NCBI GenBank assembly: GCA_007129145.1 | Contig: SKWC01000131.1 | Span: 1 to 54,851, forward strand | Direction of reading: 5' to 3' | From: Rubritepida sp. | Lineage (GTDB): Bacteria; Pseudomonadota; Alphaproteobacteria; Acetobacterales; Acetobacteraceae | Length of the DNA: 54,851 nt | In this document: piece by piece, positions 1 through 54,851 of the stretch | Layout: each line of letters opens with the position of its first letter | Numbering within the stretch: position 1 is the first letter of the stretch | Position numbers and translations under genes: made by a program | The notes under the pieces: model-generated | What the model was told of the DNA's origin: nothing | The model's input: only the letters and a program-made list of their open reading frames with translations | Databases searched by the model: none

Positions 1-14
1 GCGCAGTGGACGCA

Positions 15-158
15 ATGGCACGGCGGCTTGACGCCGAGGCGCACGAGTACGCCCCCTCTGCCGAGTACGCCCGCCAAGGACGCGAGGTATCCGCTCGCCT
101 TCGCGCGGCGCTCGACGCGCTGACCAAGCAATCACCCCCCGATCAAAGTGGGGGGTGA
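15..158 (+). CDS. Small hypothetical protein (start may lie upstream of the window)
   Basis: Open frame MARRLDAEAHEYAPSAEYARQ...GG* with GC3-rich codons; below the ORF-track cutoff. Confidence 0.4.
   Translation: MARRLDAEAHEYAPSAEYARQGREVSARLRAALDALTKQSPPDQSGG
132..158. terminator. Inverted repeat, possible terminator
   Basis: TCACCCCCC-N9-GGGGGGTGA; no U-tract. Confidence 0.35.
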
Positions 159-240
159 CTGCTCTCCGCACCGGTACATCTGACCAGTACCCACCGGCTA
201 CGAGCCGGTCACTCATTCTACCCACAGAGAGGAGGGACAC

Positions 241-741
241 GTGCCCAGAACCATGAGCAGGTCGTACAAGACATGGCTGAAACGCATCACCGTTGACAGG
301 GAGGTGAAGCAGGCACAAGCCGTGCACCTCGCCCGGCTCACCAACCCGCAAGCCATCCCGGTCTACGCTGGCTACACCGGCATGACCCGGCAAGAGGTTG
401 AGCTGGCATGGGAGCTGATCCGCATGCAGCCCGTACCGTTCGACACCGCCTCGGTGCGCAAGGGGTTGAGGTGGCTCGAGAGGCTGGCCCTCACGCCGGG
501 CGGCAGGCTTCGGAGGAGTAGCCCGTTCTCTCCTCGTGAGACTCGCATCATCATGGGTGCCGACCGCACCATTTACCTGTGCGGCGTGTCGTACGAGCGC
601 CCTGAGTACCTCCTGGAGACCTCCAGCGGCTCGTTCAAGTATCGGGTGGTCTACACCCGCTCGGACGCCATGACGGGCAACTGGCAAGGCGTCAGCCAGG
701 TCGAAGCATGGGATACGGAGCTGAGAAACCATGCCCCGTGA
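241..741 (+). CDS. Hypothetical early protein
   Basis: GTG start with GGAGG RBS; 166 aa. Confidence 0.75.
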   Translation: MPRTMSRSYKTWLKRITVDREVKQAQAVHLARLTNPQAIPVYAGYTGMTRQEVELAWELIRMQPVPFDTASVRKGLRWLERLALTPGGRLRRSSPFSPRETRIIMGADRTIYLCGVSYERPEYLLETSSGSFKYRVVYTRSDAMTGNWQGVSQVEAWDTELRNHAP

Positions 742-1021
742 GGCGCAGGTGTTCCTCTCACTCGTCGGCATCGGCCTCGTCATTCTCCTCGCTGCGCTGA
801 CGTACTACTCGAGGGCGGTCTTCACCGCCCAGGTGGAGCAAGGCATCATCAGCCCGCAGCGCATCACCGCCGATGGCTGCACGTACGATGCCCCCGAGTA
901 CATCCAGGACCGCACCCTCGCCGTGATGGGCGTCGCCACCATGCGCTACCCCGGTGGCTGGCACTGGCGCGTCGAATGCCCCGACGGCAACACGTTCCAC
1001 GTGCGCATCCCCAGACCATGA
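731..1021 (+). CDS. Small membrane-anchored protein
   Basis: N-terminal hydrophobic helix VFLSLVGIGLVILLAALTYY; start overlaps the upstream gene. Confidence 0.7.
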   Translation: MPREAQVFLSLVGIGLVILLAALTYYSRAVFTAQVEQGIISPQRITADGCTYDAPEYIQDRTLAVMGVATMRYPGGWHWRVECPDGNTFHVRIPRP

Positions 1022-1025
1022 CCCC

Positions 1026-1055
1026 TTCGAGAAGTCTCGAACCCGGTGGTACACT
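1026..1055 (+). promoter_or_regulatory. Extended -10 promoter with the TTCGAG-N4-CTCGAA palindrome over its -35 region
   Basis: TG-G-TACACT at 1047-1055; palindrome at 1026-1041. Confidence 0.55.
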
Positions 1056-1289
1056 GATCCCCCTACCAAGCCACGGCGATCCCGCCACGCGTTGCCTCAA
1101 CCCACACGAAAGGAGGCCAGCGAGCACCCGCACGCCTAGCTTGGAACGCAACGCGCACACCGTCACAGACAGGAGAGCAACCCATCGACCCGCACCGCAA
1201 GAAGCCTGAAGCCAACGACACCTTCGGCCTTGCCATCCTCATCGTCATCATCACGCTCGTGGTGATGGCACTCACCCGCTAGGAGCAGC

Positions 1290-2789
1290 ATGCCAATCAC
1301 ATCCAACGCCAAGAACCCAACCGACAGGGGCAGCATGAAGGCGCTCATCAACGCCGTCCCTGAAGCCGTTCAGAAACGTGACGTGGTGGTCACCTTCGAC
1401 AAGGAAGGCGTCCTCATTGACGACGGCGATACCGCAACCGGCATGACCCGGGCCAGCTTCAACGCCTGGAAGAAGGCCGGATTCCCGTACCGCAACGGCG
1501 AGCCCAACTTCAACGGCGAACCGGAGGAGCAACGCGAAGAGATCAGGCCGCAACCCAAGCCAGTCTCCAAGCAGAGGGCACGGAGGGTCACCGGCAAGGC
1601 CAAGGCCAAGGCCACGAAGGGCGAACCCGCCATCCCGCAACCCGCCAAGTCCCGAGAGTCCAAGGAAGCGCCAGCCGAGGAGCACGGCAGCATCTTCGAC
1701 TCCTTCGCTGCCGAGGCGTTCGAGATCGACCGCACCGAGAAGACCAGCGAGTCCGGTCGTAACGTCGCCCGCTTCACCAGAGGCGAGATGATCTCCCGCC
1801 TCACCAGCATGTGCAAGGCGTCCCGCATCCCCGTCAAGAAGGCGCTCGAGGAACTCAACATCCGAGCCACCATCGTCGCCGACCAGCACAGCGTGCCGGA
1901 CTTCACGCCCATCACCGAGACCGAGGCGACCATGTCACGCTCCGTGGTCGAAGCGTTCGGTAGCGGCAGCACCTTCCAGCTCGTGAACACCATCAACCCG
2001 GTGACCGGCAAGCCGCTCGTGCGAGACAACGGCGAGCCATTCGAGGTGCCGATCACCGAGGTGACCATCAACAAGCTCTACCCCCTCGTCGAGTTCGTCG
2101 GCGCCAAGGGGTACGACTACGACGAGCTGGCGTCCTTCGCTCACAACAACAGCGAGAAGGTCGTCAAGAAGACGAAGTCCGTCGCCAAGAAGCTCAGCGT
2201 GCCCTTCTCCAAGGTGATGCGGGAGATCACCAGCCTGACCGAGAAGCGCATCAGCCCGCTCGACTCCTCGCTCGGAGAGGTCGAGGTGCAGGCGCCCGAG
2301 GCGATGGTGATGGAGCACCTGAAGCGCCTCCAGGGTGACCCCGTGGAGTCCGAGGTCGTCAGCATCAAGACGGTGCGGACCTGGTACGAGAGCTACTGGG
2401 AGCCGCTGCGTGCCCTGATGAGCCACCTGGGTCGCTTGTACTTCCCGGAGTCGGTGTCGCAGAACTCGGGCGAGGTCAGCGCCGTGTTCGTTCTCGAGCG
2501 CACCATCGGTCAGTTCTTCAACGTCACCGACGACAAGGGCATTCACCGCACTCTCGCCGCCCTGGTCGAGGCTGGCGACATGACCGAGAACCAGGCGAAC
2601 ACCTTCATCGACAGCCACGCTCTGAACCCCGAGACGGGTGACTGGGTGCAGGTCGAGGCCGCTGAGCAGGCGGTCACTGCGGTGAGCGACGACGATGACA
2701 TCTTCGGTGACGAGGATGCCGACATCGACGATCCGCCCTTCGAGGACGACGCCGAGGAGGATGCAGGGGACGACGAGTTCGACGACTGA
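1290..2789 (+). CDS. Hypothetical DNA-metabolism protein with a very acidic C-terminal tail (SSB/recombination-like)
   Basis: 499 aa, AGGAG RBS, tail DDDDIFGDEDADIDDPPFEDD...DDEFDD. Confidence 0.6.
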   Translation: MPITSNAKNPTDRGSMKALINAVPEAVQKRDVVVTFDKEGVLIDDGDTATGMTRASFNAWKKAGFPYRNGEPNFNGEPEEQREEIRPQPKPVSKQRARRVTGKAKAKATKGEPAIPQPAKSRESKEAPAEEHGSIFDSFAAEAFEIDRTEKTSESGRNVARFTRGEMISRLTSMCKASRIPVKKALEELNIRATIVADQHSVPDFTPITETEATMSRSVVEAFGSGSTFQLVNTINPVTGKPLVRDNGEPFEVPITEVTINKLYPLVEFVGAKGYDYDELASFAHNNSEKVVKKTKSVAKKLSVPFSKVMREITSLTEKRISPLDSSLGEVEVQAPEAMVMEHLKRLQGDPVESEVVSIKTVRTWYESYWEPLRALMSHLGRLYFPESVSQNSGEVSAVFVLERTIGQFFNVTDDKGIHRTLAALVEAGDMTENQANTFIDSHALNPETGDWVQVEAAEQAVTAVSDDDDIFGDEDADIDDPPFEDDAEEDAGDDEFDD

Positions 2790-2830
2790 CGCCCTCCGCT
2801 GTGACGGCCCCGTCGTAGACTCCATCTAGC

Positions 2831-3208
2831 ATGCCTGAGCATCGGACGTTCCCGAAGCCGACGAAGAAGGTGAAGGCGAAGACCAGCGAGCGCCTGAACC
2901 ACAACCACAAGACCCACTCACGCTCGAAGATCTACCGCTTCGTCTCGAAGCCGACGTACCTGGCCGGTCTCGCTGCCGGTCAGGGGCGTCGAGGAACCCA
3001 GCCGCATTGTGAGCGGTGCGGGCAGAACAAGGCCACCCAGATTCATCATCCGGGTGGCCGCTCTGGTCCTAGCTTGATCGAGGCTGAGAACCTCTCAGCG
3101 TTGTGCGGCGACTGCCACACGTGGGTGCATGCGAACCCTGAGGCTGCCTACGCAGCCGGGTGGCTCAAGAGTCGGAACGCACTCGAATCAGACCAATCGA
3201 CAGAGTAA
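2831..3208 (+). CDS. HNH endonuclease
   Basis: CERC...QIHHPGGR...ENLSALCGDCHTWVH motif. Confidence 0.85.
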   Translation: MPEHRTFPKPTKKVKAKTSERLNHNHKTHSRSKIYRFVSKPTYLAGLAAGQGRRGTQPHCERCGQNKATQIHHPGGRSGPSLIEAENLSALCGDCHTWVHANPEAAYAAGWLKSRNALESDQSTE

Positions 3209-3560
3209 TCATGCCGACGTGCATGAACGCCTGATGCAGGCGCAGGGGCGAGTTGAGTCCGGTGTCGAACGCCAGGCTCAGCATCGCCCCTAGCGCGTAC
3301 AGAACCAGGCCGACCGTGACCCAGTTCCTATGCTGCGGGTACACGATGCGTCGCCACGCCGCGAGCAGGGCGACGTGAACGCCGAGTACCCGTACGGATG
3401 CTAGCAGTATCCAGCTCGGCTCCCCGAACCCGTTCCTCACGAGCGGTGCGAGCTGGTCGATGAAGTACAGCGTCATGGCTCCGGCAGCGAACATGGCGAT
3501 GAAGACAGCGATCCGGGCACCTGAGCTGCGGGGTTGCATCTGCTGCAACATCGTGCTCAT
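3165..3560 (-). CDS. Multi-pass membrane protein
   Basis: About four hydrophobic segments; overlaps the upstream holin-like gene by 4 nt. Confidence 0.65.
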   Translation of the reverse strand: MSTMLQQMQPRSSGARIAVFIAMFAAGAMTLYFIDQLAPLVRNGFGEPSWILLASVRVLGVHVALLAAWRRIVYPQHRNWVTVGLVLYALGAMLSLAFDTGLNSPLRLHQAFMHVGMITLSIGLIRVRSDS

Positions 3561-3877
3561 AGCATTTTGCCCTTTCCCCCACCCTTACGGTCGTCGTCGT
3601 CCATCAGCTTCTTGCCGATGGCGGCGAGGACATCCCCGCCAAGCCAGCCTATCGGTCCGGCCATGGCCAGAATGAGGAGGTTGCTCACGTTGAACGACTC
3701 GATCATGAACGCCGTGAAGGAGAAGGCGGCGATGCCGCTGCCGAGGATGCCGCCGACCATGGCCGACAGGTTCATGGGCCGCTTCTCGGTGAGGTACCGA
3801 GCAAGCCCAGATGCGGCGGCAAGGACCGCTCCCCACAAGAGGAACCAGACTCGTCCTATGGTCTCGGCGGAATCCAT
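3557..3877 (-). CDS. Putative holin (3 TM, basic C-terminus)
   Basis: Start moved to MDSAET at 3877; three Gly/Ala-rich TM helices ending GWLGGDVL; charged tail DDDDRKGGGKGKML. Confidence 0.55.
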   Translation of the reverse strand: MDSAETIGRVWFLLWGAVLAAASGLARYLTEKRPMNLSAMVGGILGSGIAAFSFTAFMIESFNVSNLLILAMAGPIGWLGGDVLAAIGKKLMDDDDRKGGGKGKML

Positions 3878-3896
3878 GGCGTCAATGAGGCCTCGA

Positions 3897-4301
3897 TCAG
3901 CCGGACATGCGCGAGAGGAAGGCATCAAGCTCAGGGTCCTCCTCTCTGGCCTTCTCCACGCCCTGCTCAACAGATGCGCGGGTGATGACGGGTGCGTCTT
4001 CGAGATTGCTCAAATCGAGAATGTCCCCGGTGGTGTCGGTTTCGCCCCGGTGGCGGAACATGCCGACCAGGTTGTAGGCACGCACGACGAGGTCGATGCC
4101 GTAGCTGACAATCTCGTAGGCCGTCGGCCCAAGGATGGTTCGGAGCCGCTCAAGCACCTCGGACAGGAGGCCGAGGACGAGTTCCTTCTTCTTCGGCCCC
4201 GGTGTGTCCGGGGAGGTGATGCTCTCGACGGTGGCTACCGCCATCTGGATCATCGGGATCAGCTTGAGGATCAGACCGAAGTTGCGGACGACTGCAAGCA
4301 T
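3897..4301 (-). CDS. Hypothetical protein (possibly lysis-associated)
   Basis: GAAGGGAG RBS; 134 aa with a GPKKKELVL motif. Confidence 0.7.
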   Translation of the reverse strand: MLAVVRNFGLILKLIPMIQMAVATVESITSPDTPGPKKKELVLGLLSEVLERLRTILGPTAYEIVSYGIDLVVRAYNLVGMFRHRGETDTTGDILDLSNLEDAPVITRASVEQGVEKAREEDPELDAFLSRMSG

Positions 4302-4318
4302 ACTGTTCTCCCTTCGTA

Positions 4319-4338
4319 CAGCCCCAGTATAGGGGCTG
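4319..4338 (-). promoter_or_regulatory. -10 hexamer TATACT inside a perfect 7-bp inverted repeat, upstream of the 4301 operon
   Basis: CAGCCCC-AGTATA-GGGGCTG. Confidence 0.45.
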
Positions 4339-4387
4339 GCCTATCACGCGCAACCTCACGGTGCCCGGACGCGCCCCCCGGTGCCTA

Positions 4388-4417
4388 TTGACACACCCCC
4401 CGGTACTGCGGTATGAT
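4388..4417 (+). promoter_or_regulatory. Sigma70-type promoter of the replication operon
   Basis: TTGACA-18 nt-TATGAT, followed by GAAAGGAGG RBS. Confidence 0.8.
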
Positions 4418-4444
4418 GCCGGGGCGTACAGAAAGGAGGCCCCC

Positions 4445-4639
4445 ATGCCACTATCCGCACAAGCCCGGCGCAGGAAGGAGATCAGGCTTTACATCAACAA
4501 CGAACGACACGAGCGCATCCAGAAGCGCATCGGCAAGAAGCTCCACCTGCCCAACGGCGAACACATCGTCCCCAAAGACGCCAAGGACGTGTTCTACACG
4601 GCACTCGATATCGTCCTCGGCGTACACGACCCAGACTGA
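4445..4639 (+). CDS. Small basic DNA-binding protein (ribbon-helix-helix-like)
   Basis: ATG at 4445 after a strong RBS; KEIRLYINNERHERI strand-helix pattern. Confidence 0.55.
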   Translation: MPLSAQARRRKEIRLYINNERHERIQKRIGKKLHLPNGEHIVPKDAKDVFYTALDIVLGVHDPD

Positions 4640-4653
4640 GACAGGAGAACCAC

Positions 4654-5694
4654 ATGGCACGCGGAATCCCAAGATCAGGAGGCACCAGCGACGTTGCCCC
4701 CCTCACCGTCAAACGCCTCAAGGGCGTACCCCTTGAGCGCCTCACCGCCTTCCGCATGGAACGCGAACGCGAAGACCGGAAGACCGGTGAGAAGTACGAC
4801 GTTGTCCAGGTCGTGCTCGGCTTCGCCTTCAACAGCGGCCACGTCCAACGCAGCGCCGACGGCGAACCCGTGCTCGACGACCAGGGCAACACCCAGGCGC
4901 ACATGATCCACGACGGCTTCGTGACCCTCAGCGGCCACGCCAAAGCCAACCTCCCCACCATCCTCCGAGCGCTCGGCTTCGACGACGACCGGTTCATGGA
5001 CCGGGAAGAGGGCGGACTCACCAGCGACGCCGCCGAAAGCATCGAGGTCGAGTTCGGCAAGAACGGCCTCGGCCACGACTACCGAGGCAAGGACTGGGAT
5101 GACCTGCCCTTCTACGTCGTCGGCGGCAAGGAGCGCAAGGGCGAGGTCGAGGTGCCCATCACCTCGTTCAAGATGCTCGGGTACGAGCTGGTCGGTCGCC
5201 GCTGCGACATGGTGCTGACCATCGACAAGAACGGGTACAACCGCATCGACTCCTACATCCCGATGGAGGACCCCGACCCCCTCACCGACACGCCCCCGAA
5301 GCCGAAAGCCAAGGGACTGCCCGGTGAGCAGCGTGACCCCGAACCGTTCCTTGACGACAAGGGCATCGCCGAGCAGCAGGCCAACCGAGCGCTTGCCCCC
5401 ATGCTCCAGCCGAACGAGGGCGAGCCTGAACCCGAGACGAAGCGAGCGGCCTGGACCACGAAGCGTCTCCAAGAGGCGAACATCCCGGCCAGCGCCCGGA
5501 TTCAGGTGCTCCGTGCCCTCACGGGTGACGACAGCATCGACTCCATCCACGGCATCACGGTCGAGCAAGCCAAGGCCGTGAAGGAGATGTTCGACGCCGA
5601 TCCCGCCAACCTGGTCCAGGCGTACGAGCACGTCATGGACTCCACCGAACCCCCCGTCGCCGATGACGACGATGACTTCGAGGATGACATCTGA
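4654..5694 (+). CDS. Putative single-stranded DNA-binding protein
   Basis: Beta-rich N-terminal domain (LVGRRCDMVLTIDKNGYNRIDSY), Pro-rich linker, acidic tail DDDDDFEDDI; replication context. Confidence 0.5.
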   Translation: MARGIPRSGGTSDVAPLTVKRLKGVPLERLTAFRMEREREDRKTGEKYDVVQVVLGFAFNSGHVQRSADGEPVLDDQGNTQAHMIHDGFVTLSGHAKANLPTILRALGFDDDRFMDREEGGLTSDAAESIEVEFGKNGLGHDYRGKDWDDLPFYVVGGKERKGEVEVPITSFKMLGYELVGRRCDMVLTIDKNGYNRIDSYIPMEDPDPLTDTPPKPKAKGLPGEQRDPEPFLDDKGIAEQQANRALAPMLQPNEGEPEPETKRAAWTTKRLQEANIPASARIQVLRALTGDDSIDSIHGITVEQAKAVKEMFDADPANLVQAYEHVMDSTEPPVADDDDDFEDDI

Positions 5695-6080
5695 TGCCCC
5701 GCAAGCTGCCCGAGCGCCGCGCCGCCCCCCGCAAGCACATCAGCCTCTCCCGCCCCAACGGGACCTTCGTCCCCCACCTCCCCACCTACGCCGAGATCAT
5801 GGTGCAGCGCACCCCTTGGGAGCGCATCTGCGACTCCCTCGTGAAGGCGTGGGGTGACGAGCACTGGTTCCACCTGAAGCAAGACTACGCTGGCGCCGGT
5901 TCCGCTGTGAACAGCGCTCGGGTCACATTCGAGAAGGGTAGCTACCCCGAAGGCGCAGCCGAGGCGCTTCAGGTCGCCGTCATCCCCGCCGAGAGCGAGG
6001 GCCGAGTGCAGGTGTTCCTGCGCTTGGACCCGGAGATGCTCGAGGTCGAGGAAGCCGAGGAGGCTGAGTTCGATGGCTGA
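5694..6080 (+). CDS. Hypothetical protein
   Basis: TGATG coupling to the upstream gene. Confidence 0.7.
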   Translation: MPRKLPERRAAPRKHISLSRPNGTFVPHLPTYAEIMVQRTPWERICDSLVKAWGDEHWFHLKQDYAGAGSAVNSARVTFEKGSYPEGAAEALQVAVIPAESEGRVQVFLRLDPEMLEVEEAEEAEFDG

Positions 6081-6315
6081 GTACCCTATCGGTCACATCT
6101 CCTGGCCTGAGCCGAAGTTCAGAATCGGCGACAAGGTGCAGCACTCCACCATCTCATTCGGCTCGACGATGGTCATCGCAGTGGCGCTGACCGACGGCCT
6201 GTCGTGGTCGTACTACTGCACCTGGGTCGGTAACAACCAGGGCCACCAGATGCAGTTCCCGGAGCACAGCTTGAGGCTCTACGGCGACACCGCATTGGAG
6301 AACGATCATGGCTGA
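6073..6315 (+). CDS. Small SH3-like protein
   Basis: PKFRIGDKV...SYYC...FPEHSL pattern typical of phage SH3-like folds. Confidence 0.55.
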   Translation: MAEYPIGHISWPEPKFRIGDKVQHSTISFGSTMVIAVALTDGLSWSYYCTWVGNNQGHQMQFPEHSLRLYGDTALENDHG

Positions 6316-7015
6316 GGTGTACATCACGCTCGACATCGAGACGCTGCCCGACATGCGAGAGGGGGCGGCTGATGCCGCCCGCTCCCGCATCTCCGCACCG
6401 TCCAACTACAAGGACCCCGTCAAGATCGAGGCGTACATCGCCGAGAAGGGCGAGGAGGCGTGGCGCCGCACCGCTCTCGATGGCGGGTACGGCGAGGTGC
6501 TGTGCATCGGGTACGCCGTCAACGCCTACCCTGGCCGGGTCATGTACCGGAACCTTGAACTGGAGCCGCACGAGCAGGAACGTGACCTACTCGAGCGCTT
6601 CTGGCGCATCATCCGAGGGTTCGAGCCTGTCGTCGGCGACATCTGCTTCATCGGCAACCGGGTCGCCGCCTTCGACCTGCGGTTCCTGTGGCGCCGCAGC
6701 GTCATCCACGGCGTCCGCCCCAGCCTTGACCTGCCGCTGAACGATGGCCCCTGGTCCGACCGTGTGGCTGACCTGTCGTACATGTGGACGGGTGAGCGCA
6801 GCGGCGGCATCTCGCTCGACACCCTGGCCGACATCTTCGGCGTCGAGACCGGCGACACCGGCCTGTCCGGCGCTCACGTGTTCGACGCGTTCGAGCGAGG
6901 CGAGCATGAGCGCATCCAGGTGTACTGCCTCGGTGACGTGGAGGTGTCCCGGGGGCTGTACAACGCCATGACGTTCGACAGCATCCTTCGTCTCGCCAAG
7001 GACGCCTGGGAGTAG
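6308..7015 (+). CDS. DnaQ/PolB-type 3'-5' exonuclease
   Basis: ExoI LDIET, ExoII NRVAAFDLRFL, ExoIII YCLGDV. Confidence 0.88.
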   Translation: MAEVYITLDIETLPDMREGAADAARSRISAPSNYKDPVKIEAYIAEKGEEAWRRTALDGGYGEVLCIGYAVNAYPGRVMYRNLELEPHEQERDLLERFWRIIRGFEPVVGDICFIGNRVAAFDLRFLWRRSVIHGVRPSLDLPLNDGPWSDRVADLSYMWTGERSGGISLDTLADIFGVETGDTGLSGAHVFDAFERGEHERIQVYCLGDVEVSRGLYNAMTFDSILRLAKDAWE

Positions 7016-7017
7016 GC

Positions 7018-7290
7018 ATGTCAGACGACCCACGCCCCGTCCCCAGGGAGAAGCTCGAGATCAGGCTGACCGCCATGCCGAACGACGACAGGCCGCTCGC
7101 TCACTACGCTGGCTACCAGAACTTCTTCGTCCACGTGCGCATCGGCCACATCGGACCCTGGAAGAACACTGGCTCCATCACCCTGCACACGTCAGCTTTC
7201 AGGTACATCCTCAAGGGCGACGTGAACGTGACGCTACCCCTGGTTGAACTCCATCAGGTATTGGACGACGAAGCGAAGCGGAGCCGCTGA
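7018..7290 (+). CDS. Hypothetical protein
   Basis: Fills the operon between coupled genes. Confidence 0.65.
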   Translation: MSDDPRPVPREKLEIRLTAMPNDDRPLAHYAGYQNFFVHVRIGHIGPWKNTGSITLHTSAFRYILKGDVNVTLPLVELHQVLDDEAKRSR

Positions 7291-7940
7291 TGCCCTGGTA
7301 CCGTGGCGGCAAGAGCATCTTCTCCAAGCCCGGCGACAGCCCCGAGGAACGCTCCGTCAAGTCACTGACGAAGGTCATCAGGCGAGCAGCGATCCGTCGC
7401 ATCCTCGCTGGCCGGTACGGTGCCGACGGCATCAGCAGCCTCACCCAGCTCCAGACCATCCTCGCCCAGCAGCACGGCATCACTGCCCACATCATGACCA
7501 TCTCCCGAGACCTCGACGAGATGGGCGCCGTGAAGGTGCAAGACGTGGAGAAGCCCAGCGTGCAGTTCTGGGTGGTGCCCGCCTTCAACCCGAACCTCGA
7601 GAACCTCCGAGAGACGATGGACTCCGAAGCCATCGAGCAGGAGGTGTTCTACAAGCTGACGATGCACGTCATCGACATCTCGATGCTGTACGAGCGCATC
7701 ATCATCATGACCGAGCCGAGAGCCGGGTATCTGGTGGCATACTGGCTGTCCTGGCTGCGATGGCCCGGCATGGTGAGCGTTCAAGAGCAGCTCGATGGCT
7801 GCATCATCCACTGCCTCGATCCCGATCATGCCGAGGGCATCTACCAGATGCTCGTCGGTCACCCGCTCGACCGTGAGGAGGACACTGATGCCGAAGCGGA
7901 AGAAGGAGAGGAAGAGCCTCTTCGGGAACATCACCCGTGA
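7290..7940 (+). CDS. Divergent ArgR (arginine repressor)-family DNA-binding protein
   Basis: wHTH RRAAIRRIL...LQTILAQQHGITAHIMTISRDLDEMGAVKV matches the ArgR SRDL signature; C-terminal domain IIIMTEPRAG...LDGCIIHC follows the ArgR oligomerisation pattern. Confidence 0.85.
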   Translation: MPWYRGGKSIFSKPGDSPEERSVKSLTKVIRRAAIRRILAGRYGADGISSLTQLQTILAQQHGITAHIMTISRDLDEMGAVKVQDVEKPSVQFWVVPAFNPNLENLRETMDSEAIEQEVFYKLTMHVIDISMLYERIIIMTEPRAGYLVAYWLSWLRWPGMVSVQEQLDGCIIHCLDPDHAEGIYQMLVGHPLDREEDTDAEAEEGEEEPLREHHP

Positions 7941-8103
7941 GGAGTTCATGGCCATCACCCCGGAGGACATCGCCGCCTCCCACGCTAGGGACAAGGCGTA
8001 CTTCGATGAGGTCGTCGGCCCTGGCCCGGTCCGGCTCAAGTTCAAGAAGTCTCGAAGGAAGGGGTCGAAGCTGGTACCACGTGCCAAGCGTGCGTCATAC
8101 TGA
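7888..8103 (+). CDS. Small basic hypothetical protein
   Basis: ATG at 7888 after GAGGAGG; MPKRKKERKSLFG. Confidence 0.6.
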   Translation: MPKRKKERKSLFGNITREEFMAITPEDIAASHARDKAYFDEVVGPGPVRLKFKKSRRKGSKLVPRAKRASY

Positions 8104-8107
8104 CCGC

Positions 8108-8605
8108 ATGCACAGTCCACGTGAACTCCGAATCCAGCTCGAATCGCACGAGAAGATGCTGAACGACCTCCAGGAAGAGATCAGCGTGATGGAGGAAGGC
8201 GTCTCTCACATCGACATCGACCTCTCCAACACCGTCGCCGAGTTCGTCGAGAGCACCGGGCGCCAGTCGTACGAGTTCTACAAGTGGCGCCGCAAGGCGA
8301 AGTGGGCAAGGCACCACAAGATCAAGGCCATCACGGTGGCTCAGGAGCGCGTGCGTGCGTACGAGGAGAAGGTGCGCCAGACGCAGCTCCTCCTGCACGC
8401 CGTCGAGTCCGGCTACCGTGGCCAGGACCCGCATCAGCTCCTCTCGGCCACGTACCACCTGCTGATGGAAGTGCTGTCCCGCTCGGATTACACCGTCGAC
8501 GCTCACCAGATGGGCTTGATCGCCGCCATCCGGCTGAGCCTCGGCATCGACAAAGAGGACGGGCAGGCCCCGCAGCCTGCCCGCCCCATCCCCCAAGCAC
8601 CGTAG
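8108..8605 (+). CDS. Coiled-coil hypothetical protein
   Basis: ATG at 8108; heptad-like N-terminus. Confidence 0.65.
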   Translation: MHSPRELRIQLESHEKMLNDLQEEISVMEEGVSHIDIDLSNTVAEFVESTGRQSYEFYKWRRKAKWARHHKIKAITVAQERVRAYEEKVRQTQLLLHAVESGYRGQDPHQLLSATYHLLMEVLSRSDYTVDAHQMGLIAAIRLSLGIDKEDGQAPQPARPIPQAP

Positions 8606-8614
8606 GAGGTGTGC

Positions 8615-8944
8615 ATGTCAGCACGCAGAGATACTACCCCGCAACCGTCCGTGGTGGAGATGATGGCCATGATGAGGTCACGGGTCGTTACCAAGGTTCG
8701 CAGCCTTCCCCCGTCTCTCCAGGTCACTGCCATCTGGCTGTACGAGCAGGCAGACGGGAATGACGTGATCGACGACATCGACTGGGAGCGGCTCGCTGAG
8801 GACACCAGCATCGCCGAGACCACCCTGCGCCGCGTTCACCTGCGCGACTCAACCATCCTCACCACCCAGGGTGGATTCATCGAGCGTGAAGAGCGCCTCA
8901 TCGGCGGCTCCATGAGCAAACCGATCTTCCGCTTCTACCTGTAA
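8615..8944 (+). CDS. Putative winged-HTH protein
   Basis: GGAGG RBS; DWERLAEDTSIAETTLRR helix-turn-helix followed by GFIEREE wing. Confidence 0.55.
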   Translation: MSARRDTTPQPSVVEMMAMMRSRVVTKVRSLPPSLQVTAIWLYEQADGNDVIDDIDWERLAEDTSIAETTLRRVHLRDSTILTTQGGFIEREERLIGGSMSKPIFRFYL

Positions 8945-8951
8945 CGCAACA

Positions 8952-8983
8952 TCTACCCCCCTGTCGGTGAACAGGGGGGCAGA
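8952..8983. terminator. 13-bp hairpin upstream of the initiator gene
   Basis: TCTACCCCCCTGT-N6-ACAGGGGGGCAGA. Confidence 0.45.
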
Positions 8984-9054
8984 AGTGACGGTGTGGGAGC
9001 ACCATCGTGGGACAGACGCGACCCACATTGTAGCACCGTCACGGGAAGGCATCA

Positions 9055-9945
9055 ATGGGAGTCATCCGCAACAAGGCCCAATCCCACTTCACCAGCCTGC
9101 CGAACGAAACCCTCCGTGACTCGACACTCTCCTGGGCGGCGCGTGGCCTCCTGAGCGCGATGCTGTCGTACCCGCCCGACTGGGAGTTCAACGTCACGCA
9201 CCTCCTCACCCTCGCCACCGACGGGAAGCACGCGACGCGCAGCGCCATGAAGGAGTTGATCGAGCGCGGGTACGTGACGCGTCAGCGTGCGCAAGGCGGC
9301 TGGGATTACGACGTGTTCGACGTGCCTCAGGGCGAAAGTTCACAAGTCCGAAAATCAGACATGTGGAAATCACACATGTGGAAATCAGCCACTACGAAGA
9401 CTGAAGGTTCTACGAAGACTGAAGAAGAAACGAACGCGCCTTCAGAGAGCGGTCTGTTCACCGAAGGGAAGAAGCTCGGGAAGCGCGAGTGGGTTGCGGT
9501 GGTCGACTCGTTCAGGCAGTTGTGGAACGAGAACCGAGGCACGCTTCCTTCGGTGAACAGGATGACCGGCGCCCGCGAGAAGAAGGTCATGGCCCTCGTG
9601 AAGGAGCTTGGCCTCGATGAAGCCTTGCGCCTGTTCGAGTTGGCCGTGCGTGTCGTCGCCGCTGATGAGTTCTGGCAGAAGAAGGGCTACGGCATCGACA
9701 ACTTGATGCGTGACGGGCGCGTGGTCGAGAAGGCCGAGGCCGCACCGGAGGAGCGCAGGGTCGAGCCACCCATCGTGGGCGCCATCGTGGCGTTCAAGGA
9801 CGTGTCCTCGCCGAGGCAGCCCATCGTGCGTGGCCGGGTGCTGGAGGTCAGCGATCATCAGGTCGTGGTGATGGTCGAGGACGTGGACCGGAGAACGGGT
9901 ACGGAGCGGCGCGTGTCACTGAATCAGGTGGTCGCGAATGCGTAG
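9055..9945 (+). CDS. Phage replication initiator (N-terminal HTH, lambda O-like organisation)
   Basis: FTSLPNETLRDSTLSWAARGLLSAMLSYPPDW...AMKELIERGYV; internal tandem repeats. Confidence 0.8.
   Translation: MGVIRNKAQSHFTSLPNETLRDSTLSWAARGLLSAMLSYPPDWEFNVTHLLTLATDGKHATRSAMKELIERGYVTRQRAQGGWDYDVFDVPQGESSQVRKSDMWKSHMWKSATTKTEGSTKTEEETNAPSESGLFTEGKKLGKREWVAVVDSFRQLWNENRGTLPSVNRMTGAREKKVMALVKELGLDEALRLFELAVRVVAADEFWQKKGYGIDNLMRDGRVVEKAEAAPEERRVEPPIVGAIVAFKDVSSPRQPIVRGRVLEVSDHQVVVMVEDVDRRTGTERRVSLNQVVANA
9350..9424. repeat. Iteron-like repeats, probable replication origin
   Basis: Three 15-bp units (GAAAATCAGACATGT, GGAAATCACACATGT, GGAAATCAGCCACT) followed by CTACGAAGACTGAAG twice; locally AT-rich. 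Confidence 0.7.
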
Positions 9946-11851
9946 AGATGGTGATGAGCTGACCGCCGCCATCGCCGCGAAGGACCTGAGCAAACTGATC
10001 GCCGCGCACTACCCTGACTCGAGGGTGGATGTCGGCAAGCCCGGCGTGTACTTCGCTTCGTGGCGGGGGAACACGAACACGCCTGCGCTCTCGTTGTCGA
10101 AGAAGCAGGGTGTGTGGTTGTGGCATGACATGGCGACGGGCGAGGGTGGCAATGCCTTCGACTTCATGGTCAACATCATGGGAATGGGGCGGCAAGAGGC
10201 AGCGATAGGGCTTCTCTCGGAGGCTGGGTACCGCCCAGGAGAGCCTCGAGAGGGTGGGTCGGCCTCCAAGTCCCGGCCACTACCCCCGGAGGCCGTCACG
10301 GCCTTCTCACAGCCTGAGATCGTGCCAATCGCAGCCATGAAGGGGCGCGGTTTCAACAAGCGGATGCTCGAAACGTACCGAATCATCCCCGCACCCGACC
10401 GACCGGACGATGCGCTGATCCCCATCACCAGCCCGGAGGGCGTCATCCTTCAGGTGAAGCGCCGCATCCACAACGCGCAGAAGGGCAAGTACCGCTACGA
10501 GCACGAGGGTTACGGAGGCCCACCGTGGTGCAGCCCAGGCTCCCGGAAGCCGAACGTCTTGTACGTCATCGAGGGGGAGCTGAACGCCATCGTAGCGCAC
10601 GCGTCACTACTGGAGGCCGGTGAGCGCATCGGTGTGATGGGCGTAGCCGGAGCGAAGAACTCCCTGTACGAGGGCCTGTGCATGGGCAAGTCGGTGTTCA
10701 TCTATGCCGACGACGACAAGGCCGGGAAGGAGGCGATGGACGCCTGGAGCGAGGAAGCCAGGAAGCAAGGCGCCCGCAGCGTGCACCGACTCCCACCCCT
10801 GCCGATGGACTTTTGCGACTACGCCGCTCAGCACGGGCGTGAGGCGCTGGCGGCGAAGCTCAGGGAGATGCACCACTTCAGCATCCAGGTGTTCGGGGCA
10901 ATGGATCGCATGGTCGGGTCGTACACGGTTCGAGAACTCGCAAAGAGCGCCGCTCGCTACATCAGCGGCGAGGTCATCAACCCGCTCGGCATCGGCGCCA
11001 TCGACTACGAGACGGGCGGCATGGGTGAGAGCGGCGTCATCGCCATCGGCGCCCTGCCCAGCATCGGCAAGAGCGCCCTGCTCAGGAAAGCGCTGCTCGA
11101 GCACGTGAGGATGGGTGGCACGACCCGGCTGTACAGCCCGGACCAGAGCACGCATGCCATCTACCGCCTGCTCGCCAGCCTACTCAGCGACGTGGGCACG
11201 AAGGAAGCAAGGCAGCGCAACTTCAGCCGAGCGGTACTCGACCGGTACGGCGACCCAGAAGCCGCCATCAAGGCGTGGAAGGACGCGTACGAGTACGTCG
11301 TGATGGAACTGTCGAGCCGCTTCCAGGTCAGCGAGGAGAGCGACCTCACCGAGATCGGCAAGGACATGGAGCGGGCTAGGGATCAGGGCGTCACCATGTT
11401 CGGCGGTGACTACCTTCAGCTCTTCGAGATGGGCGCGTCGTCGCAATGGGAGGGCAACAGCGAGGAGGGTGCGGTGGCGCAGCGCTTCAAGCGCCTCACC
11501 CGCAACCTCGGCGTGCTGTTCGTCTGCGCCGTGCAGCTCGCCAAGTACAAGTTCCCCATGACCCGCAAGAGCGGCATCCCGTTCCCCAGCGACATCGAGG
11601 GCAGCGGCAAGACGTGGCAGGCAGCCGAGATGGCGTTCGGCATCTACAACGACAGCATCTACGGACGCATGTACGCCGGACCGGACACCGACCTGATCGG
11701 TGACCCGCCCGACATCGCACGGCTGTACCTCTGGAAGCACAAGGAAGGCGATCCAGGGTTGGAGTTCAACGTGCTGTGGCACGGTCGCATCGCTGCGTTC
11801 AAGGACCCGAAGCGACCCAAGCTCGAGCACGAGAGAGAGGGCCTGATGTGA
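9938..11851 (+). CDS. DNA primase-helicase (Toprim + DnaB-like SF4)
   Basis: WHDMATGEGGNAFDF, Toprim IEGELN and ADDDKAG, Walker A GALPSIGKS, GDYLQL, SDIEGSG. Confidence 0.9.
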   Translation: MRRDGDELTAAIAAKDLSKLIAAHYPDSRVDVGKPGVYFASWRGNTNTPALSLSKKQGVWLWHDMATGEGGNAFDFMVNIMGMGRQEAAIGLLSEAGYRPGEPREGGSASKSRPLPPEAVTAFSQPEIVPIAAMKGRGFNKRMLETYRIIPAPDRPDDALIPITSPEGVILQVKRRIHNAQKGKYRYEHEGYGGPPWCSPGSRKPNVLYVIEGELNAIVAHASLLEAGERIGVMGVAGAKNSLYEGLCMGKSVFIYADDDKAGKEAMDAWSEEARKQGARSVHRLPPLPMDFCDYAAQHGREALAAKLREMHHFSIQVFGAMDRMVGSYTVRELAKSAARYISGEVINPLGIGAIDYETGGMGESGVIAIGALPSIGKSALLRKALLEHVRMGGTTRLYSPDQSTHAIYRLLASLLSDVGTKEARQRNFSRAVLDRYGDPEAAIKAWKDAYEYVVMELSSRFQVSEESDLTEIGKDMERARDQGVTMFGGDYLQLFEMGASSQWEGNSEEGAVAQRFKRLTRNLGVLFVCAVQLAKYKFPMTRKSGIPFPSDIEGSGKTWQAAEMAFGIYNDSIYGRMYAGPDTDLIGDPPDIARLYLWKHKEGDPGLEFNVLWHGRIAAFKDPKRPKLEHEREGLM

Positions 11852-12312
11852 TCGGATACTCGTTCGACCTGAGCAAGAGCAACACCGGCATGGCCAAGTG
11901 GCTCGGCGGCAACCTGGCACAAGTCGCCTCCGTGTCGTTCCAGGAGCATCACTACTTCGGGCACGTGCTCATCGACTTCGAGCGCTTCATCGACGAGACG
12001 TTCGTCGACCCCTCGTGGGTGGCGTACGAGGAAGTGATGGTCAGGAACAAGCTGCACGGCGAGCTTCACTTCGGCATGGTGGCGCTGCTCGCCATCGCCT
12101 GCTGCGAGATGGAGGTGCCGCTCATCGGCATCAACACCATGACCATGAAGAAGCAGGTGGTCGGCACTGGCCGAGCGACGAAGGAAGAGATGCTCGAGAC
12201 CATCCGGGCCAGGTACCCGGAGCACTACATCACCGATCACGACGTGGCTGACGCCGTGGCCGTCGGGATTATGGCGATCAGCATGATGGAGGTGCGCAAT
12301 GGCGGCGAGTAG
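11848..12312 (+). CDS. RuvC-like Holliday junction resolvase
   Basis: GTG at 11848; FDLSKSNTG, AYEEV, KKQVVGTGRATKEEM, DVADAVAV. Confidence 0.88.
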   Translation: MIGYSFDLSKSNTGMAKWLGGNLAQVASVSFQEHHYFGHVLIDFERFIDETFVDPSWVAYEEVMVRNKLHGELHFGMVALLAIACCEMEVPLIGINTMTMKKQVVGTGRATKEEMLETIRARYPEHYITDHDVADAVAVGIMAISMMEVRNGGE

Positions 12313-12955
12313 GCGCTGGTCGCCCGATGAGGACAGGCTCATCGAGAAGTTCATCGTCCACAAGGGTGTGCACTCCACCATCAAGGCGCTGCACATGGCG
12401 GGTTTCTCGGATCGGAACATCAGGGGTCTCGCCGAGAGGTGCAAAGCGCTCGGCGTCAGAGCGGGTGAGGGCAACGGCTTCATTCGCGTGATCGACGTGG
12501 ACTCCGGCCACAACCGATCGGGCGGCAAGGAGCGCTTCACTCGGAAGAGCGTGCTGTCGCAAGCCGAGGCCGATGGGGTGCTGCGGCGCGTGCCGTACGG
12601 ACCCAACGGGAAGACCATCCCGTACGTGCCGGAGAAGTGGGCGGACGCGTACGTCGAGCGGATGTCGAAAGCGACGAATGGTGAGGAGATCGCGCGGCAT
12701 CACATCCGTCGCTCCTGGTTGCCGACCAAGGCACTGCCGGACTTGTTCGGCATCTCGATGCGCACCATCGAGCGGCACATCCCTGCCGCCGTCGGCGACA
12801 AGGGCAGGCGGCACAAGTCGTATCGCTACAGCGTGCGGCCCTACCTTGACGCGATACCGAAGCAGCGCGTGGGTAGGGCCGTGTACTGGGAGCCGAGCCT
12901 CGCCGAGGTGAACGCCGCCTCGTACAAGCGCACGCTCCCCCCGGTGCGGGGCTAG
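12299..12955 (+). CDS. Putative DNA-binding regulator
   Basis: N-terminal RRWSPDEDRLI (Myb/GcrA-like) and C-terminal HTH LPTKALPDLFGISMRTIERH. Confidence 0.55.
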   Translation: MAASRRWSPDEDRLIEKFIVHKGVHSTIKALHMAGFSDRNIRGLAERCKALGVRAGEGNGFIRVIDVDSGHNRSGGKERFTRKSVLSQAEADGVLRRVPYGPNGKTIPYVPEKWADAYVERMSKATNGEEIARHHIRRSWLPTKALPDLFGISMRTIERHIPAAVGDKGRRHKSYRYSVRPYLDAIPKQRVGRAVYWEPSLAEVNAASYKRTLPPVRG

Positions 12956-12965
12956 TTGACACCTC

Positions 12966-14333
12966 TCACGTGCTCAGCAAATGCTCGTGAAGGAACTGGG
13001 CAGCCAGCAGGCGCGTGCGGTCCCACGTGTTGTTACTAGCCGCCTGCGTCTGCGAGTGCGAGCGCATCACCTCGTTCAGCGCCGCAATATCACCTGACGA
13101 ATCCCATGGTGACAAGAACCCCCACGTGCCGTTCTGGTAGATGAAAGCCGACACGCGGGTGAAGCTACCCTCTCGGCTCTCCCACCCGCATGGCGTGGTG
13201 CCGCCCGCCATACAGGCGCTCAAGCCGTTCGACACCGGGTTCGAGTTGTCCATCATCCGCTGCGTGATCGCGCGACCGAATCGCTCCAGGTGCACCGGAT
13301 CAACCCACACGTCGAATCCCTGGAAGTACATGTCTAGCACGTCCATGAAGGGGAACTGCGTGTACGTGCTCGGGCAGATGTAGTCGCCCGATCCGTCCGT
13401 GATGAACTGAGCGTTGCGCCTGAAGGCGTACGCGGTGCCGGTCGCCGTGCTGTACGAGCACAGGTTCGCCGGGTTGAGGATGAGCGCGTTCATTCGCTGC
13501 GCCTCTGCCGTGTACGCGCTGTTCCCGGTGAGCAACCCCATGTAGTAGTGCCAGTTCGACCACGCGAAGTATCTATCGAACTGAGCGGGCCAGTTGCGGA
13601 TAGGGAACCCGCTCGGCTTGTTCCAGCGGGCACGCAACTTCGCCTCGAAGTGCGTCAACAGGTAGTTGCGCAGCCAATCCGCGCGAGCGCCGTAGCTGTA
13701 CCCCTCTGGGCTTACAAGATCACGGTTGTGGTGAAGCATGTACGCCACCTGTGCAACGAGGGCGTGCGTGGCGTAATCGTAATCCTCACGCAGGTCCGTG
13801 CCGCGCTGCGCGTTGTTCGGGTTCTGTCGATGCACCCACATCAGGTACCCCGTATCGAAACCCTCCGTAGCGCAGCCCGACGTGCTGCACGTCCCCCTGT
13901 ACTTCGTGTCCAACCTGAGCGCCGTGCCTGGTGAGACCTCTCGCTTGTAGAGCATGATATCGAGCAGCTCATAGATCGTGTCGAGGAACCACATGTCGCC
14001 CGTCGCTCGAAAGGCGATGATCTGCGCACCGATGTTCGTGCGCAAATCGTGCGAGTACCACCAGATGTCATCACGGCGAGCGTTCTGGTACGGATCGCGT
14101 GAATCATCCGTGCCGCGCTTGATAAGGGCCTTCATCGTGCTGAGCCGTGTCTGCTGCGCTGAGCTGAGCAGCGTAGCGTCGAAGCCGGGATCACCCCGTA
14201 GGGTCATCACGGAGCGCGGCGGTGGATCGGTGGGCGGCAGCGAACCGACAGGCAAGAACGAACCGGACACACGCACGTACGCTTCCGCGTCGACGAACTC
14301 GCCGCCCTGACGGTACCTGTACCGGGGAGCCAT
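12966..14333 (-). CDS. Tail-associated protein, putative alpha-helical carbohydrate-active enzyme or receptor-binding protein
   Basis: Short adaptor N-terminus, Pro linker, aromatic-rich helical repeats (AFRATGDMWFLD, GLLTGNSAYTAEA); last gene of the tail operon. Confidence 0.55.
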   Translation of the reverse strand: MAPRYRYRQGGEFVDAEAYVRVSGSFLPVGSLPPTDPPPRSVMTLRGDPGFDATLLSSAQQTRLSTMKALIKRGTDDSRDPYQNARRDDIWWYSHDLRTNIGAQIIAFRATGDMWFLDTIYELLDIMLYKREVSPGTALRLDTKYRGTCSTSGCATEGFDTGYLMWVHRQNPNNAQRGTDLREDYDYATHALVAQVAYMLHHNRDLVSPEGYSYGARADWLRNYLLTHFEAKLRARWNKPSGFPIRNWPAQFDRYFAWSNWHYYMGLLTGNSAYTAEAQRMNALILNPANLCSYSTATGTAYAFRRNAQFITDGSGDYICPSTYTQFPFMDVLDMYFQGFDVWVDPVHLERFGRAITQRMMDNSNPVSNGLSACMAGGTTPCGWESREGSFTRVSAFIYQNGTWGFLSPWDSSGDIAALNEVMRSHSQTQAASNNTWDRTRLLAAQFLHEHLLST

Positions 14334-14336
14334 CAG

Positions 14337-15239
14337 TTACACCGAGGTGTCCAGGAAGAAGTCGCCATCCACCGCGTTCAGCGGGGTAACGGTGCCGACC
14401 CAATCGACGAACGTGAACCCACTCGGCCTTGCCATACTGGCGTTCGCGCCGTGAATCACTCGCGTGATGTTCGCGTTCGTACCCGCTGCACCGGTCGGGC
14501 CGGTCGGGCCTTGAACGCCAGCGGGACCGGCGGGACCAACCGGTCCCTCGGCGCCAGTCGCTCCGGTCGGGCCGGTAGCGCCGGGCGGGCCGGTGGGGCC
14601 GGTAATGCCTTGCAGGCCAGTGTCACCCTTGTCACCCTTGGGGCCAGCCGGTCCGGTGGGGCCAGCGGGGCCGGTCTCGCCTTGCGGTCCTTGAATCTGG
14701 CCGACGTTCTGCCATGCGGCGCCGTCCCACACGTGAAGGTTGCCGTCGATGAGGTACCCGTCACCTGCCGTGTTGCCGCTGACGGGCAACTCGCTCACGT
14801 TCGCAAGGGTGCCCTTGATGGTGACGCTGGTGCCGTCATCACCCTTCGGTCCCGTCGGTCCGGCTGGGCCGGTGGCGCCGGTCGCGCCGGTCTCCCCGGT
14901 CGGTCCGGCTGGCCCGATGGGTCCCGTCGGTCCGGCTGGGCCGTTTGGTCCGGTGGCGCCCGTGGGGCCGGTAGGGCCGGTCGCTCCGGTGTCGCCAGCC
15001 GGTCCCGTAGGACCCGGGGGTCCCTCAGGCCCCACGGGACCCTGCGGCCCCTCGGGACCCGTCGGTCCGATGCCTGACTCGGGAATCGTAGCGATGGCGT
15101 CATACACCGCCTCAAGCTCCTGGACGGTGCGCACGAACTGCTCCCTGATCGCCGCGAAGTTCGCACGCACGTTCGCCGTTGATGCGCGCCCCTGAACCGG
15201 TACGTTTGGGTTGATGGTGGTCGGGTCGATAGGTGGCAT
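14337..15239 (-). CDS. Collagen-like tail fibre
   Basis: Start MPPIDP at 15239; two long Gly-X-Y tracts flanking a [23 protein letters not shown] knot. Confidence 0.88.
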
Positions 15240-15240
15240 C

Positions 15241-15369
15241 TCAGTCCCTCCAACGGGTGCGGAACAGGCCGAGGAAGCGCCTATCCCACGTGGTCTTACC
15301 ATCATCCCAGATGACCTCGTTCGACGAGCGCCCAATGAGGCGATTCAAGAACTCTCGAAGTGCCCGCAT
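15241..15369 (-). CDS. 42-aa Trp-rich peptide (not in the ORF track)
   Basis: [42 protein letters not shown] fills the gap between two genes exactly. Confidence 0.55.
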
Positions 15370-15373
15370 CATC

Positions 15374-15925
15374 CTATTCCCATGTCGTGAACCCATGGTC
15401 CCACACGGTGTTACCGCCATCCCATAGCGTATCGCCCACCTGGTCCCCTAAGTCGGGCTTCAGTGGTGGGGTTGGGCACGGAGGAGTGGTCTCAACAGGC
15501 AACGGAATGCACACGTAACCGATTGGTATCTCATCGCCGGGACCACCCGGCTCGAACTCGCCTTCATCGAGAGCCTGATTCGGTGGCTCGAACCACCAGT
15601 AGGACCACGCGTCATCCCATTGGAACGTCGCCAAAGCGTTGCCGAGCGTCGCCGAGCGCGTGAGGCTACCAACCGGAGGCACCTGAAGCGTGTGGCAGTT
15701 CGGGTCCACCGAAGGCGATGGGCAGTACGAACCAAGCGTCGTACCGCCGTTCCAACCCACCCCACCAGGGAACACCTCAGCACCGAGCAGGCCGCCGCTG
15801 ATGTAGTTCCAGGAGGTGATGTCATCCACCTGCTCCACGCCGTACCCCACCTCGACGATGACATCGAGAGGCCCCTCGATGGGTGTGACGAGCGGCTCGA
15901 GCGAGGCGGCGAGGGGAACGGCCAT
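15374..15925 (-). CDS. Hypothetical tail protein
   Basis: 183 aa, Cys/Pro/Trp-rich, C-terminal WDGGNTVWD. Confidence 0.65.
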   Translation of the reverse strand: MAVPLAASLEPLVTPIEGPLDVIVEVGYGVEQVDDITSWNYISGGLLGAEVFPGGVGWNGGTTLGSYCPSPSVDPNCHTLQVPPVGSLTRSATLGNALATFQWDDAWSYWWFEPPNQALDEGEFEPGGPGDEIPIGYVCIPLPVETTPPCPTPPLKPDLGDQVGDTLWDGGNTVWDHGFTTWE

Positions 15926-15933
15926 GGGTCAGC

Positions 15934-16200
15934 CTATCCCGGTTTCGACGCCGCTACCACGCTGGCGGTGATGCCGAGCACGTGGTCGGCGGGCACGAGG
16001 GTGCCCCATGCTCGGACGAAGCGCCCGCCTGCGGCCTCCAGGTCAACGTGCTCGCTCGCGAGGGCGATCTCGAGCGCGGCATCGTCGGTCAGGTCGTACG
16101 GTTGCCCGGTGACGACGAGGTGCCCGGCGATCGGCTGCTCGTCGGCGGGCACGCGGTCGTCTCGGATGGTGACGGCGATGGTGTGCTGCGTCTGATTCAT
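15934..16200 (-). CDS. Hypothetical protein
   Basis: Start MNQTQH at 16200 after GGAGG. Confidence 0.65.
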   Translation of the reverse strand: MNQTQHTIAVTIRDDRVPADEQPIAGHLVVTGQPYDLTDDAALEIALASEHVDLEAAGGRFVRAWGTLVPADHVLGITASVVAASKPG

Positions 16201-16208
16201 GGTGCCTC

Positions 16209-17318
16209 CTATGCCCTTGCCCAGGTCGAGACGAAGCCGACGCGGAGCGTATCGGTGTTGACCTTCGTGTAGCTCGTCGATCCATCGAACACGACAAGCC
16301 ACCCAGAGCGACGCGTGCTCACAGAACTCGATCCTCCAGTCAGCGCGTAGCCGTGCCACGCTCGGTTGAGCTGGCCTGCGGATAGCTCCCAGCGCTTGAT
16401 GCGCTGAAAAGAGCCGTTGGCGTACGAAGGCGTTGAGTAGGTGCCCTGCGGGGCCGTGTTTGTCGACGTTTGCGGGTCCAAGTCAGCGCCAGTCTCCAGC
16501 GCGCTGTCTCGGGCGTACGTTACGCCGTCGTTCGTAACTGCACGGACGCCGTCCAGGCCCTGCTTGTGTGGCACCCAGGCGTCCCACACGAGCGGGATGC
16601 CGGTCTGGTCAGCGAGCGTGCTAGTGTGACCGCCGTGCGTCACGTCCACCGGGATGGTCGCTGTTAGGTTGTTGCCCGCGTCGTATTCCTCGATGTTGAT
16701 GCTTGCGCTCAGGCCCGCGACAGGCGCGGGTAGTTCTACGATCAGAGTGTGCGTGACGAGTAGCGTCTTGCCAGTGAGCAGCGACACAGTGATGGGTGTC
16801 CCCCCGCCGTCGCGTAGCAGCTCACGAATGATGATATCGGCGGTCGTGTTCTGCGCGAAGCCGAACTCGGTCAGGTTTCGGTCGGCGGTCATGGTGACGA
16901 CGCGCCTGACGACACTTGTCGCTGTCCATACGTTTGCCGTGGCGTCTAGCTCGTACGACGTGCTGCCGTTATTGAAGGTTCCTGCCGATGCGTCTCGCTG
17001 GACCTCGTTGTCTAGGGTCGTGTCCGATACGTCAGGCGCCGTGCTGCCCGTGCCGACGGCCATTCGGCGGCGCCACGTGGCGGTAGAACCGGGCAGTACG
17101 CCGAACGCGTCGAGAACTGCCATGCGATCCATGCCGAGATCGGTGATGAGGTTGGGCTGCTCGACGCCCTCGGTCGGGCCGACCGGGGTGCCGCTCGGCG
17201 TGCGGGGTATCTCGGGCACGCCGCGCTCGTCCAGCACTTGCCACCGCACGCGACCCGCGAGCGTGGCGTGAAGCGGGACCAGCAGGCCGCCGGGGCTTCG
17301 GCTATACGGTCTGGACAC
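16209..17318 (-). CDS. Tail/virion structural protein
   Basis: GTG at 17318; NLITDLG...MAVGTGSTAP..SDTTL.NE...NLTEFG motif common in phage tail proteins. Confidence 0.75.
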   Translation of the reverse strand: MSRPYSRSPGGLLVPLHATLAGRVRWQVLDERGVPEIPRTPSGTPVGPTEGVEQPNLITDLGMDRMAVLDAFGVLPGSTATWRRRMAVGTGSTAPDVSDTTLDNEVQRDASAGTFNNGSTSYELDATANVWTATSVVRRVVTMTADRNLTEFGFAQNTTADIIIRELLRDGGGTPITVSLLTGKTLLVTHTLIVELPAPVAGLSASINIEEYDAGNNLTATIPVDVTHGGHTSTLADQTGIPLVWDAWVPHKQGLDGVRAVTNDGVTYARDSALETGADLDPQTSTNTAPQGTYSTPSYANGSFQRIKRWELSAGQLNRAWHGYALTGGSSSVSTRRSGWLVVFDGSTSYTKVNTDTLRVGFVSTWARA

Positions 17319-18432
17319 GGATTGCCTCTGGTGAGACGGTGGCGTCAAGCGCATCATCATCCTCCACGGGTACGGTCGTCGTCACGACCTCGATTGGCGT
17401 TTCTGGCGCCACGGTAGCATTCAGTTCATCGTCATCATCGAAGGCCGCGGTGTCTTCATCTACCCGCACCGCCTCCGGCGATACGGTGGCGTCAAGGCCG
17501 TCGTCATCCGTCACGGGCAGCGTGTCGCTATCCACCCGCACCGCCTCTGGCGTCACGGTGGCACCGAGTTCATCGTCGTCCGGCTGGTTCCAGGTGTCCT
17601 CTTCCGCTCGTAGATTTTCCGGGGCTACGGTAGCGGAGAGGGGGTCCACCGGCTCGAACACAGGGATCAACTCGGTGAAGTACAGCTCCGACAGCAGCAT
17701 CTCGGGCAGCACGTCACCAGCCGCATCAGACACGAGGAGCTGGTACCGGGCCGAGACGGGCACGGCTCGGTCCATCACGACCGGGTCGTCGAAGTCGTGG
17801 ATGGTGAGCACGGTGTTGAACAACTGCCGCTGCGCCCGGCAGCGCACACCCAACCGGTCAGGTGTCAGGTAGAAGATCAGGATGTCGCTGTCCGAGATGG
17901 CGTTCTCGAGCCACTCACCGTTCGGTATCCACTGGAAGATGATCTTCACGCCCGCCATGTACAGCGTACGGTACGGTTCCGGGAAGCCGCGCGGATCGGC
18001 AACGGTGGCATCCATGATGATGCACGGGTCAAGACCGGCAAAGGTGACGTTCTGCACGTACTGGTTCGTGAACGGGTCCCACCTGGTAACGACGATTTCA
18101 CCGTTCAGTTCGTACGCCACGATGACGCGAGCGCTTTGGTCGAACGCGAACGTGAGGTGCCTGGCACCCTCCGGGATGGCATCGTCGAACAGTGGCGGTA
18201 GCAGGCTCGTCACCTGCGTCCACGTCTGATCGCTTACGGACAAGCGATACAGTTCGAGTATTCTCGAATCCTTCACCAGCAGCAGCGAGTAGATGCGACC
18301 GAACAACACCTCGTAGCTGTTGTCGCCCGTCACGCCGACCTGCACCGGACCGAGAGCGAACGACGCCTCGAAGTACCCGTAGTCCTTCGTGCCCCGCAGG
18401 CTCAGTTCCGGCACGACCCGAAGCTGACTCAC
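17302..18432 (-). CDS. Tail protein with acidic C-terminal repeats
   Basis: GTG at 18432; LTFAFDQSAR motif; five repeats of about 24 aa (DDDxLxATVxPE). Confidence 0.7.
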   Translation of the reverse strand: MSQLRVVPELSLRGTKDYGYFEASFALGPVQVGVTGDNSYEVLFGRIYSLLLVKDSRILELYRLSVSDQTWTQVTSLLPPLFDDAIPEGARHLTFAFDQSARVIVAYELNGEIVVTRWDPFTNQYVQNVTFAGLDPCIIMDATVADPRGFPEPYRTLYMAGVKIIFQWIPNGEWLENAISDSDILIFYLTPDRLGVRCRAQRQLFNTVLTIHDFDDPVVMDRAVPVSARYQLLVSDAAGDVLPEMLLSELYFTELIPVFEPVDPLSATVAPENLRAEEDTWNQPDDDELGATVTPEAVRVDSDTLPVTDDDGLDATVSPEAVRVDEDTAAFDDDDELNATVAPETPIEVVTTTVPVEDDDALDATVSPEAIRVQTV

Positions 18433-21400
18433 TCGGCCCGGCTCCGCTGTTGGCGCTCCTGATGCTCCCGGTTGAAGTCCAGGTACATCTGCCACTCCTG
18501 AGCGAACTCCCGCTCCAACTCCTCCATCCGCGCCCGGTGCTTGTCCGCCTCATCGAAACGCTGCGCCATCCTCGCCCGATTGAACTTCGTGCGCAACGAC
18601 GACAGCTCCCGGTTCAAGTCTGCTCGAGCGTTCGTCAACTCCCGCCTGATGCCCGCCAGGGGGCCATCCAAGGCGATCACCTGAGGGGAGCGCAGGAAGC
18701 TCGAGAGGACGTTCTCGCGCCACGTCTTGTCCGGCCTGCCGGAGCGGCGCTCGTCGAAGCTGTAGAAGCGCTCAGCGAGTTCTGTCGGCATGGGGGTGGA
18801 CAGGTCCCGGAACATGCTCGGGATGCTGGGGAACAAGCCCGCCAACTCGTTGTTGTTGTCCACCGTGATGCTCTTCTTCACGATACTCGGAGCCATGGTG
18901 TTGAACAGGAACCGCGTCACGTCACGGGCCTTCTCGACGCCCCGAGAGTCGGCATCGAAGACGCGATTGCCGAACTGAGCGCTCAGCGGCGCCTCGTCAT
19001 CGCCGCGCACCATCGCCATGAACACCTCGGCCAACGGCCCCCACACGCCGCCGCCCGCCACGCTCTCCGCGAACGGGTTGCCCTGCCCCCAGTGCCCATC
19101 CCACAACGTCTGCGTCGGGATGAGTTGCGCCATCGGGATGACGCTGACCTTCCGGTCACCTGCCTCATCTCGACGCACCGTGAACGGCATCGGGACGCCC
19201 TGGTCCATCTGCATCCAGTCAGGCGTACCGAGCAGCAGCGCCACCTGATCCTCGATGCTCAGCGACGCGTTCGACATCGCCTCGCTGATGCGGTCCGCTA
19301 CCGCCACGGCACCAGGGCGACGCAGCGCAGCATTCAGCGTGCGGCCAGCCAGGAAGTACGTGAAGCCGGGGAACAGCACCAGGCCATAGTTCTTCAGGCG
19401 CTCCAGCGAGCGGGGCAGCTCCGAGTAGTCGAACACGATCAAGCGAGCGAACTCGGCTGCTTCCTGCTGGATGCGCAACGCCTCATCCGGGGTAGGTGTG
19501 CGGTTCCCCAAGCGCCGCGTGAGGCGGCTCTTCATCTCCGCGTACCCGGCAACCTTCATCCAGTTCTCCGTGAACTGGAAGCCCTCCAGGCCCGCATAGC
19601 GAGCGCGGAACTTGCCGATGCCGGGACGCTGCAAGAAGCCCTCGTACACGTGCGCGATCTGGTCACCGAAGCGCTTGATGCCGCCACCATCGAGGCCGAA
19701 CTCGTCGAGGCGAACACGCCGGAGGCCCTGCACGAAGTCCTGGTACGACAGCGAGCTGGTCTCGAGCGGCATGTGCCGCTTCATCTCCGCGATCAGGTCC
19801 GAGTACCGACCGCGAGCCATGCTGTCGACATCCCCGAACGTCTCGATCAACCGGCGCGTCATCACGAACGGGTTCAAGCCCACCGTCGCCGCCTGGTACA
19901 GGCCACCCATGAAGTTCGCGGCGATGACGTTCGGGCTGGCGAGGAAACCGCCCGTCACCAGGGACCGCAACCGCGTCAGACCAGCCGGTATGTCCTGCGT
20001 GCCGAGCGCCGTGGCTCGCTGAAGCTCCTGCGCCAGGTACGGGTGGATGTACTTCCCGGCGAAGCCGGGGATGACGGTGCCCTCGTCGGCGTACTTCACG
20101 AAGCGCGTACCGAACTCATCCGTGAACGGGCTGTCCCGCACGTAGCCGCGCCTCCGGCCCAGCACCAGGGCGTTCTGAAGCACATCCTGCCTGCTCACCA
20201 CGCGATTCGCAATCGTGGCGCTCTCCGTGATGCTCATCTGCGCCATCGCGTACTCGCCGAGCGCTTCGAGCATCGAGTCGGTCAGCTCCTCGCGCGGATC
20301 GAAGAAGCGCTCACCCATCAAGCGAGGCTGCTCGCTATCGAACCGGGCGGATGCCTGCTCTCGGCGCTTCATGGCCTGCCGGTACGCTGGCACCACCTCG
20401 TCGAGCTTGTGCAGCAGGGAGCGCATCGGCGCGTTGTCGGCGTGCATGGTCTCCAGCATGGTGCGCATCGCTGCCCGCACCCTGGCCGGGTCAGCGCCGC
20501 TCGCCAGCAGGTGATCGGCCATCTTGCTATGGCTCAGCATGAAGCCGCGCCCGCCTCGCGTCATGGCGTTCTTGTACTCCATGATGAGGCGACCCTCGTT
20601 GTCCAGGTTCCGAGCGGCGAGAGCAGGCAAGATGGCGTCCTCGTCCATGAACCGCGACGGAATGATGCGACCGATGCGCAACGCGTCGGTGTACGTCTTG
20701 AAGTCGTTCGGGTCCTGGAAGATGGCGTACGCGCGACGCAGGTGCCCGTTCATCAACCCCTGGAGGTAATCGCCGAGGTCGAGCGCCTGCATACTCGCCA
20801 TGCCGTCGAGCATCTCCGAGAAGGTGATGGGAGCGTCCAGGGCCTCCTGGATGGTCTTGTACTTGCGGCTGTACAGGCGGGCGGCGAGGATGTCCTCAGC
20901 AGTCGCGTTACGGCCCGCCAGAGGCACCTGAAGGTCATTCAGGAACGCCACCGTTCGGGCATCGGACTGAGGCACCGCCTCACGTACCGCCTGGCGTCCG
21001 ATGTCATCGAGCGCCCGACGCGACCCCTCCATCGGGATGCCATCCACGTCTCGAGCCTCGCGAGCGGCGACGCGGCGAGCATCAGCCGCCTGCTTGATCT
21101 GCTCCCTGGCCGTCTTCCGGGCCAGCATCGCAGACCCAAGGTCCTCGATCAGGCTTGCGGTCTGCTCCTGGGCCTCCCGAAGCCACTGACGGCCCGACTC
21201 CGGCACCGTCCACCGGGTCTGCGGCGGGTACGACGCAGTCGGCACCTGCTCAAGCAGCTCCGCTTGTTTCCTGAGGAGCTTCTGAAGACGGCTCTCGACC
21301 TGCATCAAGCGCCCGACCTCACGAGCGCCGCTACCGCCACCCTCAGCGCCCGCACCAATCATGTTCCACATCGCCTGACCGTACGAATCGACGGCCTCCT

Positions 21401-23198
21401 CAAGCTGCTGCATGTTCCGGCGAGCGGCCTTCGTGGTCAGGTCCGGGAAGTTGCGGAACGAGGTGCGCACCGCCGTCGCGAGGGTACCGACGCGCTCCAT
21501 CAAGTCCTCAACCTGACCGGTGTAGGTGCCGATGTTCGAGATGCGCTCCGCTTCGTTGCGGCCAGCGATGCGCTGCATCTCACCCTCGATGGCTGAACGG
21601 TGGGCGAAGCGGCGACGCAGCCGCTCGTTGTTTTCGATAGCCTCACGGGAGATGGTCGAGCGGAGTTTGATGCCCGTCGATTCACCCATCAGCTTCGTGT
21701 AGTCCTCCTTGCTCCGCAGGCCAGCGGCGAGGAGGCGTTGCCATGCCCGGTCCCCGATGGCGGACTCGCCAGTCAGCTCAAGGCCGCGCAGGCGAATCTG
21801 GTTGGAGACGAAGCCGAACCCGCTGGTCTCGAGGCCGAGACGCGCGTCGATCAGGGCGGTGTCGCGCAGGTAGCGGTTGAACACGTCGACCGCTTGACGC
21901 TCGGCCTGCATGATGGTCTGGTCCGTAGCTCCCGCCGCCCGGCGAGCCTGCTGCGCGGCGACGTTCGCCACGTTCTCGCGAGCCTCACGCAGCAGGGGCG
22001 TGCCCGCCGACGCGACCTCGTTCAAGATTTCTCGAAGCGGCTGCCGACCGGCATCATCAGCCCGGTCGATGACCCGGAAGATGTCACCGAACGCACCCGC
22101 CAACTGCTCATCGGCAATGCGGCCAGCCATCCTCGACTCCTCGAGTACGGAGAGGAAGCCGAGGTTCTGGTTCACGTTGTAGGCCTCGCGCTCGATTGCG
22201 TCCCGAACTATCGGCTGTAGACCCTCGAGATTGTTCTTGTACGCGTGCACCTGATCCTCAAGGGTACGAATCCACATCCGCACGATGTCATCCGCGTCGC
22301 TACCGAGGCGCCCCTGCTGGGCACGCTGAAGCATCGTCAGCGCTTCCTCGCTGACTCGACGCCCCTGCTCCTTGCCCATCTGCACGACCTTCAGCATCTC
22401 CGCGCCCATCTCGTTGCCGAAGCGGATGCGGAGCATCTGGCCACGCGGAAGAATCTGGTCGAGCACCTTCGTGGTCTTCTCGCCGAAGCGCTGAATGCCG
22501 AACAGGGTCGAGTCCGGGTTACGGATCAGCCGCGCCAGCGCATCCATCCGAGTGTCCATGAAGTTGCTCAAGTGCTGCGAGCGGCGAGCGACGCCGACCA
22601 CCTCGCGGCCCATGCCAATCGGGGAGATGAAGTGATCCACCCGGTCGCCGAGCCTCGTGAGGTCCTGGATGCCGCTCAGTTTCCCGCCCAGACGCAACCA
22701 AGAGCCGAAGATCAACGGGTCCGCCGTCAGGTCAGCAGCGATGCCCGCCCACTTCGCGACCTGCGGCTCGAAACCGAGCAGGTCGAAAACCTCCTCACCA
22801 CTCGCGGGTCGAGCGGGCACGTCGCCGCCCGGCATGTACTTGCCCCACTCCATACTCTGGAACCGCTGCGTGATGGTCGTCTCGTCATCGAGCGACCCGG
22901 CGATCACCGAGAAGAACACGTCCTGCGGGAGCTGCAACGGCGCCAGGGCCGACGCCACGCCGCGCAGGGCGCCACCGACCGATTCACGCACCGGGGCGGG
23001 CAGGTCGCTGACGAAGCGTGCGATGCCCGTCGGTTCCTCCTCGTCATCCACGCCGCGCATCTGGCGACCGAGCTGCCGGATGGACACGGGACCCGTGAGG
23101 CTCGTGGCGGGGTTGAACACGCCGGGCGTGGCGAGGGTGTGGCCGAGTTCCTGGCCGGTCCTCAGGCTCCTGCCGAGTTGCCGGATGCTAGACGCCAT
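18429..23198 (-). CDS. Large internal virion (ejection) protein
   Basis: 1589 aa, helical, FDYSEL...LFPGFTY motif, located after the SLT-bearing protein. Confidence 0.75.
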   Translation of the reverse strand: MASSIRQLGRSLRTGQELGHTLATPGVFNPATSLTGPVSIRQLGRQMRGVDDEEEPTGIARFVSDLPAPVRESVGGALRGVASALAPLQLPQDVFFSVIAGSLDDETTITQRFQSMEWGKYMPGGDVPARPASGEEVFDLLGFEPQVAKWAGIAADLTADPLIFGSWLRLGGKLSGIQDLTRLGDRVDHFISPIGMGREVVGVARRSQHLSNFMDTRMDALARLIRNPDSTLFGIQRFGEKTTKVLDQILPRGQMLRIRFGNEMGAEMLKVVQMGKEQGRRVSEEALTMLQRAQQGRLGSDADDIVRMWIRTLEDQVHAYKNNLEGLQPIVRDAIEREAYNVNQNLGFLSVLEESRMAGRIADEQLAGAFGDIFRVIDRADDAGRQPLREILNEVASAGTPLLREARENVANVAAQQARRAAGATDQTIMQAERQAVDVFNRYLRDTALIDARLGLETSGFGFVSNQIRLRGLELTGESAIGDRAWQRLLAAGLRSKEDYTKLMGESTGIKLRSTISREAIENNERLRRRFAHRSAIEGEMQRIAGRNEAERISNIGTYTGQVEDLMERVGTLATAVRTSFRNFPDLTTKAARRNMQQLEEAVDSYGQAMWNMIGAGAEGGGSGAREVGRLMQVESRLQKLLRKQAELLEQVPTASYPPQTRWTVPESGRQWLREAQEQTASLIEDLGSAMLARKTAREQIKQAADARRVAAREARDVDGIPMEGSRRALDDIGRQAVREAVPQSDARTVAFLNDLQVPLAGRNATAEDILAARLYSRKYKTIQEALDAPITFSEMLDGMASMQALDLGDYLQGLMNGHLRRAYAIFQDPNDFKTYTDALRIGRIIPSRFMDEDAILPALAARNLDNEGRLIMEYKNAMTRGGRGFMLSHSKMADHLLASGADPARVRAAMRTMLETMHADNAPMRSLLHKLDEVVPAYRQAMKRREQASARFDSEQPRLMGERFFDPREELTDSMLEALGEYAMAQMSITESATIANRVVSRQDVLQNALVLGRRRGYVRDSPFTDEFGTRFVKYADEGTVIPGFAGKYIHPYLAQELQRATALGTQDIPAGLTRLRSLVTGGFLASPNVIAANFMGGLYQAATVGLNPFVMTRRLIETFGDVDSMARGRYSDLIAEMKRHMPLETSSLSYQDFVQGLRRVRLDEFGLDGGGIKRFGDQIAHVYEGFLQRPGIGKFRARYAGLEGFQFTENWMKVAGYAEMKSRLTRRLGNRTPTPDEALRIQQEAAEFARLIVFDYSELPRSLERLKNYGLVLFPGFTYFLAGRTLNAALRRPGAVAVADRISEAMSNASLSIEDQVALLLGTPDWMQMDQGVPMPFTVRRDEAGDRKVSVIPMAQLIPTQTLWDGHWGQGNPFAESVAGGGVWGPLAEVFMAMVRGDDEAPLSAQFGNRVFDADSRGVEKARDVTRFLFNTMAPSIVKKSITVDNNNELAGLFPSIPSMFRDLSTPMPTELAERFYSFDERRSGRPDKTWRENVLSSFLRSPQVIALDGPLAGIRRELTNARADLNRELSSLRTKFNRARMAQRFDEADKHRARMEELEREFAQEWQMYLDFNREHQERQQRSRAE

Positions 23199-23206
23199 GC
23201 GTCACT

Positions 23207-26200
23207 CTACCTCTGCGCCTGCGTGCCAGCTTGCGGGTTGACCCTATTCGCGATGCTCTTCACGTAGTCGACAGTCTCAGGCGGGAGCATCGTGTACCAC
23301 TGCACGCCCCGAGCGGCAATCGTCTTGTCGACGTTGCCGGGACCGTGGTTGTACGCCGCCACGCCCTTCAGGATGTCGCCCTTGTAGTAGTTGATGAGAC
23401 CCGCCAGGTAATCGCGACCGAAGCGCAGGTACTCCTCTTCGGTGGCGTTTGCCAGCGGCCTCACGCCGAAGCCCGGCTGAGGTCCGGTGGTCGGCATGAT
23501 CTGGGAGATGCCAGCGGCACCCCTGTGGCTGGTCGTCAGTTCGTCTGGACCAGCGACGGTGCCCGGTCCACCGAAGTGCATGCCGGTGGACTCGGCCTGG
23601 ATCAGCGCCTCGAACAGCACCTCGAACGCTTCCTCTGGCATGTACTGCTCGGTCGTCACGGAGCGGTTCTCCGACACCGGGAAGCGAGATGCAGGGTTCG
23701 TCTCCGCGCGTTGCAACAGCGATATCGGGTTCAGGCTACGGGGAGGCGTGAACGCTGCACCGTCACGGCCAACGGCAGGCAGGAACTCGTCATCGCTTTG
23801 CGGCGCCATCTCCCGCAAGCGACGCGCCTCGGCCACGTGGCGGTTCAAGGTCTCACGGAACTCCGGCTGGTTCTCGATGGCACCCAGGTGTGCCAGGTTG
23901 TCGCTGAAGCCACCCGCCACGCCCGGCATCAGGAAGCCGAACTGGCGCGTCAGCCTGCGAGCCTCAGCATCGCCGATCTCGCGGCCCTCCATGACCTCGC
24001 GCACGAGGCGCTGCCACTCCGGTGTCGTCGCTATCAAGCCCTCACGCTGGCCGGGAGCCATGCGCATCCAGTCGTTCGAGCCGACATTCAGCGTTGCGAG
24101 GCCACGCTCGGCGTCATGCGCCTGACGGTTCTCGGCCTCCATCTCGGCAATCGCGTCAGCCATAGCCCGGTTCACGGCAGCAGCGTCAGTTGGGTCTAGT
24201 TGGCCCCGGCTGACTGCGGCGTACAGGCCGGTCATGCCGTCGACATCGAGGGACTCGTACGCGTCCCAGTTGAAGTCCTCCAGGTTCCTGAACGCGTTGT
24301 ACGTGTCTTGGCTCTGGAGCGTCGGGTCCATGATGCGGCTCTGGTCGAACAGGTAGCTGCCATCACCCGTGATGGTGGCCAGGTTTAGCAGGCGGATGTT
24401 CTGGGTCGCTTCCTGGAGCGTGTCCCTCGCGGCCACGCAGTCCTCGTTTCCCTCGTTGAATGTCGACTGGGCGAAGGGGGCATCGGTCGTCAGTGTGCAG
24501 ATGGACGAGCGGATCATGTCGTTCGCCGCCGACGCCAACGCGTTCGCGTCAGCGAGGAGCATGTCATGCAGCTCCTTCGTCATCTGGAAGCTGCCGTCTT
24601 CCAGCTCCTCAACCATCAACTGCTCAAGCTCGAACTCGGTCAGCGCCGCGTTCGCGTTCGTGAGGCGCGTCTGCGCGTACATGAGGTTCTGCTCGTACGG
24701 GATCAAGCCCATCCGAGCAATCGTGTTGCGGGTGTTCGCGTTCAGGTTCGCCGAGCGGCTCACGATCTCGGCGATCTCCACTCGAGTGCGCTGGAACCGC
24801 AGCGCAGACGAATCGCCGACGTTCGCGGTGACCGACTGAAGGAACGCGTCGTCGTACCCGACCGACAGGCCAGCCGCTACGAGTTGATCCTTCCACAGGG
24901 CGACAGCGGCAGGGTTCTCCGGGTCGGGAGGCGTGGCCAGCAGCATGTCCATCATGACCGCGCCCATCTCACGGCCCTGTGCCGCCCTCGCACGGTGCGC
25001 GGCCCCCATCAGGCGCTCACGCAGAACGTCATCGGTGACGCCGAGGTTCCCGATCTGATTGCGCGGCATGGAGTCGACGAACTGGTTCACGTCCTCGGCG
25101 AGGTCGGTGCTGCCATCGGCCCGTAGAGACGTGCTCGAGTACAGGAAGCGCATCCCGATGGACTCGACGTACGAGTCGAGGTCCTGGGTGAACGCAAGCT
25201 CGCCGCTCGCGATCTCAAGCTGCCTACCGGCCTTCTCGTGTGCCCGAGCCTGCTCGGCGTCCTCAGCGATCTCGGACGCCAAGCCCCTCAGGCCCTCGAA
25301 GTCCAGAATGCCGAGCGTGTCCATGTAGCGCTCATCCACAGACATCGCCTCGAGCACTTGGAGGGTGTGCGTGTCACCGAGAGCGGCGGCGCCGAACGCG
25401 AACGCGGCCAGGTTCGCCTGGTCCTCGATGGCCTTGTACACCGCCATGCTGTCGCGCTCGATCTCCCGGATCGCGTTGTCGATGTCGGCCCTCGCCACCT
25501 GCCTGCCGACCAGGTCCTCGTTCAGCCGAAGCAGCCGGTGGTGGATGTCCTCGCTGTTCTGAAGGCGCTTCCAGATGTGCCGCCCGGCCTCCCGAGCCAT
25601 CTCAGCCGAGCCGTAGCCCATCCTGCGGGCGAACGCCTCACCGGCCTGCCCCTCGGGCACGTAGCCGAACTGAGCAAATGCGGTGGTGGCAGTGATCTCG
25701 TTGTTCTGCACCCTGGTCGCAAGTTCAGCGACGGCGGTCTCGTACTCGATCTCGCTCAAGCGCCTACGCTCGCTGAGGTCGAACCAGGTGCGAGCGGCCT
25801 GCGCGGTGGTGAGCGCCGTCGCTGCCCGCTGCCCCTCGATCTGCGCGTCGAGGAGACTGCGCTCGGCGATCATCCGAGCGCGAAGCTCAGGGTCGCCCAC
25901 ACCTGCCGCCATCAGCATCGAGTCCTTCATGCTCTCGCTGAACATCGAGCTTGGCAGCACGCTGCGCTCCAGGTACGCCCGCTTCAGCTCCGGGTCACCA
26001 GCCGGGTCGTGAAGGAACTGGATGATGCCCTGCACCGTAGTGTCGAGCCAGTTCTCGTTCAGCTTCGTGCTCCGAGCGGTGGCCTCAAGCTCGCTCAGGA
26101 GTGAGTTGACGTTCACCTCGGTGCCGTCCTCGAGCATCATCGAGCCGGAGATGGTCGCATCCAGGAGGGCTTGACCGCGCTCCGCAGGGGTGCCGCTCAG

Positions 26201-26551
26201 GCCGTCCATGATGGTGCGCACGAGGCTGAACTGGTCACCGGTTGGGTCGATGAATGCGCCGAGTTCCGTGAGGCGCTCGATCTGTCGGATGCGGATGTTC
26301 GTCGCCGCGTCCGTCAACTGCTGCTCGCGCTGCTCATTACGGATGCGCTGATCCTCGGCGCGGTTGTCCTGCGTGACCCGATCCCGGTCGGCTCGCTCCT
26401 CGCCAATCAGGCGGTCACGGTCGGTGCGTTCCTCGCCGATGAGGCGCTCCTCGCGCTGGCGAGCGAAGCCCGTCTCCACCGCCTGAGGGGTGGCCTCCAG
26501 GTTCCTGAGGAACTGCTGGATCATGATGTCGTAGCCGTCGGGTTGCGCCAT
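23207..26551 (-). CDS. Internal virion protein with C-terminal lytic transglycosylase
   Basis: ALIQAES, GAAGISQIMPTT, AAYNHGPGNV, ETVDYV SLT motifs. Confidence 0.88.
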   Translation of the reverse strand: MAQPDGYDIMIQQFLRNLEATPQAVETGFARQREERLIGEERTDRDRLIGEERADRDRVTQDNRAEDQRIRNEQREQQLTDAATNIRIRQIERLTELGAFIDPTGDQFSLVRTIMDGLSGTPAERGQALLDATISGSMMLEDGTEVNVNSLLSELEATARSTKLNENWLDTTVQGIIQFLHDPAGDPELKRAYLERSVLPSSMFSESMKDSMLMAAGVGDPELRARMIAERSLLDAQIEGQRAATALTTAQAARTWFDLSERRRLSEIEYETAVAELATRVQNNEITATTAFAQFGYVPEGQAGEAFARRMGYGSAEMAREAGRHIWKRLQNSEDIHHRLLRLNEDLVGRQVARADIDNAIREIERDSMAVYKAIEDQANLAAFAFGAAALGDTHTLQVLEAMSVDERYMDTLGILDFEGLRGLASEIAEDAEQARAHEKAGRQLEIASGELAFTQDLDSYVESIGMRFLYSSTSLRADGSTDLAEDVNQFVDSMPRNQIGNLGVTDDVLRERLMGAAHRARAAQGREMGAVMMDMLLATPPDPENPAAVALWKDQLVAAGLSVGYDDAFLQSVTANVGDSSALRFQRTRVEIAEIVSRSANLNANTRNTIARMGLIPYEQNLMYAQTRLTNANAALTEFELEQLMVEELEDGSFQMTKELHDMLLADANALASAANDMIRSSICTLTTDAPFAQSTFNEGNEDCVAARDTLQEATQNIRLLNLATITGDGSYLFDQSRIMDPTLQSQDTYNAFRNLEDFNWDAYESLDVDGMTGLYAAVSRGQLDPTDAAAVNRAMADAIAEMEAENRQAHDAERGLATLNVGSNDWMRMAPGQREGLIATTPEWQRLVREVMEGREIGDAEARRLTRQFGFLMPGVAGGFSDNLAHLGAIENQPEFRETLNRHVAEARRLREMAPQSDDEFLPAVGRDGAAFTPPRSLNPISLLQRAETNPASRFPVSENRSVTTEQYMPEEAFEVLFEALIQAESTGMHFGGPGTVAGPDELTTSHRGAAGISQIMPTTGPQPGFGVRPLANATEEEYLRFGRDYLAGLINYYKGDILKGVAAYNHGPGNVDKTIAARGVQWYTMLPPETVDYVKSIANRVNPQAGTQAQR

Positions 26552-26558
26552 CGTGACC

Positions 26559-27239
26559 TCAGTTCACGTCGAAGAAAGCGGGTTGGTTCGTGCCCCGGTT
26601 GACTGCGGCGGGCCGCGTGGTGGGCGGCGGTCCGAACAGGACATCCGGGTCACCGCCAAGGCCCCGCACGGCACCCATGCCACTCGTGTCGAACATGCCT
26701 GGTGATGCCTGAGGCGTCCGCTGCGGGATCAGGCCGCGCAGGATGTCCAAACCCTCCTGGGTGCTGAGGAAGGCCGGTAGGATGGCGCCCAAGCCCCCCA
26801 TAGCGCCACCGAAGAGGCTCGTGCCCATGCTCGGACCCTGCCGCTCACCCTCGTACATCGACGGGTCACTGAGAAGCTGCGCGAGCATGTACTGCTTCTG
26901 CTGATCGTCGGTCATCCGAGCCTCGGCAAGCGCCGCGATGATCTGACCCAGCATGTCCGAGCGGCGATGATCCAAGCCACCACGCCCGGCGCCGGTCATG
27001 CCGCTCATGGCGCTCTCCGCAGCCATCTGGTCCGACGCTCGGGAGAAGTCGCGCAGCATGCCCTCCTCGAGGCCGGTGAAGTCGGTCGGTTTGCGCAGGC
27101 GGTCGATGAGTGGTTGCAGTTCAGCGCGGCGCATTCGAGCGAGTCGGGTGTCTTCACGCGCTTGGGCGTTCGCCATGCCGCTCGCCGCTGCGCCCTGGAT
27201 CATGTTGGCGATGACGGGGAGGAAGAACTCAATGGCCAT
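26559..27239 (-). CDS. Small ejection (pilot-like) protein
   Basis: Gly/Ala/Met-rich with hydrophobic segments; first of three ejection genes. Confidence 0.6.
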   Translation of the reverse strand: MAIEFFLPVIANMIQGAAASGMANAQAREDTRLARMRRAELQPLIDRLRKPTDFTGLEEGMLRDFSRASDQMAAESAMSGMTGAGRGGLDHRRSDMLGQIIAALAEARMTDDQQKQYMLAQLLSDPSMYEGERQGPSMGTSLFGGAMGGLGAILPAFLSTQEGLDILRGLIPQRTPQASPGMFDTSGMGAVRGLGGDPDVLFGPPPTTRPAAVNRGTNQPAFFDVN

Positions 27240-27522
27240 GCTTCACCTCGAATCGCCCCTGATCTCGGTACTGGAACAACTGCTCGATGGCTTCGCGGAC
27301 ACGCGGGACGATGTCCTCTCGGCACAGCATAGACGATAGCGGCGCTCCCGTCACGAGACCCCTCAGCAGCGCTTCGAGACTTCTCGAACCGGACGAGTCC
27401 TCGAACGCGTCCGACCCCGTGGCCATGATGACCTCCAGCCGGTTACGCATGAACGGGTCAGCCATGAACACCAGCCGGTACGCGTTCTCCCTCGCCTCAG
27501 CCTTGGCGGGCTTGCGCTTCAT
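27229..27522 (-). CDS. Hypothetical protein
   Basis: GGAGG RBS; 97 aa. Confidence 0.6.
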   Translation of the reverse strand: MKRKPAKAEARENAYRLVFMADPFMRNRLEVIMATGSDAFEDSSGSRSLEALLRGLVTGAPLSSMLCREDIVPRVREAIEQLFQYRDQGRFEVKHGH

Positions 27523-27636
27523 GGCGCCTCCAATCGCTCCTGATCGCAGCGAGCATCAACGCGGTCCACACCCACGCGTGCGTGGTGCCTTGCACGAGCA
27601 TGAACAGGACGGCGAGGGTGGCTAGGGCCGCGTGCC

Positions 27637-28146
27637 TCACGTCGGCCCCGGAGCGGGCGCTCCATTCAGTCCGTAGGAGAAGAAATCGCAACTCAAGACA
27701 CCCGAAGTGGCCCCGTGCCCGATACCTACCCAACCGCTCTCGAATAACGCGGAGGTCGTTTGAGCGGACCACGTGCCGGGCTCGGCGTCGCCGTCGCGCC
27801 AGTTCCTCAGTTTGAGGGCGGTGCCGATCGCTTGCGCGCGCAGCCAATACCACTGGTTGACGGTTACGCTCGCGCCGCCACCGTATTGGAGTTGCGCTTC
27901 GCCGCCGTTGCTGTATCTACGGATGCTGCATCCCGCTGTGAGTTGGGTGAACACGAAGGCGTTCTCCGAACCCGCCGCGCCGCTCGCGCGTAGGACGATT
28001 GCGCCGACGCCCATGCCCGCGGTGCCGCCGTCTGTAGACGCGCGCAGTTTGGCAAGCACCTCGATGTCGTCTGCGTTGTCTAGTTCATCCCACGCGATTA
28101 GCTTGCGTCCCGTGCCGCTGTGGGTTCCGATCAGCCGTTTGCTCAC
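27637..28146 (-). CDS. Lectin-like beta-sandwich fibre tip protein
   Basis: WYWLRAQAIGTALKLRNW.DG..EP..W...SGWVGIG pattern. Confidence 0.65.
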   Translation of the reverse strand: MSKRLIGTHSGTGRKLIAWDELDNADDIEVLAKLRASTDGGTAGMGVGAIVLRASGAAGSENAFVFTQLTAGCSIRRYSNGGEAQLQYGGGASVTVNQWYWLRAQAIGTALKLRNWRDGDAEPGTWSAQTTSALFESGWVGIGHGATSGVLSCDFFSYGLNGAPAPGPT

Positions 28147-28469
28147 GCGCCCTCCTCAACTTCCCACGTGACGTTCGCGGTGTTCCAGCGCGCAGTCCAC
28201 CCGGCGGGCGCCCCGAGCGCGTAGGTGTCGAAGTCGGTGCCGCCACTCCCGGTTGGGTGCAGCCGGATGGACCAGGCTACGTTGGCCGTGTTCCAGCGGG
28301 CGGTCCAATCGTCCGGTTGCTCGCCTGGGGGGTATGGTGAGAAGTCCCAGAATGCTTCAGGTGGTGGCTCGCTGTCGCCGTTCCAGACCTCTACCGCGCC
28401 GAGCATGACCTTCGTCACGCCCACCGCGCCGAGCTTGATCGCGGCGATGTCCGCGCTGCCGAGTTTCAT
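28143..28469 (-). CDS. Fibre adaptor protein
   Basis: MKLGSADIAAIKLG..VTKVMLG.VEVW; duplicated WTARWNTANV. Confidence 0.65.
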   Translation of the reverse strand: MKLGSADIAAIKLGAVGVTKVMLGAVEVWNGDSEPPPEAFWDFSPYPPGEQPDDWTARWNTANVAWSIRLHPTGSGGTDFDTYALGAPAGWTARWNTANVTWEVEEGA

Positions 28470-29206
28470 CAGGCGTCCGTGATGAAGTAGATCGTGTTGG
28501 CATCAGGGGGTGTGAGCGCGTCGTACGCGGCCTGGGTGAGTGCGACCATCGCATCGAAGCCGGTGGCGGGAACGAAGTCAGCGATGGCGGCAGGCTGCAC
28601 GGCGGTGTCGGCAAGCCCACCCTGTGCCGCCGTTGCGAAGTCTGTCGAAGCGGCAGCGGCGGCGGTGCCTGCGTCGGTCACGTCCGACAGCGTGTGCGTA
28701 TGCCCGACCTTGCTCGTTTCTGCGGCGTACACCAGAGCGCCGGTAGCGACTTCAAGCGAGCGGCCATCCGCTTCCATGGCGGGGTCCGGGACGTGCGTAT
28801 CGCCTGCTGGGCCTTCTGGGCCAGTAGCGCCCGTCGCACCGGTAGCCCCAGTGGCCCCAGCCGGACCCTCCGGCCCCTCCGGACCGACCAGGCTCACGCC
28901 AGACGGCCACGTGCCCGACGCCTTCGGGCCGTAGATCGTGCTCGTTGCCGTGTCGATGTAGAAGTCGCCGTTCTCGCCCTCGGTGGTCGGCGCCACGGCG
29001 CCGCTGAGGATGGTCCTACCATCGGCGCCATCATCGCCAGCGGGGCCAGTCGGACCCGTCGGCCCCACCCCGCCGACCGGCGTCACGACGCCAGCGCTGT
29101 TCTGCACCTTCCACGCGCCGTCCGCCTCGTCGATGAAGATGCGGACGTACCCAGCAGGAGGCGCGGTCGGCGTTGCGACCTCCCCGAGAACGATGCCCGT
29201 ACTCAT
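28469..29206 (-). CDS. Second collagen-like fibre protein
   Basis: Gly-X-Y tracts, GDFYIDT..IYGPK, HTHTLSDVTD, LTQAAYDAL..DANTIYFI. Confidence 0.82.
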   Translation of the reverse strand: MSTGIVLGEVATPTAPPAGYVRIFIDEADGAWKVQNSAGVVTPVGGVGPTGPTGPAGDDGADGRTILSGAVAPTTEGENGDFYIDTATSTIYGPKASGTWPSGVSLVGPEGPEGPAGATGATGATGATGPEGPAGDTHVPDPAMEADGRSLEVATGALVYAAETSKVGHTHTLSDVTDAGTAAAAASTDFATAAQGGLADTAVQPAAIADFVPATGFDAMVALTQAAYDALTPPDANTIYFITDA

Positions 29207-29628
29207 AGGACCACAACCTCTCCACCGTCGATGAACAGTTCACCCTCGACCACGAGTTCCTGGAACACAAGGTACTGCTCTCCGGCGTTGACCTCAACCG
29301 TGACGCCCGATGGGATGGTGCGGTACGTGATGCCAGGACGGCCACTGACCGTCCCGAGCAGCGCATCAACCTCGGCCTGGGTGTACTTGTCCAGGTCCAC
29401 GATGTCAGCCTCACCATGCGTGTGGGCGCTCGGTGGGAACGTCAACGGCACGCCCGTGATGTTCCCGAAGCTGATCGTGTCGATGATGTTCGCGATGGTC
29501 GCCGTAGTGATGCGCTGAATGTCAGCCTCGTTGCGCTTGTTCAGCAGCTTCAGCACGTCGTCCTGCAACCGCCGCAGCCTGATCTCCAGCTCATTCTTGC
29601 TCACGCCACCGGGGTAACGCATGCTCAC
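29203..29628 (-). CDS. Virion fibre-base protein
   Basis: FPPSAHTH..ADI motif. Confidence 0.6.
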   Translation of the reverse strand: MSMRYPGGVSKNELEIRLRRLQDDVLKLLNKRNEADIQRITTATIANIIDTISFGNITGVPLTFPPSAHTHGEADIVDLDKYTQAEVDALLGTVSGRPGITYRTIPSGVTVEVNAGEQYLVFQELVVEGELFIDGGEVVVL

Positions 29629-32600
29629 CGCAACTCACCCCCGGCAGCGAACACGAACCGCAGCGGCAGCTTCAGTGAGTCCAGGTACGACATGCCGCGC
29701 AGCTCGAGCCGTGCATCAATCGTGAACGAGCGCGTAGAGCGCAACGGCAAGCGCCACGAGATGATGCCAACGTTCCGATTCCCGATCTCCTGCATGATCG
29801 GCGGTATGCCGCCCGCCTGCGGGTCGATGGTCTCGAACGTGTCACCGTTCGTTGACGCGCCCGCCGTGTAGAACAACGCGGGCAGGACAGCGGCGTCGTA
29901 ACCACCAGCATCCCGGTCGTACTCGAGCTGCGCCATTGGCCCTTGAGTGCCGACCTTCACCACGTACAGCGGCGTGCGCCTCTCCGGGGCGCCGAAGTCC
30001 AGGTCCCTGAACACGACGTGCGGCGAGTCCGGGTCGCCATCGCGCCGCGTGACCCACACCTCACCGTTGGAGCGCACGAAGCGCGTACCGGTCTCCTCGG
30101 CAGGAGCAGGCAGCATCTCGGTGACCGCCTCGCCGTCCCTGGTCACAGCGTCGGTGAGCCAGAACTGGTCATCCACCACGTACCGCAGCACCCGACCCGC
30201 CTCGGTGAGCGCCAGGATGCTGCGCGTCTGCGGCTCCGGGACGATGCGCACGAACGGGTCCTCACGGAGCCACTGATCGCGGCTGATCTCCGTCGCCTGA
30301 CCCGCCTGAAGCAGCCACACCTTGCCATCCCAGATGGTGAACGGCAAGCCGCCGAGCTTGCAAGGGCTGGTGCCTGCATCGCAACCGACCATGTCGAGGT
30401 ACAGCTCCACGCTGAGGTTCCCGAACGCGGCGTCGCCGTTGACGAGGAAGACCTCGTTGTCGAACATCACCATCAAGCCGCTCGGGGTCGAGAGGATGCC
30501 GGTGAAGCTCTGGGATTGCGTCGGCTGGATGGGGATGTAGCTCTGATCGTTCATCAGGTTCGCCCAGCCGGTCTCCGTGTAGCTCAGCACGAAGCGGTTG
30601 AACTGGTTCGCGATCTCCGGGCTGATGCCGTCCTCCAGGCTCCAGCGGTCCTCGTCCTGCGACGCCATGCCCCACACGCGCCCGTTGTGGATCGCGGTTC
30701 GAGATTGCTCGAAGACCGCTGTCGTCGCGCCGCCATCCACGGTCAGTTGGCGACCGAGCGGCAGCACGTCCAGTTGCCGCTCGAGTTCCACCAGGCCATC
30801 GCCGGTCTCCGGGAACTCAGTGGTGAACGCGTACCGGATAGTGGTCTGAGCGGTCAAATCCTGAAGCGATTTCTCCTGCGAGTCGACATCGCCACCCTCG
30901 GAAAGGAACTGCACGTACACGTCAAGGCGCAAGTCCTCGGCCACCTCGGCGCTCAACCATGCGTTATTCGCAACCAGCGCCTCTTGCGATTGGGCAGCGA
31001 GAGTGATGAGGTTCCCGAACTCCTGCCCAAGCACGATGGATTGCCGGTTGAAGTCGAACACGAAGCGCCCCGCCCGCGTATTGAAGTAAGACACGAAGAA
31101 CACGTTGTACGTGCCGCGCCTCAGCGCAATCTGGGAAGCGGTGTTCGCGATGATGCCGCCTTCCCCCACGTAGATCGCAGCCCCATTGTCTGCAAACGCA
31201 ACGGACTGAATCGCCCTTCCTCCTGACGTGTACTCTTCAAGGATGGTGTTCTCGATCTCCGTGATACGTTGCCATGAGTTCCCGTCGCTGCTGTGCCACA
31301 CGCGAGGCTGAGCGTTCGTGGGGCCAGAGCCGCCGACGATGGCCCAGGAGTTACGGACCGGGTTCCACTTCACTTTGCGCAACGAGCCGAAGCCGCCGAG
31401 CGTAGCCGTCGTTGGCCAACTCGTGAACTGCGCCGCTGGCATAGGCTCGGTCCATTCGCCCCTGTAGACCTCTCCGGTGATGCCGTTGACGGCAACCCAG
31501 GTTCCAGCGTTATTGCTTTCGCACCATGAGGTTCCGGCATTCGCAACAGTGATCTGTACGGAGGCAACCGAGAGGAAGCCGGTACGAAGTGACTGGGGAG
31601 CGAAGTGCGCACCGTCCGTACCATCGGGTATCTCAGTGTTGTGGAATACGCTTTGGTTCCCAAGGTTGACCGAGCACGGCCCAAGGATCGAGAACGGTAT
31701 TCCGTTACGGCTCTTGTCTACGGCGAGTCGCTGAACCTCGTACGTCCGACTCACCCCGGTCAGGTTGTCGATCTCCGTCCACGAATCGCCAAGGTCGGTG
31801 CTGCGCCAGATTTTCGCACCACTCGCCAGCAGGATGTTGCCATTCACGTGCACCACGGAGGTCACGAGCAGACCGCCGCCGTTGATGTTCTGCTGGGTCC
31901 AGCTAAGCCCATCATCGTCCGAGTAGTACGCCGTACCGTTCCGGGCCGATGCCAGCCATCGCCCGTTCGCGTAGATCACGGAACTCATGTTCGCACCGGA
32001 GAACTGAGTGATTCCTGACCATGTCGTGCCTTCATTAGTGGAGCGCTGAATGTGCCCCTGGCTGGTGACGAAGATGAACGTGCCGCCGTTGTGCTCGATG
32101 TCGTTGATGTTGCCGATACCGGTGATCTGCATCACCGTCGTACCCGGCAACGCTTCCGCCTCGATGGCGGTGCTGATCGAGATGGGTTCCATCACGCGGT
32201 CCTGACGGTCGAACACCAGGAACGCGTCCCGGCTCATGTACGCGCCCGCGTTATCGATGTGCACCGCGTCAACGATGCTCGGGTAATCGGTAGAGACCTG
32301 CTGAGCGAACGTCTCCGCGCCCTTGAAGAGCTGGAACTTCCCATTCGTCGCCGCCGTGGTGCGGTACGACGAGATGCCGCTCTCGTCATAGTCGATGATG
32401 CGGCTGATATGCGTCAACGCGACTGGCGTTGCGTCACTCTCGAGCCGCACGCGGCGACCGAACGGCACGTACCCACCCTGACGATCCGGCACCAGGTTGA
32501 ACACCCGGTACGGCATGAGCGGCTTGTCCTCACGCTGCCCGTAGACCATGTTGCGGTTCTGACCGGTCAGTTGCGGGACCTCAAGCACGCTCTGCGGCAC
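29625..32600 (-). CDS. Tail nozzle (tubular protein B-like) with an inserted Asp-box propeller
   Basis: 991 aa, beta-rich, follows the adaptor genes; SxxxGxxW boxes in the central part. Confidence 0.65.
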   Translation of the reverse strand: MPQSVLEVPQLTGQNRNMVYGQREDKPLMPYRVFNLVPDRQGGYVPFGRRVRLESDATPVALTHISRIIDYDESGISSYRTTAATNGKFQLFKGAETFAQQVSTDYPSIVDAVHIDNAGAYMSRDAFLVFDRQDRVMEPISISTAIEAEALPGTTVMQITGIGNINDIEHNGGTFIFVTSQGHIQRSTNEGTTWSGITQFSGANMSSVIYANGRWLASARNGTAYYSDDDGLSWTQQNINGGGLLVTSVVHVNGNILLASGAKIWRSTDLGDSWTEIDNLTGVSRTYEVQRLAVDKSRNGIPFSILGPCSVNLGNQSVFHNTEIPDGTDGAHFAPQSLRTGFLSVASVQITVANAGTSWCESNNAGTWVAVNGITGEVYRGEWTEPMPAAQFTSWPTTATLGGFGSLRKVKWNPVRNSWAIVGGSGPTNAQPRVWHSSDGNSWQRITEIENTILEEYTSGGRAIQSVAFADNGAAIYVGEGGIIANTASQIALRRGTYNVFFVSYFNTRAGRFVFDFNRQSIVLGQEFGNLITLAAQSQEALVANNAWLSAEVAEDLRLDVYVQFLSEGGDVDSQEKSLQDLTAQTTIRYAFTTEFPETGDGLVELERQLDVLPLGRQLTVDGGATTAVFEQSRTAIHNGRVWGMASQDEDRWSLEDGISPEIANQFNRFVLSYTETGWANLMNDQSYIPIQPTQSQSFTGILSTPSGLMVMFDNEVFLVNGDAAFGNLSVELYLDMVGCDAGTSPCKLGGLPFTIWDGKVWLLQAGQATEISRDQWLREDPFVRIVPEPQTRSILALTEAGRVLRYVVDDQFWLTDAVTRDGEAVTEMLPAPAEETGTRFVRSNGEVWVTRRDGDPDSPHVVFRDLDFGAPERRTPLYVVKVGTQGPMAQLEYDRDAGGYDAAVLPALFYTAGASTNGDTFETIDPQAGGIPPIMQEIGNRNVGIISWRLPLRSTRSFTIDARLELRGMSYLDSLKLPLRFVFAAGGELR

Positions 32601-32601
32601 G

Positions 32602-32976
32602 TCAGAACCCCTCAGGTCCCATCGGAGGCATCATCGGCATGCCACCTGCGGCCCCAGGTGGCCCAGGAGGGCCTTCCTCGGCCATCATGGGGTCTTCCCC
32701 CATCCCCATCATCGCGGGGTCCGCCATGCCCATCCCGCCGCCCATACCAAGCATGCTCGCCAGCTCCTCCTCCAGGCTCATGCCGGTACCCTCAGCGAAC
32801 AGGTCCTCCATCGGCATCGTCGAGGTGTTGCCCGGCTGATCCTCAGGGTCGAGCAGCGAAGCGAACACCACGTCAGGCGCCTCGTGCCGCAACCGCAGCG
32901 GAATGTCCTCACCCTGCTCCTCAGCGAACTGCGCCTTGAAGAGCCGCATCAGCTCCTTGATCTTCGGCTTAGGCAT
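32602..32976 (-). CDS. Met/Gly/Pro-rich low-complexity protein
   Basis: MGMGGGMGM...GGMPMMPPMG tail. Confidence 0.65.
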   Translation of the reverse strand: MPKPKIKELMRLFKAQFAEEQGEDIPLRLRHEAPDVVFASLLDPEDQPGNTSTMPMEDLFAEGTGMSLEEELASMLGMGGGMGMADPAMMGMGEDPMMAEEGPPGPPGAAGGMPMMPPMGPEGF

Positions 32977-33700
32977 AGCGCCTCACCCGCCTCGACGTGC
33001 GGTACTGCGGCAGGAACACCTGCGCCTGCGTGCCGGTGGAGAACATCTCATCCTCCATCGCCTTGTAGCGAGCGTAGAACGCCTGCCACCGCTGGTCACC
33101 GGCACGCTGAAGCAGCTCGTAGCTCACGTGATGCGCCAGGATGCGGTGGAAGTTCGGCATCGCGCCGACACTGCGAGCAGGCGGGTCCACGCAGTAATCC
33201 AGCGTCGCGAACGGCTCGTGCTGATTCTCCGTCATCGGGTCCGGCACTGCGTGCACCAGGAAGCGGTACCGCGCCGAGGTGATCCCGACCGGCAAGAAGC
33301 CCTCGTTCTGCTGGAAGGGGTTGTACAGCATGAACGCCGGGCCGATGTACTCGTCATCCTCCCAGTTCGGATGGAACTCGTTCGCCTCAGCCACCGACAG
33401 CAGCGCCAGCTTCCGGTTCTTCATCCACTCGGACGACACGTTCGCGCTGCCCTCTTGCACCTCGACCACCTCGACGTACTTCACGCCCTCCGGGTGGAAC
33501 CGGTTCGGCAACGCGAAGCGCCCCGTCACGAAGCCGCTCGCGGGCACGTCGATGTACATCGTCGGCACGCCGACGCGAAGGCTGATCTCATTCATCGCCA
33601 GGTTCATCAAGCGCTTCGCCTCAGCGCGTTGCAGTTGCTCACCGCCCTGCGTGCCCCTGGTGTTCTCCATCACCTCTTCGAGCAGTTCGGCGAAGGTCAT
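32969..33700 (-). CDS. Head-tail adaptor protein (paralogue 2)
   Basis: MTFAELL...LMNLAMNEI...FALP...MPNFHRILAHHVSY. Confidence 0.7.
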   Translation of the reverse strand: MTFAELLEEVMENTRGTQGGEQLQRAEAKRLMNLAMNEISLRVGVPTMYIDVPASGFVTGRFALPNRFHPEGVKYVEVVEVQEGSANVSSEWMKNRKLALLSVAEANEFHPNWEDDEYIGPAFMLYNPFQQNEGFLPVGITSARYRFLVHAVPDPMTENQHEPFATLDYCVDPPARSVGAMPNFHRILAHHVSYELLQRAGDQRWQAFYARYKAMEDEMFSTGTQAQVFLPQYRTSRRVRRYA

Positions 33701-34329
33701 CCCTGGCCCCCTTGGGTCGTAGCGTTCATCATCACGGCGCCGATGTCGGTGCGGCCCAGCATCGCCGACAGTTCAGACGCGCGGATGTCGTACTGGCGCT
33801 GCCAGTGCTCCGTCTCGTTCTCGCGCTCGGCCATCTCGTACAGCGCCACGCCAGCGCGGTACGCGACGAGTGGATGGAACTGCGGCAGAGCGTTCAGCCA
33901 CGGATTCTCAGGCCCCAACGGGTTCGGCCTGGTGAGCTGCGCGGTGTACTCCACGGTCATGTCACCACCGAACGAGGCAGGCGCGATCTGAAGCTGCCCG
34001 CCAGCTCGGCGCGGGTCGAAGTTGAAGTACCGGATCGGCCCGGGACTGACGGCCCGCATGCGGATGACCTGCTGAATGCTAGCGGCAACCGCGTCGTCCC
34101 CGCCCACAGAGACGGAATGAATGCGAGCGGCGTTGACGGATAGGGTGACGGCGGTAGCGTTCAGGCCGATGGCCTGCGTAGCGATGGCGCGGGGCATGTC
34201 GAACGCGGCAGCGATCTCGACCGATGCTTTCCAAAGGACATCCTCGATATCGGCGTCATCGTACGCGTCACCGAAGTCATCGACGATGATCTCTCGTCGC
34301 ACCATCGCAAGGAGTTCAGTGAACGTCAC
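33697..34329 (-). CDS. Head-tail adaptor protein (paralogue 1)
   Basis: MTFTELL...VEYTAQ...LPQFHPLVAY. Confidence 0.7.
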   Translation of the reverse strand: MTFTELLAMVRREIIVDDFGDAYDDADIEDVLWKASVEIAAAFDMPRAIATQAIGLNATAVTLSVNAARIHSVSVGGDDAVAASIQQVIRMRAVSPGPIRYFNFDPRRAGGQLQIAPASFGGDMTVEYTAQLTRPNPLGPENPWLNALPQFHPLVAYRAGVALYEMAERENETEHWQRQYDIRASELSAMLGRTDIGAVMMNATTQGGQG

Positions 34330-34415
34330 GATGCGCCTCCCTCATGGGGCGAGTATAGACGACGAGGGGCACCACATGGGCGCCCCTCGAGTTCGAGCAT
34401 TCTTGAACCGCGTCC

Positions 34416-34865
34416 TTACTGGACGTAGCCCTGATGCACACCCTGGACGAACGCCTTCACGCTCACCTCAGGGTTCGTGCCCGCGATCTGGCTGACCGCG
34501 AGGTAATACTGCGCCTGGTAGTTCTCACCCTCGATGGGCGGGAACTGACCATTGGCGCCCAGCGTCGACTGGCCGAACATGGTGACCTCACCATCGGCCC
34601 CCAGCGACCACACCGTCAGCATCGCGCCGGTCACCGTGCCACCCAAGGTGGTCGGGCCGAACGTGAAGCGCAAGCGGTCGTAGTGGTGCTTCTCGGGGAG
34701 GATGGCGTACACACCCTGCGCGAAGCCGCCGCTATGACGGATGGTCGACTGCTCGAGGTTGACAAAGTCGGTCGTCTCGAACGCCGCGCCGAGCACCTCG
34801 GCGGCGCCGACCTCGTCCTTCTCGAACTGGGGAACGAGGCGGGGAGGAGAAGCGCGTTGTGCCAT
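34416..34865 (-). CDS. Virion structural protein
   Basis: Immediately after the capsid gene; beta-rich. Confidence 0.65.
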   Translation of the reverse strand: MAQRASPPRLVPQFEKDEVGAAEVLGAAFETTDFVNLEQSTIRHSGGFAQGVYAILPEKHHYDRLRFTFGPTTLGGTVTGAMLTVWSLGADGEVTMFGQSTLGANGQFPPIEGENYQAQYYLAVSQIAGTNPEVSVKAFVQGVHQGYVQ

Positions 34866-34879
34866 GTCCTACCCCCCTC

Positions 34880-35875
34880 TCAGGCCGCGCCGCGCATCAG
34901 CACGACGAGCCGGTTGTTGTAGGCGTAGTAGCCGAGGCGCGACCGGGTCTGGGACACGATCTTGCGGTACTGCGCATGCCCCTCTTCCCACGTGTCAGCG
35001 CGGTTCTGGTACTTCGCCCGCATCTTGATGTGACCCTCCCAGCCCTCGTAGAACACGATGATGTCGTTCGGCTGCGCGAGGCGTTGCGTTGCGAGCAGCT
35101 TGACACCAGCGAGGTCCGCCGAGGGGTTCGGGCGGTTCGGGTCGAAGTTCTCGATGTTCGACCCGTGGTTGATGTACATCGCCACCAGGTCGAGGTTCTG
35201 CTTGCGCCCGACCATCATCACGATGCGGCGCGGCTTCGTGCGGCCCTCCTCGTCGATGAAGTTCTCACCGTACTGGATGGCCTGGTGCAGCATCGCGTGC
35301 GACACCCCGCCCCCAGCGATGATGTTCGACGCCGCCGTACCCGAGAAGTACGTCGGGTTGCCGACGAGTTGGAGCGAGTAGCTGCTCCCGTTCACGAACA
35401 GCGGGGTGTTGGCGAAGCCAACGAGGCGACCAGCGGACTCGCCCTCGTTGTACATGCGGAAGTGCAGGTCCTCCTCGGTGTCCCGAAGAAGCTTCGGCAA
35501 ATCCGACGCCATGCCCGCGATGAACTCGAAGCCCGCGAGGTTGTCCTCGAGGTCCTCCGGGTAGTATTCGTGGGCGATGCCGACCCGGTCGTAACCCTGG
35601 ATCAGGATCGACGCGGTGCGGTAGGCTGCCATCGGGAAGCGCTGACGGACGTTGTCCGGGCGCACGACGGCCTGGCCCTGGAGACCGGTGTGGAAGAAGA
35701 CCTCGTGATGGAGACCGTCGGTTCCGAGGTCGTCCATCCCGTACATCTCCTCGCCCACCATGTTCTCGCCCGCACCCGCGTACTCGATCTGGGTCACGCG
35801 CTCGAAGCCACGGTAAACGGTGGCGGCGTTATGGTCCTGCGTGCGAAGCTGGTTTGCGTATACGCGTTGAGCCAT
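34880..35875 (-). CDS. Major capsid protein
   Basis: 331 aa, strong RBS, located after scaffold and decoration genes, ends SRLGYYAYNNRLVVLMRGAA. Confidence 0.75.
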   Translation of the reverse strand: MAQRVYANQLRTQDHNAATVYRGFERVTQIEYAGAGENMVGEEMYGMDDLGTDGLHHEVFFHTGLQGQAVVRPDNVRQRFPMAAYRTASILIQGYDRVGIAHEYYPEDLEDNLAGFEFIAGMASDLPKLLRDTEEDLHFRMYNEGESAGRLVGFANTPLFVNGSSYSLQLVGNPTYFSGTAASNIIAGGGVSHAMLHQAIQYGENFIDEEGRTKPRRIVMMVGRKQNLDLVAMYINHGSNIENFDPNRPNPSADLAGVKLLATQRLAQPNDIIVFYEGWEGHIKMRAKYQNRADTWEEGHAQYRKIVSQTRSRLGYYAYNNRLVVLMRGAA

Positions 35876-35895
35876 GCTCTATTTCCCCTCCTTTC

Positions 35896-36417
35896 TTACG
35901 AGCCGAGGTACGGGTCGAGGATGCGAACGATCACTTGGACGTTCGTGTCGCCAACGGCACCCTTGTGCACGTCGACGAGTTGAACGGTCGGGTTGGTGGC
36001 ACCAGCGCGAACGGTGTAGCACCGCTCGACCGTGTTGTACACGATCTCCCGGCGAGCGCCGCCGCGAACGGCGTTGAGGTCGGCGGTCACGAACTCGTGC
36101 GGGGTGCCGTTGGCGGTCGCGCCCTGGTACGTCATCACGAACAGGTTCTTCTGCGGGATGACGTTGAGGGGAACGCCGCGCTCCTCGAAGTACGGAAGCG
36201 CGAACGGCTGGTCCCAGTCCTGACCAGCGATGTAGAGCGGCAGGATGTTCGCCGGGGTGGTGATGACGCTCTTCAGCACCTCACCTGATGCGACGGAGAC
36301 GAGGTCGCCTTCGACGTACCGCGACAGCTCCGTCAGGTCATCGTCGTACCCTGCGCGGCGGAACTCCATCGCCTCCCGGTCGCCATCGACCAGCATGAAC
36401 GGGTGAACTACATCCAT
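35896..36417 (-). CDS. Capsid decoration/cement-like protein
   Basis: EGDLVSVASGEV motif; directly upstream of the major capsid gene. Confidence 0.5.
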   Translation of the reverse strand: MDVVHPFMLVDGDREAMEFRRAGYDDDLTELSRYVEGDLVSVASGEVLKSVITTPANILPLYIAGQDWDQPFALPYFEERGVPLNVIPQKNLFVMTYQGATANGTPHEFVTADLNAVRGGARREIVYNTVERCYTVRAGATNPTVQLVDVHKGAVGDTNVQVIVRILDPYLGS

Positions 36418-36428
36418 AGGATTCCCTT

Positions 36429-37070
36429 CTACTCTCTCGTGATGCGCACGCCCTTGAGGGCGGCTTCATCACCGATCACCTGTTCGTATTCGAGCAGTTG
36501 CTCCAGCGTCATCGGCCCAACGTGATCCGTCTCGTGACGCATCGTTGAGCGCATGCTCGCCTTGTTCTGCTCTTCCAGGTGATCCATCTTGTACTGAAGG
36601 GACTCGCCAGCTTTGAGCGTGTTGCTGGCACGACGAGCTTCGTACTGCTCTCGGGACGCGAACATGAGGTAGTGCCCAGCGAGAACTGCGACGAAATGCC
36701 CGCCGCCCATGTCGTGAGGCGTGGCACCAGGCACGTTCGCCTTGCCGTCCTCACCACCGTTCTTGCTGATGACGTTCCAGGGGACATGAAGCCATTGGTA
36801 GTTGAGCATGTCCCGGTACTGCGCCATCTCTCCAGGCACAGCGGGACGGGGAATCTGAACGGGCAGGACAACCAGGTCAGCGGGGAAGCCCGCGTCATGG
36901 AGGTCGAGGAAGTTGTCGGGGATCATCGGGTTGCGGGTCCGCTCACGGGTCCGCAGCGCCGAAGCGGTGCCCTTCGCCTGGGTGACGAGCTGCTTGCGCC
37001 AGTCCGACACGGCCTCAGCGGGCTGCTGCGGGGCTTCGGCACGCTTCAGGGTAGGAATGTCCACGCTCAT
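36429..37070 (-). CDS. Head-module hypothetical protein
   Basis: Located between scaffold and decoration genes. Confidence 0.65.
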   Translation of the reverse strand: MSVDIPTLKRAEAPQQPAEAVSDWRKQLVTQAKGTASALRTRERTRNPMIPDNFLDLHDAGFPADLVVLPVQIPRPAVPGEMAQYRDMLNYQWLHVPWNVISKNGGEDGKANVPGATPHDMGGGHFVAVLAGHYLMFASREQYEARRASNTLKAGESLQYKMDHLEEQNKASMRSTMRHETDHVGPMTLEQLLEYEQVIGDEAALKGVRITRE

Positions 37071-37894
37071 GCTTCAGCTCCCTTCTTGGCCTTCTCAGCG
37101 GCCTTCTCGCGCTCGAGTCTACGATACTCAGCGACCGACATGCTCTTGCCGCTCCTCCGGGCGTACGCCTCCATCACGCCCTTCGTGAACTCGTCATCCC
37201 CATCCTCGTCATCATCAGGCTTCGCGTCAAGGGTGTCGTCATCCTCATCGAAGCCGGACGGTGCGGGCTTCCGGTCACCCTTCGGCTTCCGGTACTCCTC
37301 CCGAGCGATGAAGCCGACCACATTCGACATGATGCTGTCGAACGCCGAGACGGCCTTCTCCATCTCGCCGTACATCGGATTCGACCACGTGCCCTGATCC
37401 TTCAACTGCCGGAACTGCTGCGTGAACAGCTCTTGCAGCCGCTTCCGCATGTGCTCCGGGTACGACCCCACCTCGCGCTTCAGGTACGCCCCAGCCCAGC
37501 GAGCGATCTTCTGCGACTGCGCCTCGCTTATCGTCTGCGACTCCCGAGCCGCGTCACGCACATCGTCGAGCTGCCGCTTCTTCTGGCCGAGCAGCACTTG
37601 ATCCTCCTGGTACGCCAGGTGATCGAACATGCTGCGGCCATCGTTGTCCTTCGTGATGTACGTGCCCTTCTCCCGATGGTTCAAGAGCCTCGACTCCAGC
37701 TCCTCGATCTCCTTGCGGAGGCGAGCGATCTGAATCTGGTACCCGCCGCTCGGCTTCTTCTGCTTCTCCGGCTCGCGACGCTGCTCCTCCTTCGGGGGCG
37801 CCTCATCGGGTTGCCGTTCCGCCATCAACGAGTCGAGCACGCTCTCGTCGTCTTCGCCGAGCAGGGCGCGGTAATCGAACGCCTGGTCACTCAT
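37067..37894 (-). CDS. Putative scaffolding protein
   Basis: Highly charged, coiled-coil, ends MSVAEYRR. Confidence 0.6.
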   Translation of the reverse strand: MSDQAFDYRALLGEDDESVLDSLMAERQPDEAPPKEEQRREPEKQKKPSGGYQIQIARLRKEIEELESRLLNHREKGTYITKDNDGRSMFDHLAYQEDQVLLGQKKRQLDDVRDAARESQTISEAQSQKIARWAGAYLKREVGSYPEHMRKRLQELFTQQFRQLKDQGTWSNPMYGEMEKAVSAFDSIMSNVVGFIAREEYRKPKGDRKPAPSGFDEDDDTLDAKPDDDEDGDDEFTKGVMEAYARRSGKSMSVAEYRRLEREKAAEKAKKGAEA

Positions 37895-38183
37895 CGGTCA
37901 CTTCCTCCTCGGGACTGGACTGCTTGGCACGCTTCGCGAGTTCCGCCATGAGCACCTCGTTGAGTTCCATCAGGACCTCACTCTTGCCCTGCTGCTTGAG
38001 CAACGTCTGCATGTCCTGCACGTGCTCGTAATCCATCACCACCTGGGTGTGAACCGACTCCAGGAAGATGACGATGTCCTTCAGGTTGCGGGGCGAGAAG
38101 CGGGAGACCGCCTTCTCCGAGTGCTCCTTCATCTTCTCGACGAGCTGACCGGCGACGCTGAGACGGGGACGGGGATTGGACAT
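37887..38183 (-). CDS. Hypothetical protein
   Basis: GAGGAGG RBS; directly after the portal gene. Confidence 0.7.
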   Translation of the reverse strand: MSNPRPRLSVAGQLVEKMKEHSEKAVSRFSPRNLKDIVIFLESVHTQVVMDYEHVQDMQTLLKQQGKSEVLMELNEVLMAELAKRAKQSSPEEEVTDE

Positions 38184-38201
38184 GAACCTCCTCGATGGTC
38201 A

Positions 38202-40205
38202 TCAGACCATGTTCGACGAATGCGTAATCGTATCAGCCAGCGGAGCGCCGAGTGCCTGACGCTGCGCCGGGTCTTCGAGCACCACACCCGGATCGTTCGG
38301 GATGCGCTTCTCCACGTCCTTGAAGCCCATCGCCTCGATGATGCTCCGCACGTGGTAGTTGAAGTACGAGTCCTGCTTCATCAGCTCGATGCCCTGAAGG
38401 ATCAGCGGCGTCAACTCGTTCAGCATCTCGAGTTCAGCGGCCTTGTCGGCGATGATCTTCGTGCCGGTGACGTAGATGGTCAGGTCGCTGCGGCGAGCGG
38501 AGGGGATCATGTCCTCCGTGAGGCGCTTGTTGAACTCCTCCTCGAACTCCATCAAGTCCTGCAAGCCGACCTGGCCGCGCTCCACCATCGGCATGATGAT
38601 CGCGTCCATCTTCTGCGTGATCTCTTCCTCGTAGATGTCTCGAGTGGCGAGCAGCTTGCCGCCATCCTCGACCTCCACGATGCCCTTCGGCTTGATCTTG
38701 TACGCCATCATCATCGCCCACATCATCGTGCAGGTCATCGACGCGTCGTACGCCAGGTCACCGAGGTCGAGACGCACGCGCATGGTGCCGCGTTGCATCT
38801 CCACCCGGAACTGCCCCAGGGTCTTCCTGCCGCCCTGCTGCGTACCGATGGCCTCCTCCGTGAAGGTGGCCTTGTCAGCGAAGCCGGTGGCGACGCTGAT
38901 GTCCTGAAGGCTGAGGCCGGGGTTGTTGAAGTCGAGCATCTGCACATCGCCACGGTTCGGGTCGTTCAGGGTGGGGATGCCGATGCCGGGCACGATGCGG
39001 CGGTCGCTGCTCATCAGCCTGCCGAAGGGCGAGTTCTGCCGGTACAGGAACGGCGGGGAGGCGGCGAGGTTGTTCAGCGCCAAGTGGCTATTGATGGCGT
39101 TGTCGGCCATCTGCTGAATCGAGTCCATGCGCCGCATGATGCCGCGACCGAACAGGTGCTTCGCCTGCTTACCGATGCGGTGCAGCGCCAGCGGCGGGTG
39201 GTCGAACGCGTGCCGCACCGAGTTCAGGCCGCACGACAGGAGCGTCTGCGTGTGGTCCACGAAGATCGCCTCGTACAGCTCAGCGGTGGCGGCACCCTCC
39301 GCGCGGTAGCGCATGTAGCAGTAGTAGACCTTGTGGATCGCGGTCTCCTCCTGGTACGCGTGCGAGTCCTCACGGAACTCCGACTCCTCCTCCTCAGCCG
39401 TCGGCGTCAGCACCGTCGTGGAGAGGCCGCGCACCTTCTCCAGCGCGTCAGGGTCGATCAGGCCCATGTCGGCCATCTCCTGAAGCTGGTAGAACGGCAC
39501 GCGCTCCTCGTACGCCGTGAAGCAGTGCTTCAGGTTCGGCACCGCCACGCGGTCGACGTAGAAGTGCTCCAGCTTCACGATGTCGACCACCGTCGAGAAC
39601 CACTCACCGCTCGGGTGCTGCACCATCGCCAGCTTCCCGATGCCGGTCCCGACCTGGATCGCTTCCTTGCTCATCTCCCGGATGAGGCGCTCACGGCTGC
39701 CGCCCCGGTTGATCTCCCGCTCTAGGTACGCCGAGCACACGGGCGCCACCTGAGCGGCCTTCTCGGCAGGGCTGCCGATGCCCTCCGGCACGAACGATGC
39801 GTACGGCCTGTGCTCCATCGCGTCTACCACGTGGGACAGCAGGCCGTCAGCCTTGTTCGATGACAAGGGCGTGGTGATGTTCGGCTGCCCCGGGTACTCC
39901 TGCTCACGCTCCGCGTTCTTGTAGACCATGCGGTCGAGCTTCGCATCGGCGTGAATCTTCTTCATCTTCACCTTCGCGCGAGCGAGCGACTGCTGCACGC
40001 GCCAGGTGAAGCGCTCCAGGTCACGACCCTGGAGCACGATGGGTGCTTCCTCTGGAATCTCAGGCGAGCCTGGCATCATGCCGAAGGACTCGCTGAACAT
40101 GTCGGGAGGCTCGAGGCCATCGAACAGCGAGTCCATGTCGTCCATCATGGGCGGGAAGCCCATCGGCGCGGGGGCGAACTGCTCCTCGGGAACCTCGAAC
40201 ATCAC
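38202..40205 (-). CDS. Portal protein
   Basis: 667 aa; AIQVGTGIGK, LFGRGI...IQQMAD, GRKTLG motifs. Confidence 0.85.
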   Translation of the reverse strand: MMFEVPEEQFAPAPMGFPPMMDDMDSLFDGLEPPDMFSESFGMMPGSPEIPEEAPIVLQGRDLERFTWRVQQSLARAKVKMKKIHADAKLDRMVYKNAEREQEYPGQPNITTPLSSNKADGLLSHVVDAMEHRPYASFVPEGIGSPAEKAAQVAPVCSAYLEREINRGGSRERLIREMSKEAIQVGTGIGKLAMVQHPSGEWFSTVVDIVKLEHFYVDRVAVPNLKHCFTAYEERVPFYQLQEMADMGLIDPDALEKVRGLSTTVLTPTAEEEESEFREDSHAYQEETAIHKVYYCYMRYRAEGAATAELYEAIFVDHTQTLLSCGLNSVRHAFDHPPLALHRIGKQAKHLFGRGIMRRMDSIQQMADNAINSHLALNNLAASPPFLYRQNSPFGRLMSSDRRIVPGIGIPTLNDPNRGDVQMLDFNNPGLSLQDISVATGFADKATFTEEAIGTQQGGRKTLGQFRVEMQRGTMRVRLDLGDLAYDASMTCTMMWAMMMAYKIKPKGIVEVEDGGKLLATRDIYEEEITQKMDAIIMPMVERGQVGLQDLMEFEEEFNKRLTEDMIPSARRSDLTIYVTGTKIIADKAAELEMLNELTPLILQGIELMKQDSYFNYHVRSIIEAMGFKDVEKRIPNDPGVVLEDPAQRQALGAPLADTITHSSNMV

Positions 40206-40212
40206 CTACTCC

Positions 40213-40686
40213 TTACAGCCCCGCTGCGATCCGGTCACGCAGCGCACGCAAGCTCATCATCTCGCTGGTCGCCTCAGGCACGGCTTCCTTCACCTTGCCG
40301 ACCGCCGCCTCAATCTGCTTCTCCAGCACCTCATCGACCTTCTTCTGGTCACCGAGGTAGTTCTTCAGCTCGTCCAGCAGCTTCGGTCCCAGTTGCGCCT
40401 TCAGGCTATCGAGTGACTTGAACATGGCCTCTCGGGCGACGCCAGTGCTGAGGTTCCCCCCTTGTGCAGCTTCACGCATCTGGTCGACGAAGACCTGGTT
40501 CGTGGAGCGCACCGCCGACTCGGCGGCGCCGACGACGACGCTGAGCAGCTCGTGGTACGCGCTGATGCGCTCGTGCTTCGCGGCGCGTCGAATCCAGTTG
40601 ATCGCGTACCCGGTGGCAGCGGTCAGGAGCGTGCCGAGGATCAGCACGATGGCCTCTTGGAGCTGAGTCTGGAACACATCGAACAT
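40213..40686 (-). CDS. Putative holin (single N-terminal TM, LL-H-like)
   Basis: AIVLILGTLLTAATGYAI...AVRSTNQ...IEAAV; adjacent to the endolysin. Confidence 0.65.
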   Translation of the reverse strand: MFDVFQTQLQEAIVLILGTLLTAATGYAINWIRRAAKHERISAYHELLSVVVGAAESAVRSTNQVFVDQMREAAQGGNLSTGVAREAMFKSLDSLKAQLGPKLLDELKNYLGDQKKVDEVLEKQIEAAVGKVKEAVPEATSEMMSLRALRDRIAAGL

Positions 40687-40688
40687 GG

Positions 40689-41324
40689 TCAGCCTTCTTC
40701 CCGGCGCACGTCGAAGCGCCCGCCTTGCTCATCATGACGGATGCGGCCCACGAAGTCACCCGTGAGAACCGCCTGCGGCTCACCGTCGATGTGAGCGTCG
40801 ATGACGTTCAAGACATCTCGAACCGAAAGCCGATGCAGCACCACCCGCGTCGCGTACGACGCCTCGCGCTGCCGGTCCAGCAGCTCCCAGTGCTCACCGA
40901 GGATGCGAGCGGCCTTGTCGAACGCGTACGGGTCCGTCGCCCAACGGCGCGGCCCAGTCAGGAACAAGCCACGCAAGAACGCGACCGGATGCCGATGATC
41001 CGCGTGCGGGTAGAGACGATGGATGATGTCGGCGTAATCCTCGAAGCACTCCTGGTAGCTACCGTACGAGCGCCACTTCGCGACGATGTCAACCCGCTGA
41101 CCGTTCACGACCTCCCACGTCGGCAGGTCCACCGTCTCCCCCGCCCATGCGCCGGTCGCCTTGACGCCGAACAGGTTGTGATGCGGCGGCTTGCCGAGCG
41201 AGCTTGAGCCGAAGCCCGTCTCGTTCGCAGCGTGAGCCGCAGCGCCAGCCGCGCTGATTCGACTCGAGGAACCCAGCATCGCGCCCTCGTGCACGTCGAT
41301 CAGCCAACGCTCTCGAGATGTCAC
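40689..41324 (-). CDS. Endolysin, GH73 glucosaminidase/FlgJ-like
   Basis: AANETGFG, NLFGVKA, WRSYGS, WATDP. Confidence 0.9.
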   Translation of the reverse strand: MTSRERWLIDVHEGAMLGSSSRISAAGAAAHAANETGFGSSSLGKPPHHNLFGVKATGAWAGETVDLPTWEVVNGQRVDIVAKWRSYGSYQECFEDYADIIHRLYPHADHRHPVAFLRGLFLTGPRRWATDPYAFDKAARILGEHWELLDRQREASYATRVVLHRLSVRDVLNVIDAHIDGEPQAVLTGDFVGRIRHDEQGGRFDVRREEG

Positions 41325-41327
41325 GGC

Positions 41328-43118
41328 TTACCTCCCCGTGCCCCACTGCTTGAAGCGGTCCGAGAACGCCTTGCGGGGCGTGAAGTCGACATCGACGACG
41401 GCGTTCTTGGCCAAGCCCTTCGTGACCATGCTGACCGCGATCTTGAGGGAGTCCCCCACGTCCACCATCCAGTTGTTCCGCTGACGACGCACCATGCGCC
41501 ACGACAGGTTCAGCAGCGTCTTCCTGATCTGCTCGCAGTTCTCCGTCACCATCAGCTTCGGCAACGGCGTCTGCGCGATGAAGTCGTCCTGCACATCTAG
41601 CATCCTCACGAGTTCATCGTACGCCGGGTCGCCTCGAGCGCCCTCGAACAGGTTGTCGCCGAGGACCTCGATGTAGTTGTCCACGATGCGATGCTCGCTG
41701 TCCTTGTCGAACACGCGGGCGTTCATTGCCGGGTCGTAGCCCCAGATGTGCGTCAAGCCGGGGATGCTGAGCTGCTTCGCCTCCACCGCGTTCGCGTAGC
41801 TGCTCTGGCCGCTCTTGACCATCTCGTCGAAGAAGATCAGCGAGTTGGAGCGCTCCAGGTACATTGCGAACGTGATCGCGGTCGGGTGGTCACCGCCGTG
41901 GTCGATGCCGCATACGATGGTATTGCCGGAGCGGGCGATGCGCTCCCGTGGAACCTTGGGAAGGACGTGCCCGCCATGGCTGACAGCCTCGTCGATGTAG
42001 TTGGGTGCTACACGCCCCTCACGCTCGTCCGTGTCGCCATGCTGATGCCGACGGCGCATCTTCGTGTTGGCCATCAGGTAGGAGTTCTCGACGGAGCGGT
42101 GGTCCCGGCTCTCATTCTCGTAGCCGAACGCGTATATGCAGTAGCGTTGCAGAACTAGGCCGACCTCCTTGTCCGGCACCTTCCGACCATCCACCAGCGT
42201 CACGGTGCTGCCCTTGTGCAGCGCCGAGAAGGAGCGCGTGCCGTCCGTGAGTTTCACGATGGCGCCCGCCCGGAAGCGGAAGCGGTCGTGCCGCAGCGTC
42301 TCCGGGTCGACGTTCACCTCTCGGATGCCGACGTTCTCGTTCACCCACTCCTCGCTCGGTGACGGGTACGGGAACGGGATGCCGACGTACCGCGCCCAGG
42401 TGTGATCGTTACCTGCCGGGTTCCAGGTGGCCGACACCACCGTCCAGCCGGGCATCGGGTGGTCCGGTGGGAGCTGCTTCTCGCCCACGCGGTTCAAGGA
42501 ATCTTGAAGAAGAATCTCGTACGCGTCCTGCCACGTCAGCGTCCGGCCAGCGAACGGCGACCAGGTGATCGCCAGCTTCATGCACAGGTCCTTCACCGTC
42601 AGCGTGCGGTGGTAGATCTCCTGCCGCGAGCGCTCCTGCACCATGTCGTGCGCGTCACTGGGAATCTCATCGGCTTCCTCCAGGTGCACGGTGGCGTACT
42701 CCGTGGACTTCAGGACGCGTTCCAGGTCCGTGCGGTCCAGGCCGATGCCGTTCACGACGCTCTGGACGTAGTTGCCGGTCACCGGGTGCGGCTCGGGCGG
42801 GAAGCGGAACACCGCCTCCTGAAGGTTCTCACTGCCGCCGACGCTCTTGTCGAACACAGCGCCAATGCGCTGCCGCAGCTTGTCGATGGTCGAGTCCTTC
42901 AGCGAGACCAGCGTGGCTCTCGCGATCAGGATGTTCGAGCCGGGGTACTCCATGCCCCTACGCCCGAGGCGGTCAACGGCAGCCGTGGACTTCGCGGTGT
43001 TGAACGGCCCCACGAAGCCTAGCTCCGGGAAGTCGTCGTTCACCACGAAGTCGTTGTACTTGAACCTGATCGGGCCGCTAGGCGGCGTCAGGTCAAGCGT
43101 CAGGCTGCGCCTGCGCAC
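41328..43118 (-). CDS. terL: Terminase large subunit
   Basis: Walker A variant GPFNTAKS, Walker B HLEEADE, TWNP, nuclease GIDHGGDHPTA and DVGDSL. Confidence 0.88.
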   Translation of the reverse strand: MRRRSLTLDLTPPSGPIRFKYNDFVVNDDFPELGFVGPFNTAKSTAAVDRLGRRGMEYPGSNILIARATLVSLKDSTIDKLRQRIGAVFDKSVGGSENLQEAVFRFPPEPHPVTGNYVQSVVNGIGLDRTDLERVLKSTEYATVHLEEADEIPSDAHDMVQERSRQEIYHRTLTVKDLCMKLAITWSPFAGRTLTWQDAYEILLQDSLNRVGEKQLPPDHPMPGWTVVSATWNPAGNDHTWARYVGIPFPYPSPSEEWVNENVGIREVNVDPETLRHDRFRFRAGAIVKLTDGTRSFSALHKGSTVTLVDGRKVPDKEVGLVLQRYCIYAFGYENESRDHRSVENSYLMANTKMRRRHQHGDTDEREGRVAPNYIDEAVSHGGHVLPKVPRERIARSGNTIVCGIDHGGDHPTAITFAMYLERSNSLIFFDEMVKSGQSSYANAVEAKQLSIPGLTHIWGYDPAMNARVFDKDSEHRIVDNYIEVLGDNLFEGARGDPAYDELVRMLDVQDDFIAQTPLPKLMVTENCEQIRKTLLNLSWRMVRRQRNNWMVDVGDSLKIAVSMVTKGLAKNAVVDVDFTPRKAFSDRFKQWGTGR

Positions 43119-43120
43119 GC

Positions 43121-43498
43121 TCAGCCCTTGCCGAAGAAGTCGACCTTGATGGTGCGAGCCGGATCGGACGCCGCCACGGTGAAGCGGGCGTACATGAACG
43201 CGACATCCACCGCTTCCAGCGACCCGGCCTCAGCGGTGATCGTCACGGTGTCCAGCTCCGTCCACACATCCGCGTCGTTCGGGTCGCCGTTCGTGGCCTC
43301 GAGGTTCACGGTCGCAGCGCCCACGTCGACCTCCACGGTGGCGCTGAGACTCTTCAGCATCGCGACACTGAAGTGGGGGTAGGGGCCATCCGTCAGCTCG
43401 CCTACGGCGGTCTGGCGAGGCGGGCGGGGCAAGGGGCTGTTCATGGGCACGACGCCGTTACCGGCCCGCTCTCCGATCATGCGCTTCGAGTAGTGCAT
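43121..43498 (-). CDS. Beta-rich hypothetical (virion-like) protein
   Basis: VNLEATN.D...W...FMYARF pattern. Confidence 0.65.
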   Translation of the reverse strand: MHYSKRMIGERAGNGVVPMNSPLPRPPRQTAVGELTDGPYPHFSVAMLKSLSATVEVDVGAATVNLEATNGDPNDADVWTELDTVTITAEAGSLEAVDVAFMYARFTVAASDPARTIKVDFFGKG

Positions 43499-43779
43499 CA
43501 GAGCCTATCCTCCAACCACGAGATCAGCGTGGTGCGAGCACGAGCGCCCTTCTCTTGCTCAAGGGCGTCAGCGGCGGATACCTGATTCGACTCCACGACG
43601 GCTTGCGCCTGCGCGATGGTCATGCCGGTGATGTCCACCGACGTGCCCTCGGGATTGTCGAGCTGATCGACGGCCTTGCGGGCGATGCGATGGCTCGCGG
43701 CGTCCGTGGCGGTCGGGTTCGTGATCCGCTGGTAGAGGCGGTCGAGGGCGGTTCTGATGACTTCGGCGTGCTGTGACAT
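43498..43779 (-). CDS. Hypothetical protein
   Basis: GGAGG RBS; ALEQEK...RTTLISWL. Confidence 0.65.
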   Translation of the reverse strand: MSQHAEVIRTALDRLYQRITNPTATDAASHRIARKAVDQLDNPEGTSVDITGMTIAQAQAVVESNQVSAADALEQEKGARARTTLISWLEDRL

Positions 43780-43809
43780 GCGTTCCTCCTGTGGGTATCG
43801 TACTTGACG

Positions 43810-46179
43810 CTACGGAAGCCTGTCGAAGAGGTCCCATCGGGCACGTTCAAGCTGCTGGTAGATGCGCTCACCATAGGACGGCATGTTGCCTCTCGTCCCG
43901 TAACGCGCCATCAACAGTGCCATGCCATCAAGCAGGTCCTCTATGACGGAGTTGGCTTGACGGACGGTATCGGCTTTCCCAATCCCAGCATCAAACAACT
44001 GGATCATCTCGGCAGCTTCCGCGATCAGGGACTCTGCCCCGTCGTCCCTGAGGAGAAAATCGGTCATTGCATCGTTGAGCCGTCTCCGCACTTCCTGCGG
44101 CACGGGCAACGGATCGCCCTCCGGTGAAAGCGGAGCTGGGAAGAAGCCTCTACCGCGAGCCTCCTCCGCGTAGGCCGTATCTGTCCCAACGAGATCAAGC
44201 GCTTCGCTGTACTGCTCCTTCCACTTTGCAATGGGCCTTCCGGCTTCATCTGACCTGGCGACACGCGAACCCGATGCTGCAAGGTGATCGAACTCTTGCT
44301 GCGCCTGCTGGGCCTGAACATCCGCGAAATGCCCCTGGTCGGCGGTCCTATGAAAGTCAAGATTCGCATCTTGATGTGTTGAGTATTCACCCCATGGGGT
44401 GCTCTCCCTACTGGCTCGCCACACCTCACCTCGGTTCGGCATCGCCGGGTCCAGCACAGGGTCGATATCAGGCCGTTCGTCCACGATCCTCGCAACCCGC
44501 GCCTCGGCCTCGTCGAGGTACCGCATGAACGCAAGGTGCGGCTCCCGCATGCCGCCATCAGGGTAGGCGTTCTGGAAGCCTCGCCGCATGTCACTGACCG
44601 CGTCGAGAGTGTTCATCAGGGCTTCCTTTGGCATCGGCGTGCTCGTCGGCGTCACGACTGGCGACAGGACGTTCTCGATGTCGCGGATGAAGTTCGCGTA
44701 CGATTCCATCTCCATCGAGTTGTTCGTACCGACGAGGAAGTCCGGCACCCACTCCATGCCAGGACCGTCGATGCCCAACTCGGTCGCTGTTCGTATCGCA
44801 AGCTCCGCTTCGTCGGCGGCGCCCGTGAACCCCTCGCGGAACGCCTTCAGGCCCGTCAGCTCATCCGCAGTGTCATGCGTCCGCACCATGCCCGCCAAGG
44901 TCGACTTCAACTCAGGCTCCGTCAAGCCCGTGCCCTCGCCGAGGAATCGCATCGCGCCGTCCTCGCCCATCGTCTGAATCGCCCGCTCCACGAACTGCTC
45001 CACGCCCTCACCCGGTGCGCTGGCCTCAGCGAAGCGCTGCAAGGTCGGCAGGTGGTCCGGCACCGCCTCGGGGGCACGGCTGATGACGCGACCCGCCTGC
45101 TCGTAATGGCCCTGCGCCGCCTGGTCGTACATGTTGAACAGCGTCTCGATCATCTCATTCACTTCGGGCTGGGAGATGTTGTGACCCTTCGCCCGCAGCT
45201 CCGCGTACCGCGCGATGCTCTCGTAATCGTAGGTCGGCAGGCCGATCTCGCTTGGGTGTTCGACGTAATCCCAGCCGTACCTGGCCCTCTCTGCCTCGGC
45301 CAGAGTGGTTGGGGCGCTCTGGTCGCGAGGGCGAGGGGGTGTTTCCCATCCTGGCGGCAGGGTCAACCCCTCATTCTCGCCAACGACACCCTTCATGATT
45401 CGGACCGGAACCGGACTGTCGGCCTGAACTGCCGCCAGTACCCGATGGTTCCCATCGCCCACCTTCCAGCGGCCTGTGTTCGGGTCGAAGATCACGATCA
45501 CGGCCTCTTGCGTGCCGCCCGGTTGATCCAGGAGGCGGAAGAAGTCCGTCTGCTGCGCAGCGGAGCGCCTCGGCAGGTTCCCCGCCGCCTCCTGAAGGAT
45601 GCTCGCGGGCATGAAGCCGAGCTGCTTCCCGCCACTCGTGCTCGCGGACAGCATCCTGATGCCAGCCGGGCCGAGCAGCGCGAACATCGGGATCAGGTCC
45701 GTGACCTTCTTCGCGCCGGTCGGGTCCGGCACCAGGAACTCAGCCATCATCGCCAAGATCGGATGCACGCCGCGCTCGATCAACGCCTCCGAGACCATCG
45801 GGGCGGTGTTGCGGTAGCGGCCCTCCTCGTCCATTTGCCAGTCGGTGCTCGCCGCCGCATCGAGCATTTCACGCAAGCCGCCACCCTGGACGGCTGCGCC
45901 CACGGCTCGGGTCGGCCCCTCGATGGGGGACAGCCACGACATCGTTGAGGGCCGAGAGAAGAACTCGTCGGCCTGCCGCATCATCCCGGCACCCAGCTCA
46001 CCGAAGGCATTGGCCTCCGCGCCTCGCGCCTGCATGATGTTCGGGCCGAGGTTCTGCCAGCCCTCCTGCAAGCCCGACAGGAACCGCTGGATGGCGTTCT
46101 GCGTGTCGGGCTGTGGCCCGCCCTGCGGCTGCGGTGCCCGCATCTGCTGAAGGTCTTGAGGGTTCCACTGGTCAGCCAT
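43810..46179 (-). CDS. Multidomain protein with a ParB/Srx-like domain (candidate injected polyvalent protein)
   Basis: AVIVIFDPNTGRWKVGDGNHRVLAA...VPV; Gln/Pro-rich N-terminus. Confidence 0.7.
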   Translation of the reverse strand: MADQWNPQDLQQMRAPQPQGGPQPDTQNAIQRFLSGLQEGWQNLGPNIMQARGAEANAFGELGAGMMRQADEFFSRPSTMSWLSPIEGPTRAVGAAVQGGGLREMLDAAASTDWQMDEEGRYRNTAPMVSEALIERGVHPILAMMAEFLVPDPTGAKKVTDLIPMFALLGPAGIRMLSASTSGGKQLGFMPASILQEAAGNLPRRSAAQQTDFFRLLDQPGGTQEAVIVIFDPNTGRWKVGDGNHRVLAAVQADSPVPVRIMKGVVGENEGLTLPPGWETPPRPRDQSAPTTLAEAERARYGWDYVEHPSEIGLPTYDYESIARYAELRAKGHNISQPEVNEMIETLFNMYDQAAQGHYEQAGRVISRAPEAVPDHLPTLQRFAEASAPGEGVEQFVERAIQTMGEDGAMRFLGEGTGLTEPELKSTLAGMVRTHDTADELTGLKAFREGFTGAADEAELAIRTATELGIDGPGMEWVPDFLVGTNNSMEMESYANFIRDIENVLSPVVTPTSTPMPKEALMNTLDAVSDMRRGFQNAYPDGGMREPHLAFMRYLDEAEARVARIVDERPDIDPVLDPAMPNRGEVWRASRESTPWGEYSTHQDANLDFHRTADQGHFADVQAQQAQQEFDHLAASGSRVARSDEAGRPIAKWKEQYSEALDLVGTDTAYAEEARGRGFFPAPLSPEGDPLPVPQEVRRRLNDAMTDFLLRDDGAESLIAEAAEMIQLFDAGIGKADTVRQANSVIEDLLDGMALLMARYGTRGNMPSYGERIYQQLERARWDLFDRLP

Positions 46180-46180
46180 G

Positions 46181-47299
46181 TCACCTGCCCCTGTTCAGGA
46201 ACTTGTTCAGCGCTCGGATGGCCTCACCGTACTCTTCCATCGGAATGCCCCTGCTGCGATCCCAGCCACCAGTCGGGCCTTGCAGGACTTCGAGAAGTCT
46301 CGAACCGTCCCACGGTTGCACGAAGTGGCGACTCGGCGCGTAGAGGGCGCCCTCCTTGCCAACACGATCCCACCATCCGCTGTAGCCCAGGTCGATCATC
46401 GTCGGCATCACCTGAGGCTCAGGAACGTACGTGTACACCATCTCGTACAAGCGACGCGGGTCCAACCGGCCCTCATCCGCGAGACGCGTCACGCCACGCA
46501 GAAACGTCGGGTCAGTCCTCGGGTTATCAGCCAAGTTCGCGACGATGCGCTGCGCCTGCTCAGGGGTGAACGGACCCTGCTCGAAGTCCAGTAGGTTCGC
46601 GCCAGCCACGTATCCCGTCCGCACGTTCGGAGCCGCATCAGGTCGACCGCTACCCCCGCCGAAGAAGCCGGTGTCCTTCGCGGGCGACCCGGCGTAACGC
46701 GCGGCACGCTCAGGGTCCTGCGTGAAGTACCACCCCGGCCCACCACCCGACGAACCAGGTCGAGGCTTGTCGTACACGTAGTTCGTACCGTGATACATCG
46801 GCATCGGCAAGCCATCAGCGCCAGCGATGCTGATGCGACCCAGCGCCCGCAGAGCCGCCCTCGGGATCATCGCCGCCATCTGCGCGAACTGCCCAGGCCC
46901 AGGCTCGAACACGCCCATCGCCGCCTGCGCCGCCAAGCCACGCGCACCCTCGAAGCCCTGCTGAGCCGTCACGTCCCCGTACGTCAGTGAGGGATCGAAC
47001 GCAGGCAAGTCACCCCACGTGCCGGGGTGCGCCAAGATCGCCTGCCAGATGTTCGCCGGGATCGCGTCAGGGTTGCCGTAGTTCGCCGCGACCGGACCGA
47101 GTCGCTCACCAGTCTCCGCAGCCATCTGCCGCCAGCCAGCCAGGAACCGCTGAATCACGTTCCCGCTATCAGTCCGAGGAGCCTCCGCTACCGGGCTTCG
47201 CATCTGGCTGAGGTCGGCGTGCTGGAAAGCCCGCCCATCGTGCTGCCCGCTGGGCGTATGAGTCCCCGTGGGCGGTGGCCGTCGGTCGCGGTCTGCCAT
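46181..47299 (-). CDS. Protein with a C-terminal ADP-ribosyltransferase-like (ART-PolyVal-type) domain
   Basis: PMYHGT...GPGWYFTQDPERAARYA...NVRTGYV..NLLD...GYSG. Confidence 0.7.
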   Translation of the reverse strand: MADRDRRPPPTGTHTPSGQHDGRAFQHADLSQMRSPVAEAPRTDSGNVIQRFLAGWRQMAAETGERLGPVAANYGNPDAIPANIWQAILAHPGTWGDLPAFDPSLTYGDVTAQQGFEGARGLAAQAAMGVFEPGPGQFAQMAAMIPRAALRALGRISIAGADGLPMPMYHGTNYVYDKPRPGSSGGGPGWYFTQDPERAARYAGSPAKDTGFFGGGSGRPDAAPNVRTGYVAGANLLDFEQGPFTPEQAQRIVANLADNPRTDPTFLRGVTRLADEGRLDPRRLYEMVYTYVPEPQVMPTMIDLGYSGWWDRVGKEGALYAPSRHFVQPWDGSRLLEVLQGPTGGWDRSRGIPMEEYGEAIRALNKFLNRGR

Positions 47300-48011
47300 G
47301 CTTCACTCCCTCTTCGCGCCGAGCAGCGGCGCCAGCCTCGCCCTTCGCACGGATGCCAGCCTCTTCATCCTCATCCTCAGCCGTTGGACCGTACAAAGCT
47401 CCCATTGGAGCATCTGCCCCCGGAACAGCGCCCTCGAGTGACCGAGCTGAAGCGCCAGACCGCGCTTGAGCGCCTGGGGGTGGCAGGTCACCTGCCCGCT
47501 TCGGCTGATGGGGACGAGCTTGAACGTCGAGAACTTCCTCACCTAGCTCCAATCTCACCGGGGCGCTGGACTCCACGTTGCCGATGTTGATCGTGATGCC
47601 ACCGAAGCCGCCAGCGCGAGGCTCCACCGGAGTGCCGCGAGCCTCGTTCAGGTACTTCCCCGCAGCGATCATGTCACCCGGGAGCTGATCGACGTACACC
47701 AGGTCACCCTTCGCGGTGGCGACCAGGCGCCGCTCGTTGCGAGCCACCTTCGACATCTGCTCGAAGTGCGTCGCCTCATGCTGAATGCCGTACGCCTTGT
47801 TCACCAGCTCAGCGCGGATCATGGCTCGGAACTGCGGCAGCGAGAGGATGCGAGAGAACACGGCGGGCGGCAAGTTGATGATGTCCGCCCGCTTCGCGAG
47901 CGGGAGCGACTCGTCGAGGCACTCCGGGTGATCCTCGAGCATCTGAACGAAGAACTCGTCCAGGGACCCGAAGTGCTGCTCCACGGCAGCGAGAGCGGTG
48001 CGCTCATTCAT
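47169..48011 (-). CDS. Putative terminase small subunit
   Basis: Start MNERT at 48011; helical N-terminal domain, AAGKYL...GITINIG, disordered tail; upstream of TerL. Confidence 0.45.
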   Translation of the reverse strand: MNERTALAAVEQHFGSLDEFFVQMLEDHPECLDESLPLAKRADIINLPPAVFSRILSLPQFRAMIRAELVNKAYGIQHEATHFEQMSKVARNERRLVATAKGDLVYVDQLPGDMIAAGKYLNEARGTPVEPRAGGFGGITINIGNVESSAPVRLELGEEVLDVQARPHQPKRAGDLPPPGAQARSGASARSLEGAVPGADAPMGALYGPTAEDEDEEAGIRAKGEAGAAARREEGVKHGRPRPTATAHGDSYAQRAARWAGFPARRPQPDAKPGSGGSSD

Positions 48012-48120
48012 GCGACCACCATACGCGATTCGCGCAGAAAGAAGGGCGGAACCCCAACCCACGGAGGTTCCGCCCAGCTCCCGCGCCGATCACCGTCAGG
48101 AGAACAGCGAGGTCAGTGTA

Positions 48121-48537
48121 TCACGACGGGTCACGCTCGGGAGGCTTGTTCGGATCGAACTGCCGCCCCACGTACGTCAGGATGCAGCGGATGTCCGACT
48201 CGTTGATGATGAGGTACTTCGTGCCGTCCAGCTCCAGCTCCACCCCGGCGTAGCGAGCGTAGATGATCTCCCAGCCCGGCTCCACGCGCGGCCTGCGACG
48301 CTTGCCGTTCTCCAGCATCGTTCCGTCGCCAGTGAGGAGCACGAGGCCCTTCTGCGTGAACTCCTGCGCGGACTCGGGGATGACGATGCCCGCGTCGGTC
48401 TGCGTCTCGCGCCGCACGGGCGGCATCACCAGCACGCGCGGGCCGACCAGTTCGATGTTCGGCACGATGATCGGGTACTCGCGCACCTTGTCGATGATGG
48501 GCGGCTCGAACGGCTTGTCTTCCACCTTGATGCTCAC
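48121..48537 (-). CDS. groES: Co-chaperonin GroES (Cpn10)
   Basis: RVLV...TQTDAGIVIPESAQE..QKGLV..G.G...YARYAGVELELDGTKYLIINESDI. Confidence 0.93.
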   Translation of the reverse strand: MSIKVEDKPFEPPIIDKVREYPIIVPNIELVGPRVLVMPPVRRETQTDAGIVIPESAQEFTQKGLVLLTGDGTMLENGKRRRPRVEPGWEIIYARYAGVELELDGTKYLIINESDIRCILTYVGRQFDPNKPPERDPS

Positions 48538-49262
48538 TCTGGTTCACCTTTCATGATGCGCTGGATGCGGTCGAACTGCGTCTCCGAAGAGGCGACGGGC
48601 ATGGCGGGAGGGTCATCGCGGCGGTCTCGAGGCGGCGCGGGCGGCTTCTCCTTCACCTCGTGCAGCTCCGCGAGCGCCTCCTCGCGGGCGCGGCGGGCGG
48701 CGGCTTCCTCGCGCAGCTTCGCCCACGTGACGAGCTTCTGCATCTGCTCCTCATTGATCGGGGAGCGCTCGATGGGTTGGTTCTGCTCACGCTGAGGGAT
48801 GGGCACCATGCGGACCTTCGACTGCTCGAAGTCGCGTTGGAACGCGCCGAGGTGCTCATCGACGAGACGAACGCCGGTCTCGATCCTGTCGTACTGCTCA
48901 CCCAGGTCAGTGTTGATGCCGCTGAGCTTCGCGTCGAGTATGGCGTGCAGCGCGTCGGAGCGCTCATTGGCTCGCTCGAACGCGGCACGGTTCGCTTCCT
49001 CTTGCGCGGCCATGCTCGCGGCCATGGTGCGCAGCATTGCGGCGTGCGCTTTCGCCTCGTGCTCGATGATCGCGATGATGCGGGATGGGAACTCCGCGAG
49101 GTGCTTGTCGAACGCGTCGATCTCGGCGGCGAGGTGTACGTGGCTGCTCTCGAGCTTGCCGTAGCGATGGTTGTGGTAGCGGACGTAGAGGATGACGGCG
49201 GCGACGCCGAACACGAGCAGCGCCAGGAACGCGATGATGGTGGTCCAGACCTCACCGCTCAT
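48534..49262 (-). CDS. Membrane-anchored coiled-coil protein
   Basis: Start MSGEVW at 49262; one TM followed by a long helical region. Confidence 0.7.
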   Translation of the reverse strand: MSGEVWTTIIAFLALLVFGVAAVILYVRYHNHRYGKLESSHVHLAAEIDAFDKHLAEFPSRIIAIIEHEAKAHAAMLRTMAASMAAQEEANRAAFERANERSDALHAILDAKLSGINTDLGEQYDRIETGVRLVDEHLGAFQRDFEQSKVRMVPIPQREQNQPIERSPINEEQMQKLVTWAKLREEAAARRAREEALAELHEVKEKPPAPPRDRRDDPPAMPVASSETQFDRIQRIMKGEPE

Positions 49263-49366
49263 GCGAGGCCCGCCACGGCGAACAGGACGCGGACGATGAG
49301 GAAGACCGTGAACGCGGCGAAGAGTACCACGGTCAGAATCTTCCAGAACTCTCGGCTGAACTTCAC
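49259..49366 (-). CDS. 35-aa membrane peptide (not in the ORF track)
   Basis: MKFSREFWKILTVVLFAAFTVFLIVRVLFAVAGLA*; GTGA/ATGA overlaps on both sides. Confidence 0.6.
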   Translation of the reverse strand: MKFSREFWKILTVVLFAAFTVFLIVRVLFAVAGLA

Positions 49367-49611
49367 TCGTTGACCTCCTCGAAGAGCGGCTGCTCTCCCT
49401 CGAGCCGTGTGGGTTCGAGATTACTTGAACCGGCCTGTGCCTGTACGAACTCGAGCGCGGCGCCGAGGCGGTGCAGTGAGGCGTGAGCAGCGTTGGAGCC
49501 GCCACCGCCGAAGATCGAAGCCTTGGAGGCGGAGAGCGCCCCAATCGAGGCGGCGGCGATTCCGAACGACAGGTCCTCGGCGGTCAGCTTCAGGCGCGGA
49601 TCGTCAGGCAT
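49363..49611 (-). CDS. Hypothetical protein
   Basis: Start MPDDPR at 49611. Confidence 0.6.
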   Translation of the reverse strand: MPDDPRLKLTAEDLSFGIAAASIGALSASKASIFGGGGSNAAHASLHRLGAALEFVQAQAGSSNLEPTRLEGEQPLFEEVNE

Positions 49612-50248
49612 CCTCGACTTCCTTCCTGGTGCGGCGACAGATGCGGCACTCGTCCTCAAGGTACCCGTTCTGCGGCGTCGCTTTGACCCACTCGTGGTCC
49701 AGCGGAGCGCACACAGGTGGCCGCGCGATGTGGTCGATGATGCCGCGGCCCTGCTCGAACGCTTCCGGCGCGGCGTACGCGTTGTCCTCATCGATGAAGG
49801 CGTACGGGTACCGAGCGCCGCGCAGCAGCTCTTCACCGAAGAGCGTCCTGATGACCGAGGCATTCGCCCTGCGCCCGGCCCCCCAAAAGAGCGGATTGAA
49901 GCCGAACTCCGTCAGGTTGCGCTCCATCGGATCGGCCCTGCCTATGCGGGGCGGCTCCGGCCCGACGAAGTACCGCGTGGCGATGGGCAGTACCTCATCG
50001 GTGGGCCGGGTCACGCCGCACCTGCGGCAGGTGGAGAGGCCGGTGCAGAAGAGGGCCTCGCCCGCTGGGCGGTACTCCTGCCACGCGTGCCCGAACACCT
50101 CGCAGTCGCTCGTGAAGAGACCCTGGATGTCGTCGAGGTCCACCTGCGTCACCATGCGTCCGCACTTGTCGCAGATGTACGCGTGCTGCTGCGGCTGATG
50201 CACGAACGAGTGCCCGTACAGCGTGCACTGATCCACGTCACTCGGCAT
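49604..50248 (-). CDS. Multi zinc-finger protein
   Basis: Three C-x4-H...CxxC units (C.LYGH..CDKC, C.VFGH..CRRC, C.PLDH..CRIC). Confidence 0.7.
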   Translation of the reverse strand: MPSDVDQCTLYGHSFVHQPQQHAYICDKCGRMVTQVDLDDIQGLFTSDCEVFGHAWQEYRPAGEALFCTGLSTCRRCGVTRPTDEVLPIATRYFVGPEPPRIGRADPMERNLTEFGFNPLFWGAGRRANASVIRTLFGEELLRGARYPYAFIDEDNAYAAPEAFEQGRGIIDHIARPPVCAPLDHEWVKATPQNGYLEDECRICRRTRKEVEDA

Positions 50249-50287
50249 CGGCCTCACCCTCGATGGCTTTGACGGCGCTGGCGTCCA

Positions 50288-50629
50288 TCACTCCACCAGC
50301 CCAAGCTCACGCAACCAGCCGCGCATCTCGAGTTCCGACAGGCGCCGAGTGGCTCTATACTCCCGCCCTTCGACCTCGATGACTAAGCGCTCACCGTCCG
50401 AGTGCAGCGTCACCTTCGGTTCCTCACCGCGCCGCATCGCCGCAGCGATGGACGCACCACCGGGCGTGTGTAGCAGGCTCGCGTACGCCTCACTCAGCGC
50501 TTCCTGTCGGCGAGCGAGAACCTGCTCGGCGGCGCTGGCGGCGTGCTGCGCTTCGGAGACCTCGGCCATCTGCGCGTTGAGGATGCGCATGATCGCGGGA
50601 AGCGTGTCGCCGGAGTAGATGTTCATCAC
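50288..50629 (-). CDS. Hypothetical protein
   Basis: Coupled to the RHH gene. Confidence 0.65.
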   Translation of the reverse strand: MMNIYSGDTLPAIMRILNAQMAEVSEAQHAASAAEQVLARRQEALSEAYASLLHTPGGASIAAAMRRGEEPKVTLHSDGERLVIEVEGREYRATRRLSELEMRGWLRELGLVE

Positions 50630-50868
50630 TTCCGCGCCTTCACCTGCGTGGTCTTCGAGAAGTCTCGAACCGGGCGCGGCTCAGGCTCAACGGGCGACGC
50701 CACGCGGGGCTGAGGCTCCCTCACTTGACGTACCTGATCCTCAGCTTCCTTCTCCCGAGACAACCGCTCCAGCGCGAGCACCTGAAGCGACACGCCTCTC
50801 TTCGCTGCCTCCACGCGCATGTCACGGTGAAGCTCATCAGACACCTGCACCTTCACCCACTTCGCCAT
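50626..50868 (-). CDS. Ribbon-helix-helix DNA-binding protein
   Basis: ATG at 50868 after GGAGG; MAKWVKVQVSDELHRDMRVEAAKRGVSLQVL. Confidence 0.8.
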   Translation of the reverse strand: MAKWVKVQVSDELHRDMRVEAAKRGVSLQVLALERLSREKEAEDQVRQVREPQPRVASPVEPEPRPVRDFSKTTQVKARK

Positions 50869-50880
50869 CACAAACCTCCG

Positions 50881-50970
50881 TGTTCCACCGGAACAACCAG
50901 AACATGTTCCAGGTGTTCCCATAGTACCACAGGAACAGTTCCGGTGGAACCAAGAGAACCAACGGAACAA
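50881..50970 (-). promoter_or_regulatory. Leftward promoter embedded in a GAAC/GTTC repeat array
   Basis: TTCCAC-17 nt-TACTAT with extended TG on the - strand; GTTCCACCGGAAC and its reverse complement flank it. Confidence 0.6.
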
Positions 50971-51217
50971 ACCCCCCTACCCAAAGACATTGGGCGAGCA
51001 CGCCCCCCTACCTAAAAACCTTGAGCGAGGGGTTTCGGGAGATAGAAGCGGCTGCGCGCGCGTGTGGGCGCGTGCCCCCCCCCTGGGTTCGTGTGGGGGT
51101 GGGTCGGTTCGGGTCGGTACCTGCCGGGTGAACGTACCGCACCGGACGGTGCCGCCGGGTGCTACGATGGGTGCCGGTGTCACTGGCCTCGAGCCGGTGC
51201 GCCGCAGGGAGCACAGC

Positions 51218-51625
51218 ATGACGAAGCCGCTAGCACGCCGTCCGAAGCCCCGCATCGTGACCCCGACCGGCTCACCCGTGCCGCAGGCCACCGGCACCCG
51301 GGCCGTCCGACCGTCGGCACGACAGTCGCAACGCTTCGAGGCGCACGGTCCGCTCACGTGGGACGCTCCGACGGCCACGCCGCACGAGCGGTCGGACGGG
51401 ACACGGGTGTGGCAAGTGGAGACCGCGCCCCACCGTCCGGACGCTGGCGGCGCACCGGGCCGCGGTGCGCGTCGTGCGACGCGGCGCAACCGTGATGTCG
51501 ACCATGTGAACGAAGCGGTCGCGCCCGGTTGGTCACGTGCCGACCGTCGGGCATGGGCCGCGGCGCAACGTGAGCGTCGTGAGACGGCCCGCGCGACCCG
51601 GCGTAGGGTACGCGTCACGGGCTAG
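51218..51625 (+). CDS. Arg-rich basic hypothetical protein
   Basis: ATG at 51218 after AGGGAG; TG-C-TACGAT at 51160-51168. Confidence 0.55.
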   Translation: MTKPLARRPKPRIVTPTGSPVPQATGTRAVRPSARQSQRFEAHGPLTWDAPTATPHERSDGTRVWQVETAPHRPDAGGAPGRGARRATRRNRDVDHVNEAVAPGWSRADRRAWAAAQRERRETARATRRRVRVTG

Positions 51626-51739
51626 CGTCCGGACGTCCCCACGGCCCACACACGGCCCGCGTGCACCATGCGCGGGCCGTTCCCATGCCGTGGGGGACGC
51701 ATCATCGCGCGACGGCGCAACGGGTGCACGCGGTACCAC

Positions 51740-51769
51740 TTGACAACACCCCCGGTGGTGTGCAACACT
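51740..51769 (+). promoter_or_regulatory. Sigma70-type promoter of the putative ncRNA
   Basis: TTGACA-18 nt-AACACT with extended TG. Confidence 0.6.
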
Positions 51770-51774
51770 TACCT

Positions 51775-52435
51775 CACAACGCACCACGGGCTCCGCGACC
51801 GGAGCACCCGTAGGACCGCCACCATAGGACCGACGTGCACATAAGTGCTACGTGCTGTAAGCGCTCACGTTCGCGTGAGACACCATGGGCTATGTCCTGG
51901 TATCGCACGAAGGCGTCACCCGTGCAATGGTCCTACGGTGTGGTCCTACTCGTGTGTGTGTTGTGTACAGCCTAACCTCACGTTCGACCAGTGCCGCGCG
52001 TGTCTCGGCACGGGTGCACGCCTAGTGTGCCCAGTGGCATTCGGTCGACGATAGCGCGGAGTGTGAGCCGCGCCGATAGTCACCTATTGGGTCGGTGACC
52101 GTCATGCGTAAGCGTGGCGACAATGGATCGCGAGTCCGTCTGCCCAGGCGCCGAGTGTGGGCAAGCGCGGCTAGACCCTAGCATGGGTCGAACGATGGTC
52201 CTTGAATGTTGGCATCCAGCCGGGGCGACAGTTGAACCCATGGCGGGCAACGCGAGTGTGCTCCTCGCGTGATGTGGCCGATTCTCGTTCGGGGTTACAC
52301 ATCAGCACGCCCAAAGGTCAACCGGACCGGTGATGTTCCAACGGTCGCGATGCGGGATACTCGCGGCCACCCTACGTACTACTTCCACAGGCTCAGGCCC
52401 ACGTCACGTGTCAAGCGCGGCGTGGGCCTTCTCTT
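51775..52435 (+). ncRNA. Putative large structured non-coding RNA
   Basis: No credible ORF; nested long-range stems, more than ten hairpins, UUCG and GNRA loops, G.U pairs favouring the + strand; flanked by a promoter and a terminator-like hairpin. Confidence 0.7.
52395..52435 (+). terminator. Intrinsic terminator-like hairpin
   Basis: AGGCCCACGTC...GGCGTGGGCCT followed by TCTCTT. Confidence 0.55.
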
Positions 52436-52475
52436 CCACTCGCTCGCTGATGAGCGGTGGGGAAACGGAGCCACC

Positions 52476-53165
52476 ATGAACACTGCGGCAATCGTTGCAG
52501 GCCTCATTCACGCGTTCGTCAAGAGCGCGGAGGCGATCGGTGCTCAACGCATCGCGTTGGGCGACACGGTGCTCACCCTGTGGAAGCACTTGAGCAAGGC
52601 TGAAACCGCTGAGCGCTTGCGCGACGCGATCCCCGATGAGCGTGCTCGCATGCTCTTGGGTCGCGTCATCACGCCGGGGCTGCTGAACGACTTGGCAATC
52701 GCGGCGTCGACGTTCCGTGAGAACGAGGGTTTGGCACATGGCAATCACATCCTGACGCGCGATGACGTTGCGCGACTCGACGTGAAGCCCGCTGAACTCG
52801 CTGAGATCGCGAGCGCTGCCGCTTCGGGCAAGGTGCGCGTCAAGGACGTGCACGCTGCCACGAAGGGCGGCAAGGGCGGCGAGAAGGCTCTTGCTCGTAT
52901 CCGTCAGACCTTGGCCGCGTCGGATGAACCGGCGCTCACCCCTATCCAGGCCAAGGAGCGTGAACTCGAGCAGCTCGACAAGCGCATCGCCGACCTTCAG
53001 GCCAAGCGCAAGAAGGTCATCGACGACCTCGCGAAGATGCGCGAGGAGCGCGAGGCACAAGCGGAGGTCGACGCCGCCGTCGCCGTCGTGCAAGCGGAGC
53101 GCGTCGAGAAGCCGGTGCGCAAGAACACCACGCGCAAGCCGAGTGAGGCGCGGCTCAGCGCGTAA
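52476..53165 (+). CDS. Early protein with C-terminal coiled coil
   Basis: ATG at 52476 after GGAG; the ORF-track upstream extension is unlikely. Confidence 0.75.
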   Translation: MNTAAIVAGLIHAFVKSAEAIGAQRIALGDTVLTLWKHLSKAETAERLRDAIPDERARMLLGRVITPGLLNDLAIAASTFRENEGLAHGNHILTRDDVARLDVKPAELAEIASAAASGKVRVKDVHAATKGGKGGEKALARIRQTLAASDEPALTPIQAKERELEQLDKRIADLQAKRKKVIDDLAKMREEREAQAEVDAAVAVVQAERVEKPVRKNTTRKPSEARLSA

Positions 53166-53225
53166 GGGATCGGCAATCGGGGCGTCCTGGTTCGAGAGTT
53201 CTCGAACCGGGGCGCCTCACCGCTC

Positions 53226-53456
53226 GTGAAGGGGGACGCCTTGCACATCAAGCGCATCATCCGTCAGCACCGTCGTGACTTCACGGCCATCTACGAGTGC
53301 GAGCACTGCGGCACGCAAGAGGAGGCGTCCGGGTACGACGACACGTACTTCCACCAGCACGTCATCCCCAACATGAAGTGCAAGCGGTGCACGCTCACAG
53401 CGGGTGAGGATTACCGTGCGCTGGCGACCAAGTACCCCGACGATCAGACCGTCTGA
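53226..53456 (+). CDS. Small zinc-ribbon protein
   Basis: RRDFTAIYECEHCG...GYDD..FH..VIP.MKCKRC. Confidence 0.75.
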   Translation: MKGDALHIKRIIRQHRRDFTAIYECEHCGTQEEASGYDDTYFHQHVIPNMKCKRCTLTAGEDYRALATKYPDDQTV

Positions 53457-53465
53457 GGAGGCGAC

Positions 53466-53666
53466 ATGGGCAAGGGTGCACCGGAGCGCATCCACACCGC
53501 CGCATTCCACCCGCTCGGCTTGGCATGGGAAGCGGGCAACGCCGCCTACCGGCGTGGCATCATTCCAGCCGCCAACCCGTACAACGACAGGCTCGAGCGA
53601 CACGAGTACGAGGCGTGGCTCGCCGGGTTCTGGTTCGCTCATCAACGCGCCGTCACCGGCAAGTAG
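53466..53666 (+). CDS. Small hypothetical protein
   Basis: AWEAG..AY..G...NPY...EAWLAGF motif (Rmf-like repeat pattern). Confidence 0.7.
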   Translation: MGKGAPERIHTAAFHPLGLAWEAGNAAYRRGIIPAANPYNDRLERHEYEAWLAGFWFAHQRAVTGK

Positions 53667-53675
53667 GAGGCAAGC

Positions 53676-53882
53676 ATGGCCAACCGCAACGACCACGTGA
53701 TGACCAACGACGGGCTGCGCCGCATGAGCCTGACGACCGTGCGGGTCATGCCGCAGCGCCGCATCAGGCGCACGTTCACGGCGCCGCAGCCCACGCCCAT
53801 CGCCACGCCCACCGTGACGAGCAAGCCGGGCGTGCTCAGCGCCATCGCCTCGGCGTTCCGCAGGTGGTTCGGCATGCGCTGA
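53676..53882 (+). CDS. Small hypothetical protein
   Basis: GGAGG RBS. Confidence 0.6.
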   Translation: MANRNDHVMTNDGLRRMSLTTVRVMPQRRIRRTFTAPQPTPIATPTVTSKPGVLSAIASAFRRWFGMR

Positions 53883-53992
53883 GCCACCAGCACGACAATC
53901 AGGGACCGGCAATCGCAGCGTGCCGGTCCCGCTATCTTGCGTCCCCAATCCACCTATCCGGGGGCGAGCATCATTCACGAAGGAGGCACGAC

Positions 53993-54226
53993 ATGGCACG
54001 CAGCACCACGCAAGCACCAGCAGTTCACCTCGGTGACCCTCGCAACCCGATCATCGTGCGGCACGAAGGTGACCGCACCATCATCGAGTTCGACCACACC
54101 TTCCGGGCGCCCGAGACCACCGGCAAGGGCAATCGCCGCATCGCCAGCAGCCTCGGCAACAAGGAGGTCATCACGCCCGACGGTGCCTCGTTCATCATCG
54201 GTCTCAACGCCTACGCTCAGGGCTGA
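53993..54226 (+). CDS. Small hypothetical protein
   Basis: AAGGAGG RBS; TTGKGNRRIASSLGN...IGLNAY. Confidence 0.7.
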   Translation: MARSTTQAPAVHLGDPRNPIIVRHEGDRTIIEFDHTFRAPETTGKGNRRIASSLGNKEVITPDGASFIIGLNAYAQG

Positions 54227-54232
54227 GGCACT

Positions 54233-54261
54233 GTTACAGACCCCCCTGTTTTAGGTAGAAT
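54233..54261 (+). promoter_or_regulatory. Putative promoter
   Basis: GTTACA-17 nt-TAGAAT. Confidence 0.5.
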
Positions 54262-54271
54262 CGAGGCAAGC

Positions 54272-54508
54272 ATGGCCGATAAACCAACCGATCTGACACC
54301 GGAGGACCTGGAGGCTCACCGTGCCCGCGTGGAGCGCCAGGACAGGTACCTCGCACAGCCTGACAGGTGCCCTTACTGCGGGTCGTCAGACCTCACGGGC
54401 GGCAGCCTCACCGTGGACAACGGCTCGTGCTCGCAGCGCATCTGGTGCTCCGACTGCGACCACTCCTGGTACGACTGCTACGCCCTCGTCGGGTTCACGG
54501 AGGTGTGA
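54272..54508 (+). CDS. Small zinc-ribbon protein
   Basis: CPYCGS...CSDC. Confidence 0.75.
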   Translation: MADKPTDLTPEDLEAHRARVERQDRYLAQPDRCPYCGSSDLTGGSLTVDNGSCSQRIWCSDCDHSWYDCYALVGFTEV

Positions 54509-54510
54509 CC

Positions 54511-54693
54511 ATGCCCACGTACTCAGTCAAGGAGACCTGGGTTCGCTGCCATGAGGTCGAGGCCGACAACGAAGAGGACGCCGTCGACATCATTGTCGCC
54601 GAACTCGAGACCGAAGCCGATAGCATCGAGTTCGCCGACAACGCACGTGCACTCGGCTTCGATGAAGAGCGCCTGACCGCAGAGGAGGTGTGA
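54511..54693 (+). CDS. Small acidic hypothetical protein
   Basis: MPTYSV...EVEADNEEDA; GGAGG RBS. Confidence 0.7.
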   Translation: MPTYSVKETWVRCHEVEADNEEDAVDIIVAELETEADSIEFADNARALGFDEERLTAEEV

Positions 54694-54694
54694 C

Positions 54695-54841
54695 GTGACC
54701 GTCTTCTGGTGGGCGTGCATCATCCTGCTGACCGTTGCCATCCTCGACCCGCACGAGGGCAGAGGAAAGGCGTTCGCCATCATCGGCGTGCTGTTCGGCT
54801 TCATCTCACTGATGGCCAACGTCCTACGAATCGGAGTGTGA
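54695..54841 (+). CDS. 48-aa two-TM membrane peptide
   Basis: GTG after GAGGAGG; MTVFWWACIILL...GVLFGFISLMANVLRIGV*. Confidence 0.6.
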   Translation: MTVFWWACIILLTVAILDPHEGRGKAFAIIGVLFGFISLMANVLRIGV

Positions 54842-54851
54842 CCACGTGAAC

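Follow-up and report, generated by a model that had tools for sequence, protein, structure and literature searches.

The 54,851-nucleotide stretch of DNA analysed here (the window), from an uncultured phage, carries 14 exact copies of the palindrome TTCRAG-N4-CTYGAA, against a mean of 0.01 and a maximum of 1 in 100 dinucleotide shuffles, and the spacing of its sites is more even than random. The reading that we favour, tentatively, is that selection acting on the DNA maintains the palindrome every ~3-4 kb and that it is likely bound by dimers of the protein encoded by ORF 1290-2789 (ORF 1290), which would organise the whole phage genome by bridging. It is highly probable that a protein dimer binds the sites, and the reader is probably phage-encoded; the chance that it is ORF 1290 is put at about even or slightly below.

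Sites in the window and selection on their sequence

All 14 starts given in an earlier note on this DNA were verified, and its claim that far fewer than one copy would be expected agrees with the shuffled windows. The one-mismatch copies which it placed at 3999 and 18613 are present. A further one-mismatch copy at 41633, missing from that note, is probably due to chance because its spacer is GC-only and its matrix score is low. A two-mismatch copy at 10929 was counted because in the related phage of bin G062 these codons carry a perfect site. Three site sets were used: the 14 exact copies, 16 sites (with 3999 and 18613) and 17 sites (with 10929 as well). The sites and the main genes under discussion are as follows, sites being given without strand; G061 and G062 are two further bins which hold related phages, and the window belongs to bin G000.

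1026..1041: exact site, intergenic, 4 bases past the stop of ORF 731-1021 and 248 bases 5' of ORF 1290-2789; same position in G062 (C29:22218)
1290..2789, + strand: candidate reader, 499 aa; N-terminal alpha/beta domain, disordered linker, predicted ParB-type domain (~128-309), helical C-terminal domain, acidic tail
3999..4014: one-mismatch site within ORF 3897-4301 (- strand)
7290..7940, + strand: ArgR-derived protein, rival reader
8041..8056: exact site, intergenic, 3' of the ArgR-like gene; position shared with G061 (L028:1661)
10929..10944: two-mismatch site within the primase-helicase gene; these codons carry a perfect copy in G062 (C96:5756)
15344..15359: exact site, intergenic, stop codon 14 bases before
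18253..18268: exact site in ORF 17302-18495 (- strand); G061 lacks it at these codons and has a variant site ~156 bases off
18613..18628: one-mismatch site, weak, within the gene for a 1589-aa virion protein
22021..22036: exact site within the gene for the 1589-aa virion protein
27373..27388: exact site within ORF 27229-27522 (- strand)
30698..30713: exact site in the gene for a 991-aa tail (nozzle-like) protein; same codons in G061 (L027:598)
34392..34407: exact site, intergenic, stop 8 bases before; junction shared with G061, spelled the same, and with L011, spelled TTAGAG
40807..40822: exact site within the endolysin gene; G061 lacks it at these codons
42493..42508: exact site within the gene for the terminase large subunit; none at these codons in 7/7 related loci covering them
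46289..46304: exact site within ORF 46181-47299 (- strand)
49414..49429: exact site within an ORF ending at 49363 (- strand)
50654..50669: exact site within a small ORF ending at 50626 (- strand)
52476..53165, + strand: second candidate reader, 229 aa; weak ParB-type helix-turn-helix match, coiled coil
53191..53206: exact site, intergenic, 25 bases past the stop of the 229-aa gene

No terminal repeat was found in the window, and ~7 kb of the phage genome may be absent from it.

Matches were obtained with a spacer of four bases alone, lengths of 0-3 and 5-10 yielding none, and the spacers are 80% A/T compared with 36% window-wide, as their earlier description as AT-rich had it. The arms are symmetric in all 14 exact sites, which gives a palindromic operator of ~16 bp. 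At the variable arm position the two halves are G-C in seven copies, mixed in six and A-T in one. The halves therefore vary independently, which argues for duplex-DNA sites for a dimer and disfavours hairpins. It is very improbable that the palindromes are RNA or single-strand hairpins, or else products of chance or assembly. Seven of the 14 copies are perfect 6-bp inverted repeats and five follow stop codons, which speaks for hairpins. Against them, six copies have a mismatched pair at the variable base, which is what halves free to vary would give; the arms themselves are constant in sequence, and the one site scanned, at 1026, is not terminator-like. Chance is excluded by the shuffles. An assembly artefact is unlikely because contigs from a second sample of the same study (X2), which cover the sites at 1026, 3999, 46289 and 49414, show no difference at any of the four among the differences listed.

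With the gene calls made here, nine exact copies are wholly coding and five are intergenic; the earlier count of eleven copies inside ORFs is reached in the 16-site set (11/16), which includes 3999 and 18613. All three codon phases are occupied and the rare codons quoted earlier are right. Codon-preserving shuffling, a check named beforehand in the earlier note, gave a mean of 0.03 and a maximum of 1 coding copy in 300 synonymous-codon shuffles, as against the nine observed. Keeping a site may also carry an amino-acid cost. At 42493 the terminase encodes Q205 and S207, positions at which 41 of 42 homologues have a residue other than Q and 36 of 42 have P, respectively (both counted by eye). 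Selection at the level of DNA, as proposed earlier, is thus well supported, if indirectly, by the shuffles, the half-site counts and the turnover in relatives described below. Half-site variation and turnover lend the same indirect but good support to the proposal that these predicted sites are duplex sites for a symmetric protein.

Spacing and turnover in related phages

In the window the coefficient of variation (CV) of the gaps is 0.47, 0.51 and 0.44 for the 14-, 16- and 17-site sets, compared with ~0.9 for random placement (P 0.0034, 0.0048 and 0.0005, respectively). Some gaps stand out: three are short (360, 1240 and 1686 bases) and one reaches 6.4 kb. Contig C29 of G062 gave a gap CV of 0.29 (P 0.015). 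On seven related contigs all 14 gaps fall between 2.5 and 6.1 kb (P 4e-5), a pooled value which comes from a statistic picked post hoc and overstates independence because L014 and L015 are related (73%). L021, a duplicate of L011, was omitted from this test, and two pairs of sites are the same site (L022:8645 and L027:4275; L031:4077 and L032:345). L014 is site-free from 8843 to 19534 (10.7 kb).

Conservation in relatives, which the earlier note had asked for, was found in 8 of 13 related loci, where the word recurs either unchanged or respelled in a lineage-specific way (TTAGAG, TTTGAG). Five loci are without a site and four of these are shorter than 4 kb; a distant relative (L018, 10.6 kb, terminase identity 38%) has none. 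Some sites are orthologous between phages, and others were lost and regained close by. At residue 177 of the portal protein, for example, L022 has a TTCGAG-type site and L011 a TTAGAG-type site, while the site of the window has decayed and another lies 1.1 kb away.

An alternative explanation is silencing in the manner of stoperators or of KorB, in which a phage repressor, possibly ORF 1290 itself, would block transcription from many sites and hold the phage dormant. This is rather unlikely, though the intergenic sites speak for it: exact copies are enriched between genes (5/14, where 7.3% of positions are intergenic; P 0.002), and each of the five sits 4-100 bases 3' of a stop codon and ahead of the next gene, so that a transcription roadblock fits too. 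Several of these junction sites are conserved, including one 5' of ORF 1290. There are precedents in the stoperators spread across Cluster A genomes (PMC9283540) and in KorB, which silences at distances of up to 1.5 kb (PMC11790492). On the other hand, sites within genes turn over yet the spacing stays, and the sites here are symmetric whereas stoperators are described as asymmetric and oriented (PMC4351075). Neither an integrase nor a ParA or a classical repressor turned up in 64 ORFs of the window or in 28 scanned ORFs of G062, which include the region absent from the window; both genomes are incomplete.

It is improbable that a host protein, either a nucleoid organiser or a global regulator, reads the sites, with respelling following shifts of host. 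The three bins which hold these phages (G000, G061 and G062) may all be mis-binned, which leaves room for such a reader, but the word is not abundant in any of the bacterial genomes searched. The other 2,407,012 bases of bin G000 have no match, and across G000, G061 and G062 the motif was confined to phage contigs; the nine matches in G062 and six in G061 are all on contigs bearing homologues of window genes. Sixty relatives of G000, which may not include the host, have 0-3 matches each, against 0-2 for the reversed control. Comparisons of GroES and endolysin gave no informative pointer to the phage host.

Searches of IMG/VR with terminase, capsid, ArgR-like and ORF 1290 queries revealed no relatives. 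Among GenBank phages the terminase and portal had no match and the helicase matched distant Staphylococcus phages only. Scanning IMG/VR with a 14-base motif gave 122 loci, nearly all single-copy, which we take for the chance level. Four of these records were searched again; two contigs of 31% GC, with 3 and 2 copies, have nothing in common with the window beyond short tail-fibre-like matches and were excluded from the set of relatives.

Candidate readers

The best candidate, ORF 1290, was absent from the readers listed in the earlier note, as was the 229-aa protein of 52476-53165; both have weak ParB-type fold matches. ORF 1290 is conserved in the phage family (26 family representatives), although no homologue was found in G061, which is fragmentary. 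Its structure prediction is confident (pLDDT 83), with a 70-residue alpha/beta domain and a disordered linker preceding a domain which resembles DNA-binding ones. Model residues 128-294 matched Spo0J (1vz0) with Z 6.0 and rmsd 2.9 over 105 residues, and residues 129-309 matched the ParB DNA-binding domain on parS (6s6h) with Z 5.8 and rmsd 3.6 over 110 of 140 residues, where the tool's bar is Z 8; these structures rank 8 and 15 in a match list among unrelated helical bundles. Foldseek against PDB and viral models gave nothing at E 0.001, the Pfam and PDB profile searches returned no ParB match, and an Atlas search had no usable match. No CTPase (ParB/Srx) domain was detected, and no ParB family is among the best 25 of 33 Pfam families (26 members). 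The predicted reading helix is similar (EATMSR and EATMTR) in two genomes which share the spelling of the motif, and in both genomes compared (window and G062, same spelling) a site lies 5' of the gene, at 248 and ~150 bases.

ORF 1290 dimers would read the palindrome as duplex DNA through the predicted ParB-type domain. Since the CTP clamp domain is absent, they would not slide as ParB and KorB do. The long flexible linker and the C-terminal helical domain would instead let them hold on to, or bridge, sites separated by a few kb, in which case selection would keep one site per few kb rather than the site of any given gene. An organised genome might gain in compaction, in tethering during replication or in shielding. 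The specificity of ParB and Noc can be switched by four residues (PMC7383237), so lineage-specific respelling would be allowed. A more elaborate proposal, which we regard as unlikely, is a CTP-independent ParB-type scaffold that loops the 3-4 kb lattice, recruits replication or recombination proteins through its acidic tail, and has its word respelled in each lineage so that it ignores co-infecting relatives; if true, phages would have their own equivalent of a chromosome-organising protein, one with self-recognition. Should a ParB-type protein without CTPase read the lattice at all, this would be a genome-wide organisation of phage DNA not found described in the literature searched, which held few subscription papers.

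That the reader is instead the 229-aa protein, with its ParB-type helix-turn-helix and coiled coil, is quite improbable. Residues 20-93 of its model match several ParB structures (Z 3.3-4.9), a feature search pointed to a DUF3102 cluster at 0.88, which serves as no more than a lead, and a site lies 3' of its gene in both the window and G062. Against this, just two homologues were found, the G062 copy is 36% identical with the predicted reading helix poorly kept, and the model was built on three sequences (pTM 0.47). Foldseek gave nothing significant for it, a wide search returned coiled coils only, and no functional paper on DUF3102 was found in the part of the literature searched. Profile comparison showed no homology between it and ORF 1290.

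Nor is the ArgR-derived protein (7290-7940), proposed earlier, a probable reader, although its trimers or hexamers could bind and loop several sites. It has a Pfam Arg_repressor domain, a weak match to ArgR of M. tuberculosis (E 0.018) and 29 homologues, and a site lies 3' of its gene in the window and in G061. The predicted recognition helix, however, does not track the motif: the window has HIMTISR, G061 HIMTISK and G062 KETVST, with the same motif on the gene's own contig in all three. The residue after the conserved serine reads bases in ArgR, and here it is freely variable across 30 homologues. The palindrome is laid out as an ARG box is, with inverted arms flanking four A/T-rich bases, but as far as the source sets out the consensuses of E. 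coli, Bacillus and Streptomyces the TTCRAG arms differ from them (PMC4865122), and the sites here are single and mostly in genes.

ORF 43810 had also been proposed as a ParB-like reader. Its ParB-like stretch has no Pfam hit and is not matched in the counterparts from relatives, and it was rejected.

Comparison with known systems

The closest published parallels are the operators of KorB and the dyad repeats of Cluster O mycobacteriophages. KorB of plasmid RK2, a ParB-family protein, likewise has a 16-bp operator (OB) and acts over kilobases; in the account consulted it is a CTP-dependent sliding clamp which works with KorA on promoters, whereas ORF 1290 has no CTPase domain and most sites here are inside phage genes (PMC11790492). 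The palindromes in the ParB-parS system and in Noc-NBS are bound by a two-fold symmetric helix-turn-helix dimer whose specificity shifts by a few residues (PMC7383237), and the dispersed centromere sites reported for prophage N15 are a phage precedent (PMC3235114). Unlike these three, the present system shows no ParA in the ORFs scanned, has a candidate without the CTPase domain and tiles its genome evenly. Stoperators of Cluster A are also many sites across a genome, there for one phage protein; they are described as asymmetric, monomer-bound and from temperate phages, whereas the sites here have symmetric arms and the scanned ORFs showed no lysogeny genes (PMC9283540).

Cluster O mycobacteriophages carry 17-bp dyad repeats, described as unexplained in a 2015 report (PMC4351075). 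As that report portrays them, they share with the present array a palindrome repeated across the genome, its spacer rich in A/T and its flanks in G/C, many copies in genes, no tie to promoters, a predicted dimer site, and no integrase or ParAB seen (PMC4351075). The sequence differs, as do arms and spacer (6-4-6 here, 7-3-7 there); the Cluster O sites crowd towards one end and for the most part keep their positions across five close genomes, and no reader is singled out in the account consulted, whereas in the family of the window the spacing is measurably even, sites turn over locally, the word is respelled by lineage and candidates are named (PMC4351075). In the present phages, evenly spaced sites that are lost and regained locally come together with spellings that differ by lineage, an amino-acid cost and candidate readers that can be named, and the natural spelling variants are built-in specificity controls for a small binding question.

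Phage genome and its palindrome array

The window covers an entire contig (64% GC), and no other contig of its 2.46-Mb bin (71% GC) is as large. It represents a podovirus-like phage, with a portal and an adaptor of the SU10 type, a holin, an endolysin, a primase-helicase and GroES. The terminase was named by neither of the two family libraries searched, and its assignment thus rests on motifs and position. An identical terminase is on record in a contig 62,026 bases long, and the window may therefore lack about 7 kb. No integrase or ParA was found among the 64 ORFs of the window or 28 ORFs of bin G062, the latter covering the missing region; one G062 ORF was excluded because its coordinates were wrong. 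DNA of the window was detected in soda-lake and alkali-sediment sequencing runs; among these, X1 may be its source, and X2 represents another sample from that study. Contigs of related phages were assigned to two further bins (one of them labelled Dehalococcoidia), and mis-binning is likely.

Genes of the phage family referred to in the text
Window 4654-5694: conserved 346-aa protein with an acidic tail, adjoining the exonuclease gene; no family match
Window 7290-7940: full-length ArgR-derived protein, kept throughout the phage family (30 sequences)
Window 43810-47299: two large genes flanked by those for the small and large terminase subunits; counterparts at 4550-8850 of C29 (G062 contig)
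Window 48121-48537: GroES co-chaperonin of the phage; the relatives L014, L018 and L023 encode one too
C29 16691-20904 (= locus L025, 1691-5901): consecutive genes for ThiS (ubiquitin-like), a 672-aa product, a JAB-like protein (by eye) and ThiF/E1

The last gene row belongs to the part of the genome that the window lacks. The 346-aa protein is possibly a single-strand-binding or annealing protein.

A pattern search recovered all 14 exact copies of the palindrome TTCRAG-N4-CTYGAA reported in the earlier note, vs 0.01 expected from 100 dinucleotide shuffles. Allowing two or fewer mismatches, 24 matches were present vs 5.2 expected, and matrix scoring set 16 or 17 strong sites apart from background. 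The 4-nt spacers proved AT-rich as claimed (80% A/T), and other spacer lengths gave zero matches in the window. Nine of the 14 are coding, in all three codon phases and using rare codons, as described in the earlier note; the remaining five are intergenic, each 4-100 bases past a stop codon, and exceed the expectation from the 7.3% intergenic share of the window (gene starts are calls made in this analysis, some approximate). Synonymous shuffles within genes (n=300) produced a mean of 0.03 and a maximum of 1 coding copies vs the 9 observed, bearing out the claim of selection at the DNA level.

At the variable position of the two halves, seven copies are G-C, six mixed and one A-T, as expected for halves varying alone, and in relatives different half-site types are combined within single sites. 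Both observations point to a duplex-DNA site, probably for a two-fold symmetric protein. A hairpin or chance origin of the palindromes is very improbable.

Respelling, turnover and spacing in relatives

Terminase homologues numbered 44, and 13 related loci were fetched. The scan of relatives suggested in the earlier note found the palindrome, intact or respelled, in eight loci and no site in L013, L016, L017 and L019 (each <4 kb) or L018 (10.6 kb, the most distant). All nine matches in G062 (on two contigs) and all six in G061 (five distinct) lay on contigs bearing homologues of window genes; the rest of the window's own bin (2,407,012 bases) gave zero matches to any family pattern. Half-sites were TTAGAG in 8/8 cases in L011 and L012, while L014 and L015 favoured TTTGAG (4/8). 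Orthologous sites pair window 1026 with C29:22218, 8041 with L028:1661, 10929 with C96:5756 and 30698 with L027:598 (C96 being a G062 contig, L027 and L028 loci of G061); that at 34392 is shared with G061 and L011. At residue 177 of the portal, the site is TTCGAG-type in L022 and TTAGAG-type in L011, and has decayed in the window. Private coding sites also occur: the window terminase site is missing at those codons in all seven loci covering it, and is accompanied by Q205 (1/42 homologues) and by S207 vs P in 36/42, both counted by eye. The array is real, family-wide and strongly selected; its reader and function we infer. Two unrelated viral contigs of 31% GC (L156-L159, from G063 and G064) carry three and two copies of a near-identical perfect palindrome flanked by A/T-rich sequence.

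Compared with uniform placement, gaps had a CV of 0.44-0.51 in the window (P 0.0005-0.005) and 0.29 in C29 (P 0.015). All 14 gaps in seven related contigs fell within 2.5-6.1 kb (P 4e-5, a post hoc value from partly related contigs). Two findings count against a strict lattice: neighbouring sites in the window can be as close as 360 bases (one of the pair being weak), 1240 bases or 1686 bases, and in L014:8843-19534, 10.7 kb of structural genes hold no site. L014 has three sites in the 9 kb before this stretch, and the post-portal site of its relative L015 is missing from it. About one site per 3-4 kb is kept by selection, single sites being lost and gained.

Candidate reading proteins

The family of ORF 1290-2789 comprised 26 representatives at 50% clustering, most ending in an acidic tail. 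In the model of the ORF product (pLDDT 83, pTM 0.53), an N-terminal domain of 70 residues is followed by a disordered linker, a middle domain made of helices and a C-terminal domain. The predicted middle domain matched Spo0J and the parS-bound ParB DNA-binding domain (Z 5.8-6.0 over 105-110 residues), and only Raf1 aligned over a greater length. Since scores as high as 7.0 were obtained for short helical bundles, a ParB-type fold is a lead, not proof. The window and G062 have similar predicted reading helices, and both carry a site upstream of the gene. No CTPase domain appeared in the model or among the best 25 of the 33 Pfam families listed for the 26 members.

ORF 52476-53165 gave a weaker and shorter ParB-type match and has few homologues. 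What speaks for the ArgR-derived protein is that ARG boxes share the arm-spacer layout of the palindrome (PMC4865122). Its predicted helix, however, varies among phages carrying the identical palindrome, which tells against its earlier nomination as reader. Its C-terminal part is strongly conserved and tryptophan-rich, and presumably unlike the arginine pocket of ArgR. Taken jointly, readers other than ORF 1290 seem possible but somewhat improbable. ORF 43810, likewise nominated for its ParB-like stretch, was rejected because that stretch is not kept in relatives. The two genes at 43810-47299 have similar-looking N-termini and variable remainders, one with a ParB/Srx-like motif (by eye) and the other with a weak ART-PolyVal match; the remainders of their C29 counterparts differ again. 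All look like packaged, injected cargo proteins.

Proposed mechanism and known systems

Each site probably has a reach of a few kb, so that extra sites would add little and long gaps would be costly. An oligomer with flexible linkers may bridge neighbouring sites, the simplest route to such reach for a candidate without a CTP clamp; we put this forward as the leading but tentative reading, and silencing by the sites appears unlikely. The acidic tail of the candidate might recruit replication proteins, by analogy with phage single-strand-binding proteins.

KorB, a CTP clamp with operators of 16 bp, exerts its effect at a distance (PMC11790492), whereas the ORF 1290 candidate has no CTPase domain. 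Four residues switch ParB/Noc specificity (PMC7383237), and the centromere sites of N15 are dispersed (PMC3235114). Stoperators are asymmetric (PMC9283540), in contrast to the palindrome described here. In the literature searched, with most matches judged by their listing, no paper described an array that is evenly spaced, respelled between lineages and read by a ParB-type protein lacking a CTPase domain. A comparable array of dyads, likewise unexplained, is present in Cluster O mycobacteriophages (PMC4351075); it is denser at one end, whereas gaps in the window are more even than under uniform placement. The window array extends a known but unexplained kind of dispersed phage dyad repeat.

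Follow-up and report, generated by a model that had tools for sequence, protein, structure and literature searches.

Does a phage-encoded relative of the arginine repressor read the palindromes that are scattered over the same genome? The window (the whole stretch of DNA analysed here, 54,851 nucleotides) carries both an ArgR-like gene and a repeated palindrome. ArgR is a hexamer that binds palindromic ARG boxes with an AT-rich 4-bp centre, and the initial annotation had proposed that this copy, with a rewired recognition helix and no arginine pocket, reads the array in a genome-organising or silencing system, or else poisons the host ArgR. The gene and its parts are:

7290..7940, + strand: ArgR-derived gene, 216 aa (Pfam, AlphaFold/Foldseek, profile alignment)
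7371..7574, + strand: winged-helix domain, residues 28–95 (Pfam and model; family-wide Arg31 in 33/34 and Arg36 in 34/34 sequences)
7488..7511, + strand: start of the recognition helix, HIMTISRD, residues 67–74 (variable among relatives; Arg73 in 4/28)
7587..7616, + strand: extra linker helix, residues 100–109 (about 10 residues without counterpart in AhrC)
7623..7859, + strand: ArgR-type oligomerisation domain, residues 112–190 (TExRAG and YWxSW invariant in the near clade)
7776..7799, + strand: rewritten arginine pocket SVQEQLDG, residues 163–170 (profile alignment)

Both ArgR domains are indeed recognisable. In the HMM comparison that had been suggested, Arg_repressor (PF01316) matched residues 28–89 above its cut-off (E 6.8e-7; 29.4 bits vs 27), but Arg_repressor_C (PF02863) had no match in the window copy at E ≤ 0.1. 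Across the phage ArgR-like family the two models matched 22 and 13 of the 34 members, respectively. The C-domain was also recognised by structure and by profile. ArgR/AhrC structures were the top Foldseek matches of the AlphaFold model (pLDDT 86.9; 1b4a, E 3.2e-11), its C-domain superimposed on 1b4b and 2p5m with an rmsd of 0.8–0.9 Å, and the family profile matched Bacillus ArgRs at E 1e-8, ungapped through the pocket. In this ungapped register, H67-I-M-T-I-S-R-D74 aligns with AhrC TQATVSRD and S163-V-Q-E-Q-L-D-G170 with GTICGDDT, so that the two segments stand at the helix and pocket positions first assigned to them. The AhrC linker motif K75-R78-D82 was not kept in the alignment; in the linker helix, Glu104 and Arg107 were present in all 28 near sequences and in 22/34 and 28/34 wide ones, respectively. 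Against TIGR01529 the window protein scored 27.8 bits (cut-off 130), and all eight phage family proteins scored 19–30 bits against the curated cut-off of 130.45, compared with 147.5 bits for a host-family control. The family is built on the ArgR scaffold, yet by defining features it is no ArgR. The stretch 6841–8958, which includes the gene, recurs in an independent sample with 0 differences.

We take Gln104, Asp111 and Thr121 of AhrC to be arginine ligands; a Thr121 equivalent was found in none of the 34 wide sequences. The GDD motif is the sole tripeptide common to four compared ArgRs, and AhrC Asp125 and Asp126 contact arginine (PMC7248756, in part). The motif was absent from all 28 near and all 34 wide sequences, which supports arginine-blindness well, and we strongly infer that the protein is likely to be insensitive to arginine, as the initial annotation had it. 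The equivalent of Asp125 was Leu in 25/28 near sequences, while that of Asp126 was kept. The further statement that there is no arginine pocket needs qualifying: GDD is gone, but the pocket hairpin is the best conserved segment in the near clade (0.91), followed by helix 5 (0.85), and the pocket is therefore better described as rewritten. Glu142, Arg144, Gln165 and Asp169 were each found in 28/28 near sequences. The wider family varies here, with Arg144 in 15/34 and Asp169 in 19/34.

The protein belongs to an uncultured podovirus clade. Besides a holin and an endolysin, the window contig (C362) encodes a portal and an adaptor of SU10-like type and, within a large ORF, a lytic transglycosylase, and we therefore read it as a podovirus. 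It is the longest contig of its bin and has 64% GC vs 71% in the rest, a mismatch that makes the 54.9-kb phage contig likely to be mis-binned; the RecA of the bin was judged by eye to be alphaproteobacterial. Another outlier of the bin, C221 (31 kb, 61% GC), showed neither the motif nor any shared gene within the 20 kb at its start. A 62,026-base contig encodes the same ArgR-like protein, so about 7 kb is missing from the window phage genome. With the window genome short by this amount, no PF00589 integrase was found on the phage contigs C362, C29 and C96. The likely large terminase (41328–43118) had no Pfam or PHROG match and 43 relatives, one of which (P0073) has intein-type domains. In a relative from genome G002, a GroES-like protein (L151, 9763–10212, by eye) lies beside the small terminase position.

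The host of the phage probably belongs to Deinococcota. Thermus plasmid proteins are the nearest to the primase domain, and a related phage was binned in G002, whose RecA had as its best single-chain match entry 1xp8, which we take to be D. radiodurans RecA. The likely host family of 128 genomes is presumably Trueperaceae. Another relative was binned in a Dehalococcoidia genome, and binning alone is thus weak host evidence. Four spacer-like host matches were found, none inside a CRISPR array. In the likely host phylum, one of 364 genomes had a high-scoring ArgR-like gene, on a binned phage contig, and two weak matches were host ArgRs; the terminase was found in 1/128 host-family genomes, as binned contigs. 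A tail-region gene (12966–14333) shows 67–72% DNA identity to stretches in several host-family chromosomes and is possibly host-derived. Host-family ArgRs (L160, L164, L165) retain QATISRD in the recognition helix but carry GQN where GDD would stand in the arginine pocket.

The ArgR-like family comprises 30 near matches including the window protein itself, and 23 wider representatives at 50% clustering. All eight readable loci sit among homologues of window-phage genes or carry the palindrome. From matching sizes we infer that ArgR-like and terminase relatives lie on the same contigs of 65,182, 65,929 and 61,999 bases; terminase contigs of 57,647, 46,655 and 49,871 bases had no size-matched ArgR-like cluster among those compared. 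No relative came up in IMG/VR, whether the query was the ArgR-like protein or its alignment, the capsid protein or the alignment of the terminase. Metatranscriptome contigs cover scattered pieces of the window, none over the ArgR-like gene.

The 16-base palindromes of the window and its relatives, one roughly every 4 kb, follow the pattern TT(C/A)(G/A)AG-N4-CT(C/T)(G/T)AA. The window sites, given without strand, are:

1026..1041: palindrome site, intergenic
3999..4014: weaker site with 1 mismatch, in an ORF
8041..8056: palindrome site, in a small ORF 3' of the ArgR-like gene
10929..10944: weaker site with 2 mismatches, in the primase-helicase gene (relative L013 has an exact site with the same left flank)
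15344..15359: palindrome site, in an ORF
18253..18268: palindrome site, in an ORF
22021..22036: palindrome site, in a 1589-aa ORF
27373..27388: palindrome site, in an ORF
30698..30713: palindrome site, in an ORF
34392..34407: palindrome site, intergenic (two related contigs have a site in the same gap)
40807..40822: palindrome site, in the endolysin gene
42493..42508: palindrome site, in the likely terminase gene
46289..46304: palindrome site, in an ORF
49414..49429: palindrome site, in an ORF
50654..50669: palindrome site, in an ORF
53191..53206: palindrome site, intergenic, 26 bases 3' of a DUF3102-like gene

The exact form TTC(G/A)AG-N4-CT(C/T)GAA occurs 14 times in the window contig and not once in the other 481 contigs (2.41 Mb) of the bin, and with at most one mismatch there are 15 matches in the window vs 0.11 expected. 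The refined consensus is closer to STTCGAGA-N2-TCTCGAAS. The palindrome, which had been reported as a 6-4-6 element with an AT-rich core, is therefore real, and its 4-bp core is 80% AT in the window, but the AT-richness does not extend to the TTAGAG-type relatives, where the core is 12–50% AT. In the window the sites were spaced more evenly than expected at random (CV 0.49, P 0.003), and likewise in the relatives alone (P 0.0004). There was one site per 3.5–4.5 kb in the three larger sets and one per 2.2 kb in L004. The pattern had been widened with loci L003–L013, and counts for these loci are therefore partly circular. Five held-out contigs, L151–L155, were found through the widened pattern and are relatives of the window phage by protein similarity; the 11 sites that they carry in 47 kb all fit the narrower, window-only pattern, vs 0.01 expected. 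In genome G002, all nine sites were on two phage contigs. Some site positions are common to relatives and others turn over.

Within the window, 13/16 sites lie in called ORFs, in all three frames, at a coding fraction of 95%. Rare codons are preferred at the 11 exact sites that lie inside genes (z −7.1, 49 codons), a bias partly expected of an AT-richer motif in a GC-rich genome. When the window was scanned for promoters, except for bases 13,000–15,000, none of six promoter-like sites overlapped a palindrome. Rfam gave no match for the window. Even spacing, restriction to the phage and independence of promoters in sites under DNA-level selection together point to a function that depends on sites along the entire genome.

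We then asked where else the array occurs. The remaining 127 genomes of the likely host family showed no chromosomal array, only 0–2 sites at no more than one mismatch, as in the control. With the broader pattern, six host-family genomes gave 19–25 matches vs 10–12 in the control, which we read as a composition effect. A reader belonging to a host regulon was rejected on the absence of a chromosomal array, which points to a reader encoded by the phage. The Deinococcus RDRM/DdrO system was also considered and set aside; the RDRM is a 17-bp motif located in promoters, unlike the palindrome. The pattern scan gave 122 loci, of which 45 were examined, picked for larger contigs and multiple matches, and a 372-kb record with 3 matches was left out. 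The 45 unrelated viral records had at most 3 sites each and no such array. Three viral records with 2–3 sites have no ArgR-like gene; they are unrelated to the window, with no complete phage relative among them, and one of them, G006, is a phage of 31% GC whose proteins show hardly any similarity to those of the window. A single copy of TTCGAGAGATCTCGAA is present in some ten records of one IMG/VR source, including L016, L023, L032 and L043; together with the 2–3 copies of a similar palindrome in G005 and G006, this may be a separate conserved element.

The recognition helix had been described as rewired to a new specificity, and this we could not support. The SR motif, with the base-reading Arg73, is present in the window copy but in only 4/28 near and 2/34 wide sequences, position 73 is occupied by nine different residues, and a Gln38 equivalent was found in 1/28 near sequences; in Listeria ArgR, S42A/R43A abolishes binding to the ARG box (PMC5291005, in part). 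Exposed helix positions were conserved at 0.69, slightly under the protein average of about 0.74. In the near clade T70 was present in 28/28 sequences, S72 in 25/28, H67 and M69 in 22/28 each and I68 in 19/28. Near-invariant positions across the family are structural residues plus the helix-1 arginines Arg31 and Arg36.

Helices and sites were compared in eight gene-linked loci, two of which (L005 and L008) are nearly identical. Only sites on the same contig as the gene were weighed, because the G001 fragments overlap and derive from at least two phages. The half-site TTC(G/A)AGA goes with the helices IMTISR (window), IMTISK (L012), KETVST (L013, where 5/6 half-sites on the contig are of this form) and EMTIRT (L007, one site only, with one mismatch), and L004 has IMTLSI with mixed TTC and TTA sites. 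The helix thus varies freely while the site stays constant, which speaks against a new fixed specificity. In both lineages whose sites are all of the TTAGAG type the helix reads (R/K)D(V/T)V, and the two form one group (98/99), a hint of covariation.

The gene lies in a replication operon, between a PolB-type exonuclease gene and genes for an initiator, a primase-helicase and RuvC. Two further features belong here:

4388..4417, + strand: near-consensus sigma-70 promoter TTGACA-18-TATGAT (11/12), ahead of the replication operon, with no palindrome overlap
8108..8605, + strand: constant downstream neighbour, a helical hairpin with an invariant basic WRxxAKxAxxxK, candidate partner or reader

The co-occurrence of gene and motif was seen in 8/8 loci, seven with an exact broad match and the eighth with one mismatch. 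However, about 20 core genes co-occur equally with the array, so that the ArgR-like gene is not singled out. The neighbour at 8108–8605 adjoins it in 6/6 related loci that reach that far, and a fold search with it gave generic coiled-coil matches only. Other candidate readers are a small gene at 5694, whose S-A-R helix is conserved in 3/3 copies, and the DUF3102-like gene at 52482–53165. The latter ORF resembles DUF3102 or a replication-region DNA-binding protein (Atlas 0.89–0.91, a lead only); it is transcribed away from the late arm, and the palindrome lies just past its stop here and about 270 bases past it in G002:C29. Two ORFs in 43810–47299, near the packaging genes, resemble polyvalent injected proteins by a weak ART-PolyVal match (E 4.4e-5, below cut-off) and a ParB-like DGNHR stretch, and they have an N-terminal region in common with variable proteins of G002:C29. 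The DGNHR stretch was seen by eye in ORF 43810–46179, outside the aligned parts of the G002 relative.

Taken together, we favour, with slightly less than even confidence, the explanation that the ArgR-like protein may be an arginine-independent, low-specificity DNA-bridging oligomer in phage replication or recombination, and that another phage protein reads the array. It would form trimers or hexamers without arginine, would bind the DNA backbone or shape through helix 1 and the wing, and would act as an architectural bridge during replication and recombination, as ArgR does at cer. A partner, for instance the basic helical protein encoded downstream, might recruit it to palindromes, and the evenly spaced sites would be read by a different phage protein. 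The ArgR fold, the GDD loss, the variable helix, the conserved helix-1 arginines and the place in the replication operon speak for this explanation, as does an array that is independent of promoters. Against it, much of the recognition helix is kept in the near clade, at a conservation little below the protein average, and the TTAGAG lineages share a helix. Moreover, among the core genes the ArgR-like one alone comes from a family that binds palindromes of 18 bp with a 4-bp centre, and the alternative readers amount to a generic coiled coil and a DUF3102-like lead.

The same observations bear on the original proposal that the ArgR-like protein itself reads the palindromes, which we regard as possible but rather doubtful. 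Two winged-helix heads would bind each single palindrome, and the oligomer would loop sites 2–5 kb apart, compacting or self-marking the phage genome. In a similarly tentative form, the private palindrome every 2–5 kb, maintained within genes despite the rare codons that it demands, would be a self mark, and an arginine-blind oligomer would loop the marked DNA into a phage nucleoid, thereby organising or shielding it. Gene and array do occur together in all eight loci, the lack of an array in the 127 host-family genomes speaks for a reader encoded by the phage, conservation is seen at T70 and S72, the TTAGAG lineages have a distinct helix, and the 18-bp length and 4-bp centre fit the ARG-box layout (consensus from PMC5291005, in part). 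The likeness to ARG boxes ends with this layout, however. The palindromes are single, without tandem partner sites at 16–44 bp; they sit 7–9 mismatches from the E. coli ARG consensus, and the window has no canonical ARG box by that consensus at ≤4 mismatches. The link between protein and site is made doubtful also by IMTISR and KETVST going with the same half-site, by the mixed TTC/TTA sites with IMTLSI in L004, by the freedom of Arg73 to vary and by the equal co-occurrence of some 20 other core genes. Silencing, the other function proposed for such a pair, is weakened by the lack of overlap with promoter-like sites (0/6) and of a PF00589 integrase match on the phage contigs.

It is also conceivable, if quite unlikely, that the pocket has been remade to take a new ligand or a partner peptide, or is filled by a resident Arg144 or Arg107, and that the protein controls a small number of phage promoters without connection to the array. 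The top conservation of pocket hairpin and helix 5, with the four invariant residues, would fit this, and E. coli ArgR has resident arginines that compete for the pocket (PMC7248756, in part); the same positions vary in the wide family. Poisoning, in which the protein would co-assemble with host ArgR and derepress arginine synthesis, seems improbable and is the least likely reading, because trimer-core positions, as named for ArgR (PMC4865122, in part), are remodelled: Ile122 is replaced by Gln in 28/28, Ile131 by His in 25/28 and Val95 by Tyr or Phe in 25/28 sequences. The likely host family does have a canonical ArgR (147.5 bits, over the TIGR01529 cut-off), and the C-domain backbone is kept. 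On the other hand, the family profile scores Bacillus ArgRs at 61–72 bits, no lower than host-family ones at 50–64, so the host protein is not tracked; the host-family pocket motif is itself GTLAGQNT or GTIAGQNS, and the gene sits in a replication operon with its whole DNA-binding domain kept.

Compared with the bridging oligomer that we prefer, the array is the stronger novelty. No phage-encoded ArgR family was found in PHROGs or BFVD, nor in cultured phage genomes, where two weak matches fell on short unannotated Listeria records, and none was found in the literature at the level of search results. The protein represents a new, phage-borne version of the ArgR scaffold, next to a real genome-wide array. 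A host metabolic repressor kept as a core phage gene without its ligand motif offers a natural experiment in the loss of allostery and the reuse of a scaffold. For the array, functions that need whole-genome coverage include compaction, protection, self/non-self marking, and packaging or ejection, and the palindrome sequence is a ready bait for finding its reader.

Among known systems, the closest is ArgR/AhrC itself (PF01316 and PF02863, TIGR01529; 1b4a, 1f9n). The phage protein shares its two-domain fold, with a C-domain rmsd of 0.8–0.9 Å, the helix-1 arginines and the T..S.D of the recognition helix. It differs in lacking GDD, in a non-conserved SR, in about 10 extra linker residues that form a helix, in a Trp/Tyr-rich helix 5, and in being borne by a phage whose genome is without ARG boxes. 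Many sites for one protein across a phage genome are known from the stoperators of mycobacteriophage L5 and cluster A, which are 13-bp, asymmetric, oriented with transcription and located in promoters or short intergenic gaps of temperate phages (PMC9283540, in part). Unlike these, the present array is palindromic and evenly spaced, has 13/16 sites in ORFs, and no PF00589 integrase was found with it. In RK2, a number of palindromic operators of KorB are scattered round the 60-kb replicon. The array resembles KorB and ParB–parS in having palindromic sites scattered on a replicon, and KorB acts at long range (PMC11790492, in part); ParB_N (PF02195) had no match on the phage contigs, whose genomes are incomplete. 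The model for bridging is the architectural use of the ArgR scaffold at ColE1 cer, where ArgR is a DNA-bending and bridging accessory factor with XerCD/PepA (PMC5357621, in part). Unlike with XerCD at cer, no tyrosine recombinase was found on contigs C362, C29 and C96. In ColE1 the host ArgR is used at a defined recombination site, whereas the sites of the phage are many and evenly spaced.

What the first reader, a model, noticed from the sequence alone, without database searches (positions are those of the whole stretch)
51775..52435. About 650-nt highly structured non-coding RNA with its own promoter and terminator
Seen: the largest gene-free stretch of an otherwise tightly packed genome. 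It starts about 6 nt after a TTGACA/extended -10 promoter. CACAACGCACCACG (51775-88) pairs with CGTGTGTGTGTTGTG (51951-65), and GTAGGACCGCCACCATAGGACC (51810-31) pairs with GGTCCTACGGTGTGGTCCTAC (51929-49). These enclose a multibranch loop that includes CTCACG-TTCG-CGTGAG (51864-79). A second domain is closed by TCGACC/GGTCGA and contains GGGTGCAC/GTGTGCCC. Further hairpins follow: GCGCGG/CCGCGC, GTCACC/GGTGAC, GTCATGC-GTAA-GCGTGGC (52101-18), TGCCCA/TGGGCA, GACCC/GGGTC, ACGCGAG/CTCGCGT and TGATGT/ACATCA, then a terminator-like stem. Most non-Watson-Crick positions are G.U on the + strand, which suggests RNA-level selection. Established: phages carry large ornate RNAs (GOLLD, ROOL). Inference: an early-expressed large ncRNA, possibly a new class (decoy, anti-defence or scaffold). 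I cannot assign it to a family.
Basis: partly seen in the sequence, partly recalled or inferred. Interest (0 to 1): 0.85.

Follow-up and report, generated by a model that had tools for sequence, protein, structure and literature searches.

The report
New large early phage noncoding RNA
An uncultured soda-lake phage keeps, between a predicted early promoter and its first early gene, a 660-base gene-free stretch whose base-paired fold is preserved while its letters change in related phages; it matches no catalogued RNA family and likely makes a stable RNA early in infection, probably to bind and tie up host proteins.

Summary
The window is a 54.9-kb podovirus-like contig, probably infecting Deinococcota.

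The new evidence is covariation. In relatives from four sequencing runs, 10 of 11 doubly changed pairs and 12 of 15 singly changed pairs stay paired on the + strand. Read on the - strand, 13 of 22 paired variants break. This indicates RNA-level selection, not a DNA cruciform or a protein.

A distant relative (terminase-like protein 68% identical) has a folded ~480-nt gap at the same place, with the same start motif and 3' hairpin + UUCUCU tail. Homology of the two RNAs is not shown statistically.

Nothing matched in Rfam, phage, plasmid, IMG/VR or JGI searches. One metatranscriptome contig covers 51787-52222, which is weak evidence of transcription.

Corrections: the -10 is poor, the terminator must be leaky, and 52207-52393 folds no better than shuffles. 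The closest analogue is the Pleft RNA of Cluster A mycobacteriophages, by position only. Function is inferred: a stable early decoy RNA (0.45) versus a cis leader (0.3).

The parts
51740..51769 (+). Predicted host-type early promoter: -35 TTGACA (51740-45), 18-nt spacer, weak TG-extended -10 (51764-69)
   Evidence: Sequence. The same 18-nt spacing occurs at window 4388 and at L033 1567 and 14001. The spacer resembles that of the 4388 promoter. No -35 change is among the rows shown for X5/X6, while the -10 varies and is closer to consensus in X6. Start site not measured.
51775..52436 (+). Predicted ~660-nt structured non-coding RNA (ends inferred)
   Evidence: Folding; covariation; RNA-library contig 51787-52222; motif ACAACG 6 nt after the -10 in both window and L033
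51775..51965 (+). Domain I: 14-bp closing helix, short hairpin 51790-805, 21-bp arm 51810-32/51928-49 topped by a multibranch loop
   Evidence: z -6.6. Compensatory pairs 51792/51803 and 51794/51801; G.U-preserving changes at 51775, 51786, 51878, 51935, 51946, 51948
51981..52119 (+). Domain IIa: bulged helix 51981-97/52034-50 with two inner hairpins, then hairpins 52054-73, 52079-99, 52100-19
   Evidence: 6 of 7 doubly changed pairs kept in the bulged helix, with its two strands read from runs X7 and X5; compensatory pair 52057/52070
52121..52204 (+). Domain IIb: three-way junction; small hairpin 52174-89 whose loop UAGCAU is unchanged in the variants seen
   Evidence: z -4.1 on +, 0.0 on -. 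Stem shortened by one pair, or with a swapped pair, in loose ends of X5, X6, X7 (read by eye)
52208..52342 (+). Domain IIc: long irregular stem with a sequence-conserved segment at about 52270-52320
   Evidence: Folds no better than shuffles. Compensatory pair 52272/52302. The translation of 52269-52320 reappears as the mis-called N-terminus of distant homologue P0065, implying conserved nucleotides (inference)
52395..52436 (+). Terminator-like hairpin with UUCUCUUC tail, likely leaky
   Evidence: Strongest hairpin + U-tail on the early strand in both window (-24.5) and L033 (-25.6, tail UUCUCUAC); not called by the consensus scan
52432..52470 (+). Second hairpin and ribosome-binding site (GGAG 52467-70) of the first early gene
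   Evidence: Same hairpin-hairpin-AACGGAG-AUG layout in L010
52476..53165 (+). First early gene, 229 aa, helical domain plus coiled coil; weak structural likeness to the KorB DNA-binding domain
   Evidence: 34% identical to the syntenic L010 gene; 30 relatives; model pLDDT 88; best fold match KorB Z 6.2, rmsd 3.5, 97 aligned, below the tool's trust level

Best explanation
This is a gene-free stretch whose + strand fold is conserved by compensatory base changes; it is likely transcribed from a predicted early promoter into a stable ~660-nt non-coding RNA that probably acts in trans by binding host proteins during takeover. Steps: (1) shown: multi-domain fold under strand-specific selection, not coding. 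(2) Inferred: host RNA polymerase starts near 51776 soon after DNA entry. (3) Inferred: most transcripts stop at the hairpin + UUCUCU tail near 52436 and a minority read on into the early operon, so one promoter gives much RNA and less mRNA, as measured for mycobacteriophage Pleft. (4) Inferred: the likely host family lacks RNase III, so the long helices would persist. (5) Most speculative: the paired domains are a fast-evolving scaffold and the poorly folding but sequence-conserved segment near 52270-52320 is the protein-binding site, making the RNA a decoy or sponge. My odds by step: real structured RNA 0.9; accumulates as a discrete species or its processed pieces 0.7; acts in trans 0.45.
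For: Covariation: of 34 substitutions inside the RNA, 19 are at paired sites on +; 10 keep the pair, 6 are compensatory, 3 break. On -, 13 of 22 break. With loose ends, 10 of 11 double changes (nominal P 9e-4) and 12 of 15 single changes (nominal P 4e-4) keep pairing. Not coding: GC by codon position is flat at 0.61/0.63/0.63 versus 0.70/0.45/0.80 in the next gene, and relatives carry 1-2 nt indels. Conserved slot: promoter, folded gap (z -6.7), same first gene in L010, with the same +1 motif and 3' layout. An RNA-library contig spans 51787-52222. No RNase III in 0 of 128 genomes of the bin family holding L010, nor in the Thermus and Deinococcus controls. Analogue: PMC5712189 passages.
Against: No test of function was possible. 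Transcription evidence is one library of one sample, held as contigs with no strand, ends or level; the same library also holds capsid and other phage pieces at similar contig depth (6-9 versus 8), so very high abundance is not shown and DNA carry-over is not excluded. Only 40 of 108 substitutions and 12 of 40 indels were displayed, so partner changes may be hidden. Six of the ten compensatory pairs come from joining two runs; without them it is 4 of 4, P 0.03. Variants are related, so P values are nominal. Homology to the L010 RNA is not shown: local alignment z 3.1 overall but 1.2 without the last 60 nt, and a model of domain IIb missed its look-alike at E<=10. The adjacent coding DNA also folds well (z -3.5, -4.5). 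The host is inferred, not shown.
Confidence: 0.45

Rival explanations
1. Cis-acting leader: the fold works only on its own transcript, setting read-through at the 3' hairpin, modifying RNA polymerase (put-like antitermination; recalled) or shielding the 5' end of the long early mRNA.
For: It is the first 700 nt of the early arm and no other promoter was found before 54233. The 3' hairpin pair abuts the ribosome-binding site in both phages. Antitermination is suspected in phage 7-11, which has the same divergent layout (PMC8948821 passages).
Against: The consensus scan finds no intrinsic terminator on the early strand: 0 of 6 in window 1-13500, 0 of 6 in 50000-54851, 0 of 8 in L033. Internal promoters exist at 4388 and 54233. 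Covarying helices lie 400-650 nt from the gene, and no alternative fold that would switch the terminator was evident.
Confidence: 0.3
2. RNA-only assembly: it oligomerises into a GOLLD/ROOL-like cage or other scaffold through loop-loop contacts.
For: Size and number of domains are in the range of these RNAs (PMC12286853 passages). One invariant loop (52179-84) could pair over 5 bp with loop 52258-62 (by eye, untested).
Against: No Rfam match even at E<=10; no tRNA genes in the window; most loops with variants change freely; a scan of unpaired stretches gave one 5-bp candidate only.
Confidence: 0.1
3. Genome-end or packaging element: a DNA secondary structure, or a phi29-type packaging RNA (recalled).
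For: It lies 700 nt from a G/C-run motif shared by three phages at the switch between late and early arms, a plausible terminus.
Against: G.U-preserving changes work on one strand only, which fits RNA and not a cruciform. No Rfam hit to any packaging RNA. The phage has a portal-adjacent 596-aa terminase-like protein, though that label rests on position and motifs, with no library hit.
Confidence: 0.05
4. T7-type early leader that is simply cut off by host RNase III (recalled).
For: Same position; long helices of 14-21 bp.
Against: RNase III domain found in 0 of 128 genomes of the likely host family and in neither Deinococcota control; PMC8708148 passage names D. radiodurans as lacking it. This depends on the host inference.
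Confidence: 0.04
5. Partly coding: 52269-52475 is a real N-terminal extension of the first early gene.
For: The frame is open and in phase here and in P0065, which shares the first 17 residues closely.
Against: The changes at 52272, 52279, 52302 are first- or second-position and alter residues while keeping or allowing pairs. Short indels occur at 52411-52429. Only 1 of the 30 aligned sequences carries such an extension. The ribosome-binding site is at 52467-70.
Confidence: 0.03

Closest known systems
Pleft non-coding RNA of Cluster A mycobacteriophages L5, D29, StarStuff (PMC5712189; abstract and passages read, supplements not read)
   Same: About 500 nt without convincing ORFs between the early promoter and the first early gene; most transcripts stop before the gene; sequence diverges fast with many small indels.
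   Different: No sequence match. That paper reports no canonical stem-loop terminator and the main-text search found no mention of secondary structure, whereas here there is a hairpin + U-tail and covarying structure. Different virion type and host. Abundance, processing and toxicity are measured there and untested here.
GOLLD, ROOL and OLE large ornate RNAs (PMC12286853; passages read)
   Same: Large, multi-domain, covarying RNA of unknown function; GOLLD and ROOL are phage-borne.
   Different: No model hit; no tRNA island; conserved pseudoknots or kissing loops not demonstrated; sits at the head of the early arm.
Kayvirus (phage K) lncRNA1 and lncRNA2 (PMC11598898; passages read)
   Same: About 500-nt ORF-free phage RNAs, expressed from early times, function unknown.
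   Different: No sequence match; those are highly conserved in sequence and lie upstream of tRNA genes in a large myovirus.
Early arm of phiEco32-like podoviruses such as 7-11 (PMC8948821; passages read)
   Same: SU10-type portal and adaptor; early and late arms transcribed in opposite directions, early promoters at the start of one arm.
   Different: The passages read mention no non-coding RNA there; no protein match of terminase-like, capsid or portal genes to cultured phages.

Membership tests
GOLLD / ROOL / OLE and other Rfam families | Match to the family covariance model | tested here: not met
   0 hits at gathering score over the window; only 2 chance hits at E<=10, both outside the RNA; L010 region likewise
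GOLLD / ROOL | Often beside tRNA islands | tested here: not met
   0 tRNA genes in the window; about 7 kb of the genome may be missing (62,026-nt contig on record)
GOLLD / ROOL | Conserved kissing loops and pseudoknots | tested here: inconclusive
   One 5-bp candidate by scan, one by eye; too few homologues to test
GOLLD / ROOL | Forms RNA-only oligomers | not testable with these tools
   Needs in vitro biophysics
Pleft-type early ncRNA | Lies between the early promoter and the first early gene | tested here: met
   same in L010. Promoter is predicted, not mapped
Pleft-type early ncRNA | No conserved ORF | tested here: met
   Short ORFs of 35-69 codons exist, but codon-position GC is flat and relatives carry frameshifting indels
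Pleft-type early ncRNA | At the physical genome end | tested here: inconclusive
   Conserved terminus-like motif 700 nt upstream; ends not mapped
Pleft-type early ncRNA | Most abundant phage transcript, about 90% termination, processed | tested here: inconclusive
   One RNA-library contig at 51787-52222; contigs cannot rank levels
Pleft-type early ncRNA | Sequence homology to Cluster A right ends | tested here: not met
   No match in 50,697 phage records beyond a 31-nt chance hit in 4 Achromobacter phage records
Pleft-type early ncRNA | Toxic to the host when expressed | not testable with these tools
   Needs expression in a host
T7-type RNase III leader (recalled) | Host encodes RNase III | tested here: not met
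   0 of 128 genomes and 0 of 2 Deinococcota controls; host is inferred
put-type cis antiterminator (recalled) | Downstream intrinsic terminators to be bypassed | tested here: inconclusive
   None by consensus scan on the early strand; only weaker hairpin + U candidates; Rho-dependent sites not testable
put-type cis antiterminator (recalled) | Nascent RNA modifies RNA polymerase in cis | not testable with these tools
   Needs in vitro transcription

The most novel reading that the evidence does not exclude
The founding member of a new class of large, fast-evolving structured RNAs that an uncultured clade of Deinococcota podoviruses makes as its first product, exploiting an RNase III-free host. 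It works as an RNA-only anti-defence or takeover effector, possibly self-assembling through its invariant loops, before any phage protein is made.
Probability: 0.25. Interest if true: 0.85.

Novelty: new variant of a known kind. Interest (0 to 1): 0.64.

Why it matters
Large structured RNAs of unknown function are rare, and several have turned out to have surprising architectures. This one has real covariation, no family, and a fixed position as the likely first transcript of a phage clade with no cultured member in the collections searched. Abundant early phage ncRNAs (Pleft, Kayvirus lncRNAs) are an open question, and this gives a structurally defined example with separable domains. It can be transcribed in vitro or expressed in a laboratory Deinococcus or Thermus strain. 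If it acts in trans it would be an RNA-only takeover effector; if in cis, a very large new regulatory leader.

Tried and rejected
Homologue searches that found no relative of the RNA:
- Phages, plasmids; L010 RNA against phages.
- 200 genomes of the family of the bin holding the window (short chance hits only).
- 364 genomes of the likely host phylum (2 hits of 24-25 nt). The better hit lies upstream of a dehydrogenase gene, is not a CRISPR spacer and is not a repeat family; treated as chance.
- IMG/VR by RNA patterns (7 hits, none with flanking similarity) and by five protein queries.
- JGI metagenomes by RNA pattern, 0 hits. A protein-anchored scan gave 3 loci, none reaching the RNA. L030 ends 60 nt after a promoter that probably corresponds to the upstream one at 51164, so I do not count it.

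Other tests:
- A one-sequence covariance model of domain IIb did not find the similar-looking L010 domain.
- No antisense target longer than 13 nt (or 15 of 16) elsewhere in the phage.
- A pairing between 52190-95 and 52286-91 was dropped because relatives change the first segment.
- The antisense TTGACA inside the terminator hairpin shares 14 nt with the L010 promoter but has no -10 and varies in relatives; treated as chance.
- No CRISPR spacer match to 20 kb of the phage in 128 genomes, with only 2 candidates scored per genome.
- The RNA library shows little cover of 50193-51526; a hole in contigs proves nothing.
- First early protein: no Pfam family, Atlas hits below 0.9, no Foldseek match.
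- Literature searches listed no paper on this phage clade or RNA; listings only, open-access library only.

Full report
CONTEXT. The window is a whole contig (G000:C362) of 64% GC in a bin of 70.6% GC with which it shares almost nothing, so it is probably mis-binned. It encodes an SU10-type portal and adaptor, GroES, holin, endolysin and primase-helicase, which points to a podovirus-like phage. Early-type genes are on + (51.7 kb to the end, then 1-13 kb) and virion genes on -. It occurs in soda-lake and alkaline sediment runs. The terminase-like (my label, from position and motifs; no library hit), capsid and portal proteins have no match among 50,697 phage records, but 45 metagenomic proteins match the first, the window's own among them. 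The host is likely Deinococcota: 23 of 36 plasmid records matching the primase are Thermus or Deinococcus, and the relative L010 is binned in a genome whose S2 best matches chains I recognise as Thermus ribosome entries (organism recalled). No spacer confirms the host.

OBSERVATION. All named helices are present. Whole-length folding beats shuffles on both strands (z -4.6 and -5.2). By domain, the first three domains and the 3' hairpins fold well on +, while 52207-52393 does not. The first 330 nt beat all 50 control windows, although the neighbouring early gene also folds well. The promoter has a perfect -35 and a poor -10 at the 18-nt spacing that the other promoters of both phages use. The 3' hairpin with its UUCUCUUC tail is the strongest such element on the early strand but is not called by the consensus scan.

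COVARIATION. Four runs hold relatives mostly 80-95% alike. That call displayed 40 of 108 substitutions; I dropped the 6 in the promoter and scored 34. On +, 15 are unpaired, 10 keep the pair, 6 are compensatory (three pairs) and 3 break. Of those three, 52302 is rescued by a partner change visible in a loose end, and 51869 sits in an indel-ambiguous hairpin. On -, 13 of 22 paired variants break. Loose ends add more. In helix 51984-97/52034-48, 6 of 7 doubly changed pairs stay paired around the same bulge, but the two strands come from different runs. Overall 10 of 11 double and 12 of 15 single changes keep pairing, against chance rates of 0.41 and 0.34. Without the cross-run helix it is 4 of 4. 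These P values are nominal, because the variants are kin and rows are hidden. Read by eye, run X6 replaces the top of the long arm with different letters that again give 8 contiguous pairs, and the 52174-89 hairpin changes stem length and pairs around an unchanged loop. Tolerated G.U on one strand indicates RNA, not DNA structure. Flat codon-position GC and 1-2 nt indels exclude a conserved ORF.

DISTANT RELATIVES. L010 (terminase-like protein 68% identical) is syntenic: a consensus promoter, a ~480-nt gap folding at z -6.7, then a 34% identical first gene. Both RNAs have ACAACG 6 nt after the -10, closing a first domain, and both end in hairpin, UUCUCU, hairpin, AACGGAG, AUG. One three-way junction looks alike. 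Statistical homology is not shown. Separately, homologue P0065 was called with an N-terminal extension whose first 17 residues nearly equal the translation of 52269-52320. I infer that these nucleotides are conserved in a phage whose first gene is only 41% identical. So the least stable domain holds the most conserved sequence, a pattern expected of a binding site or tertiary core (inference).

TRANSCRIPTION. One metatranscriptome (X4) holds an exact 436-nt contig at 51787-52222, the longest X4 piece listed, starting 11-12 nt after the predicted start. It also holds other phage pieces at similar depth. Contigs give no strand, ends or level, so this is a weak hint.

MECHANISM. The best reading is a stable early RNA from a leaky promoter-terminator unit, acting in trans as a protein-binding decoy (0.45). 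Read-through must occur because the first genes have no other detected promoter. The Pleft locus of Cluster A mycobacteriophages shows this logic by measurement: about 500 nt, about 90% termination, processing and toxicity (PMC5712189, passages). A cis leader is the main rival (0.3). It is weakened by the lack of downstream intrinsic terminators but not excluded. A T7-like RNase III leader is unlikely, since 0 of 128 genomes of the likely host family have the enzyme (PMC8708148 passage). A GOLLD/ROOL-like cage is possible but has no positive support.

NOVELTY. No Rfam family matches, and no similar DNA was found in phages, plasmids, IMG/VR, JGI patterns or the genomes searched. The literature listings show no paper on it. 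The library is open-access only, and I read no supplements; the Pleft alignment figure could bear on whether that RNA is also structured. It works positionally like Pleft-type early ncRNAs but is not a member of any family tested. Verdict: a real, new, large structured phage RNA with covariation support and unknown function; interest 0.64.

Noticed in passing
window 1026, 8041, 15344, 18253, 22021, 27373, 30698, 34392, 40807, 42493, 46289, 49414, 50654, 53191: A 16-bp palindrome (TTCRAGA-N2-TCTYGAA, up to 1 mismatch) occurs 14 times, roughly every 3-4 kb and also inside genes; 0 in 5 shuffles and 0 in the other 2.4 Mb of the bin; also in L033 (4), L010 (2), L009 (2). The first early protein's best fold match is the KorB DNA-binding domain (Z 6.2, below trust level). 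Together they suggest a KorB/ParB-like or stoperator-like genome-wide binding system.
   Followed up: partly
window 51000-51100; L010 2400-2500; L030 340-420: Conserved A-run, GCGC-run and C-run motif with a sharp strand-composition switch between late and early arms in three phages; likely genome terminus or packaging signal.
   Followed up: partly
window 51160-51625: Extended -10 promoter (51164) and ribosome-binding site lead into a 135-aa Arg/Pro-rich ORF with flat codon bias; L010 has the same signals and a 284-aa ORF with no protein similarity. Could be a second non-coding or very fast-evolving unit upstream of the RNA.
   Followed up: partly
L033 5692-9905: The relative's early arm carries what read as a ubiquitin-like protein, a 656-aa protein, a JAB-like protein and a ThiF/E1-like protein in a row (labels recalled from the sequences, not scanned).
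   Followed up: no
window 50860-50980: Cluster of GGAAC/GTTCC repeats and a palindrome just upstream of a small ribbon-helix-helix-like gene (50626-50870; weak Pfam hits); possible autoregulatory operators.
   Followed up: no
window 52476-53230: The coding sequence of the first early gene folds unusually well (z -3.5 and -4.5), as does its counterpart in L010 in places.
   Followed up: no
window 46181-47299 and 43810-46179: Two large genes with related N-termini upstream of the packaging genes; one has a sub-threshold ART-PolyVal hit. The equivalent L010 genes share the N-termini but differ in the rest; possibly polyvalent ejected proteins.
   Followed up: no
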